A stretch of DNA of 60,972 nucleotides, filler included, from Hausera hauseri (taxonomy: Eukaryota): assembly GCA_046269625.1 (NCBI GenBank). It is 11 parts of 11 records of this genome, joined end to end, with 100 filler letters (N's around TTAATTAATTAA, not from the genome) between each part and the next. Parts side by side here need not be neighbours in the genome. Positions count along the whole stretch, not along the records: positions 24,716 to 32,748 come from JBJURY010806531.1; 10 more parts are not named here. The stretch is one strand, 5' to 3'. The notes under the pieces are model-generated. The model was not told the DNA's origin. It saw only the letters and a list, made by a program, of their open reading frames with translations, and did no database searches. Position numbers and translations under genes: made by a program. The number at the start of each line of letters is the position of its first letter. The stretch's first letter is position 1. Positions 1-60,972 of this stretch are shown here, piece after piece.

Positions 1-11896: not shown

Positions 11897-12986
11897 GTGC
11901 TTACTGCTGGGGGTTGATGCAGTGGTGACTCATTGTCCCCCATGGAGCTACTTTAACAGTTTTGAATTTTTATTCTAATTTTACGTGCTTAATAGTTTTT
12001 ATTGTTTCAATTTTTATAATGACGTTTTTGAAAGTCAGTAGCTGAGGGAATAACGACATTTGGTGATAGACTGCACAACAAAAGAAAGAAAAGGAACTTC
12101 TATGCACGGTGGGGTGTCATTGCACATTTGAAACCAATTATCTGTTTGAAACAGGAAACAAAAAGAAACAAGCAGTGCTTATTATTTATTCAGTTTATCT
12201 TCTAGTATTTTTCAGTTTCTTTATATTTCTTTTTTTTCATTTCTCTCTGTCATTCTGATTGTTAATTGGCACGTAGTGTAAACCGCAAGTCCACTGGTTC
12301 AACGCGTGAAGGAACATCAATTTATGACAAGATGATGTCGACATACTTTTTTTTTGCTTTATGCGCAGTTGTCGCTTTGCAGCATTGTGATTTCATACTT
12401 CGCTTCCCCTATATCTTTTTTTTCTCAACCTTGGCAGCACAAGCTGTCATGTTTTACATAGTTCATTAGTGTGTATGCGGCTTCTGTGTCGACAAAGAGG
12501 ATGCTGAACTTTGGGTGTCAGTGAAAGACGGGTAGGCATACCCCTACATTGAAAGCCTAATCTGTTTCAAGAACTGTGCTTCGTGGCGCTGCGTTATTCT
12601 GCCGTCAATGCTGCGGTTGTATTGTGTTAATTTGTATTCAAGGAGTTTCTGATTGTAGCTGTACATTGTTCATCTCTTAATGAGAACTGCTTGTACTATT
12701 TTCATCTGTCGCCATGGTACAAGCCAAAGTGTTTTCCCAACTTGGTGTATTTGTCTTTTTAGTTCCTTCTTTTATCTACCTAGTTGCATCCAATAGACCC
12801 TGTTTGCAAGGAGCTATTGATATAGTTTTAACTGTTTCGCTTGTTGAGTGTCTTTGTTGATGCTGAGCCTGTTGTACGGTTGTTGGGAGTGGCTATTGTT
12901 CTACTCTAACTTTTCTTCTTCAATGAATTCTTTGTTTGTTCCCTTGTCTTACTCTTGGTTTGTTATCAGGCTTGTGATATCTGACT

Positions 12987-14177
12987 ATGCCATCTCCTTT
13001 GGTATTAACGAGGAGCAGCCCAACCAGGTTGTTGTCGAATACCATGTTTAATCGAAATGTCAAAGCGCTTCAGCGAGGCAGGGTTAGCAGTCCTCATTGC
13101 GATATCCACAAACTTGTAGCTGAGCAGATGCTTGACCGTCGTTCTTTTGTGAAAAGAGAGACACCTGTTGTACTCGAAGTTGGTGCGCATACCGGTTGGT
13201 ATTTGCGTCACATGTTGGAGAAGAAAATGCTTTTTGGACTGAAGCAGTATATCCAGACGGATATTAGTGAGGATCGATTGAATGAAAACTATGCTGTTGT
13301 GAAGGATCTGATCCCCAGTGGCGTGGAATTTATCCAGATTTGTTGTGACGAAGAGACGGATCAGCTTCCTAACCCGTTTGGGATACCTGAGAGGTCCGTT
13401 GACATGGTTGTTTCATGCCTATCGGCTCACTGGGTGAATAACTTAGAAACAACAATGGTGTCGATTAGGAAAACATTGAAGAAGGATTCATTCTTCTTGT
13501 TGTCCATGTTTGGTGGTAATACGCTGTATGAGTTGCGTTCTGCATTTACACTTGCAATGAACGAAATCTATGGTGGTGTCGGCACTCACATAAGTCCGAT
13601 GATCGATGGTGCCGGTATCTCGTCGTTAATGTTACAAACGGGATACAACCTACCGTCTATTGACCTGGACAGACATTTGTTATTATATCAGTCTCCTTTT
13701 CATGTGATGGAGCATCTGCAGAGTATGGGGGAGAGCGCATGTCATATTCATCGCCGCTCTTTGGGCCGTACTACGCTTGCGTGTGTTGTTGCTCTATATC
13801 AGCACTTGTACGAGAAAGATTTGTTAATTCCGGCCACCTTCGAGATCTTTCATGCTATTGCATGGTCTCCAGGTCCAGACCAACCGAAACCATTACAGCG
13901 AGGATCTGGGGCTGTACCATTGAATTGCATTTCCACATCGGAGCATCGTGAATTGCAGGCTGTTCTCGAAGAATACTCGAAAAATCCTACCGACAAGTCA
14001 CTTCAAGACAAAGCGGAGGAAATTCTCAAGAGGATGAGAGAATCGTCCATGAAAGATTTTGCTGCCAAAGGGTTAGACGTGCGCGAGGTGTCAACATCGT
14101 TTTCCGATATCAAACCTTCTAACGAAAGAAACAGTGACTTGGCAGCGTTTCATGACTCAGATGACAAGGAAAAATAG
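12987..14177 (+). CDS. NDUFAF5: NDUFAF5-like SAM-dependent methyltransferase/arginine hydroxylase (complex I assembly factor)
   Basis: Motifs MFNRNVKALQR, VLEVGA, DMVVSCLSAHWVNNL, MFGGNTLYELR, HLQSMGES, IPATF and QPKPLQRGS. No introns. Confidence 0.88.
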   Translation: MPSPLVLTRSSPTRLLSNTMFNRNVKALQRGRVSSPHCDIHKLVAEQMLDRRSFVKRETPVVLEVGAHTGWYLRHMLEKKMLFGLKQYIQTDISEDRLNENYAVVKDLIPSGVEFIQICCDEETDQLPNPFGIPERSVDMVVSCLSAHWVNNLETTMVSIRKTLKKDSFFLLSMFGGNTLYELRSAFTLAMNEIYGGVGTHISPMIDGAGISSLMLQTGYNLPSIDLDRHLLLYQSPFHVMEHLQSMGESACHIHRRSLGRTTLACVVALYQHLYEKDLLIPATFEIFHAIAWSPGPDQPKPLQRGSGAVPLNCISTSEHRELQAVLEEYSKNPTDKSLQDKAEEILKRMRESSMKDFAAKGLDVREVSTSFSDIKPSNERNSDLAAFHDSDDKEK

Positions 14178-14454
14178 ACTGTAGCCTTTGCTTATTGCGT
14201 TTCCACACGCTTTTGAGGATGTGGACGTAGATTATCTTCTGTTTTCCAGGACTAGTTGTTTTGTAATTTTTACAGAGCGTACGAGCAACAGTTTTGTAGC
14301 GGAATCTTGTCTTTGTTGTGACTCTTTGCTGTTGATGACACTATTTTTATTATTAACTGTCATTTACAGAGAATAATTACTGAAGTGCTTTGAATGCTCT
14401 TTTCACTATTTTTTCTGTTTCACTCTGAACAAAATTTAACGAAACTAAGTGACT

Positions 14455-14494
14455 TATTTTTTTTTTTTTGATTTATCAGTTTCCTCTTTTTTAG
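14455..14494 (+). promoter_or_regulatory. Polypyrimidine tract and AG, a likely spliced-leader trans-splice acceptor for gMDH
   Basis: A long T run and ttcctctttttt lead into AG just upstream of ATG 14499. The contig has same-strand, intronless, kinetoplastid-style gene organisation. Confidence 0.5.
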
Positions 14495-14498
14495 AGTG

Positions 14499-15476
14499 AT
14501 GGTACACGTTGCTGTTCTCGGAGCTGGTGGTGGTATTGGTCAACCATGCAGTCTCTTGCTTGCATTACAACTTCCTGCCAAGAGTACTTTATCTTTATAC
14601 GACCTTGCCGGTGTCGAGGGAGTCGCTGCGGACATTTCCCACATTGATCGCGACATTAACATTCGCTGGGCCCAGGGCTCTTTGCCACCGAAGCCATGTG
14701 ATCCCGAGTTAACGAAAATTGCCAAGGGCGTCGATGTATTTGTTATTGTGGCTGGTGTTCCTCGGAAGCCAGGAATGACGAGAGATGACCTACTAGGAAT
14801 CAACGCAGGCATTGCAATGGATCTAGTTACAAGTTGTGCAAAAGTTTCTCCGAATGCGTGCTTCTGTATTGTAACGAATCCTGTGAATTTCATTGTACCA
14901 ATTGCTGTGATGGGACTGAAGAAGCTGGGGCTGTATAACAAGGACAAAGTGTTTGGAGTGTCTAATCTTGATGTGGTCCGTGCGACACGATTTGCGAACA
15001 ATGAGCGCAACCCGCTACTATGCTCTGCACCGGTTCCCGTTGTCGGAGGCCACAGCGACATCACCATTGTGCCCCTCTTCTCTCAGGTTCCTGGTGCTGC
15101 TGTGTCTGAGAACCCTGATCGGCTGAACCAGATTGTGAAGCGGGTTCAAGATGCCGGCACGGAGGTTGTTAAGGCGAAGAAGGGCAAGGGTAGTGCTACA
15201 CTCTCCATGGCATATGCTGGAGCTGAATTTGCAATGAAAGTTATCAGCGGCTTGACAGGGCAGTCGAATCCGCTTGTGTACGCATATGTTGATACTGATG
15301 GAGGACACGAGCTTCGATACTTTGCACTTCCACTTCTTCTCGGGAAGACTGGTATAATCAAACGCTACCCGATTGGTCCAATGAGCGCAGCTGAGAAGAA
15401 GTTTCTGCAAGCTGCGACTGAAGCTCTGAAGAAGAACATCGCGGATGGTGAGAATTTTGCAAAAGCGAAACTATAA
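14499..15476 (+). CDS. gMDH: Glycosomal NAD-malate dehydrogenase (canonical); kinetoplastid
   Basis: Motifs MVHVAVLGAGGGIGQ, GVAADISHID, AGVPRKPGMTRDDL, TNPVN, GGHSDITIVP and GSATLSMAYAG. Ends in PTS1 -AKL. Confidence 0.95.
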   Translation: MVHVAVLGAGGGIGQPCSLLLALQLPAKSTLSLYDLAGVEGVAADISHIDRDINIRWAQGSLPPKPCDPELTKIAKGVDVFVIVAGVPRKPGMTRDDLLGINAGIAMDLVTSCAKVSPNACFCIVTNPVNFIVPIAVMGLKKLGLYNKDKVFGVSNLDVVRATRFANNERNPLLCSAPVPVVGGHSDITIVPLFSQVPGAAVSENPDRLNQIVKRVQDAGTEVVKAKKGKGSATLSMAYAGAEFAMKVISGLTGQSNPLVYAYVDTDGGHELRYFALPLLLGKTGIIKRYPIGPMSAAEKKFLQAATEALKKNIADGENFAKAKL

Positions 15477-15836
15477 ACATGTATCTAGCATGGCAAAAAA
15501 AAGAGGAAAAAATGGATGAAAAAAATAAGTAATAGTGTGAGCGTGTGTGTCATTTTTTAAGAAAAAGTAACATTGTTTTTATTACGTCATGAAAGATCTG
15601 CGAGTTTATAACTGTTTTGTTTTCAGTGTTATATTTTTCATTTTTTTTTGTCTGGATACGTGTTTCCGTTTGTATGTGGAATGTTGGTATAGGTTGTTTG
15701 ATGGGCAATTTGTTTATTGCCACTTGTTCTGTGCTTCTGTATGCACTTGTTTGTAAACTAGCTCTCTTTTGCATTATTCAGGTTACTGCACTTGTAATAG
15801 AAAATAATTATCGTCATTGTTTTTCAGTGAGACACG

Positions 15837-15915
15837 ATGGTGAACGTTGCTGTTCTTGGAGCTGGTGGTGGTATTGGTCAACCATGCATTCTCTTGCTTG
15901 CATTACAACTTCCTG
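15837..15915 (+). CDS. 5' end of another gMDH-type gene, cut by the contig end
   Basis: MVNVAVLGAGGGIGQPCILLLALQLP is nearly identical to the start of the 14499 gene. Confidence 0.85.
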
Positions 15916-17068
15916 NNNNNNNNNNNNNNNNNNNNNNNNNNNNNNNNNNNNNNNNNNNNTTAATTAATTAANNNNNNNNNNNNNNNNNNNNNNNNNNNNN
16001 NNNNNNNNNNNNNNNCTTACTGCTATTCTACATTTCTTGTCCTATAGAGTTATATGATTATCGTCCCTGTCTGACCGCAACAGCACAAAGTTAGATTGAA
16101 ACACACATTTATTTATCTTTTGTTCTTTAGCAGCAAAGAATAAAGAGCTGTTCTAACTGGCTTTCCGAACGCAAAGTGGTGGGTTTAATTCCCGGTAACA
16201 GCATTTCGACATATATTTTTTAAGAGGTTCCACAAAAGGTATCAGAGAAAATCTTTGGTAAAGTACAGGCGGCCTGGCGTTATGATGGCGCCATAAACCA
16301 GTTAGTTATGTGTCACTGAAACTGTGGCCATCAGCTCCACATTCGCCTGTCTGGGTAATTTTTACTTTTAGGAAACGTTTTGGTGGCTGAATAGAACAAC
16401 CTGGGCGTTATTAAATGTTCTTCTCTTTCGTTGTTGCTTAATTCCGTGTACACAAGTTGTCCATTTTTCTGGATAAATGGTGCTGCCTGGGTTAGTTTGT
16501 CTATGCTGTTATACAGCTTTGTGTGAATTAATGGTTGTGTTATCCAGTCTTCAACTGAGTGACATGTCAAAAGTCAGGGACAAGATAATTTAAAATGTTT
16601 TATTTTTTTTTATTCTGGGCTATTCCCGAAACAGTGTTCATAAAATCAAAATAGGCAAAAGCTTGAAGACATGTTAGATGACAAATTGACTGCCAGAAAA
16701 AAAAAGTCTCATGGAACTGGATCCGTTGGTAGGCTAAAAATGCAGACTGGATCAACATCACTAACTAGGTTATCAAAGACTGAGGACAGAATAAAATCAG
16801 TAGAAAGACAGTTGGCCGAAAAGTCTTGAAAACTCTTTGAAATACCTCTACACCAGAATTTCTAGAGGAGCGTCATTTATAAGTTAATATTAAGAAAGTT
16901 TATATTTAAAAAATTGTAATAATTGTCAGTTCGTGCGCGGAAAATACACATTACTCCATTTCCACCAGGGGAAATAAGCGATATGACTTCCCTTTGATGT
17001 TCTGCCTGTAGTTCAGTCAGCTTCTGATGTTCAGAAGGCAACATTGGCAGAGAAGACTCATGGCCAGA

Positions 17069-17568
17069 CTATCTCCTGCTTGCGGGGATTGTAAACGACG
17101 GTTCTAATCTCTGGGCCTGTCTACGCAGTTGTAGCAGTCTCGCCTCATTCTCCAGAAGTTGTTCATTGTTAGCGATGCTTGTGGCTCTATCCAACATATG
17201 TTTGAAAATGAAAGGGTTGGCGTTAAGAAGGAAACTTGGGTTCGCTTCCTCAGACAAGTCGTGTGCATGTTCCTCGTTAAGGCTCAATACTCTGTTATCA
17301 ATATAACCAGAAGCATCGGTCAAAGGATTAACGCCTTCAGTGCCATATGAGTCACCCGGAACTAGTCGCTTGCCCAGACCAAAAGAAAAGCCGTAGGGAT
17401 CAAGAGGTTGGCCGCGTCTTTTTCCTATGCCCATGTTTCCAAATCTGGGATCAAGCTTTGACTGGCGGCGGTAGGAATTGCTGTTGTCGTTGCCGAAGTG
17501 TCTTAACGCTGTTTGCAGCGCTGTGTCCACTTCTGCTCTCGTCATGGGTCTGCCCGGGCTGGCGGCAC
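17069..17568 (-). CDS. Last exon of an allatostatin-A/buccalin-like neuropeptide precursor
   Basis: Amidation and dibasic sites: RR-QSKLDPRFGNMGI-GKRR and GQPLDPYGFSFGL-GKR. A phase-1 splice acceptor (gtcttttttcag) precedes 17568 on the minus strand. Confidence 0.75.
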
Positions 17569-18079
17569 CTGAAAAAAGACAAAACTATTATTTAGGGTTG
17601 CAAAAAAGAAATAAAGAATGAAAGTAATAATGAAACAAATAAAGACAACATTCAGTGCATTTAAAACAAACAGCTAATTAACAGTGAGAAAAGTCTTGAA
17701 GCATCGGTAGCGTCCTGGATAATCATTCACGATCCACCAGACGGAACGGGTTCGACTGCCGCTCTAGTCCCACGTTCTGCCAAAGTATTTTTCCTAGGGT
17801 TAACACAGCCACTAAAAAATACTTTCTCTCTCTCTTAAAGACCAGAAATGTTGTTTTCCCTACGGAGTACGTGCTGCCAGCGACACTTGTCAGGAATTTC
17901 CGGTAAATGACTGTCTAGGCAATCAAATCTTATATGGTTCACCTGTGTACTGTGACACTTAGTTACAACTCATATCTCTTATATTTGCTTGACAAAATCA
18001 ATTTCACTACACTAAAAAACGTAGGTTTTAAAGATCAATGCTGGAAAATGCCGACCTCACCGACGCTGGACACAAGCCG

Positions 18080-18215
18080 CAGTACCGTAGCAGTTAATAC
18101 ACTCGCTTACAGGTCGCAGCAAGGTTGTGGGTTGGATTCTCAGTAGTAGTGGGCCGAATGTTTCTGACCAACTGCTTCGGAGTCCACCAAATCTTAAAAT
18201 GTGGGTACCAGAGAA
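18080..18215 (+). mobile_element. Degenerate SINE fragment (Deu/Nin-like core)
   Basis: A tRNA-like head is followed by gtccaccaaatcttaaaatgtgggtaccagag, which is related to the 19020-19115 copy. Confidence 0.45.
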
Positions 18216-19019
18216 ACGATATAGAGAAATAAAAATCATGCTTTTATGTCAGCCATGATGGTTAGCCAAGATCCTCTGCCTATGTCCAAGTCGTGTATCT
18301 GGACAACGGTAGGGAACCCTGTCGGCTAACGGGCGGAGGTTCGGGATGGTCCCCAGCTGAGTGGTGAATCACTTCTAGGAGGCCAAGGTTTACACTAAAT
18401 CGTGGGGATCTTGGTCCACCTCCAAAACACCACAGGACAGCAGGAAAGTTCAGCTACCCTACTCCATACTCCATAATGCAACAGCCATTCTAACGGCTCA
18501 TCCATAAGAGCTGACGCTCGGTGATGTGGAGATCGAACAACAACATATGTCGGCCACATAAACCCCATAGTGTGCCATTGGTCACTCACAGCTTCATATT
18601 CTCATTCAATGCATGACACTGCTTGCATTTGCCTTTAAGCGCCAATTGATAACTTCGCGCTTTTGCACCTGCTCTAGATCATGAAATGTCCGACGATAAT
18701 GTGGGATGTAAAGAACATCCCCCTGATGATATTGACAATTATTTCAGAAAAGAACAATACTCTCAAATTACGGCAGTATGTTTGCGGCAAATTCAAGACA
18801 GACCATAAGATCTGCGTAACTACGGTGCCACAAAAAACTACCACGAATGTTTAGAAAGAAGATCTGGTGGTCGCAACATCATTTTTCTTATCATAGTTTT
18901 TTTTTTCCCCACTCCCATAGCATTGGTGAATGCCGTAGGGGAATGAAGTGTTAGTGCCTTCAATTTTCTAGGCTTCGGCTTTGTGAGTAGGGATGCCACT
19001 ACTTTTCTCACCATATTTG

Positions 19020-19115
19020 TTTCCCAGGTTTTACTCTGGTACCCATTTCAGGCTGGGTAAACCTGAGGTCCGGCGGGCGGAATTGAACCCGCGCCACTAG
19101 ACTCAGCATCCTAGT
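19020..19115 (-). mobile_element. SINE fragment (Deu/Nin-like core)
   Basis: The reverse complement has a B box gggttcaattcc followed by cctcaggtttacccagcctgaaatgggtaccagag. Confidence 0.5.
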
Positions 19116-20154
19116 AAGACTTTCGTAACCATTCTTTTTTCCAACCGCACATCGTTTGATTATGACACAATCACACCTGTCTAGGAACAGAGACCTCACC
19201 TGTCTAGGAACAGAGTCCTAAGTAGAATTTTTGCACCTGTCAAGGACAAAAAATTGGGCACACGGCGAATACAAATTAACAGTAATTGACAGTGATGTAA
19301 CCCCAAAACAAAATAAGTGCTTCTTAGGAACAAAACACAAAAACCAACTTTGGTCAGTTTTCATATTAGAAGACTGAAAACTGCAGTCCATTAAAGACAT
19401 GACAGCACCGTCTGATCGTTGTGATTTTCGTAACTACTCTGTCTTATTTGACGATCGGCAGTCGTTAGTTTTTGTCTCCGTGCATAACTAAGTGGTATTC
19501 TCTGTTCTTGTTAGTGAATTCTTTATCTATCGGCATCACAGATGGGGATGTGATCAGCATCTTAGGGATGAGTCCTGAAAGGTCTGGTGTAGTTGTCAAA
19601 AGGACTGTGTAGAGGGTTGGTGAGATTTAAGGCCAACCCATGTTGACTGCTTGGTGGTAGACTGAGGTTCTTCAGGCGTTATTACTTCAAGACAATCACA
19701 AGATTGACAAAGACATTTACTGTTTTGGCATCAGACAGTCATAACAAAAGTGGTATTTATTACAATCATTGTTTTGCCTTGATCACAGAAACACTTATGT
19801 TTATCACAATCACAACTTTTAACAATTGCGAATTACAACTTTTCTGAAAGCTAAGAATCTACCAGCATTCGTTATGGCCTGGTGCCTAGACCCACCAAAA
19901 TTCTGCCCACACAGCATACACATGCCGACCAGCAGACACGTGACACAGTCCATGGTATCTGAAATGAAAAGACAGTACCTTGTTTGTATTGTGGAATTAA
20001 ACAGTGTTCATTTCGTTGTTATCAATTTCAGTGTAAGATGGTAACTTCTATATGAGTCAGAAAAAATTAACCTTCACGAGGCACGCTTTGACCGCGCAGA
20101 TGGAGTTTTACTGGCCTTTCCTTGCACTCGAGCTGGAGGAGAGTAAATTGGAAC

Positions 20155-20400
20155 TGGGGGTTCAGTGGTCTCACGGTAAGACGTCCGCCTCGAGTGCTAG
20201 AGGTACAGGGTTCAAATCCCGGTGGACGCATTTGGGATTTTTTCTCCTTTATCTTCTAGTAAATAAATTCCCCTGATATCTGGGTAGTTAGATCGGACGT
20301 CCGTGTACATTGTCGTGCACGTTAAAAATCCATTGGCAGTTCGAAATCGTAAAAGAGTAGGTCTAACGGCCGCTGTCCGGAAAAATTCTAAGAAAATCAC
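20155..20400 (+). mobile_element. tRNA-derived SINE, same family as in contig 1
   Basis: A box agtggtctcacgg, B box ggttcaaatccc and core gtgcacgttaaaaatcc. Colinear with the reverse complement of 6240-6486 joined to 1-130. Confidence 0.8.
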
Positions 20401-20537
20401 CCAACCTACAGGGTCCTCGCCAGTAAAGCTGAGTAAGNNNNNNNNNNNNNNNNNNNNNNNNNNNNNNNNNNNNNNNNNNNNTTAATTAATTAANNNNNNN
20501 NNNNNNNNNNNNNNNNNNNNNNNNNNNNNNNNNNNNN

Positions 20538-22255
20538 ACGGGCTGCAGCCTCTATTCTTTGTAATTTTAAGTATTAGTTGTTCCATAAATTCCTTTTCTG
20601 TTGTATCATTTTCAGTAATATTGTCTACTTTTTCGACGGTGAACTCAGGTTCTGCATCTAAGTCGACGTCTGGCGAAGTTCATGGTTATTTGTCATTTTA
20701 GTACTCATCGGAACACTCTTTTTCCGTGTCATGACAATTTGCTTAGGTGCTATAATATACTCATATTCAGTTTCTGATTCGGTTAAACCAGGGTACACTT
20801 CTAACAGTCTTAGCTTATTCCCATATTCATTTCCAGTTATTAGAATTTGTGGATTAGTAGTTTCAGGTTGAGCATCTAGAAATTTTCTCAAATCTTGTAT
20901 GTCGATAATAGTACCTGTATCTCCGCGAACACCATATTTCGTTTCTAAGTTCTTGTTGACTTTAATCATGCTAGTTTTATTAGGTTCGGTAAATGAAACG
21001 CTTCGTGGGTTCGGACATGACCGTGCAATGTGTCCTTCACCACAGGTGAAGCAAGCTAAATTTCCATTTCCGCCGACTCTGTCGACCGTCTTCATTCATA
21101 GGTAACTTACACCTATTCATGCTTCTATTGTACTCGTTTGGCGAAACTTTTGTCCTCTCTACGTTCCGTCGACTATCATTATTTCGGTTACCCTCATAAC
21201 GGTTTGAATAGTTAAAACCTCTGTAGTTTCCTCGATTTATATCCGAATTGGAATTCGCCGTATTCATATTTTGGCCATTAGCATAATTATTGTTTCGACT
21301 TTTTTGTAGTCATTATTACTATTTCTATTTTCATAATTTCTATTAAATCGTCTATCATCTCTTGCGCGATTATCATTCAGATTCCTATGGGTATGATCAT
21401 TCCGATTATTATTTCTATCATTTCTATCATTATGTCTAGCATATCTATCGAGTGCCATTTTTAAGTCTTGGACCAATTGTAGAGTTCTCTCTAAATTCTC
21501 GGGGTCTGCCAAAATGAAGTGTTTAACCAAATCTCGGGACCAAATACCATTAATTAATTGAGTCGTCATCATGACGTCTAGATCTGGCGGGGTTGCCTTT
21601 TCTGCAGCATTACGTTCTGCGTCTGATTTAGCTTTTGCTACATTAGATATTCTTAAGGTACTTACATAACTATTAGCAAGTTTCTTCAATGCAAATGCAA
21701 ACTGGGTTACCGATTCACCCTTTTGTTGCACTCTTTTGGAATGCCACAAGCTTCTGCTGCGGCGTTACTGTCGGCAATATTTACGGTTCAATGCTTCTAC
21801 AAGGGAGGACCAAGATTTCTTCTCGTCATTAGTGAGCTTACTATAAGCATCAGCGGCTAAATTCTTCAAATATAACGACAAACGTTTAATCATCACTTCA
21901 GGAGTAAGACTAGCACCTGCGTGCAATTTGTAAGTTTTCAAGAATTCATTAATCCGTCCGGATCATTATCGTATGCCGGCAGGTTCAGAGAATCGAAAGT
22001 AAAGATGTCCAGCTTCTGCGCTACTGGTGGGTTGTCTGCTGCCATACTAGTTTCAAAATGTGCTTTATTAACTTTTGGTTTCACGAGAGGAATTTTGAAC
22101 TTATCGGTTCGCTCAACGGCGGTTAAATCTGTATTAACTAAGTTTACTCTAGTTTCAGAAAGAGAACGTTTATCCAAATTTTTATTCTTCCTATATGTAT
22201 TTCTACGCGTCTGGCGTATGGGCGAGTTTTCCTTATCGTTTAAATTAAGGTTCAC
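20538..22255 (-). pseudogene. Ty3/Gypsy gag (capsid, Asn/Arg-rich linker, CCHC knuckle), frameshifted
   Basis: Contains KRLSLYLKNLAADAY..KSWSSLVEAL, QQKGESVTQFAFALKKLA and the knuckle CFTCGEGHIARSC. Confidence 0.8.
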
Positions 22256-23008
22256 TTTTAACCTATCAATATTTGTTCTCTGACAAATTTATTATTGAAA
22301 TCTTACCCAACTTATAACCCGAAATTTTAAATCTGAAACTGTATTCAATTACTTGGTGTACCGTTATCGAGTAGACAGATTGTGCCTTATTCAATAAATT
22401 AATTTTAGTACTGCTGGTACTCTCTTGCGGTCCTGTGCAAATGTTTAATAGAGTCTAATCTTATCTACTTATTTTACACTGAAATTTTAAAACACTTAGG
22501 GAAGTCTAATTACCCTTATGGGGCAATAGAAAACTATATAAAGATTTTTTAAAATATTTATATTTAAAAAAAACATAATTACAAGATCCTCAATTTATAC
22601 CAACAATCACTGATCACGTATCTCGATTATAACCAGGTTCAATTTCAATCACAATGAATCGTCTAAATTTTTGCAACTGCGTTGTTTGAGTTTCTGTGTC
22701 TCTGGTTTCTCTATGTTGTACTACTATTCAATTTCAACTAACACTAATTTTTGTCTCCCTTTAGACGATTGCGAATCACTTATATAGTCAGTCAGCTACG
22801 TGACTGTCTGATTCGTTGTAGTTATTTATAGTTTTCAATTCAATTTCTAGACATAATTTGCGAATTACTGATCATTTTTAACTGATTATTGTCTTGAAAA
22901 TTCAATATAATTTCAACATCCTTTCAAAAAGAAATTTTAATTTTGCCAAACTATAACTAAATTCCTTCTTATAACAGTATTTGGACGTCCTTATAATATT
23001 GGACGGTT

Positions 23009-23860
23009 TTATAACATTTTTCCTCCCTGAACGGCATCCTTGGATGTGCTCATTGCCTCAGGAGAGGTGATGACAAAACGTGACTCTCTTAGAAGATTAA
23101 TTCGTCGAGCCAGGCTCCTTTCCGATTTCGTATTCGTCGGGTTTTCTCGGGAACTTATTTCCAAAGCATAACTATAATGGGGTTTTATACGGACTACACG
23201 GGTATAACTGCCATTTGAAAAATACTTTAAATCGGTAGCCTTGGCTCTACACACTGGACATGTGGTCCACTTTTCTAAACAATCTCGACAGTATTTGTTG
23301 TCCCCAGTCACGGTTATTCAGCACAACGTATTCTTGCTGAAGGTTTGCCTCGCTTACTGGACATTCATTTTCCTCCTTGTCCCATTGTTCATAATCTACA
23401 TCTACGCGTATTATGAGCTCAATGGGTTCGAGTACGATACCATCTTTATCCTGTTATAAATAGCCATAAATTTGTTTTTGTTTGGGGTTTACTGAACTTT
23501 TCCTAGGGTCGCAACCTACTAGCACCAATGTCCAGTCGACAAGAGTATCTCGATCTAAGTCGGGAATCTCGCCTTCCATTCAGTATCTTTGATACTGCTT
23601 TTTAACAAGGTTTTCATCTGTTTATCCACTGGCACTGTTAACTTGCCATTTCTTTTTGACTGAAAAACTGGCGCGATATATTTTCCTATTTTAGGGTTTT
23701 CCCAAATATAGGTATTTTCATATACTTCTTGGGTCGGTGCAGTTTTGACGAAAAACATAGCCTTTTTAATTTTTTGGTGACTATAATATTCGGTGGTCAC
23801 CAGTGTTTTTGGATAATCTTTAGCTGTTATAAAATGCACATCTTCTTGGGCGCCTTTACT
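23009..23860 (-). pseudogene. Retroelement accessory ORF X (unknown domain) followed by a RING-HC finger
   Basis: AMFFVKTAP..KYIAPVFQSKRNGKLTVPVD..PDLDRDTLVDWTLVLVGCDPRKSSVNPKQK matches the ORF at 36371-37036. It continues ECPV(S)EANLQQEYVVLNN(R), then after a frameshift KYCRDCLEKWTTCPVCR. Confidence 0.65.
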
Positions 23861-24192
23861 TTTAAGGATGTTTACTTCTGTAGAAAGTTGTTAAAAACCG
23901 CTTTGTGGGATTCTGAATGTATATATCGATTTCCTGAATTTTTCTGAGATTATCTTCTGATTATTTACGGATGTTGTTTGAATTTCTCCTGTTATCTCTA
24001 AATCTCGGAGCTCATCTTTCGTTTTATGGGCTTGGCCTGGTATTTGAGTTCAATTTGTTTCTTTATTTTTCTTCCTAAACAAGTAATCGTAAAGAGATCA
24101 TTTTCTCTTAATTGCTGGCGTCTGTTCATTAATTTTTTTCTTTCTTTGGGGAGCTTGCGTAATTTTGAAGTTTCCAGCTGTAGCCGTTTCTT

Positions 24193-24432
24193 TTATGGTT
24201 GATTCCGGTTTTGAAGCTGATTACTTGATGGTTGAATTGGGTTTAGTATGGAGAATATGACTGGTATGGGCATTTCGGTACATATTTGATCTAGTTTCCG
24301 TATAGTTATTTTGATATTATCCTGGCCCATAGGTTCAACGACTCGACACGGAGAATACAAGCGATACTGCTTGCGATACTTCAGTAGAAGGAAGGGCGCG
24401 CATGAGGCCAACCACCCAGGATCGATGATCAA
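24193..24432 (-). pseudogene. Accessory ORF fragment homologous to the dsRBD-like part of 35907-36428
   Basis: LLLKYRKQYRLYSPCRVVEPMGQDNIKITIR aligns with ILIQKFQKGFSEYPIYRQVEPPGHNRFQVTIH. Confidence 0.5.
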
Positions 24433-24715
24433 TATTCAATAATTAATTTCTTTTAATTTTTGAATTTTTAAATTTTCAAAGTGCACTATTGATTTTAGCA
24501 CTTTGAAAGTGTGCAGCACTATTCGAATTCGGTGAAAATTTGGAAAATTTTCGAAAAAATAAAAAATGTATTTTTAAATTCGAATATCTTTTCACAGAGT
24601 TTTCGAATAATTTTTNNNNNNNNNNNNNNNNNNNNNNNNNNNNNNNNNNNNNNNNNNNNTTAATTAATTAANNNNNNNNNNNNNNNNNNNNNNNNNNNNN
24701 NNNNNNNNNNNNNNN

Positions 24716-25314
24716 TTTGCAACTCAATATTCAATCGACACTTTAAACCATCATCATCGGGTACATGAGACATTTCGCGACCGATAAAATCAAACAACTT
24801 CGTTTTCTGCGCTGGTAAATCGACAGATTCCTGTTGCACGGTCGTTTCGTTTAACCTTATATCCACGTTTAATTGATGTAGAGCATTAGAAAGTTTATCC
24901 AAATTTTTACCCGAAAGCCGTTTTACACGATAGCTGTACTTGGGTGCACATAGGGATACGGGATCATTCAATGAAATGAGTATGGGCGTTTGCAGAAAAT
25001 GCATTTCATACTTGCGAAAAATTCGTTTCGGTAAAAATATCTGTGTTTGGCATGCCGACAGTTTTGATTTTCGTTTATGTATTTCAATCATTGCATTTCT
25101 GTTTTGCTACTGATGATGATTTCTGAGCAAGTTTCTGTTTCATTTCCTGACAATCGATCTGCAGACAGTTGCCCGATTTTTCTAATTGTTTGACATTAGA
25201 AATGTCCTTTTTGTAACCAAACAACCATGACCAATCTAAACTTTCATCATTCTCACAACTACCATTATCATCATCATCATTGAGTAGAATCGTTTTATCG
25301 TCGTCGTCTTCCAT
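24716..25314 (-). CDS. Polinton hypothetical ORF(s) downstream of the TBP-like gene (MEDDDDK.. and MIEIHK..)
   Basis: Two overlapping ORFs, 25314-25084 and 25091-24716, with TATAAATA 32 nt upstream of ATG 25314. No recognisable domain. Confidence 0.4.
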
Positions 25315-25379
25315 GGCAGTAATGTCTGAATGAACATTGTAATGGTATTTATAGTTTGTTGCTGTTGTTGTGCAGAGTA

Positions 25380-25839
25380 CATTATTTTGATTTACTAAAA
25401 CATTTGTGTGGTTTTTAATTTGATTAATAATCGGTTCATAGTCCACTGTCCTAATACCGAGTACAACAATTTTTCCACTACTAAACATATTGACACAAAG
25501 TAGGCAAAACAATGTCAGTCTCAGTGCAGGAAACAGTTCGGATTCATACGTACATTCAGTGGCCATTGATAATTTGTACAGATTAATTGATGGACAGTCT
25601 AACTGAGTTGCTACCGTTTTTGATTGGATTTGGTGAATGACAATTCCGAATGGCAGTAGTTTAGCATCTGTGATTGGTTTGCGACAACCCATAATACGAC
25701 ACTTTCCCGATTGAAATATGATAAATATAAAATCCGGTGGACATTTGAGAAAATACTGCCTCGGCTTCCATTGATTAAAAGGTAGTGTGTTAATGTCACA
25801 CTCGGTAACATATCCGCGATAGTTGATATTAGCTGACAT
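25380..25839 (-). CDS. TATA-binding-protein-like protein, Polinton-encoded; the ORF reads on to 25084
   Basis: Both TBP repeats are present: NINYRG..IIFQSGKCRIMGCR and INLYKLS..TYESELFPALRL..VNMFSSGKIVVLGIR. Confidence 0.8.
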
Positions 25840-25904
25840 TATGGAAACAGTGTTTATACTATAGCTATTTATATATGTGTGTGTAACACGATTATAAACA
25901 AATC

Positions 25905-26563
25905 ATGTGGTGAGGAAAGGATGTATTATTATTATATAAATAAAGCTGCAGAATGATGCCATTTTCCAGATTGTAAGCTCCAGTGGAAGTGGAAAAACAC
26001 ACTTTGTGTGTAAACTATTGCAGAACTACCGTGACATTTTCCATTCACCGCGGTACAATCATATTTACTGGCATTAGGGTGTTGGTGATGATGGTGAGTC
26101 CGGTTTGACACATCGGGAATTTTGTAAATTAAAATCGATAACGGTAATTGATGTGTTTCATGAGAAGTGGTATGAGAGATTATGCAACGGTGACGTTATT
26201 GTCATTGACGATTTATTTCAAGAGGCAACGAAACAAACCGACTTCAACAACCTGTTCACGAAGATTGCGCCGTGGCGTGACGGTTATTTTCGTTACGCAA
26301 AACATGTTCCATCAGGGCGGATAACATCGAACAAGAAATCTGAACGCACACTATTTGATGTTGTTCAAAAATCCCTGTGATCAGACTATCATTGATTTTG
26401 TTGCACGAAAAGCATTTCCTTACAACCGAGCCTACTTGATAGATCTATATCATGGTGCTACGACCAAGCCACACGGATACTTATTCATTAACATTACACA
26501 ACAGTGTCCCGATGACATGCGTGTACGAACAGACATTTTCAATCAGAAAGGTGTGTCTATAAA
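25905..26563 (+). pseudogene. Polinton A32/FtsK-like packaging ATPase
   Basis: Walker A IVSSSGSGKT, Walker B VIVIDDLF, and LFKNPCD and ATTKPHGYLFIN..VRTDIF. Interrupted by stops and frameshifts. Confidence 0.88.
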
Positions 26564-26597
26564 CAAATTCGAAAATCGACGACATGATTGTGATAAA

Positions 26598-26702
26598 ATG
26601 AAGAATTTCCGAAAAACAATTGTTAAATGTAAACCTACTACCAAGCGGGTGTCCGGCGGCAAGAAACGTGAATCAAAACGAACCACCGCTACAGTCAAGT
26701 GA
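26598..26702 (+). CDS. Small basic putative core (pVII-like) protein
   Basis: Rich in K and R, with a VSGG adenain-type cleavage motif, inside the virion gene module. Confidence 0.35.
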   Translation: MKNFRKTIVKCKPTTKRVSGGKKRESKRTTATVK

Positions 26703-26803
26703 TTAACCAATTTTGTGCTTCGAACAAAAACTAGATGCAAATTACCGTCACAGTGGTAACGGTTATAAACAACTACGTCCCATCAGCATCAATACGTCCA
26801 AAA

Positions 26804-27123
26804 ATGCGATTCATACATAGTCATACGTACTTTATTGCTTTGCTCAAGGCACCTACGAGACAAGCGAAACATGTTGCGATCATTCCCAGTTTGTAGTAGC
26901 CGATTTGATGGAAATTTTATACAATATCGTTGTGGGTCACATTGACATTAGAAGTGGAAAGCGGAATTTACTAAGGTATCGAAAACGACTCATTGGCCTT
27001 GCCAATGCTTGTAGTAAACGACTGAAACGAGAGGTCATGTACCAACAAGATGGAGGATTCCTTGGTGCAATTCTACCGATTGTCACGTCATTACTGGGTG
27101 GAATCGTTGGTTCTGCAGCATAG
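26804..27123 (+). pseudogene. Polinton small virion protein with an adenovirus pX-like hydrophobic tail
   Basis: Sequence EILYNIVVGHIDI..KREVMYQQDGGFLGAILPIVTSLLGG. Confidence 0.65.
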
Positions 27124-27234
27124 TATAAACAATGACTATAAGTATATGGTGATACGGCGATATGGGTGCATAATTTTCATATTTCTGTCCTATTTTAATA
27201 AATCTTTCATTTATGTTTTGTTCAAATTGATGTA

Positions 27235-28279
27235 ATTCAAGCAAACCGACACCATTGACGGCAGCGATGGTCAACGTGTGGTTCGATCCGCGTCATCCAG
27301 TCGGGTATACTGGCGTCGATAAGCTGGCAAAGACTGTCAGACTCGGCAACAGACCCAACGTTGGCTCGGGAAACAGTTAGCATACAGGCTAAACAAACCG
27401 ATAAGAAGGCGGTTTCCAACTCGCGCATACCGTGCTACCGGTGTAAATGTATGGCACATGGATCTGATGGAAATGATTTTGTATGCCAGCATCAACGATG
27501 GGTATCGGTACGTGCTGACATGTGTTGATGTGTTTAGTCATTTTGCACGTGCAATTGCTGCCAAATCTAAATTCGGTAGAGATTGCCGACGCTGTTCAGA
27601 CACTGATACAACAACAGCCTTGGCATTTACAAACGGATTTGGGTAAGGAATTCTACAACGCCCACGTTGCAGCGGTCTTGAAACGGTTTGGCGTAAACCA
27701 CTACTCGGTGTTTACCCTATACCAGGCTGCACTTGTTGAACGATTTATTTGAACATTACGCGGTCATTTAAACAAATTCTTTGCGAAGCAAGGCAACGAA
27801 CTCTGGGTAGAGGTACTGCCGGATATTATTTATGTATACAATCATTCGACACACCATGGAATCAACGGAATGCGCCCGGTTGACGTAATCGATGATTTGG
27901 ACATGTGGCTTTATCAAAACCGAACAAAATGATAGGCAATTAAACGCCAAAAATATTAAATCGGTGCTTACGTACGTATTTCGAAAATAAGTACGATGCC
28001 ATTCATTAAGAATTTCAATCAGAATTGGAGCGACGAGATTTTCCGCATTTCGGCAATCAACACAAAACAAACTTCTCTCATGTACATTTTAGAGGATGAA
28101 AAGGGTGAGGAAATACGCTGTAAATTCTACGAACAGGAACTGCAGGTACTACCCGAGAAACCCCATATGATATTTAGGAAATTCTATGTTTACGTGGCAA
28201 AGTTTCGAATAAACAATATCTCGTCAAGTGGCACGGATACAATGCACCGAGCTGGATTTTTGCATCACAGATTCAATGA
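27235..28279 (+). pseudogene. Polinton retroviral-like (RVE) integrase with a C-terminal chromo-like domain
   Basis: Motifs WHMDLMEM..YRYVLTCVDVFS, LQTDLGKEFYN, AALVERF, YNHSTHHGI, NWSDEIFRI, FYEQELQ and YLVKWHGY..SWI. Confidence 0.9.
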
Positions 28280-29276
28280 GCAGAATTTACTTGCTACTTA
28301 ATAGTAACAGATCATTATCACAAAATGATGACAATGACAATACCGTTAAATAGTTTAGCATGCACTTAAACCGACCGGTCAATTTACGCCAGGGAGCCTG
28401 GGAAGTGGCTTTGACGGAATTCACATTTACATTTTTATCAATAACAATACGTCGGAACAGTGGTATTTACTTTATCCGACAAGAAACGAACCTTATTTGA
28501 AGTCGTTTGCGGACAATCCGACACAATAACCGATATATTCTTCGCAATTATTCGCCAGAAAATTTTTCGGTTTATGCTTATTTTTCAAACTACCCTATGA
28601 AACTAATGCATCAAAATCCCATGGAAATGCAGTTTAATTCTATAGCTGATGCTCAGGCATGGGGTTTTCAATCAGTCAATGTACACTCAAAACGTCTACG
28701 GCTAGGTGGACATGTTATAATTGGTGAAAAATTGGACCTTTCATCCGATGCGGAATCTGATATTATAGTAAAGTGGACTAAGTCAGAATCAGTCTTCCGC
28801 TCATGTATTATACCACACGATTTATTAGTGGAACTGGAATTCTGTGAGTACGTCAAGAAAGTGGCTACATTACCTGTAGAGACAATTTTGCCTTTGATGG
28901 ATTATTGGCTCGGAAACTGGGTTTTTCAAAACGCGACTTTTATCAAACCATTGTTGGACAATTTATTGTTGCCAAATACAAACCGCAACTCTATGGAGCA
29001 TTTCATATAATCAACATTTTAATGGACTGAACCGAATCCGTACTCGTTGATGGAGAATGTAAACAACTACTGGCTTCTATCGAACTGGATTCTGACACGT
29101 ACAAAACATCGGATGAAACTGTTCGAGTTAATATGCTCAGACCCATGTACTTATCATTGTCTCACAGTATTGTGCACAGTATTTCCGTGTATATGCTTAA
29201 TGAATTTTGGGAACCCATTAAATTTCTGTTTGGGTCAACGACACATTTGACGCTACATTTTCCACGTCGCCGATAA
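28276..29276 (+). pseudogene. Polinton minor capsid (penton) protein 1
   Basis: N-terminus MSRIYLLLNSN..LRQGAWEVALTEF and C-terminus LVDGECKQLL..PMYLSL..PIKF..TLHFPRRR. Confidence 0.75.
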
Positions 29277-29312
29277 TAAACAAACTACGTCATCATCATC
29301 ATCGTCGAGATC

Positions 29313-30335
29313 ATGAGTATTTACATGGTGTTGCCGAGCAACAGTTGTCCGACGACTCGTCCGGACAATTCCGCTAGTGAATACGTTGTAGATTGGAACA
29401 ATCCTTTGGATTTATCTGGAAAATGGGTGGTTGCAATGACGGAATTTAACTTTCCCTACGCACCGGTGACATTGAAAGGTAGTATGAAAATAACGTATAA
29501 CAAGTTTGTTACTGAAACCAAAACACATTCTTGTCCTCTGACACTTACTGACAATAAATAACAGTTGGAGAATCGGCCATTTGCACGCCCAGTAAAAATT
29601 ACGGTGTATACGGCAAGATCGATGTTTTATTTTGGGGGAATACTTATGTTTTATGGCAAATTTTGAATTTACTGTTACCTTTGAGTCCTCAGAGATGGCG
29701 CAGAAATTTGGATTCAAAAATAGAGAGTACAAAGGTAAACGTATTAAAAGTGAATATGTTGTTGCACCAAGACTAAGTCCAGTATATTACCAGACAAGGG
29801 TGAAATTTACCAATACAACAGAAAGGGTATCAACGTCATACGTATCGATTGGAGACAATGTCTATTGTGAATCTGTAGCACACCTTTGTCAACACTTTTC
29901 TTCAAATCAAGAGTACAAGGCGATATTTAAAGTTTTCGAGTCAGATGCAAATGGGTATATTAAATTTGAACTGGATAAGGATTTTGTCGACATTTCATTG
30001 GATAATGTTTTGGCCATGGTATTGGATTTTGAAAAACAGCGGTTTTAGGCATCGAATACGAAGCCGCGCATGTTGCAACACTTAAATCCAAACTGAAAAC
30101 TGGACGAAGTCAAATGTACATTTACATGAACGTCACCGAACCAATTTTAGTGGGTGGAATACGTGTACCGCTACTCCGTGCAAATTGTCCGGAATGCAGC
30201 AAGTATACTGCTGGCGACAATGTCACTGTCAAGGTCAATAATCCAACGTACCTACCTGTCGCATCTACATCTATAAATAATGTTGAAGTGAATATTCACA
30301 ACCAGTCTAACCCTTCATTTCCGTTGAATCCATGA
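29313..30335 (+). pseudogene. Polinton minor capsid (penton) protein 2
   Basis: MSIYMVLPSNS..DNSASEYVV..LSGKWVVAMTEF, then MYIYMNVTEPILVGGIRVPLLR..NPTYLPV. Confidence 0.8.
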
Positions 30336-30712
30336 TTGTTTTTGAAATTGTTTCCATTTACAGTAAACCTCAGCAGGGCAGTAAACTGCCGTATTTTGTT
30401 GGTAAACAGTATGGCTCTGGATGGTTGCGTACATTGGCATGTTTAGCATTTCCAGTGTTGAAGCGTATTGGAGCCGTGGCAGCAAAATCAGCACAGGATG
30501 TACTATATGAAAACAAATCTATTTTACCATCACTGAAGGAACACGCCTAGTTAGAAATAAAAAGCGCTGCACCCGGATTTGTTGAATCAGTCTAAAAACA
30601 ATTCATTGGCGGTGGCTTGAGAAAACAAAAACGTGGTAGATCAGCTAGCTTTCCAACTATAAACAAACGTCGTCGTCGTACGATGTTCGAAAGATTGATT
30701 GATCGATTGATA
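30332..30712 (+). pseudogene. Polinton QxGxG-type virion protein (amphipathic, pVI/GasderminX-like)
   Basis: QYGSGWLRTLACLAFPVLKRIGAVAAKSAQDVL, with a basic tail FIGGGLRKQKR. Confidence 0.55.
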
Positions 30713-30717
30713 GATAA

Positions 30718-31950
30718 ATGGCATCTGCAAAATCTGAATTGTGTATATTTGACAAAGGCGTGCTATAAATTGTTATTGACAATGCAAAATTTGAAGAAAT
30801 CTACCCCGTTGATTCTGTTTCAACGGATGATAACATTGACATTCAATTTAACATTATGGCGTCGGACAATGAATATCTCGATTTGAACGATTCGCCACTC
30901 TATGTAAAATTCATTGTTAAAAAGGGTGCATCAACGGTTCTCGCTGCAACAGACACTGCCACACTGGCCAATTACCTTTTCCTCACACTGTTCCAGGAGG
31001 CTTCACTGACTCTAAACAGCGTCAAAACTGAAGGCAACACCAGTCTATACAGTATCAAAGCACTCACTGAAACGGCTCTAAATTACAGTACTCTCATGAA
31101 ATCGACTGATTTGACGAAAACCATCGGACATGATGCCACTGCAGCAAACCGTCAGGCATGGGTGGCAGAATCAAAAGCGTTTTACTGAATTAGAAGTGCT
31201 TTACACCGCTGTACTTTTTCGATCAGCCGAAATACATACTGCCCGGTGTTAAAGTCATGATTCGGCTCAAACGCAGCGGCAATGTCTTTTGTTTGAAAAC
31301 TGCAGTTGCAAATCTCAAACCCATACTAAAAATTACCGAGGCACGATTATACGTACGTCGTATAAAGGTAGAACCATCCGTGCTCATGGGACATCGATTG
31401 GGCTCGGAAACACAAAATGCCTGTTACCCATTACAACGCACAGAACTTGTCTTTTACACCATATCCAAAGGTTCAACTACATTTTACAAAGATGCACTGT
31501 TTGTCGACATGCGATTGCCGAAATTTGTGCTCGTTACATTTCAAACAACTGCTCAACAAATGGGCAGTTATACCACCGATTCGGAAACGTTTACCCATAG
31601 AAATGTGAATTACATCAGTTTGCGTAAGAATGCCGATTTCGTTGAGATATACAAGCAGGATTTCGAGACCGGCGATTTCGTTTGCACATATATGCAATCT
31701 ATCCTGCGTAACATGGGTTTGCTGAACAAAAATGTCAACATTGGCATATCGATGGATTTGTACCTATCCGTTCTTCACCTTTGTCCTGGCACCGGATTAT
31801 GACGTTGAACAGACTCAACTACCTCAGCAGGGAAACCTGAGATTGGAGGTTCACTTTGCTAAAGCATTGAAGCAATCTACGGTGATGTACATTTACGGCG
31901 TATTTGATGCCGAGGTTGAAATAGCGAAAAATGGAACCGTCATGGTATAA
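30718..31950 (+). pseudogene. Polinton double-jelly-roll major capsid protein
   Basis: MASAKSELCIFD..EEIYP, EYLDLNDSPLYVKF, QPKYILPGVKVMIRLKRS, KITEARLYVRRIKV and GNLRLEVHFAKAL. Confidence 0.88.
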
Positions 31951-32059
31951 ATAAAACCTTCTTCTTCTTTTTCCTTTTTGTACCATGAAGTAATTTATTA
32001 TCATTATTACTATTATAATTAAATCACGTTTTACGTTTAGCTCAACTGAACTCAGTCAC

Positions 32060-32363
32060 TATGGAAAACTGCTCTTGGGTATGAAATTCCGCAGTGCTTT
32101 TACTGGACCGTGTGCCGCGTGACTTACGACAAAATGGTGGCGGAGGTTTCATTGTCAATACACACAGTTCATCGTTACCAGGCGAACATTTGATTGCGGT
32201 GTACGTACATCCGACCGTCGTCAACTTATTCGATCCGCTCGAATTTTATTACCCGTCATGGTTAGTTTCTCAAATAGAAACACAATCATATCATCGTGTT
32301 GAATATAATCGACTTCATTATCAACATCCACTTACCGTATTGTGTGGACATTACTGCTTTTAG
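32060..32363 (+). pseudogene. Adenain-type cysteine maturation protease
   Basis: FIVNTHSSSLPGEH(L)IAV..FDPL..QHPLTVLCGHYC contains the His, Asp, Gln and Cys catalytic motifs. Confidence 0.85.
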
Positions 32364-32848
32364 TGTAAATCTGTCCATTAGCAGCATTTCCAGAAAATAA
32401 ATCCACGTATTTAAAATAGTTAACGCCGTAAAGTGTATTTCAAAAAAATTATCAATTGCAATCCATACATGTTTTATTATTTATATATCATGATAACGTT
32501 GCTTTCAAGTAAACCTCACACTTCAAGAATTTCAGTACGCAGTTCATTATAGTACTTTGTATTCTTGTTTATAAATAAATCGAGCAAGAACAATGTCAAT
32601 AACTTTAACAATGAAAAACATTATATAAAAAGACACAATATATAGTCACTGTGATCTAATAAATTTCAACATTACTGACGCGCAACCAATTACGCTTATC
32701 CGCTCTGCATTTTCCAAATTGTCTATTCGACATTTTCCTTGAAGGGTANNNNNNNNNNNNNNNNNNNNNNNNNNNNNNNNNNNNNNNNNNNNTTAATTAA
32801 TTAANNNNNNNNNNNNNNNNNNNNNNNNNNNNNNNNNNNNNNNNNNNN

Positions 32849-33042
32849 AATGGTTTCTTTTTACCTATATCTATACGACCTTCAATAATATTTTGCAAAA
32901 CTTCATAGAAATCATGTAATACAAACTTTGGCATGGAATGTAAAAGTTCCCATCTAAATCTGTTTGGTAATTTAACTGTAGCTTGGAAATATGGTAAACT
33001 TCTTCTCAATTTTTTCATTTCGCTACTGCTGAATTTTGTCAT
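32849..33042 (-). pseudogene. Fragment of a pX-like small protein from a second Polinton family
   Basis: Near-identical to the reverse complement of 41854-42030. HSMPKFVLHDFYEVLQNIIEGRIDI resembles the 26804 ORF. Confidence 0.6.
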
Positions 33043-33049
33043 TCTTTGT

Positions 33050-33530
33050 TTATAGTTTAATCCAGCGCTTTGCCATTAACACTACACCACATCCTGCAAT
33101 AGGATTCACTCCGTTTTTCATGATGTACGGCAGAGAAGCCGTACTACCTACAGATTTAGGACTGATTCTATGCACAACAAGAACAGAAAACTTAGAGCAA
33201 AATTTTGTCGAGGTATTACAACTGAGACTATGCAAATGTTGAGAAATAGCCAAGGAATTATCCAGAGAATATCAAAAACAATTTAAGAAGCAGTATGACA
33301 AGAAGGCCAACCACACGACCTAGAACTAGGAAATTGGTTTTATGAACTCTATCCAGTGGCAAAGAAAGGCACATTTCTCAATCTTACCAGAGCAGGCAGA
33401 GGACCTTATGAAGTTACCAGAAATACGCCAACCACAGTCCATATCAATAAAAATGGCAAGGAGGAGGTCATATCAATACAAAGAGTAGTTAAAACGGAAA
33501 TAAGGCCAAGCAAACAATACAATCTACCTT
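33050..33530 (+). pseudogene. Gypsy integrase C-terminus (GPY/F module)
   Basis: FAINTTPHPAIGFTPFFMMYGREAVLPTD, FKKQYDKK and GPYEV. Confidence 0.85.
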
Positions 33531-33594
33531 CGGGCAAAGCAAAATTGGAATATACAAACAAAGAGAAGAAAACATCGTCGATAGTAACTAGACC

Positions 33595-34903
33595 AATATC
33601 GTATGTACAAATAGTCCTCGCCTTATCGTTAATCGCTTCATATATGCCAAAGACAAGATCGATAACCCTAACTGAAAAACTACAATATGAGGCAAGACGA
33701 AGGGATATCCAAAACTTGCAGTCACTTAGAGTATAAGATATGGATTAGAACAAACCATGTGCACGGTTTGATGCAAGTGAACTTATTAAGAGTCATGTAA
33801 AATTTCAAATAATATTTGTAACCAAATCTACGATGAGAACATGTGATGTTCCGTATGGAATTCATCGGAAATGTTGTGATTTTGATTTCGGACGAACCTA
33901 CCGATGCAAATTTCAAATGTTCTATTATAATCTGCCTGGAGCCCAAGCTTATATAATTACTGGGTTCTTAATAAGAATGCCTGAACGAAATAACACGAAT
34001 CAAGCCAAGACGAACGAAAGAGTCCGAAATACTGACCCATTTAAAAGGCTCTTAGATTATAACATTATTGGGATTTCCAAAGATTTAAAGAACTAATGTA
34101 TTCGAAGTGAGACTAAAATAGAATTGCCAGGAGATAGGCAAATTTCTATCCGATTTATACCAATGAATGCCTCGACTCCTACTCCGGAGTATTGTTATAT
34201 TGCACGACGACGGCTCACTGGGTGCTGTAGATTACAGTTAGGACACAACTACCAGTTTCATTTCGATCTATACAACACTTACCCAAAGGAACCAAGTACT
34301 TATTTAAAGGGATATCGCCCAGAAATCGGAATGTGGAAACTTTTGCTTCCAACCACTACGAGAAAACTGTCCACTGCTCCAAGTACAACTCTCACTACCG
34401 CAATTGTCACTTCAGATGAAACGCTCGAGAAAGAATTGGGAAGTATACCTGTCAAGATTTTGGCACAAAGTGATAAAGTTCTATTTTGCGCTGAAGAGAC
34501 GTTAAACTACAAAGTCAAAATTGAATGTCGCACTAATCAAATTATAATTTTAAGAAAGAATAGTGAGGAAACTGAATGCAAGTCATTACGACCGCAGCAT
34601 AACTATATAGTTCGAATCACCGCAAAAGGTAGAAAACCTAAGACTTTTACAGTGCGAACCCTTAATAACAAAATTGAAATAATGCAACATAAAGAACTTA
34701 GTACCCAAAATGCGTTTACCACGAGAAGTTCTATTGAGTCGAACAATTTACCGATAAAAACTATATTTAGTTTGTCAGTTTTCGTTCTTGTCACATTAAC
34801 GGCGATGATTTTTCTAGTTTCCAAAAATTGTAAGAAACGCAGTAAAAATCGAAAGGGAGATAAACGGGTAAAATGTGCTGAGACGGACTTTATAAGAGCA
34901 TAA
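33595..34903 (+). pseudogene. Type-I membrane protein in the env position (signal peptide, ~3 FN3-like domains, Thr-rich stalk, TM, basic tail)
   Basis: Same reading frame as the integrase tail, with three in-frame stops. Signal YVQIVLALSLIAS, FN3 motif SLRPQHNYIVRITA, TM IFSLSVFVLVTLTAMIFLV followed by SKNCKKRSK. Confidence 0.6.
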
Positions 34904-34980
34904 CCTGACAATTACAGATCAGGTTATCCTATCATCAAACAGAGGAAATGTTTTGTTTCAAAACGCTGATCTGTCTTAGG

Positions 34981-35003
34981 ATTGACCTTTATTTTTATTT
35001 TAG
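34981..35003 (+). promoter_or_regulatory. Putative splice acceptor for downstream accessory ORFs
   Basis: ttgac branch point, a T-rich tract and ttag. Conserved in the related element at 56954-56978 (minus strand). ATG follows at 35014. Confidence 0.45.
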
Positions 35004-35597
35004 CAGAATAAGTATGGCCGAAAAGGCAAAAAATTCAGCAACCAGCTCCGGATATGACATTGACGACTTCCTGTAACAACATGTAACAGTACTCAAGGCA
35101 CTATCTAAAAGCTTATATCGCCAAATTGGAGAGAATTTAAAAAACAACATTTATCTAGAAATCGATCAGGAGAGCAAAATACCAAATGGGTTGAAATGGG
35201 GCTTAGAGGACAATCGACTGATCTGACTATTTGCGATTCGAAACCCAAGGGATGCACGAGCATATCTTTTGAGAGATATAATTCCATACGAACCGACACA
35301 TCAGCAATTGTACATACATGTCGCTGATGGGGAAATTCAGTACAGGATCGTAGGGCAATCCTGGAGCACACAAAATGGACAACAGTGAAAATTTAGCACT
35401 TATGAGTTATTTTGTTATAGCCTCATGGACTATGGTTTGGAGTTCAGGATCGCAGAACTTCCAACCAAACTCATGTTCGAAATGATCTGCCGTATAGAAG
35501 TGCGTACAGAAACTCTCAGAAGAGGAGATAAAACAAAATGAGGAGTCTTACAGGCTGGTTCCAGACGGCAGAAACGCGCAAATTCTAACCGTGAACT

Positions 35598-36428
35598 ATG
35601 GCCCCAATCGAAATCTCTATCCAAAGTACAAACGGAGAAGAACTTATAAACAAAATAATCGCACCTAAAACTAAGGTAAAAAATACATTTCTCGATGTTA
35701 CTGGAATTACGAAGATACAGCTTGAAAAGAGCAAGGATTTCCTAGAAATCCAGGAAGATATAAGCCATTGCTTATATGGATTCATTGTAACCGGATTAGG
35801 AGTGCACAAAATGTTAGAAAAACTAGGAATTAGACAAGAGTATATAGTCGGAATTTGTGAACTAAGTCGAAATCCAGCGGTTGTAAACTGAGTATAAAAC
35901 ATCCTAATGAGGAAAGGAGAATACCTCCTTCCGCCAGCATCACGTAAATCAGAGTTCAAGATGATGTTAGAAGCCATGGTTGGTGAACAATTTAGATTTC
36001 CTAAATTGATGTCGGGAAGTCAACGAACAAGGCTTATAAGAGATATTTATGTCTCACTACGATGGGAACATGAGTGGAAGCCTAGGAACCCTACACATAA
36101 TGTGATGTCTGACAACAACCCAAGAATTCTGATACAAAAATTCCAAAAAGGTTTCAGCGAATACCCAATATATAGACAAGTTGAGCCTCCAGGACACAAT
36201 AGATTCCAAGTAACTATTCATAACAGCCCAGCTATCACAACCAGTAGCCAGCAAAATCCATCGGCCAGCCAAGTCCAAAATGAAATGGTAATGTTCCTCA
36301 ACAAAGCAACGGGAAGTCTGAAAGTGAGTATTGGGGAAGTTCCGAGAGGCCAAAGACGAAAACTTCCTTCTTGGAGTATATTAGCAAGAAGAGAAGTAAA
36401 ACCAGTAAGAATCAGGGTGAAGAAATGA
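35598..36428 (+). pseudogene. Accessory ORF (one frame, single TGA at 35889) with a dsRBD-like, possibly RNase III-like, C-terminal half
   Basis: ORFs 35598 and 35907 share a frame. EFKMMLEAMVG is followed by NPRILIQKFQKGFSEYPIYRQVEPPGHNRFQVTI. Confidence 0.4.
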
Positions 36429-37036
36429 AATCCTCTGCTAGCCGCCTCACGCTGAACGAACAAGCAAACGGATTTAAGGAAAAACCAAAAAGGGAAGAGA
36501 CCGGAAATTCCGACGAGACCAGGATGAGAACTACCGGTACAAAGCCCCTCAAGACAGAAGTAAACGTTCTTCGAAAGAATTGGAAAGCAGACGAACCGAT
36601 CATAGTCACGGAATTTGGTCAAGTAAAAGAATATACCAGAATGCTCGTCATGGCCATATTCTACGTATCCACTGTCCCAAGGAGAATCGTAAGTGGGAAT
36701 GGATACGCTCGGGAAGACATAACCATTGAAAAATACTTAGTTTCAATATTCCAGTCGAAAAACGGTACCAATAGATTAACCATTCCGGTAGATACCAAAG
36801 TTCGAATACAATTAAAGAGGCAATATAAGAAAACCGAAATACCCAACTTAGATCAACAAGAAATAGTTGAATGGACGTTAGTCATCGTGTCAGATGAACC
36901 CAAGAAAAGTTCTATAGACCCAAAACAAAAACGACTATGTGGATTGCGGTGCCGCGGACTTGAGCGTCACAGCGATCCAGCTGCAGCAAGTCAAGTGATT
37001 TACGACAGTCTCTCAAACAAGGAATGTTTTCAATAA
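36371..37036 (+). CDS. Retroelement accessory ORF X (unknown function)
   Basis: A 221-aa open frame with clear homology to about 23460-23860 (minus strand). Confidence 0.6.
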   Translation: MEYISKKRSKTSKNQGEEMKSSASRLTLNEQANGFKEKPKREETGNSDETRMRTTGTKPLKTEVNVLRKNWKADEPIIVTEFGQVKEYTRMLVMAIFYVSTVPRRIVSGNGYAREDITIEKYLVSIFQSKNGTNRLTIPVDTKVRIQLKRQYKKTEIPNLDQQEIVEWTLVIVSDEPKKSSIDPKQKRLCGLRCRGLERHSDPAAASQVIYDSLSNKECFQ

Positions 37037-38129
37037 TTTACATCTTCACGGAAGTTCACCAATTAACAATCTCAAAGTACTAATTGCGATTTTTGTTTAC
37101 TCCAAACGAAGATTATGAAATTATCAGCATCAACGTTCTTTGATTTGATTCCGAAATCAAATATGTACATTACACTTTGACCAAACAAGAAATTCCTTTG
37201 TACAGTGTTTCTTAAAATGTNNNNNNNNNNNNNNNNNNNNNNNNNNNNNNNNNNNNNNNNNNNNTTAATTAATTAANNNNNNNNNNNNNNNNNNNNNNNN
37301 NNNNNNNNNNNNNNNNNNNNCGTCTTGTTATATGACATCTAATAAATACTTCGCTTCAGAGTGCCACAAAACGGCTTAGCTGAAAATGGATAATCAATTT
37401 ATTACAGACGAATAAAACGCCCTTATATGTTACTTCCTTCTATCCTCAATAGCACTACTTTAAACCGTAATATTCTCCACAGTCTACATGATCATGTCCA
37501 TTGGTTACTCATTCATATTAATGAAATAGTTCGCGAAATTCTTCTACTCTGATTTTATTCGAATTTGTTACTCAACCCTTTAAATGAGACTCGGTTCCTC
37601 CTCGAAGTTTTTGGTTCCTACAAAAGATTTATACGAAGTACCCATCTTTGATTTCCTATTCAAACTTCACTTCTTCAATTCAGGCCCAAAACAAAAAAAA
37701 CAAAACAATAACTTGAAACTGCAACAAATACTTGTCAACATGTTTTTGTAGATATAGATTAAGTAAATCAGTCAGTTGTTTCAACTTTCAGTCATTATCG
37801 ATACAAATTTTCCTATCCTCGGTGTTGGAACTCGACCGTTTACTTGGGGAATCCGGTCGAACTTCAACGGGAGAGGTATAGGTGGATAAAAGATGTATAT
37901 AATGTATATACTATATAAATATAAGTGTATGTGTATGTATGAATGTATATACGTGTGCATATGTTTGGTTACACTGTTTGCATCAAAAATCGGGTTGTTG
38001 AGGGTTGGATTTGTTGAATGTATGATATAAAAATGAATTGCGTTATAAGTGAATGCAAACAACTCCTGGCAGCATTCGCGGGGACGGGGGAATGATGACG
38101 GTGACAAGAGATATAAACGAGACATTAGA

Positions 38130-38880
38130 GAATTATTGAAGAAGCCGCCGAAGTATTAGAAAGTCACCTTTTAGGACCGATAAATTCCGGTTGCGAACAG
38201 CTGATTTGATTGGGGATCATAAACAGTTAAGATCGAATCCGTGCGTTTATACTATAGAAAAGAAATAAGAATTGGATATACGCCTTTCGAACGGCCCGCA
38301 AAAATAGTTTGCCTCCCGAGACCCTAGAGTTTCATCATTGAGTACGTCCGGAAATTTCAAAAATCATGACATTTACTTTACAAAGATCATAAAAACCATG
38401 AATCGGCTCTGAAATATCCGGACGTTCTCCGTATTGTGTAACAATTGTGCTTTTCAATCAAATGATCACAGGGAAGCGGTTGTTTTGAAAATGGCATAAG
38501 AGGTTGCCCCAATGGTCATGGATGTAATTTGAAGTGTTATGAAAAGTGTGTCTCTTGTCAAATTCCTATTGAGAAACCAATACCTAAATGTGGTCATAAA
38601 CAAATAGTGCCTACTGGAAAATCCCTTCAGAAAATGATTACAATGAAATTTGCGATCGCTTGTTATCTTGTGGTCATAATTGTCTGAGATTGTGTAAAGA
38701 ACTATGTGAACCTCTTTTTAACGGAAGTGTCAAAGCGTTGTAACGATTGTTATCATGAAGACAGATATCATTGTACCGATATCAATTTCATTTGTAAACG
38801 ATTTGTGGAAAAATTAGGCTGTGGTCATTATTACACCGGGTCATGTGGAAGATGCCATAATAAGCAATTACATATTTGCT
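38130..38880 (+). pseudogene. ZNFX1: ZNFX1-like (Upf1-type helicase plus NFX1 zinc fingers) pseudogene with internal deletions
   Basis: IIEEAAEVLESH and LIGDHKQLR, followed by Cys-rich CPNGHGCNLKCYEKC..IPKCGHKQ..CDRLLSCGHNCLRLCKELC. Confidence 0.7.
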
Positions 38881-39144
38881 TGTAGAAAAGTGTGATATTT
38901 CGCAGCCAGCGAGCACATTCGTAACAGTGTATGTTCACGAATTTATCCAAATTTAAAAACAGCAAACTACAATTGTACACAAGATTACGAAAAATATGTA
39001 AAGAAAATGACGAAAACAACAAACCATAATTACATACAAAATAATGACACAGAATCTAGAAGAATGAGGCCAAATTTGAAAAACCCCTTTTGTTTTAATC
39101 AAAAAGGCCTCAAGATCATTCCGTAATAACATAGAAAAATATAT

Positions 39145-39175
<31 letters not shown>

Positions 39176-40080
39176 AATTATATAGATACAAATCATTGTA
39201 TGTATATATATATATCTCAATATAAATATTGAATAAAAATAATTGAATTTTGAATTGAATAAGCTTTAAACGCTGATTAGAAAATTTTGTACCGATATAG
39301 AACAATGAAGACAAGTTTTTATGAAAAAATTTCAAATTACTGGAAAATTTGTACGGGGATGAATGCGATTTCGAATGTACATTACGCACATAAATTCTCT
39401 CCAAAAGAAACGGTGAATAATGATGGAAAAAAGGCTCTAAAACATTATCAAACAAAAGTGTCCCAAACGTTTTGCTTCCATCTACAAATGCAACATTGTT
39501 TTCAAGCGAGAGAAATTATGTATTTTGGTATACTCAAAGAAGGTACAAAAGGACTATACCGGTACAGTTTTATTTGTTATATCGTTACAATAATGAGATT
39601 CAGTAATCTAACAGACATTTAGGCGTTTCTCGAAAAGTAAACCTAAAAAGGGGAACAATCGAGAGGCAATTGGGAAATGTCTAATTATGGAGATTATGAC
39701 AACAAATATGGATACGTTATCAGAGTTTTCTGAGGGTAAGTGTGACATTATGATGACAAAACTAATGACACATATGGAGAACGGAAAGTTAGTCGTTAAT
39801 GTGATAAGATGTTTCTATTTGCTGCTTCAATTTTATTGCATTTGTTACCGGTCCGCTTTGGCAGTATAACATTTTCTCTTTGTTTTTTATGATTTCGTAC
39901 TTTTTCTGTTGCCTCAGACTTTTGAAATACAATTGGCATCCAGCAAAGGCGTTCGTTGGTGATACATTTTGCCATTATTCCGACACGACTTTTGCCGTCG
40001 TTTTGATTCTAGGCCATTTCGGCAAAACACTTCTTTTCTTTATTCTTTAGATCATAAATTTCATCTATTCTATTCAACAA

Positions 40081-41753
40081 TTGTTTCACTTTATTCTTTG
40101 TACACGACATCGTTTTTCAAGATATCTTGCAACGGTTGACAAAGTTACTCATTCTACATCGAAATTTAAATTGGCTTCATTGGGCAAAATTGGTAAACTA
40201 CGCTTTTACGTTCTGAAGTATTTCACACTCGTAGGAATTCGTGAACTCGACGATGACCACATAGAAATTAATAAAATGGTCCAGCCACCTTGTGGCATTG
40301 TTAATTACACACCACTCGTACCTTGTCTTGAAAAACCTACCAAACCCAATACCGAACCATCTATGGAAATTAATGGATCTGTAATGAGACGAGGTGGAAT
40401 CGAGACACATTATCGCAAAGCAACCCTCTTAACTTCGAATGACCACGTTGAGATACCACATTACTCGGCTTGCCGTCTATCATCACAGTTTTCATTTTAC
40501 CTTTATGTCAATAATAACTTAATACAGACCTTACATGTCACACAGCGTATGGAGACATTACAATTATACGCTCTCATTCATAATACCACCGCCTTCAGCG
40601 ATTTCTATTTGACTCACAATGGCCTCATTTTAACTGACCTCCCACACATCATGTCTTCATATTACTACCTATGTATTCGTATCCATCCTAGAATCCGCGG
40701 CAGTATGAATTCTTCACCAACCAGCGACACAACAAATAAGCTGATCACAAAAACTAAACCCATTCTTTACTATCCAAAATCAAACTATCTACCTACTTCA
40801 ACCAACACTACCTTCTCTCATAAAAAACCTACAATTGCACCCTTACATTGCTCTGAATACTTTACAGACAACGAAAATTCTAGCAAAACTTGGCTCCACT
40901 TTCATAAACTCTGGCTTCAATCCAACGGCATTACAGACTTGTTAACCAAAGCCCATGATCTACTCTACCTTCTACCAAACTCTATAAAGGCCTCAATCCA
41001 TAACTTACTGGACATTTTTCAACACGCTGACCCTTATACCCAATTGTTCGATGCTCTGTTAAAACTGACAGAACCACCAATTGATTCTATAATACAATGC
41101 TTCTTTAACGAAAACGCAATGGGGACACAAAAACCTAATGATTTCCTACGCACCTCGTTGGCTCACTTACGTACTCTAGGCATCACCAAGGAACATAATC
41201 CGGATCTACTTCGACGATATTTTCTTAACGCTTTACCAATTCAAATCAGGGCTTTGCTTACAGTTGTTGAAGATTCTACAGCCTTAGATAAACTAGCTGA
41301 ATTGGCCGATAAAGCACACGAAGTTTTACAAATCCAATCACAACCCATTATACCAGCCGCTATTATGACCGATGACAGTAAACGACATACATCTATCGAG
41401 CACCAATTGAACCAATTACGCGCCGAAAATGCGGCATTACAACACACAATCAACACCATCAATGATAAACTGAATGACCTTTCCTTACATCAACGGAATG
41501 CTTCCTCACCTCATCGAACACGTTCTCCTTCCAGAAATAGAACACCTTCACCAACGCGGTCATTCATATGTTATTACCACAACAAATTCAATAACAAAGC
41601 GAATAAATGCTGTTTAGGGTGTAGGTATTATTCGTCGAATCTACACTCAGATAACATAGTTTGCATCTATCATGCAAAACTTGTACCTAATGCTCGAAAT
41701 TGTATTTCAGGCTGTAACTATAAAACTAACAATAACTATACCACTGATAAATA
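40081..41753 (+). CDS. CsRn1-like Ty3/Gypsy Gag with an N-terminal ubiquitin-like domain (40489-40704) and tandem CHCC fingers; 3'-partial
   Basis: Open frame. Gag core QKPNDFLR..LLRRYFLNALP..LDKLAELADK; fingers CYYHNKFNNKANKCCLGC and CIYHAKLVPNARNCISGC. Confidence 0.8.
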
Positions 41754-41860
41754 NNNNNNNNNNNNNNNNNNNNNNNNNNNNNNNNNNNNNNNNNNNNTTA
41801 ATTAATTAANNNNNNNNNNNNNNNNNNNNNNNNNNNNNNNNNNNNNNNNNNNNTAGCGAA

Positions 41861-42315
41861 ATGAAAAGATTGAGAAGAAGTTTACCATATTTCCAAGCTA
41901 TTGTTAAATCACCAAACAGATTTAGATGGGAACTTTTACATTCCATGCCTAAATTTGTATTACATGACTTCTATGAGGTTTTGCAAAATATTATTGAAGG
42001 TCGTATAGATATAGGTAAAAGGAAACCATTATTTAAAAAATATAAAGATGTGTTAATGAGTTTTATGAATGCACGATCATTGGATGGGAAGAGACGAGTA
42101 CTTTTAGAACGTATCCTATTGATGTCATTTGGTGAAACTACACATAACCCGATGAAATCAGGCACAAGTATCAAAAAAGGTGAAAAAAAGGTGAAAAGTT
42201 GGTGGAAAAATATTTAGGAACAAAACCAGGACAGCAAACGGGAGAAGGATTTGCTTTTTTCGCTATTTCGGCAATAATTGCAGCACTAAAACCAGTCAGA
42301 AGTCTATTTGATTGA
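41861..42315 (+). pseudogene. Polinton pX-like small protein (second family), frameshifted near the C-terminus
   Basis: EVLQNIIEGRIDI..DGKRRVLL; the shifted frame gives QQTGEGFAFFAISAIIAALKPV. Confidence 0.6.
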
Positions 42316-43056
42316 CAAAAACAATTTCGAGCAATAATTGAATACACGGAGAGACAGTTTAACGCAATAATGATTGCAATACTTTAATTCTGTATGATAT
42401 TATATGTTCGTAGTTCTTTAACTTTTCTGTTTTGTTTGTGAGTTAAATGAACAAAAATAAGGATGGCTAGATATTATAATTCAAATGTGTTTTGATAAAT
42501 ATTTCTATAAATGCCTGTTCAGACTCCGCTAAAAAGCTGTTCTTATCATATCAACAATGACGGCATTTCCTGCACAAGTTATTTACCACGGATATTCATT
42601 GGTTTCGTTTTGGGAATTACTTATGCCAGAAGTGGTGATAATACAAAAATTATTATCCAATACTCTGGAAATAGTGGAAAAAAGCACTATTCTGAACATC
42701 TACGCAAGAAAATTGTGCAGTATCAAAATTTATACTTTTCAAAGTAACATTTACCTAATATCATAGAAAATTTCTGTTCACTCGCAACAAATAGCAAAGC
42801 TTCCATAAATTAGATACATCAACAGTAATGGGTGTTTTATTGACAAAAAGACCGAAATGTGATAAACTCATCCTTTTGCATTTCCGAATGATTCCCAACA
42901 CATCTCTCATTCGATGAATATTTTCATGTATATTTTAACACAAGACTCTATCACTAAATGATAACAATGGAATATTCCATACAACATAAATCATTTGTTA
43001 GTTCGGTGATGTATTCGATGGTTTCAATATATTGATTTAACTATTATTTTTCTAGA

Positions 43057-43928
43057 CCTCCGATACGAACCCAACGATTAGAAAAATTCTACAGATAATT
43101 CTTTTGGTTATCGTGCTTTTTGGTATAACTGGAAACTTTCTGATATTCTTTTATGTGTATGCCGAAAAGTCATTAAGAAAATTCACGAAATTTCTATTTG
43201 GTGTCGAAGCCGTATGGGATATTTCAATATTGATTGTTATGGGTACGAGGTATTATTTACTACTATCGAAAAATTATGATATTCGAGAAATCAGTCGTCA
43301 ATTAAACAACCTGCACATGTTCATAACGCATACTTGTCGAGACTGCTCCATTTGGTGTTTATGTGTTTTATCCTTGGAACGACTGTTTCTCGTCATTTTC
43401 CCCACCAATATATTCATTCGGAGATTGTCCTATAAAGAAGCAATTACGGCCACTTGTTTTGTACTGCTCATCGTCATTTGTAAAAATTGCTCATTTTTCT
43501 TTCTCGAAACGGATAATTTCGAAAAGTCTCTTATCGACTTGATTTTCGGTGTTATTGTTCCATTCATTATCATAGCATTTTCTTCCATGATAATTATTCG
43601 TAAATTGAAACAGCAAATGGTACGACTTTCCCATGGAATGAACGTGATGAGTTCCGGTCATTGTTCTGTTTTTGCTGTAAAAATGGTATTGCTTACATCA
43701 TTTTACTCCTTACTGACGATTGGGCCAAGTAACGTCATATTGATCCTTCGGACGTGGAATGTGATCAGTATCCAAGGGATGCAAATGAGACTAACATACA
43801 GTGCTTGTTCCATATTGGCCATTTCAAACAGTGCGGTAAAATTCTATTTGTATAATCTGTCATCTCGATACACGAGGACAGTACTTCTCGAATGTCTCAA
43901 AAACGTCCGATACCGGAAGTTTAATTAG
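43057..43928 (+). CDS. Class A (rhodopsin-like) peptide-type GPCR, 7TM exon
   Basis: Acceptor tttttctag ends at 43056. TM1 GITGN, TM3 SLERL, TM5 VPFII, TM6 IGP, TM7 SNSAVKFYLY. Confidence 0.8.
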
Positions 43929-45419
43929 AAAACAGACGTGGTATTTTATGATATTGATATTCAAAAATTTGTTCCATTTGGATATTTTGTAACATAACTG
44001 AACTTTGAATGATCAATAAACGTTAGTTAGTGTCATGATTATACTGTTTACACAGTTTTCTGTTGAATTATCAGTGAAAATGCGAATGTTTAGGAACATT
44101 TCGAATGCTAAGATTAGGTAGAATTGAGCGCACTAGGCCAAGCCTACCACTCCCTGTGAGGCGTTGAATCTAAGTAGTTCGGAGGTGAAATTAATATACA
44201 TGCGTGGTTAATGCACATAGTTGAGTGGGATACACACAAGCAGGTATAATGTACGGAGTAGGTAGAAGTGTCCTCGCCACCGCATTCTTCTGATTGGTCC
44301 GCCGACCACTGATTGGCTATTCCGATCATTTCACTAAAATTTTCTCACGATCCCTTCCCCCTGCCCGAAAAGGAGGTCGAGCAATGGACTTCGGACGAAA
44401 TGATATCGATAGCGCGTGGCAAGGTGAGTAAAAGTTATTAGAGGTGCGGCTTACAGAATTGTAAAGGAGAGGCGCTAGAAGAGGAAGAAGTAAAGGAGGA
44501 AATTGTCACATAAGAGGAAACATGTTGTTAGCACCAAGAAAATATGTACAAGGGGTAAATCGATATTGGCGATAGCAATGGACACAGTTGCAACGTTGTC
44601 TGCCCATGGGAACATGGAGAAAAGCTGATGGGAAAATTTCAAGTGGACAAAATTTCTCCTAGCACAAATCAGGCGGTGGTGGAAATGGGTTGATCACGTG
44701 GCCCATCGATAGTTGAGCATTTCATATTATAAGCGCCTCACGATCGGACGATTGTAAGTCTGTGAAAATCGTCGTTGAAAATCATCATTATCATCATCAA
44801 GTCAAGTTTGAAGTTTGTTTGTTTTTTGCTTACAAAACCGATAATCGATTATTGTGGTGCCGCGAACTCAGGCACCACCGCAATCCGGCTGCGTTGAGTT
44901 CTATGGTCCGAAACTGTAAATAAATGACCTGGATTTTGTTAGTGAAATTTGCTGTTTCGAGAATATAGTCCAAAGAACATTAAAGGTTAAATGTTTTACA
45001 AATGCCCTTGTCAGTTAAATCATTAAATCCGATCGTTTTCAGTCTCAAATTTTGGGATGCAAATTTTGTCCGTACTGTATCCAAGAAATCATTAAATCCG
45101 ACAAAACGAAATGTTGTCCAGATAACGGAAAGTTATGTTCACGAAAAATATTGTATATCAGTTAATGGTTATCTAATGCCGTTACAAACGATCAAATAAT
45201 GCAAGTTATATGTAAAATGTCAGAATAAATTTTATTTCATTTATGAATCTTCAAAAACAATAAGTATACATTTGGATAATTGTGATTGAGTGTTGTTGGA
45301 CAAGTACCATATTTGTAAATATGTATGTTCAGTCTTCTGTAAATGTTTTTGTTTTAATATGCACCAAGTAGAGACAAAAAGAAAGGTTTCTTTTTGAATT
45401 TGATTTTTGAAAAAGATTG

Positions 45420-47030
45420 ATTATTGTTCAGAATATTCAATACATTCTTTTGAAGTCATAGTTTTTGTGATATACCATTCGAAATCTCACGCAGAAAACG
45501 TCGGAACTCAGCCAGTTAGAAGTGAAATTGAACACAATTTCTGCTGAATCCAAAACGTACCGATCAAAATCTATCAATTATTTCAATCATATAACGAAAT
45601 TAACGGACAAAATCGCCGATATAAAGCTGAAAATCGGTCATTAACAACGGAAATCGGTCAATTGCAGAAACGCAATGCCGATATTTTAACGCAAACCGAA
45701 GTGGAAAACATTAAAAGCAATCCGTTGATAATGAAAAGCGATTCAAACGAAAAGTCGAATCATTAATGAATACCATAAAACAAATGAATTTCGAAATGGA
45801 AACCATAAAAACCGAACATGAAACGAAACAATGGGTTTGAAACAACAGCACGTTAAAGATTTGAATGACGTCAAATTGAAATTGAAAACCGAACGGCAAT
45901 CCAACACAACTCGGAGTAATTATCTGCAATTGGAAATTGACAATATCAATCAAACGTGGGAAAAGAAATTTTACGAATACCGTCAAATGGAATCACAGAA
46001 ATTCGTGGAAAAGAATCGCGAGTTGATGTTGAAGAACTCTGAATTGTGTAGTAAACAAGCGGAATCCGATGAAAATCTATTGGTAATTCACAATAAAGTC
46101 AGTGAATTGACGAAGAAAAACGCCCTATTACAACGGCAATCAAGGGAATATGGATCGACATCAAAGGAGTTGAAAGATCTCCAACTGCGTTGTACAGAAC
46201 TGACCACGAACAACGAACGACTATCCCATGAAAATAACGTTCGCCGTCAAAATACCGAATCGGAATCAAAACGAACAGAACAACTGCGTCGACAATTGCA
46301 CAATGTTATGAACGAAAATCGGCCACTTTTGGACAAAACTGAAAATTCTATTTCTTCGACATTGTCTAATGATTATTTGAAAGACGAAATTAAGAAAATA
46401 ATAAACACTATTTTCCGCCATATCAAAACCGATTTCAATTCGACTGAACGATACAGTGGAAAAGATGTGATCAACAAGTGTATAGCGATAATTCGCGATT
46501 CGACAATGTCGATTATTAGTGACAAAAAACAATCGGTCGATGAAGATGATATTGAGGAAGAAGAAAGCGAAGAATCGAGTTCAGATGAATCGGAAACAAA
46601 AGTGCGACCAACCGACTTTCCGTTAGAGTCTACTCCTATTCTTAATAATGATCAAAAGACGAACGAAATGATCAATGATGATGACACATTTATTACTCTT
46701 AAAAACAACAACAGTGCCATTTCTAGTCCGCAACTAAATTATGCTATTTTATCGCTCGATAAATCCGATGAGAAGTGCAGTCAAAATTTGAATGAAAATA
46801 AAAATACGAACGAAATGTCATTGGCAGTTGATGGGTATTCACGTGACGTCAACGATGACAAGGCATTTGAGACCGTTGTGAAAGGCCCTTCCGATGCTGA
46901 AAATTATACTTCGGATTTTGCGAATGATGAATCAATTGAAAACGAATATAAACCGGAAATACAAAAGGTCAGTGGTGATCCTAGTAATTTGAATTTGTTC
47001 CCCAAAGATTACGAGGAATTCTCCGAAGGC
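45420..47030 (+). pseudogene. FKBP15: FKBP15/WAFL-like C-terminal coiled-coil region
   Basis: A coiled coil followed by EIKKIINTIFRHIKTDF..RYSGKDV..IIRDST, resembling FKBP15 VKKIMNQVFQSLRREF, then an acidic tail. The 5' part is frameshifted. Confidence 0.6.
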
Positions 47031-47860
47031 CACTATTTCGTCAAAAAGACGGTAAAGAGAGGTTTACTTCCTGCAGATTTTACGTCGGTTGAAAATTTAG
47101 CTAATACATTTGAACATGATCCAACAGCAATATTTATGTCAAGCACGTATGTTTGAAAAACTAAAGCGATTGTTGTGTATTCAACACCTTTTCCTCTCGG
47201 TGTAGACGTTATAGATTCATCAGCACAATCATTTGGCTTATTATTTCCAAAAATTCAATCAAAACACAGATTGCAAATTCCTGGACATTTTTCAGATTAC
47301 ATTCGTCAACCTAAGTCCATGCGACAGCAAGTTACCCAAATTAATGATCGACTAAAGACGGATGGCGACGTAATTAGTCGAACTGCTCAGGAAATTAGCT
47401 CTCCGGTTGTGCAAGTCTGGCCATTGCATGCTGTAGCTTTAATTGCAGATTCTGGAGCTTTATCTCTTCTTTTACAATCTCCTCCATCACTAACTGATAT
47501 TCATCAATACCTTGGTAAAGTTCTGAGTGCAGTAATAACAACTTGGGTTTGAACTTCAAAGCCATTCTCCCACAATTATCAGACTCAGAACGTCTTGCAC
47601 AGTAAGTTGTTCAATTTTGCAAGTACATCCTGATTCTTTAGTTCTAGCTGAACCAGTCTCTTGCGTTCAGCAACTTCATACGTTTGCTCTATGTAATATA
47701 AATCTTTCATCATTTGTTTCTCATTTCACGATGGCTTATCCAGTCCCCATTTGTTGCTACGGCGAGCTGTGATTGCGTGTTTACGACAATTGTCCCAAAA
47801 AGAAAGTCCAAAGGAAATTTCCGAAACCGTTTCTCTGATTCTCAAGGATAAGCAATATAC
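47030..47860 (+). pseudogene. HEATR5B: HEATR5-like gene fragments with multiple internal deletions
   Basis: FEHDPTAIF, PFPLGVDVIDSS..KHRLQ, VQVWPLHAVALIADSG and LLRRAVIACLRQLSQKE. Confidence 0.75.
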
Positions 47861-47999
47861 AAGTAGCAAAAATTGTAGTATAATTCCCGGGAAGTTTCCT
47901 AGAGGTGTTTCTTCAAACTTGACAATTGCAGCTGTTCTTGATACGGGTTTTAAGAAAAGGTCGGTGAATTTACTATACACCTATTCCGTAACGATTTTT

Positions 48000-49429
48000 A
48001 AAATAATGACAACCAAAGAAGTTCAATCACTGCATTCTGTATTTCTCAGCATAGTTAATTCAGTTAGGAAGATCAGTTATCACAACGCGGGGATTTTGGG
48101 CGCGACCGTGTTTTACGCACCACGCTACACACCCGACATATCTGAAAACTTCATTTTTTTTAACTTTCGCTTGAAAATAAACGCACGTACACATACTACA
48201 TACATCAAATAGCAACTATCACACTTGTTCGGGGCTGTACAACGAGAAGCTTTACCGACTAATTTTCGTCTCAGTTTTAATGGATTCTTTTTGCAGCAAT
48301 CCGATATCAGTAGCTATACCCTCTCATCTTTGATACCTATAATAACTGCACATTACTGTTTGTTAGGCGGATCTGACCCAAAATCATCTTCTAAGGACCA
48401 ACAAGATTTTGCTAACATTCCCAGTGTACCGTTACACTCGCCTTTAACTCCACCGTCTACTGTAAACCTACCTTGCGTAGAATATTTTTCGACAAGCAAC
48501 ACTCCAGCCTGACATGTTGGACTTTCATGGAGCTTGGTTGAAATCAAATAATATAGTCGATTCGTTTCTTAAAGCAAACAGTTTGCTCATACTCTTGCCT
48601 TCTAACATTAAGTCGCAGTTTCCAAATTTACCGGAAATCTTCTAAAGTGGCGACTTATATAAAACAGTCTTTAACTCTATCTTAAAAATTACCGAACCAT
48701 CTCTCGATGACATCATCCATAAATATATTAATAATAACACCATAGGAACATTAAAACCCTCAGAATTTCTACAAACGTCACTGACTCAGTTGAGTACTCT
48801 TGGTGTTAATCAAGCGAACAACCCTGATTTATTACGCAGGTATTTCCTGCAATCTTTGCCCAGAGACATACGTGCGCTGCTGACAATAGTAGAGGATATA
48901 TCATCATTACAAAAACTAGTACAACTGGTTGACAAAAGCCACGAGATTTTGAATGCACATACAGCACCATCAGTAGCCGCTACGTTACAAGCGCCAACAA
49001 CGCAATAAGCTAGTGACAGCTAATTTAAAGTCACAGATAAATTCCTTACGGGCTGAAAACACAACAATATACCAAGCCATTTATGCTCTAACATCTAAAC
49101 TGGGCAATTTATCCATGGCGAGACGAGAACGATTTACGCATAATCACAGTCGCGCTTCATCGAACAACTCAAAATTTTCTAGATCACCTACACGATCAAT
49201 GGTGTGCTATTACCACACAAAATTTAAAGACAACTCCATTAAATGCTGTTCAGGTTGCAAATTTTATGTTCCCCATTTCAAATCACCCGCAATTATCTGT
49301 ATTTATAATAATAAATTCAATACTAAAGCATATAATTGCGTTACTGGGTGCACTTTCGTTAACCGAGCTAATTCACCGCGATTTACTCTTTCCAACAACA
49401 TAAGTCCTGTGCCTCCAAAAAACTTATAA
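48000..49429 (+). pseudogene. CsRn1-like Gypsy gag with a ubiquitin-like domain (48159-48371, ending LLGG) and tandem CHCC fingers
   Basis: Homologous to the 40081 ORF (NPDLLRRYFLQSLP; CYYHTKFKDNSIKCCSGC). Interrupted by stops and frameshifts. Confidence 0.8.
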
Positions 49430-49458
49430 AGCCGCCAGATGTTTCAGCACATACTGGC
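49417..49458 (+). promoter_or_regulatory. -1 programmed ribosomal frameshift signal (gag-pol)
   Basis: In-frame A AAA AAC at 49417-49423 and hairpin gccagatgt-ttcagc-acat(a)ctggc. The -1 frame is open into FLIDSGAAVS. Confidence 0.75.
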
Positions 49459-51797
49459 ACTAGCAAATGTTGTCAACCTAATAGCCGTACTTATGCCATT
49501 TTTACACTAAAAGCTTCTTTAACTTCCAAATCCAATCAACCCATCAACTTCCTAATTGACTCAGGCGCCGCCGTTTCTTTGTTACCACCATCCATCAAAA
49601 CACTATTCATCTCACCATCTAACACTAAATTATACACAGCTAACGGCCAAGCTTTACACATTTGCGGCACGTCCAAAGTTTCATTCACCTTACCACCATT
49701 CCCCGACATTTTCAGTTGGACATTTATCGTTGCCGACAAACAATCTTCAATATTCGGAGCTGATTTCTTATCTTTCTACAATCTCCTTGTAGATTGTAGA
49801 CAACGTCGGATCATCAAAAGCAGTTCAACAAAACCTACCTCTACAAATAACCTAGAAATCACGCAACCTATCTCGCTTATAAAATCCATATTAAAAAAAC
49901 CGTCAGCCTACGCAAATAAGAACGTCATTAATACCAATATAAATAATCCAATGTTTTTGTTGCAGTCCGGTAATAGCGGAACAAAATCGTTGACAAGGAC
50001 GATTTAGGTGACTCTATTTCTTGCGTTTCCAATCAAACCACTAATTCCAATCAAATTACTGCCGTGACAACAACAGCCTTTACTATGCTTAGCCAAGAAA
50101 TGCAACAATATCTAACCAAATCTTGTTTCCATACAATTATAAAAGACCCAGCATTTTGACCGGCTAACACGACGTTTCATCATATCATCACAGAAAACCT
50201 CAGGCTCGTTAGATAGAAACTCCGCCCACTTTCACCACGTCGTCGAGAGGCAGCACAAGGGGAATTGTCTGCAATCAAGCAAACTGGCATCATAAAATGC
50301 ACTAAATCACCATGGGCATCACCATTCCACGTCGTCCCAAAGAAAGATGGCACATTCCGTCCATGCGGTGATTATCGACAACTTAATAATGTCACAACCA
50401 TGGATGCTTATCCTCTACCGTTGATTAAGGATATATTGCATTCTTTACACAAGACTACGATTTATTCAACCATAGATCTCGGAAAAGCCTACCACCAAAT
50501 ACCGGTAGCACCAGAAGACATCCAAAAACGGTCATTATAACACCTTTTGGTCTTTTCGAATACGCGTTCATGCCGTTCGGTTTAAAGAACGCAGCACAAA
50601 CTTTCCAACGGCATATAGATTCAGTTCTTTTAGGCTTGCCATTTGCATATCCATACATTGATGACATACTAGTCGCATCGGCATCGTCCAAACAACACGA
50701 AGAACATCTCAGACTAGTTTTCCAACACTTGCACAACTACAGTTGGCGAGTGAACTTTTCTAAATGTTCCTTCTATCAGAAAGAGGTCAATTTCCTTAGC
50801 CACGTCATCACACCTGACGGTCACAGTCCATAGCCTGATAGAATCCATCAGCTACGAAACATCGAGCCACCAAAAATCACTACTGATATGCGTAGTTTCC
50901 TTGGGACTTTACATTTTGTCCATAAATACGTCCCACACTGTAACCAGTTAACTCCTCCTTTCTCTCAACTAGGAGCAGGGCCGAAGAACAGCTCATATAT
51001 TGGACACCAGAATTTATTAATCAGTTAGACGAACTCCGCGACAAGATCAAAACAGTCGAAATTTTAGCCTACCCAAAACCTGATGCCGACCTCATTCTAA
51101 CAACTGGCGCATCAACTACAGCAGTAGGAGCGGTTCTTCATCAAATATCTCAAGGTATAAACGAGTCGTTAGAATTCTTTTCACGCAAACTGCAGCCACA
51201 AGAACGCCGTTTGTCCACCTTCGATAGAGAACTCTTGGCTATTGTTTTAGCTCTGAAACATTTTTCACACCTGTTTATCGCTCGTTCCTTCAATATTCAA
51301 AATGACCAAAAACCTCTCATTCACGTAATGAACATGAAACAACCATCACTCCGACAAGAACGTCATATCGCATATCTGTCAACATTTAACTTCAAAATTC
51401 GCCATATTTCTGCACAGACAATTTAATAGCCGATTTCTTATCACGTTCAGTTGGAGCAATTAGCGTCACACCAATATTTTCAAAAGACCAGTTAATCCAA
51501 AATCCACCTTCCAATGAAATCCTTAGACAATGCAAATCCGTGAAAATCATCGATGGAATATTCATGGATACTTCGACACCTGGACAACATTTGCCAATTT
51601 TGGCACCTCTTCAACAAATTGCATTTCAACATGTTCATTCTTTGCATCACCCAGGTTCCAAGGCTACATTCCACCTTCTCAAACGCTACGTAACATGGCC
51701 ATCAATGAGGTCTGACGTACAGAGCTGGATTAAGCAATGCGTAGCTTACCTAAAGTTCAAAGTAGCTAAATATCTTAAACCACCATTATTCCATTAA
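49423..51797 (+). pseudogene. Gypsy pol: protease, RT, RNase H and integrase Zn finger, truncated
   Basis: FLIDSGA; SPWASPFHVVPKKDG..RPCGDYRQLN; MPFGLKNAAQTFQR..YIDD; STFDRELLAI; HSLHHPG. Confidence 0.9.
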
Positions 51798-52412
51798 ATG
51801 TTATTTTAATTCACATTATTTAGATAATATATAAATTATTTCAAAAAATTCTAAATGAAACTAACTTTTTATTAATATCTTGGTTTTATAAAACATGTTA
51901 TAGTTACCCAAATGCATTACCCATATGTCGAACAGACGACTCACTAGTCTACAATTTGGATTTTAATGATTCTTTAACCATTGTAGAGGATGATGATCTA
52001 TAATAACTGGTAGATAGACATTTACTCTTCAGTAGTTTATAGATTACATTTATAAACTATTGTTTATTATTCATTTTGCAATGATTATGAAAGGACACTA
52101 CAGTTTCTTATGCCATTAATTCTTATTAGTCTCCGTATATTAGATTTTATTTCAAGTTTTATTGAAATCTTATTTATTTGTTATCTAAAGACAGTTCTTT
52201 CAATAATTTAGGTTTGTGGTTTTAGAGAACGTATTGTTTTTTCCATATCACTGCCGGGATTTCCTCTTTATTCAAATCGAATAAAAGCTAAGAATTTGAT
52301 AAATTAATTAGCNNNNNNNNNNNNNNNNNNNNNNNNNNNNNNNNNNNNNNNNNNNNTTAATTAATTAANNNNNNNNNNNNNNNNNNNNNNNNNNNNNNNN
52401 NNNNNNNNNNNN

Positions 52413-53520
52413 TATACTGGCAAATCATCGTCTTGACAGATTTGCGCGAATATCAACAATTCCGTTCTAGGCGGAATGTTTTCGTCGACTGGAATCCATA
52501 CTTCGCCGGGCTCTCTTTCCTTATTAATCTTAGTTCCTTTTATTGGTCCGAGCTCGATTAATCTCGAAGTACTCAAATCTACCGCAACGTTTGGTGAACG
52601 TCTCAATATATCACACCCTAACACTACGTCGTCTGTTAAGTGTTCCATTATAGAAAATTCATGTTGGAATGTTTGTCTCATTATTTTAAGATTAGGATTC
52701 CACTTGAATTTCGGTCCTGATTCTTGTCCGAAAGCTCCTATACTTCCGGGATCGGTTGCAAGTGGTAGTCGTAATTGATTGCGTAACGTTTTCGGTATTG
52801 ATCCGTCCTTTATGAATGATTTCTCTGATCCGGTATCTACCAATGCGTAACTTCCCAATCGTCAATACTAATTTTGGCGAAAGGTTTACCTTTTATCTTG
52901 GGCTATTTAACGACTAATATCTTGTACCCATTTATACTAATTTCTGGTGCTTTATTCTCGGCTACTTGTCTTAATTCCTCAATGGGATACAATCCATTAT
53001 TTACACTGTTTTCGTTGTCTCGATCAGGCGTATTGATTAGCGGTTCTCGGTTGTTTTGGTTATGGAAGGATTGCATTTGTGGATTATCCCAAATTAGTGA
53101 TAGCTTCTATATTCCGTGAAATCCTTGGAGAGTATATTACTCTGTGGTCATCCAGCGAGTGGCGGCATAATTCAGATTTTTCCTTAATTCGGTACATTTT
53201 CCGTAACACGCCGTATTGTTTTGTCCCTTCACAGGGATCTTCGTAACTGAAAGGCATTCGATAAATTTCCGAACTATAGGAGTTAATAGATCTCTTATCG
53301 CTGTCTTTGTATTGGGATACTAGAGGAGGCAACATTAGCAAGGGCGGCCTAAACGTCTTACGATTGCCTATCTTGGAGACTGCGTCTACTCCCTTAGGCT
53401 CATCATCATCCTAATCGTTTTTCCGAAATTTTGTATTTCCTTGTCCTATAAAAAATAGATCTTCTCTTTCGTTTTCGATTATAATAACCAACGTGTCTCT
53501 CCACATCGCTTTTCCATTTG
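52413..53520 (-). pseudogene. Gypsy aspartic protease and long pre-protease region, same family as 60100-60972
   Basis: YALVDTGSEKSF..DDVVLGCDIL. MLPPLVSQYKDSDKR..EDPCEGTKQYG matches MLPPIAPVYEDCDKR..EDPYEGTKRYG. Confidence 0.8.
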
Positions 53521-53524
53521 GTCC

Positions 53525-54531
53525 TCATGATCCCAATATCCAATTTACAGTCGCTTGCGATCACCTTGTGGTATAAATCTGCTAATCCGATTTGCCCTTT
53601 ATAATAGAAGTAATTACCTCTATTCTTCAAGTAGTCTTCTATTCTTACATCTTGTGTTTCGAGAGCAAAAGTACTTATTGCGGCTTCTGCTACGAATAAT
53701 GCTTCGCAATTAGTGACGTACATTACTACATTGCATCAAGAAAGCATTTGTTTCTTAATGAACTTTAACCCGTTATCTTCGGAGATCAGTATCGTAGGTG
53801 TAGACTGTTCAGCGACGTCCTTCCCTGATATGGCATTATTGTCGGTTGTGTCTACATCTTTTTCACGTAGTTTCGTTAAAATTTACTTCTATTTTAATAA
53901 AGTTACAATCGTTCATAGGTGGTGGAGTCCAAATAACTATCGAACTTCAGAAAGTATAGGCACCATCTTGGATATGACACTTCTGATTTTCTGTATGTTT
54001 TTATAACACTATGGAACATCACCCTTTGGTTTCTCATTCTCAGATATCGCCCACTACTATTCCTGCTTCTCTTCCTTTTCCTGTATCGTACTCACCCCTT
54101 TTACAGTATCCGGTGTGCATGTCTAATTTCCCAATTGCTGCATTATACACTCGAATTTCTTTCCTGGTTGGGCTTCTAATTCCATCCCATCCCATCTCAA
54201 TCTACCTGTTTCCTTGGTTTGTTTGCATTGTTGTCGGTCTAAATCCATAGGAATTAGCGAAGCCGTTGGTCTTACGATTGACGAATGGCCGTGCATGTTT
54301 CCAGTGGAAAATGCTTCGCGATCGTCGTAACATACACTATCCCGTCTATTGCGCGCTGTTGGTACAAATACTTTTCTCAATGGTTACTAACTTGTGAGGT
54401 CGGGCGTCTTCGAACAGTTCCAGATCCATCAAGGAATATCTTTGTCCAACCTCAAACTTATCGTAGTCATATACTGTGATTGCACCGAGCTGTCTTATTA
54501 ACATCATAAGTGTTATTAGTTTAATAATCCA
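53525..54531 (-). pseudogene. Class III (herpes gB/chuvirus-G-like) fusion glycoprotein, N-terminal half, frameshifted
   Basis: Signal WIIKLITLMMLIRQLGA, then in order ITVYD(Y)..YSL, CMLRRSRSIFH/MHGHSSIV, LDRQQCKQTKETG, GYCKRGEYDTGKG..GIVV, KCHIQDG..IWTP..DC, CNVVMYVTN..LFV and YLKNRGNY..LADLYHKVIASDCKL. Confidence 0.65.
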
Positions 54532-56813
54532 ATTTGATTCAATATCTCGCGCTGAGTTAGTTGGTATTAAATTTCTTAACACATCTTCAATTCTAGTGGT
54601 CGGCCTGTTTCCATCTTCGTCGTCAAATAGCTTGTACCAATTTATCTCTAGGTATCTTCCTAGCAGCTTTTCTGATCAATCCAATGGTTCTATTGAATTC
54701 ATTCTCTTTTAGGGGATTTGTCTTGATTGCCAAGTACAATATTACTTTCCTTAATTCTTCCTTAGTATTCGCTACCATAATTTTCTCGATTAAAACTTCG
54801 TCAGGTAAGTTGCTTTTACTCATTTTAATCCGAAATGTTCTAAGTATTCTTGCAGTATCATATTGCTTTTTCTTTTTCGTCTAACATCTCGTTTCTTGGT
54901 CCCGAATAATTCAGTATTTTGATGTTTCTCAGCAACTCGTTCAATTCTTCGCTATCGGAGTTAATCGCGGATATGGATAGTTGCCTTAGTTCTCGTATCA
55001 GGGCTGCACTTAGGTCAATATCATCTCTTATTTTTCTCGGCCTTCCAACTGGTCGTTTCTGTTTCGGCGCAGTTGGTATTGCTTCGCTAATCGGTACTAG
55101 ATTCTTATCGTATTATTCCTTATCTTCCTCACTTTGGAGGTAGTCAAAATACATGACAAGGTCTCGGATTCCCATAATACGTCCTACGCAATGTTCATCT
55201 CTCACTTCCCTTACAGCCTCGTCTTTTGTCTGTTTATCGATAATTATAGCAACTATTCGATTTGATTCCTCTGGAATAATTCCAACGTCTATTAGTAGCT
55301 CAGGTTTGTCCAATATCCTAACTCGGAAATATAATCGATAATTTACTTCGTCTTTCCCACCATTTTGTACTATCCATTGTTTTACTTCTCTAACCTATGT
55401 TATCGTTGTGCACTCAGTTTCTCTCTCTTTCATCCATTCAGCTGATATTTTTACCTTGATCGTCGTTTCGGATTTAGCTGTCAAGAAATCAGCGTATTTC
55501 TTTATCAGTAGTCTTGGCACTGAGCTATAAACGATATTTTCGCTTAATAGTTTGGTTAATGTAGGGATCAATTGTCTCAGTTTGCTCTCCGTCATGATGA
55601 TGTTAATCTGCGCAGTTAATCCTCTCTCGGCCTGTGCGGGATATAAGAGCATGTCCATATAAAATCGTCGGTCTGTTGGAAAAATATCCTTTTGTTGTAG
55701 TTCGATGGGTGTTTTTGGGTTTTGGTTGTACACATCCTCCAAATAAACATCCCATCCTGAACCGCCGGCGACGTCTGGTAATCCATAATCTAGTAATATC
55801 GTGGACATACTTCGTACATTTTCGCGTATCTTGTTTAATCTCAACTGTACTTCTCTTATTAAGTTGGTTCGAAACTCTGCTCCGTTTCCACACACAAGTT
55901 GTATAGTTTTTAATGTCGGTCCTAGTTCATCTGTAGGGAACAATCCTTTTCTGTCGTAATCTGTTAATTCGGTCGTTACATCCGTTAACCATCTTTGTAG
56001 GAATTCTCTTTTATTTGCTAACTGTGATTGTGTGATCTTATATTTATTCTAATAAATATGAAATTATTTCCCTAATTCACATAGCTTTGTAGTTCTTTGC
56101 TTTGTGCGAATTCGCAATTCTTCTACATCTTTAACTTGAGTTGTCAATTGTCGCGTCTTGTCGTCATCTATCTCTGCCATTGTTGATATCAGCTATACTA
56201 GTCCGTGCATTTCTTTTAGAGTTTTCGAATCTCGATCTATTTCTTAAATCAGTCTCTTTACAAATCTAGCTTTGTCTGGTGTGAGGTGACAATCTTTGGT
56301 TATTTCTATCAAGTTAGCATGGCAATTTTGGTCGGTACCCAATGCCCATTCAAAAGGACGATGTAGATATTTTAATACTTCTTGTAACGCAGTCCGATGA
56401 TTTGGGCAAATATCCAACGTCAATAAATCGCATATGGATGTTTCATCTATGGACCTTGTTGCCAAATTTCGTACACCTTCTAGGCGGACACCTTTTAGTC
56501 TCGTCTATAAGGAGGAGATCTTTTCCTGTTTCGCCAGTAATTCAATTTCTTCCATCGTGGTAAACAATTCTTCTGTGAGTTTTATTTCCTGATTTTTACT
56601 CATAAATCCTAGTCTCAATAATGCGTTATATATTCAATGCGTTATATTCAGCCTCTATTTTGTAAGCATCTAAGTTACGAAGTATTTCCTTTAACTGTAG
56701 TTTTAATATCGGTTTACATTCCCAATACTTCCTTAGACGATATTTCGTTAGACTCACTAATCTGTCTAACAGTTCAATCCATTCTTTGAGTTGGTTATCT
56801 ATCATTGGTTTCG
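54532..56813 (-). pseudogene. Unassigned decayed polyprotein upstream of the glycoprotein, including an AT-hook
   Basis: A run of same-strand ORF remnants with KRPVGRPRK at about 55031-55060. No other recognisable domain. Confidence 0.4.
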
Positions 56814-57029
56814 NNNNNNNNNNNNNNNNNNNNNNNNNNNNNNNNNNNNNNNNNNNNTTAATTAATTAANNNNNNNNNNNNNNNNNNNNNNNNNNNNNNN
56901 NNNNNNNNNNNNNGCTTGAACTGATGTTTTCGGCTTTTCCTATACTTACACTTCTAAAAATAAAGAAATAAAGGTTAACCTTAGGACAGATAATCGTTTT
57001 AAAACAAAACATTTTCTGTAATTGTCAGG

Positions 57030-57210
57030 TTATTCTATCATAAATATTGTCTCGGTAACCTTTTTCCCGTATATCTCCCTCCTGATTTTTGTCGCTTATT
57101 ACAATTTTTGGAAAGTAAGAAAATTGTTGTCGTTTATATGATGAGAACGAATGTTGACAGACCAATTATTATCGGTAAGTCAGTTGGCTCAATTGAATTT
57201 CCCGTACTAA
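57030..57210 (-). pseudogene. Remnant TM and tail of the env-position membrane protein; ectodomain deleted
   Basis: KKGTSLNLT joins directly to NSIEPTDLPIIIGLSTFVLII, matching SSIESNNLPIKTIFSLSVFVLV at about 34730-34800. Confidence 0.6.
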
Positions 57211-60200
57211 TCGTAAGATTCAAAGATGTGCCTTTCTTGGCTACTGAATAATGTACATAAACCCAATTTCCTCGTTCTAAATCATGCGATTTTGTTTTTT
57301 TATCGTATTGCTTTTTAAACTGTTCTTGATATTCTTGGGATAACTCTATTGTGATTTCCCAACATTTTTGTAATCGCGCCTGCAATACTTCTGCAAAATT
57401 TTGTTGTAATCTTCGGGATTGACCGTGTATGGCATCATTCCTAAGTCTGTGGGTAACACAGCTTCACGTACATACATCATGAAAAATGGCGTAAATCCTG
57501 TTGTCGGATGCGGAGTAGTATTGATAGCAAACTGAGTTCCTTGTAAGAATTCGTTCCAATCTTCTTGGTCCTTAGCTAGGTGATACTGAAGGTGATACGC
57601 AGTAGTAATTAATCGTTCGATTTCGAATATTTTGGTAATCTTCTCAAATAGTGCACTTGTAAAATTTCTTCGTCGATCTGTTAATATTTAGTCTGGAGGT
57701 CCATATTGGCAAATGAGCTTTCTTACTACGGATTCTGCCAAAGTTTCTGCCTTTCAATCAATTAACGCAATCAACTCGACAAAATGAGTTAGTCGATCAA
57801 TACAAATTAAGATATATTTATTATTCTTATGGGTCGTGGGTAGTGGTCCTATGATATCCATTGACATGGCTTGCATGGGTCTGTCCGGTACGTCGATTGG
57901 TTTCAGTTCCGCCATGTAATTTTTCGTCTTCTTTTGTTTTGTCGCAAATACTAAACAAGCATTCACCCAATTCTTTACATCAATATAAATGAGGGGCCAA
58001 AAGTAATTGTTCAATATTCTTTCCAATGTTTTCTTTCAGGACTCGTGCCCTGCCAAATATGAATCATGTTCCGACATTAAAACTTCAATTCGTAAGGTTT
58101 TTGGAAAAAATATCCGTTTTCTTCCTTTTCGCTCATAAAATAGACGATTTTCGAGACCCTTGTTGTTCAGAACGCAATATTTGTGTCCATGTCTTCGTAG
58201 ATGCTTCTTTAATTGTCGTCCTTTTGGCATTATGTCCTTCTCAGCAAATTCTATAATCTGATGGAGAATTCTATCCTTTCTTTTTTCGGTTGAGATTTTA
58301 ATCGCTTTATCCATCGTCAATGTACGTTGGCGATTTCTTATTTCTTCAAGCTGACTTTTCTTCATTACAGTGATTGCACTTGTTTTGGTTTTTAATCTTG
58401 ATAGTGCATCGGCATCTACATGTTTATTTCCTGGCTTATAATGGAATTCGATATTGTATCTCCATATTTCTTCGATCCATCTGTTAAGTCTACATGTCGG
58501 GTTATTCGCTCGGCCCTTTAAAGTCGTGACGGCTTTGTGATCATTGACAGTTATAATTTTCTGCCCGTATACGTAAACGTTGAAGTGTCGAAGCGCTTTT
58601 TTACGGCTAGAGTTTCTAATTCGGTAACAGAATAATTTTTCTCGGCATTCTTTAAGGAATGTCCTCTATAAGCAATCGGGTGTTCTAATTCTTCATCTTT
58701 TCTTTTCTGCGCTAATTCATATCCAGTATCTTCTTTACTTGCGTCTATCTTGATTATAAAGGGTAAGTTAAAGTCTGGGTATCGTAAAACAGGTTCGCGT
58801 GTTAATATCCTTTTTATCTCCTCGAAAGCTTTCTGTTCGACGTCTGTCCATTTCCATTTAATTTCCTTTTTAAGTAGACGACATAAGGGTGCATTAATTT
58901 TTGAATTATCTGACACATAAGTTGCGTAATATCCGCATAGTCCTAGCCAGTGCCTTAAATCTTTCTGGTTTTGTGGTTCCATGCAAACTGACATTTTGTT
59001 CAATAACGATTTATCTGGTTTCGATCCTTCTTCTCCAACTATATGGCCAAGATAGGATACTGCGTTTTAAGCCCATTTACATTTCTTAGAGTTTAATTTC
59101 AATCCGTCCTGTTCCAGCCTCATTAGTGTATGTTCAGTATCCTTTTAATGTTCCTCTTCTGTCTTCGACGCTATCATTACGTTGTATAAATATGAGAAGG
59201 CATGGTCCAGTCTCATTAACACCTTATTCATCATTCTTGTAAAAATAGATGGCCCAGTAGTGATACCAAAGTTGATGATATTAAATTCGTACACGCCATC
59301 GTATGTTTTAAAAGCCGTTTTATATCCTCATCCTCTATTTCTACTTTCCAATATCCGGATTGTAGATCCCGAGTGGTGAACCATTTTGCTCTCGAAAATC
59401 TGTCAAAAGCCTCTTTTACTGACAGTAATGGGAAGGAATCTTTCATCATAAGATTATTTGAGGCTCTGTAATCAATACAGAATCTATGTTTTGTGGTACC
59501 TTTCTTCTTAACCATGATGATTGGTAAATACCAAGATCTATAGCAAGGCTTAATTATATCAGCCTTAAGCATTTGTTCGACTTTCTTCGTTATCTCAAGC
59601 TTTAATGAATGTGGCGGAGGGTACCATTTTGGCATACTTTGGTCTTCCAAGTCCATTTCTTCGTTCGAACGCGGCTTTTTCTTGAGCGGGAAAGCCAGTT
59701 TTAATGCTCTCGCTCTACCGATATCTTTTTCGTCCTTAGCGATAATCGATTTATTGCGGCATAATAATTCAGATAATTGACAATAAGACTCGGGTGAAAA
59801 ATTAGTTTCAACATGAGGTGGAAATTCGGCATATTTAAAAGGTTTTTCTTCAATAATTATCGACAATACTCTATAGGTATTCCTAAGAGTGGTATAAGCA
59901 TGTAGCCTGACGTAGATCTGTGCGTTATTAGCTATTCTGATCGGCACCCGACCGGAGTGTACTCTTGTTGGTATATGGGTGAATATTACAATCGGATCTA
60001 ATGTATCCTTTGGTTCAAAATATACCGGCTGATCGTCATATTTCTGTATTTGGGCATAAATTATCATCTCTGTTTTTGGTGGAATGTCTTCGTCTACAGG
60101 TATCCACATCTCTCAAAATTTTCTTTCTTTCGCGTTTTTTATACCTTTATTTAGACCGATTTTTACCAGCATCCCCGTTTGTAACTCGATCACTATATTC

Positions 60201-60972
60201 GGTAGTCTTTTCAGTTCATCACATCCTAAGACAGCGTCATCGGTTAATTCTTCTATAACTGCAAATTCATGACGAAAATTTTGTCAAATTATTTGGACTT
60301 CTGGGTTCCATTTAAACATTGGTTTTGACATTTGACCAAAAGCTCCGGTACTTCCTGGATCTTTTGTAGACGGTGGGTATAACTGTCTTGAGCGTTTGAG
60401 GTATTTAATTATTTTTAATGTAAGACATCTCCGACCCTGTATCAATTAATGTGTACACTTTCCAGTCTTCGATAACGATTTTAGCGAAGCAACGTCCTTC
60501 TCTTACTGTTCCAAAACAGTTCGATGCTACTTTTGCGCGTTTAGTCACTGATATTTTATGCCCATTAATTCGGATTTCCGGGAAGGATACTATGTTCTCC
60601 GCCAGTTGCCTCAACTATCAATTTGGATATAATTCATTGTTTTCGATGATTAAGTTTTCCGATTCGTGAGTAATGATTAGTGGTTTTCGATTGTTAGTGT
60701 GTATTTCGGTTTTCTGGAAGGTTTTCAACCTTGGATTTTCCCAAACCGTTAATCTAGTTTCTATGTTCCGAGGTTTTCTCGGAGAATACAACATCCTGGA
60801 ATCATCCACGGGCTGTCGTTAACACATTTTCCGTATGATCCCGTAGCGTTTCGTTCCTTCGTAAGGGTCTTCTACATTAATTGTTCTTTTATAGAGTTCC
60901 GTCTGATATGAACTCACTGGTCGCTTGTCGCAGTCTTCATAGACTGGAGCGATAGGAGGTAGCATAGACAAT
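57200..60972 (-). pseudogene. Ty3/Gypsy pol (PR-RT-RH-IN), decayed
   Basis: LIDTGS; HRFCIDYR; DLQSGYW; the YxDD site is mutated to YLYN; DASK..YSVTELE; EHDSYLAGH; SMDIIGPLP; TPFFMMY. Confidence 0.9.

Follow-up and report, generated by a model that had tools for sequence, protein, structure and literature searches.

Decayed copies of a probable env-carrying Ty3/gypsy lineage in Hausera hauseri, with a candidate second membrane protein and a 3' series of small ORFs

Do the Gypsy-like pieces scattered over four contigs of Hausera hauseri (GCA_046269625.1) belong together, and what would the element behind them have looked like? The window analysed here is a stretch of 60,972 nucleotides in which 11 parts of 11 records of this genome are joined end to end with filler; the pieces lie in contigs 5, 7, 10 and 11, from position 20,538 to the end. 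We consider it probable (about 0.6) that they stem, as old and now inactive copies, from several related families within a single env-carrying, GAG-ENV-POL (Burro-like) Ty3/gypsy lineage, whose host is most likely a triclad flatworm. The composite would begin with an LTR, gag, a long spacer, an internal signal with a class III env, protease (PR), a linker, RT, RNase H (RH) and integrase (IN). Its 3' part would comprise a second signal with an FN3-type ectodomain and transmembrane segment (TM), a stop, a splice-acceptor-like site, ORFs A, B and X, a RING ORF, a polypurine tract (PPT) and an LTR.

The initial annotation had linked the contigs by pairwise overlaps, and these are real, at 60-73% nucleotide identity and with a coding signature. 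Contig 10 (52413-53335) matches contig 11 (60021-60965) at 61% nucleotide identity (E 1.7e-67). Contig 7 matches contig 11 twice, 33069-33387 against 57531-57213 at 73% and 34713-35038 against 57213-56921 at 68%. Contig 5 (23464-23739) matches contig 7 (36942-36670) at 60% (E 3e-11); at the protein level the match extends to 24109/36353 (E 5e-12) and continues into ORF B, where none of 1000 shuffles equalled it. Six of the seven aligned blocks have an excess of third-codon-position changes at P<0.05, the exception being the TM block (P 0.15). Overlapping copies support the succession of pol, FN3/TM, acceptor-like site, ORFs A, B and X, and RING. Contiguity within single contigs covers spacer-env-PR (contig 10), PR-RT-RH-IN-TM-acceptor-ORF A start (contig 11), IN-FN3-TM-A-B-X (contig 7) and B-X-RING-PPT-TG (contig 5). 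'Complex-retrovirus-like lineage' is a fair label for this arrangement, while other parts of the original proposal have to be trimmed. The copies are only 60-73% identical, hence several families and not one. Gag cannot be chained to the spacer by homology, for contigs 5 and 10 share none (the best of nine frame pairs was equalled in 2 of 200 shuffles); what ties gag to the rest is an LTR-like stretch in contig 5. Finally, the summed minimum length, 14.3 kb with two LTRs and about 13 kb internally, falls below the 20 kb that PMC6431247 sets as the bar for 'giant' Gypsy elements.

Contig 10 supplies the stretch before and including the protease:

54860..56813, minus strand: long coding spacer upstream of env, broken (frame openness)
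53430..54530, minus strand: class III (HSV gB/Monjiviricetes-type) env, signal-like stretch and N-terminal half (Pfam PF24664, hydropathy)
52413..53410, minus strand: pre-protease region and aspartic protease (Pfam RVP, E 3.5e-4; homology to contig 11)

In its own frame the spacer has 7 stops over 591 codons; the other two frames have 64 and 34. A homologue search returned one related protein, P0010 (E 4e-14), and a Pfam scan of the 591-codon frame and its neighbouring frames, over a spacer that is incomplete, returned no match, whether to BIR, BCL2, MATH, ankyrin or SUMO-like domains or to any other. Inside what had been annotated simply as a long spacer, directly before the protease, lies the env, which had been missed. 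PF24664 matches it in two stretches (E 2.3e-4, below the curated cut-off), the better one, 53798-53526, covering positions 248-345 of the 653 in the profile, and the match lies about 700 nt before PR. This copy, with its signal-like stretch at 54528, is broken by frameshifts and stops. Hydropathy reveals no hydrophobic segment between env and PR: the C-terminal half and the TM are absent, a property of this decayed copy and not necessarily of the lineage. Compared by eye, the env is nearer to 6 S. mediterranea ENV rows than to 18 nematode and 6 virus rows. It is because the spacer holds a class III env that we file the lineage under the GAG-ENV-POL, errantivirus/Burro-like layout. The adjoining pre-protease block is lineage-specific, with 49% amino-acid identity between contigs 10 and 11.

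Pol itself is found in contig 11:

57214..60972, minus strand: pre-PR, PR, linker of about 245 aa, RT, RNase H, integrase (Pfam RVT_1, RT_RNaseH, Integrase_H2C2, rve)
56914..57213, minus strand: deletion junction (57213), integrase tail joined to TM segment, then acceptor-like stretch and ORF A start (alignment with contig 7)

The order PR-RT-RH-IN is that of Ty3/gypsy, in a copy with many stops and frameshifts; the PR-RT linker has no Pfam dUTPase match. A quick RT-RNase H tree of 59 rows, with no Burro sequence among them, was unresolved and left contig 11 as a long branch. Searches with RT and with RH-IN retrieved 8 and 52 proteins respectively, all of them generic Gypsy proteins of 19-41% identity with no flatworm errantivirus pol among them; none of these proteins matches env, FN3 or ORF X. 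A viral contig search gave 0 loci; of two metagenome scans, one gave 0 loci and the other 3, all belonging to unrelated Gypsy elements. Compared with contig 7, contig 11 is missing 1,325 nt (integrase tail plus FN3 ectodomain), a difference that had escaped the earlier description. An insertion in contig 7 was considered in place of a deletion in contig 11 and rejected, since the extra segment opens with a standard integrase tail.

What follows the integrase is best preserved in contig 7, where the element is limited to 33069..~36942 by other repeats on both sides:

33069..33510, plus strand: integrase C-terminus including GPY/F (p58-C)-type tail (match to contig 11 and protein P0012)
33581..34903, plus strand: membrane protein in frame with the integrase tail, broken by three stops (hydropathy, module repeat, frame openness)
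34904..35013, plus strand: conserved non-coding stretch, putative splice acceptor (branch-point-like and pyrimidine-tract-AG features)

The integrase tail matches residues 1533-1591 of P0012, overlapping the Integrase_p58_C domain of that protein, and the frame running from integrase to TM has 3 stops over its 534 codons, whereas the off-frame counts are 34 and 47. The membrane protein consists of a signal-like hydrophobic stretch, about three beta-sandwich/FN3-like modules, a TM helix at 34748-34834 and a basic tail. Pfam fn3 matches at E 0.078 and a comparison with FN3 single-pass proteins in the Atlas reached 0.85; a low-confidence structural model (pLDDT 37.6) shows one helix and seven strands and resembles Ig and FN3 folds equally well (Z up to 5.8). 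These three weak and partly independent signals all lean towards FN3, none of them passing its threshold. Foldseek on this model found nothing at E<=0.001, and a homologue search with the FN3-TM ORF found 0 matches among 369 candidates; Kelch-repeat (SAKe) matches were rejected as sums of 2-5-bit pieces. Among the matches listed in the literature searched there was no FN3-bearing LTR element. In two unrelated long polyproteins, P0013 and P0049, a protein running from a signal to a TM lies in frame between gag and PR; in P0049, hydrophobic segments occur behind the integrase as well. The non-coding stretch downstream is identical to contig 11 at 74 of 94 aligned columns (79%), above its coding flanks, and is a putative splice acceptor.

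Beyond it come the small ORFs, seen in contig 7 and, in part, again in contig 5:

35014..35541, plus strand: ORF A, broken, 3 stops in 175 codons (frame openness)
35595..36428, plus strand: ORF B, broken (frame openness, homology to contig 5)
24196..24400, minus strand: ORF B copy, C-terminal part (homology to contig 7)
36284..36942, plus strand: ORF X (homology to contig 5, stopping at ~36942 where another repeat begins)
23400..24109, minus strand: ORF X copy, broken (contig 7 homology; third-position excess, P 0.008 and 0.010)
23009..23366, minus strand: RING-finger region, broken by a frameshift (Pfam zf-C3HC4_3)

Contig 11, too, has the start of ORF A. Upstream of ~24420 in contig 5 a different high-copy repeat begins; nesting is common here, contigs 5 and 7 both being cut by other repeats. 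A dsRBD had been proposed for ORF B and the corresponding spacing is visible, yet the domain was not confirmed: Pfam and PDB gave no match, and a two-sequence model has two helices and no strands. An Atlas search with ORF X gave no usable match. The RING is suggested by a zf-C3HC4_3 match at 23293-23231 (E 2e-4, below the curated cut-off) that covers, of the eight zinc ligands of a C3HC4 RING, the four cysteines of the C-terminal half; the N-terminal half is broken in the contig 5 copy.

After ORF X, contig 5 continues, in the order already described, through RING and non-coding DNA (here measured at about 900 nt) into gag:

23017..23028, minus strand: polypurine tract, 12 nt, overlapping the last codons of the RING ORF (purine-run-plus-TG scan)
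22442..23016, minus strand: putative single LTR (motif scan: TG start 23016, TATA-like box 22786, candidate CA end 22442)
22289..22441, minus strand: leader (sequence; many other run X1 contigs map here)
20538..22288, minus strand: decayed gag and start of the post-gag region, running off the end of contig 5 (Pfam, protein matches)

Gag is recognised by Retrotrans_gag (21878-21669, E 8e-4) and one zf-CCHC knuckle (21056-21009, E 0.009); its closest match among the compared proteins is P0013, a long gag-membrane protein-pol polyprotein. Because the RING stop is followed by a purine tract with TG, contig 5 reads best as a 3' end, one shared LTR and then the next gag. The tract and TG sit exactly at that stop and form the longest of three purine-run-plus-TG sites in contig 5; under the same rule contigs 7, 10 and 11 have none. 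The putative LTR has 28% GC, and its candidate end, about 575 nt from the TG, has possible alternatives. No convincing primer-binding site was seen in the leader. In read run X1, summed depth is only 7-10 over 22578-22985, while gag reaches 370-39,000 and RING-X 450-2,350; at 80% identity this LTR core is not common to other copies, whereas gag and RING-X are. The exactly matching X1 contig in the putative LTR has depth 6.1, against 5.9 for one in ORF B/X, which, depth being no copy number, argues faintly against two collapsed LTRs. None of the 8 listed X1 pieces bridges the RING-LTR or LTR-gag junction. The run carries 40% of the words of contig 7 and may be source data, and is thus not independent support. 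Tandems with one shared LTR are common in plants, according to PMC11899658.

The drop in depth is a reason to ask whether contig 5 is a chance neighbourhood, in which a B-X-RING-PPT 3' fragment lies next to an unrelated gag with unique DNA between them; the tail would then be real and the gag unchainable. The missing gag-spacer homology and the repeats that interrupt contigs 5 and 7 point the same way. The U3 part of LTRs diverges fast, however, and the contig 5 copy has many private changes; both parts lie on the same strand, the PPT and TG fall exactly where the RING ORF stops, and a TATA-like box and, some 575 nt from the TG, a candidate CA end follow. We hold such a coincidence to be unlikely. 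Less likely again is that env and the FN3-TM protein belong to different sub-lineages with a common pol and never stood in one element, FN3-TM having perhaps replaced a decaying env. Env is seen only in contig 10, where it has no anchor, the FN3 ectodomain only in contig 7, and contigs 10 and 11 are just 61% identical; against this, contig 11 combines the pre-protease block of contig 10 with the TM and flank of contig 7, and the P0049 polyprotein has membrane segments on both sides of pol.

The boundary of the LTR might also be misplaced. The small ORFs would then be contained in an exceptionally long LTR, of at least 3 kb, which begins directly behind the TM codons and carries several genes in its U3; contig 7 would represent a 3' end, and contig 5 would be a normal 5' LTR followed by gag. 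This would explain contig 5 without a tandem, and there is a purine-rich stretch at ~34855-34876 in contig 7 and in its contig 11 match; Burro LTRs measure several kb, and one Dugesia element has an accessory ORF upstream of the polyprotein. Yet the purine-rich stretch does not satisfy the purine-run-plus-TG rule in contig 7 or in contig 11 and is explicable by basic tail codons, while 23028-23016 passes, and the sharp change in sharing at ~23000 fits a boundary there. We regard the long LTR as the least probable of the three.

Under the reading of old copies from one env-carrying lineage, contig 5 would be a head-to-tail tandem with one common LTR, and its gag would be part of the lineage. 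Both membrane proteins would come from one polyprotein, freed by signal peptidase and the element's protease, env serving in membrane fusion and the FN3-TM protein in attachment or as a receptor decoy. The small ORFs would be expressed from spliced RNA; RING might counter host defence by working as a ubiquitin ligase, and RNA export might be regulated by ORF A or B, by analogy with the spliced CERV of Cer1. Host-modulating roles of this kind are conjecture. Several observations weigh against the one-lineage reading: the env, FN3 and RING matches are all under Pfam curated cut-offs, the bridging contig 11 covers neither env nor FN3 ectodomain, and no contig has env and FN3 protein together. A second LTR, a target-site duplication and a clear primer-binding site were not found in these contigs. 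A further, tentative proposal, which we would sooner bet against than for, is that this retrovirus-like flatworm lineage makes two surface proteins out of a single polyprotein, with a class III fusogen ahead of the protease and a captured, receptor-like FN3 protein behind the integrase, and in addition spliced 3' regulators, among them a RING ligase. If true, invertebrates would have come independently to a complex-retrovirus organisation, one in which fusion and attachment (or decoy) roles fall to two different genes. If FN3-TM and the spliced tail are constant in it, they become candidates for the means by which such elements choose target cells and weaken defences based on piRNA or ubiquitin, in animals that have adult stem cells.

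How does this compare with known systems? The GAG-ENV-POL layout is already published for flatworm errantiviruses and planarian Burro. By contrast, we did not find described in the literature the region between pol stop and LTRs of env-carrying flatworm Gypsy elements, and the in-frame FN3-type single-pass membrane protein after integrase, the conserved acceptor-like site and ORFs A, B, X and RING are apparently undescribed. Platyhelminthes GAG-ENV-POL Ty3/gypsy errantiviruses carry an HSV/gB-type ENV (S. mediterranea errantivirus 1-6; PMC13524379). They resemble the present lineage in their class III env before pol, in a comparable ORF span and, by eye for S. mediterranea errantivirus 1-6, in env cysteine spacing and the stretch before the fifth cysteine; the env here is, by contrast, truncated. 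For 8 of the 9 flatworm rows no LTR was found within 3 kb of the ORFs, a result that would be compatible with long accessory flanks, and the words 'fibronectin', 'accessory' and 'splice' are absent from the main text of that paper, where FN3-TM and 3' ORFs are undescribed (PMC13524379).

Burro/GYPSM1 (PMC6431247) has its env between gag and PR as well, matching mononegavirus glycoproteins, together with a long gag-PR spacer, an extra PR-RT linker, accessory ORFs and ubiquitin-related domains. It differs in an internal region of up to 25 kb (against a minimum of about 13 kb here), in 2-3 gag zinc knuckles (against one in the decayed contig 5 copy) and in BIR, BCL2, MATH and ankyrin domains, none of which occurs in the parts covered here; that review makes no mention of a post-integrase FN3-TM for Burro. 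Cer1 of C. elegans, a Gypsy-group element that is sister to a flatworm errantivirus (PMC13524379), offers a model for the small ORFs in its spliced CERV, needed for genomic RNA export, although CERV has H, M and G domains and exons in common with gag (PMC10309623). Bdelloid rotifer LTR elements, finally, have captured accessory ORFs after pol, some with TM segments, and a dUTPase between PR and RT; theirs is a single ORF3 (F-type env, GDSL, DEDDy or TM), in place of the in-frame FN3-TM, several ORFs and RING seen here (PMC5408684).

The pieces of the element lie on four of the 11 short eukaryotic contigs of the window:

20538-24615 (contig 5): ORFs B and X, RING gene, putative LTR, gag
32849-37220 (contig 7): integrase tail, membrane protein, ORFs A, B and X
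52413-56813 (contig 10): envelope region, protease
56914-60972 (contig 11): protease, reverse transcriptase, RNase H, integrase

The initial annotation had chained these contigs by pairwise homology into one giant Gypsy family, and the overlaps themselves hold. Contigs 10 and 11 share 61% identity over 975 columns. Contigs 7 and 11 share two blocks (73% and 68% identity), and contigs 5 and 7 are 60% identical over 286 columns, and in translation this last overlap continues across ORF X and reaches ORF B (matched by 0 of 1000 shuffles). No nucleotide match connects the gag of contig 5 to the spacer of contig 10, and the best of nine frame pairs was equalled by 2 of 200 shuffles: The sequence gives this link no support. 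Differences are in excess at third codon positions in six of the seven aligned blocks (P 0.008 and 0.010 for the two ORF X blocks, 0.04 for ORF B; tested in the transmembrane block, the excess is not significant), which indicates that the small ORFs were still coding while they diverged. None of the four copies is intact, and it is gene order within each contig, together with coding constraint, that is directly observed. Such elements are usually assigned to one family at 80% identity; at 60-73%, the four copies therefore represent separate families rather than a single one.

In contig 7 the element spans only 33069 to about 36942, and the sequence on either side of it matches other repeats of contig 9. 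The first 177 nt of contig 7 (32849-33025), adjoining the Gypsy integrase, recur at 95% identity at the start of contig 9 (41854-42030), and contig 6 has a small gene related to this repeat. The window also comprises:

1225-2988, minus strand: CCR4/CNOT6 gene without introns (PDB E 2e-161)
6587-10980 (contig 2): simple-repeat scaffold; blocks 7828-9317 and 9390-10879, with identical ORF translations, are likely an assembly duplication
11081-15915 (contig 3): gene-dense, intron-free; a methyltransferase flanked by two malate dehydrogenases; peroxisome-type C-terminal tripeptides, which may point to a kinetoplastid symbiont or contaminant
17069-17584, minus strand: neuropeptide-precursor look, with Gly-Lys-Arg processing sites; no Pfam match
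24716-32748 (contig 6): decayed element, by its gene layout putatively Polinton/adintovirus-like; integrase core (Pfam rve E 6e-4) on one strand, TBP-like gene on the other (25087-25902; Pfam TBP E 2.6e-10)
40827-41714 (contig 8) and 48452-51800 (contig 9): second, unrelated short Gypsy family, gag 58% identical, protease and reverse transcriptase in contig 9
43056-43928, plus strand: single-exon rhodopsin-family GPCR (Pfam 7tm_1 E 3.5e-8)

The non-overlapping parts of the composite sum to 14,296 nt with two LTRs, to which the missing half of the envelope gene and a gap must be added. This sum does not by itself make the element 'giant', a word that the available text of PMC6431247 keeps for internal regions above 20 kb. 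The nine flatworm errantiviruses in the accessible portion of PMC13524379 span 12.0-18.0 kb as given, eight of them without a called LTR. LTRs were sought there up to 3 kb beyond the ORFs, and uncalled ones would fit long accessory flanks.

Contig 5 reads, from its sequence, as the 3′ end of one copy, then an LTR, then the gag of the next. The final codons of RING run into a 12-nt purine tract (23028-23017) with TG directly after it; within the putative LTR a TATA-like box stands at 22786, and 22442 is one of three candidate CA ends. The same scan found no purine run plus TG in contigs 7, 10 and 11. Alternatively, the 3′ end and gag may be neighbours by chance. Assembled contigs of sequencing run X1, which may be the source data of the window itself, were placed on contig 5 at 80% likeness (7,389 placed). 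Their summed depths, which are no copy numbers, are 370-39,000 for gag and leader, 450-2,350 for RING-X and 60-200 for the ORF B/X start, and only 7-10 for 22578-22985; the putative U3 is not common to other copies at this threshold, and this favours chance neighbourhood. Against it, exact-match X1 contigs give a depth of 6.1 in the putative LTR versus 5.9 in ORF B/X – again no copy number – which is not the picture expected of two collapsed LTRs. Tandems with a common internal LTR are described as frequent in plants in the part of PMC11899658 at hand. That gag belongs with the chained element we hold to be the better reading, with a probability of about 0.6-0.7.

An envelope gene, absent from the initial annotation, lies in contig 10 about 700 nt upstream of the protease. 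The Pfam family Monjiviricetes_fusion (PF24664) matches a short piece at E 0.012 and a longer frame, in two stretches, at E 2.3e-4; a signal-like hydrophobic stretch begins at 54528. Compared by eye and unscored, the cysteine spacing, read across three frames, follows that of six Schmidtea mediterranea errantivirus ENV rows in the available portion of supplement 2 of PMC13524379, a likeness which includes the stretch preceding the fifth cysteine. The 18 nematode and six virus rows of the same portion, also compared by eye, are less alike. This resemblance of the envelope suggests a triclad flatworm as the host. The match stops at profile position 345 of 653, and no hydrophobic transmembrane segment was found downstream of it, so that the C-terminal half is missing from this copy.

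A second membrane protein follows the integrase in contig 7, where the integrase tail, another signal-like stretch (33581), an ectodomain and a transmembrane segment (34748-34834) share one frame, which has three stops in 534 codons where the two others have 34 and 47. The evidence for a fibronectin type III (FN3) fold is weak but consistent. Pfam fn3 matches at E 0.078; a low-confidence model (mean pLDDT 37.6) predicts seven strands ahead of the transmembrane helix and matches Ig/FN3 sandwiches with Z up to 5.8, the middling range of the tool; Atlas neighbours, taken as a lead only, are FN3 single-pass proteins at 0.85. Of the ectodomain modules, 1 and 2 are alike (31 of 2000 shuffles), and the two remaining pairs are not (635 and 113 of 2000). 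Contig 11 lacks exactly the stretch 33388-34712 of contig 7. Because this stretch opens with a standard integrase tail, contig 11 has suffered a deletion, and an insertion in contig 7 is ruled out. By eye, an apparent second, short internal deletion affects the integrase core of contig 11 (about 57600-57560), beyond the Pfam rve match.

Past the stop of the transmembrane frame, contigs 7 and 11 agree in 74 of 94 aligned non-coding columns, and branch-point-like and pyrimidine-AG features immediately precede the ORF A start. This conservation supports a cis-signal, putatively a splice acceptor. ORFs A, B and X match no Pfam family, nor has ORF X a usable Atlas match; the double-stranded RNA-binding likeness once ascribed to ORF B is not confirmed. 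The putative RING protein matches its Pfam family in the C-terminal half only (E 2e-4).

Homologue searches returned generic Gypsy proteins and no close relative, and an RT-RNase H tree did not resolve the placement of contig 11. Three fetched proteins are parallels in architecture, without sequence match to the envelope or FN3 proteins. P0013 (3,336 aa) and P0049 (3,753 aa) carry a cysteine-rich stretch ending in a transmembrane segment between gag and protease, P0049 having hydrophobic segments after the integrase as well, while P0012 has a signal-to-transmembrane protein in frame after it. P0013 is also the best match of the contig 5 gag (E 5e-5). This gag-membrane protein-pol polyprotein is catalogued under a gammaproteobacterial MAG; probably host DNA got into the bin.

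Both membrane proteins would be made as parts of a single polyprotein, with internal signals to thread them. The envelope protein would act in membrane fusion, the FN3 protein in attachment or as a decoy, and a spliced RNA would express ORFs A, B, X and RING. The RING protein may be a ubiquitin ligase, a role established for this domain. As to what is already known, the available text of PMC13524379 places an HSV/gB-type ENV as GAG-ENV-POL in flatworm, nematode and bryozoan errantiviruses, and that of PMC6431247 describes in Burro an env in frame between gag and protease that matches glycoproteins of mononegaviruses, so that the core layout is not new. This is a known kind of element, in which the post-integrase FN3 protein and the ORF A-B-X-RING tail are the part for which no description was found in the accessible portions of the literature searched, including PMC5408684, PMC8532177, PMC11410931, PMC13238120 and PMC6338049. 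The novelty of this protein and tail is provisional: The original Burro description, Repbase entries or the figures of PMC13524379 may already show the tail. For the spliced-RNA step Cer1 serves as the model: according to the available text of PMC10309623, export of its genomic RNA requires the spliced CERV protein.

Follow-up and report, generated by a model that had tools for sequence, protein, structure and literature searches.

Does the TBP-like protein encoded by a Polinton of Hausera hauseri read a promoter element of its own? The question arises from an earlier note on this DNA, which had taken a box recurring before most genes of the element, together with the TBP-like gene, as a dedicated, viral-type late-promoter system. 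The window (the whole stretch of DNA analyzed, 60,972 nucleotides) is made of small unrelated contigs joined together, and the Polinton piece is a spacer-bounded contig of its own, at 24716-32748.

A decayed Polinton fragment with a TBP-like gene

The segment 24716..32487, to which no strand is assigned, is a decayed fragment of a Polinton/adintovirus of a high-copy family, with its genes in the same order as in intact relatives, which encode PolB, an A32-like ATPase, an integrase and adenain. Alignment of four sequencing runs to the element showed the high copy number of the family, and when 73,171 contigs of run X1 were aligned to it, depth dropped sharply past about 32487. The hallmark A32-like ATPase, adenain protease and capsid genes are found (relatives match Pox_A32 and Peptidase_C5), as is the retroviral-type integrase, in a broken copy; PolB is absent from the fragment and present (PF03175) in two relatives with the same module, L020 and L061. 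The contig includes one end region of the element only. The AT content of the loci is 53-73%, conserved zinc-finger and KilA-N ORFs occur in part of the family, and the longer loci showed no gene for an RNA polymerase. With the TBP, major capsid protein (MCP) or ATPase of the window, or a classic ATPase, as query, no relatives were found in IMG/VR; L001, the single distant match of the TBP alignment there, was excluded from the counts, and a PolB search of the same collection gave 22 distant loci. The loci without TBP referred to below are these 22 PolB relatives and 7 loci of classic Polinton type, all partial contigs and not dereplicated.

The short TBP-fold gene (25366..25839, minus strand) was identified by Pfam (TBP, E 2e-10), the family alignment, AlphaFold and Foldseek. 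Its ORF has no stop at the point where relatives end and continues, to 25084, into the next, acidic ORF (ATG 25314, minus strand), which lies beyond the family-length end of the TBP. The following genes are on the plus strand. The A32-like packaging ATPase (25940..26570), recognized by comparison with relatives, is broken by frameshifts and stops; the position equivalent to the start of relatives is 25940, where the present copy lacks an ATG. The ATG at 25905, earlier taken for the ATPase start, was rejected, as a single codon separates it from a stop. There follow a short basic (Lys/Arg-rich) ORF with an internal stop (26598..26768; 45-72 aa and 38-56% Lys+Arg in relatives), a candidate DNA-condensing core protein, then ORF C (ATG 26804), a small Met-Gly ORF (ATG 27162) and the broken integrase (27260..28270; rve E 6e-4, under the curated cut-off, and BLAST matches to intact relatives). 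Penton 1 (ATG 28276) lies downstream of the integrase, and penton 2 (ATG 29313) downstream of the penton 1 stop codons. The broken MCP homologue (30718..31950) matches intact relatives of 403-427 aa by BLAST; Pfam gave no match, and its capsid identity is suggested by size, homology and position in the Polinton module rather than by fold. An adenain-type protease gene, also broken (31985..32363; relative L029 matches Pfam Peptidase_C5, E 1e-7), is predicted to be spliced, a mini-exon with its ATG at 31985 being followed by a predicted 51-nt GT-AG intron (31990-32040); the same ATGAA/GTAA layout after the capsid stop occurs in L013, L020 and L040. A boxed gene with a predicted GT-AG (spliceosomal) intron points to transcription by the host RNA polymerase II (Pol II).

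Box sites in the contig

Every box site named earlier is present at its position. On the plus strand, TATAAACA stands before the packaging ATPase at 25893..25900, divergently from the TBP gene, and the contig has no gene of this strand before it; 40 nt separate the end of its 7-mer from the start-equivalent 25940. Measured in the same way to starts that match those of relatives, the distance is 31-33 nt at five sites: 33 nt for the box in the ATPase 3' end (26558..26565, before the short basic ORF), 33 nt for the box across the stop of that ORF (26764..26771, before ORF C), 31 nt for the box adjoining the ORF C stop (27124..27131, before the Met-Gly ORF), 31 nt for the AATAAACA variant over the penton 1 stop codons (29275..29282, before penton 2) and 32 nt for TATAAATA over the capsid stop (31946..31953, before the protease mini-exon). 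It is 53 nt for the box in the ORF D 3' end (30658..30665, before the MCP). Four sites in the present copy are variants. The genes are packed head to tail, so that a box often lies within the end, or the stop codon, of the preceding gene, and the overlap with, or adjacency to, upstream stops reported earlier is seen at 26764, 27124, 29275 and 31946. Of the spacings of about 12-60 nt given earlier, those judged too short for a canonical TATA box are explained for the most part by mis-assigned starts; corrected spacings are mainly 31-33 nt, and the one short case is 25858, with 12 nt.

Several sites had been overlooked. These are AATAAACA at 28208..28215, which falls within the 3' end of the integrase gene some 61 nt ahead of penton 1; TATAAATA at 30272..30279, in the penton 2 3' end upstream of ORF D, where relatives have TATAAAC in 6/6; and, on the minus strand, TATAAATA at 25866..25873 and CATAAACG at 25072..25079, the latter 19 nt before an ATG close to the start of the conserved ORF B, which a similar site precedes in L007, L009 and L017. 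An extension (aactacgtc..catca) is indeed shared by two boxes, but when 92 windows from relatives were anchored on the box, no conservation was seen past position 8-9, and the contig holds CATCAT 14 times; the extension was dropped as part of the motif.

On the minus strand, the TATAAACA at 25851..25858, 12 nt before the TBP ATG, is atypical. The TATAAATA at 25866..25873 is a canonical TATAWAWR whose first T lies 34 nt before the same ATG and, judged by its sequence, is likely the host-type early promoter of the TBP gene. The TATAAATA at 25346..25353, at the family-length end of the TBP gene and 32 nt before the acidic ORF, had been counted as a box; it, too, fits the canonical TATA.

The motif exceeds expectation. 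TATAAACA occurs 7 times in the contig (0.75±0.83 expected; reached in 0/500 dinucleotide shuffles), ranking first among 168 8-mers of the same composition, and 11 times in the whole window (4.16±1.85 expected; 0/100 shuffles), the remaining 51,859 nt of which hold 4 copies. Looser forms stand out less in this single copy, YATAAAC occurring 9 times in the contig (4.1 expected; 8/500 shuffles).

The box among relatives

In intact relatives the motif is YATAAAC(A/G), and ATAAAC is the top non-repeat 6-mer of 58 dereplicated loci against an order-3 Markov model. Scored when within 80 nt upstream of a gene (background 4.0%), the box precedes, in loci with a TBP gene, 22/25 ATPases, 16/19 ORF C, 10/13 penton and 9/11 MCP genes, and 4/4 Met-Gly ORFs (at 14-26 nt); PLA2-like genes have it mostly 28-35 nt upstream. 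The figures are 1/47 for TBP, 1/11 for ORF B and 1/5 for PolB. A non-canonical TATA limited to structural genes, as in herpesviruses, is found here with two exceptions: the integrase gives a mixed picture (7/17 vs 2/17), and within the boxed gene block one conserved zinc-finger ORF lacks the box (0/10). In loci where no TBP was found, the box precedes 0/20 ATPases, 0/5 MCPs and 0/22 PolB genes, in agreement with the suggested co-occurrence of box and TBP; no alternative enriched motif was seen upstream of 22 genes in the 7 Polinton loci of this group. All 27 ATPases of TBP-bearing loci lie on one side of a single branch (support 85/73). The elements with a TBP gene make up one clade, so that the co-occurrence counts as one event in the phylogeny and may be linkage by descent only.

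The proposal of a dedicated system holds in part. Relatives give good support to a special promoter box for packaging and structural genes that goes with a TBP gene, and the three outcomes named earlier as refuting the idea were not observed: the motif is enriched, is missing before the ATPases of loci where no TBP was found, and follows gene starts. The TBP gene itself belongs to another, host-type promoter class, and the box before it in the contig is an exception. Before the TBP genes of relatives, canonical TATAWAWR is found in 19/43 cases (background 4.7%) and a TCAYW initiator within 25 nt in 28/43 (background 11.9%), the two being spaced by 30-32 nt in 11/19 TATA-bearing genes. In place of the box, TBP genes mostly have a host-type TATA and/or initiator.

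The box keeps step with the ATG that follows it, at about 30 nt. Half of the ATPase boxes (11/22) lie 27-31 nt from the ATG, the nearest box being taken, and in intergenic gaps of at least 90 nt, 8/12 boxes lie 22-31 nt from the ATG, with the upstream stop 57-362 nt away; in this set the box nearest 30 nt was chosen where there were several, which narrows the spread. Some boxes are 50-105 nt from the ATG (MCP, ORF D). The codons ATA-AAC are used at 6/6 penton and 6/6 ORF D sites vs a background use of 0.33 and 0.31; judged by codon use, the box is conserved at synonymous sites, a mark of selection at the DNA level.

The TBP-like protein

Members of the subfamily found in the window are about 150-158 aa long, and the TBP family as a whole 144-184 aa (5th-95th percentile, with candidates restricted to 79-347 aa). 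The two-repeat saddle fold of TBPs (PF00352) is predicted by AlphaFold (pLDDT 92.9) and matched to TBPs by Foldseek (TMq 0.60-0.70). In the subfamily of the window, the N-terminal repeat lacks the long helix and nearly all of the short helix, and the loop that carries the first Phe is shortened in the element TBP. Among 188 sequences, F42, F103, F119 and P104 are kept, as is the acidic C-terminal stirrup (E99 in 183/188, E101 in 185/188), which may serve the recruitment of TFIIB. The DNA face differs from that of a typical TBP, with four intercalating Phe and hydrophobic strands: three Phe are kept, and near-invariant Asn, Arg, Met and Ser substitutions (N6 in 182, R48 in 185, M50 in 186, S73 in 181 and N117 in 186 of the 188) align to strand positions that in TBPs of archaea and microsporidia are hydrophobic, Thr or Asn.

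How the box may be read

Position 7 of the box is C, and the motif departs from the canonical Pol II TATA (TATAWAWR or YWTAWADN); C at this position is the sole base that the host consensus excludes. In published work, the host promoter consensus is YWTAWADN, with the second Phe pair intercalating at step 7/8 (PMC1935006), and a yeast TATA element is reported to lose its activity when position 7 is C (PMC4457894). We suggest, with a probability of roughly 60%, that YATAAAC(A/G), about 30 nt before packaging, core and capsid genes, is a variant TATA read by the element's own TBP, which would switch host Pol II onto these presumably late genes. Host TBP/TFIID would act first, at ordinary promoters with TATA and initiator, to transcribe the TBP gene along with further non-structural genes. 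The 150-aa viral TBP would then bind YATAAAC via its polar-remodelled DNA face and recruit host TFIIB through the intact acidic stirrup; transcripts would start about 30 nt past the box's first base and so have leaders of 5-10 nt, as for early genes. Since host TBP disfavours C at position 7, integrated copies would keep their virion genes silent until viral TBP has built up.

A more far-reaching version, to which we give somewhat less than even odds, is that an orthogonal pair of TBP and TATA arose in one Polinton clade. A TBP of 150 aa, without the N-terminal-repeat helices bound by host regulators, would read the one TATA variant that host TBP avoids and recruit host TFIIB and Pol II unaided, in a sigma-factor-like swap that arose independently of the herpesvirus system. 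If so, the pair would set the moment at which a silent, integrated transposon begins to produce virions.

It is possible, though unlikely, that the box is instead a promoter of the host's TBP/TFIID, as a weak variant of TATA that is perhaps read only where replicated DNA is amplified and poor in nucleosomes, and that the viral TBP does otherwise, for example by sponging host TBP regulators or by repressing. Positions 1-6 and 8 of the box fit the host consensus, descent within one clade is enough to link TBP and box, and the deposited structure of wild-type TBP crystallized on a C(-25) TATA variant (PDB 1qn3) leaves room for host TBP on the box. This is hard to square, however, with selection for exactly the excluded base (C follows ATAAA in 24/39 cases before ATPases vs 2/32 before TBP genes) and with the loss of activity reported for C at position 7; moreover, a decoy needs no invariant, remodelled DNA face.

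Less probable still is an initiator-type late element, with transcription starting inside the box and leaders of about 30 nt. Its reader would be a different factor, viral or of the host, or else the viral TBP bound in a non-TATA geometry. Late elements of this type are the baculovirus TAAG and the poxvirus TAAAT. No initiator was seen 30 nt downstream of the boxes (11/68 vs a background of 11.9%), a box-to-ATG distance of about 30 nt suits a leader as well, and the zinc-finger and KilA-N ORFs of part of the family are other conserved proteins at hand. Yet the motif is a TATA variant, its first base lies about 37 nt from the ATG, in line with the TATA-to-ATG distance of early genes (35-47 nt in most), and the longer loci showed no polymerase gene.

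That the box ends the upstream gene, as a signal for polyadenylation or termination (an AATAAA variant), is very improbable. It does favour gene ends, with a 13-fold enrichment over their last 110 nt (93 boxes among 22,990 nt of 3' coding ends and 35 among 114,233 nt of internal sequence) and frequent overlap with stop codons, but across long gaps it tracks the next ATG rather than the stop and so follows starts, not ends. Gene ends with no boxed-class gene downstream are rarely boxed (1/22 TBP genes with no same-strand ORF next, 0/6 PolB, 0/10 ORF B), whereas 7/13 TBP genes followed by such a gene are, and the box at 25893 has no same-strand gene upstream. Chance in AT-rich DNA (53-73% AT), where bare ATAAAC is non-significant in a single copy (12 vs 8.7 expected in the contig; 86/500 shuffles), or a side effect of conserved residues (YKQ, SIN, INK), is largely refuted by occurrence in all three frames of 3' coding ends and at non-coding sites, by the synonymous bias and by the split between gene classes.

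Comparison with known systems

No report of the motif or of the mechanism, and no promoter logic for animal Polintons, was found in open-access PMC and bioRxiv material, mostly listings. TBP-like genes in some MELD viruses appear in figure legends (PMC8502044; bioRxiv 10.1101/697771); both texts contain the word promoter 0 times and give no motif, mechanism or family analysis of the TBP. The box also serves as an annotation aid, having led to the overlooked basic core-like ORF, the Met-Gly ORF and the predicted spliced protease, and, with a defined, presumably late box and a candidate activator, a 7-base motif and a single small protein would be enough to test how the integrated element turns into a virus. 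With the adintoviruses and Polintons described by Starrett et al., the element shares PolB, integrase, ATPase, adenain and the capsid module.

Virophages, which are small dsDNA elements, likewise have conserved late motifs before their virion genes, as far as described. They rely on the machinery of a giant virus, and NCLDVs have an RNA polymerase of their own. In contrast, no polymerase gene was seen in the longer Polinton loci, and the predicted spliceosomal intron points to host Pol II. Viral TBP folds are also shared with the TBP-like proteins of NCLDVs and mirusviruses (e.g., ASFV B263R, PMC5825884). With cellular TBP (PF00352), which acts on TATAWAWR, the element TBP shares the fold, the C-terminal-repeat YEPELFP and three intercalating Phe; it differs in its low identity (about 20-24%), its polar DNA face, its lack of introns and its location inside a mobile element.

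A close parallel is the vTBP late-promoter system of beta- and gammaherpesviruses (KSHV ORF24, EBV BcRF1, HCMV UL87; TATT/TATTWAA). As described in PMC12529657, the virus there also encodes a protein with the TBP fold, whose DNA face is polar and rich in Asn where that of TBP is hydrophobic; structural genes have a minimal, non-canonical TATA, early promoters are of host type, and the polymerase is host Pol II. ORF24 is a large protein that works within a complex of six factors, has no acidic TFIIB residues, still has four Phe and goes with a TATA altered at position 4, whereas the Polinton TBP is a stand-alone protein of 150 aa that keeps the acidic stirrup, has lost one Phe and goes with a motif altered at position 7; at the length found among candidates of 79-347 aa, it is no multidomain protein of ORF24/UL87 type, and no set of five partner factors was seen in the gene maps. 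If the proposed reading is true, the element TBP is a natural altered-specificity TBP, useful for studies of TATA recognition, and a second, far simpler and apparently independent viral TBP that redirects host Pol II, having converged with KSHV ORF24 on a polar DNA face.

A promoter-like box shared across the element family

YATAAAC, a variant TATA box, is a real, promoter-like box found throughout the family, and the element's own TBP is most likely the protein that recognises it, a reading to which we assign a probability of roughly 0.6. The window strings together unrelated small contigs, with spacers of the form N44-TTAATTAATTAA-N44 between them, and the finding is confined to one of these contigs (24716-32748). 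The minus strand of this contig carries TBP and two ORFs, and its plus strand the ATPase, small ORFs, integrase, two pentons, ORF D, the major capsid protein and a protease, in the same gene order as intact loci, in which PolB, an A32-like ATPase and adenain are encoded as well. The copy is decayed, with stops or frameshifts in most genes. It is matched by 73,171 contigs of the public run X1, most of them 90-95% alike, and the family is therefore high-copy; depth in the same run collapses past ~32487.

Every box site listed by the earlier note is present. The 8-mer form TATAAACA is found at 11 places in the window (4.16±1.85 expected) and at seven in the Polinton contig (0.75±0.83 expected; 0/500 shuffles), where it ranks first of 168 8-mers of the same composition; ATAAAC by itself does not reach significance in this single copy (86/500 shuffles). 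Several gene starts had been mis-assigned, as judged by starts from relatives: the ATG at 25905, proposed for the ATPase, meets a stop after one more codon, and the relatives' start matches 25940. With starts so placed, the box lies 31-33 nt from the start at five sites, 40 nt for the ATPase and 53 nt for the capsid gene. The longer extension common to two window sites is not conserved in relatives. Sites 25873(-) and 25353(-) match the canonical TATA class, and site 25858(-), 12 nt ahead of the TBP ATG, is an exception to the gene-class pattern.

Distribution of the box among relatives

Relatives comprised 80 metagenome loci gathered with a TBP alignment, nine genome-bin loci found via an ATPase alignment irrespective of TBP (two with TBP, seven without) and 22 distant viral contigs gathered via PolB, in which no TBP hits were found. 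Clustered at 80% identity over 300 nt, the first 89 loci reduce to 58 groups, and in these ATAAAC is the top non-repeat hexamer (412 vs 312 under an order-3 Markov model); L091-L112 were counted without dereplication and L001 was left out. Polinton contigs L082-L090 lie in nine bacterial genome bins and are evidently mis-binned eukaryotic-element DNA.

In TBP-encoding loci, 22/25 ATPase genes have YATAAAC in the 80 nt upstream of their first ATG, vs 0/20 in loci without a detected TBP, the latter being incomplete and mostly distant relatives. The corresponding counts are 16/19 vs 0/3 for ORF C, 10/13 vs 0/1 for penton, 9/11 vs 0/5 for capsid, 7/17 vs 2/17 for integrase and 1/5 vs 0/22 for PolB, against a background of 907/22,608 windows (4.0%). 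Counted in TBP-encoding loci only, the box precedes the Met-Gly ORF in 4/4 cases, ORF B in 1/11, the zinc-finger ORF in 0/10, TBP itself in 1/47 and ORF D in 1/7, the box of this last gene usually lying ~100 nt upstream, within the penton end. By gene class, the boxed genes would be late ones. Ahead of them, the box opens with T 57, C 26, A 6 and G 3 times and has A 77, G 13 and T 2 times at position 8, counts that are circular except for the ATPase row because the classes were chosen for carrying the box. C follows ATAAA in 24/39 cases upstream of the ATPase vs 2/32 upstream of TBP. Since a single branch (support 85/73; recovered in 84% of bootstrap trees) sets the ATPases of TBP-encoding loci apart from the others, the association of box and TBP counts as one event, a point against the TBP reading, though the event spans subclades with ATPases only 33-39% identical.

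An element tied to gene starts rather than ends

The box could instead mark the end of the upstream gene, and in-gene boxes do crowd towards the 3' end (93 boxes in the 22,990 nt of final 110-nt stretches, 35 in 114,233 nt of gene interior). However, its spacing is linked to the ATG that follows. Of 22 ATPase boxes, 11 are 27-31 nt ahead of the ATG; in intergenic gaps of at least 90 nt, 8/12 boxes (the one nearest 30 nt where there were several) precede the ATG by 22-31 nt, while the distance to the upstream stop spreads over 57-362 nt. Moreover, the TBP gene ends with a box in 7/13 cases if a gene of a boxed class follows, in 3/12 if another ORF does and in 1/22 if none does, and no box was found at PolB (0/6) or ORF B (0/10) gene ends. 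In-gene boxes occur in all three frames, and the box fixes rare synonymous codons in 6/6 penton, 6/6 ORF D and 18/19 ATPase-end cases. Together, these observations show the box to be a DNA-level element tied to the start of the next gene.

TBP genes have a different promoter pattern, which holds mainly for the window's TBP subfamily: TATAWAWR lies upstream of 19/43 (background 4.7%), 28/43 have a TCAYW initiator no more than 25 nt from the ATG (background 11.9%), and the two are 30-32 nt apart in 11/19. Boxed genes show no initiator excess (11/68).

Other features of the elements and the assembly

At 31985-32040, the window protease seems to open with a mini-exon of 5 nt (ATGAA), after which comes a short GT-AG intron, AT-rich and 51 nt long, a layout also found directly after the capsid stop in L013, L020 and L040; the protease is unspliced in other subfamily members (L029, L042, L082). 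This short intron, taken with the context of the family, suggests that the host is an animal. Intron-like sequence precedes the first ATG of ORF B in L013, L016, L026 and L032. An unannotated Lys/Arg-rich ORF of 45-72 aa, a candidate protamine-like core protein, lies between ATPase and ORF C (window 26598-26768; L007, L013, L019, L038, L040) and ends W-x-x-L-stop on the next box. The small Met-Gly-starting ORF, possibly myristoylated, overlaps the integrase start (window 27162 onward; L007, L019, L038, L040), and it is to this ORF, not to integrase, that the right box distance belongs. The TBP-bearing L020 has a ubiquitin-conjugating (E2) domain gene (222-719, minus strand).

Elsewhere in the window, 11195-15967 and 1225-2877 carry intronless malate dehydrogenases in tandem, with SRL/AKL ends, along with a methyltransferase and a CCR4-like LRR-nuclease; the layout is reminiscent of kinetoplastid glycosomal genes and suggests a second organism in the assembly. 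An ORF with repeated amidated-peptide-like units between GKR/KRR (17069-17545, minus strand) has no Pfam match and resembles an invertebrate neuropeptide precursor. Two contig starts (32849-33025 and 41854-42030) share a 177-nt, 95% inverted match encoding a basic helical ORF that gives the impression of Polinton ORF C-like proteins; they are possibly fragments of another element family. A long TTCG/TTCA-type simple repeat array (6535-11000) lies on a contig of its own.

The element's TBP and known systems

The window TBP gene matches Pfam TBP, and a search of proteins 79-347 aa long gave 281 relatives at E≤1e-6. AlphaFold gives the window subfamily a confident saddle (pLDDT 92.9) with an N-terminal repeat lacking the long helix; a second subfamily retains N-terminal helices. 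The latter (L056-L083, e.g. L061:9860-10369; 167-180 aa) has the same polar substitutions and the same box, and in its elements PLA2-like genes with the box and KilA-N are present as well. Foldseek matches the element TBP to cellular TBPs (TMq 0.60-0.70) and also to viral ones.

In 188 TBP sequences, three intercalating Phe are conserved, as are the Pro next to the last of them and the stirrup glutamates, and N6, R48, M50, S73 and N117 are near-invariant. HMMER aligns these five with strand positions that in archaeal and microsporidian TBPs hold Val, Val (Asn in M. jannaschii), Thr, Asn and Leu, and shows a shortened first-Phe loop; the alignment of the first repeat is weak (E about 3e-4). The five positions presumably face DNA, and the N-terminal repeat of TBP reads the 3' half of the TATA box. 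The promoter consensus is given as YWTAWADN, with the second pair of Phe placed at step 7/8 (PMC1935006), and a yeast element is reported to be inactivated by C at position 7, which can induce a Hoogsteen pair (PMC4457894). Thus, with C at box position 7 and these substitutions, the motif departs from the host TATA at the single excluded base, and the protein on the matching surface. A crystal of wild-type TBP on a C(-25) variant, going by the title of PDB 1qn3, indicates that binding is possible and counts against exclusive recognition by the element's TBP.

We found no report of the motif in the open-access PMC and bioRxiv literature on Polintons, adintoviruses, promoters and TBP; in the texts of the adintovirus papers, TBP-like genes appear in figure legends and the word 'promoter' is absent (PMC8502044, bioRxiv 10.1101/697771). 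KSHV ORF24 is described as having a polar face of this kind, likewise rich in Asn, which is required for late genes (PMC12529657). The Polinton box and TBP would work like the herpesvirus vTBP/TATT system, without being a member of it.
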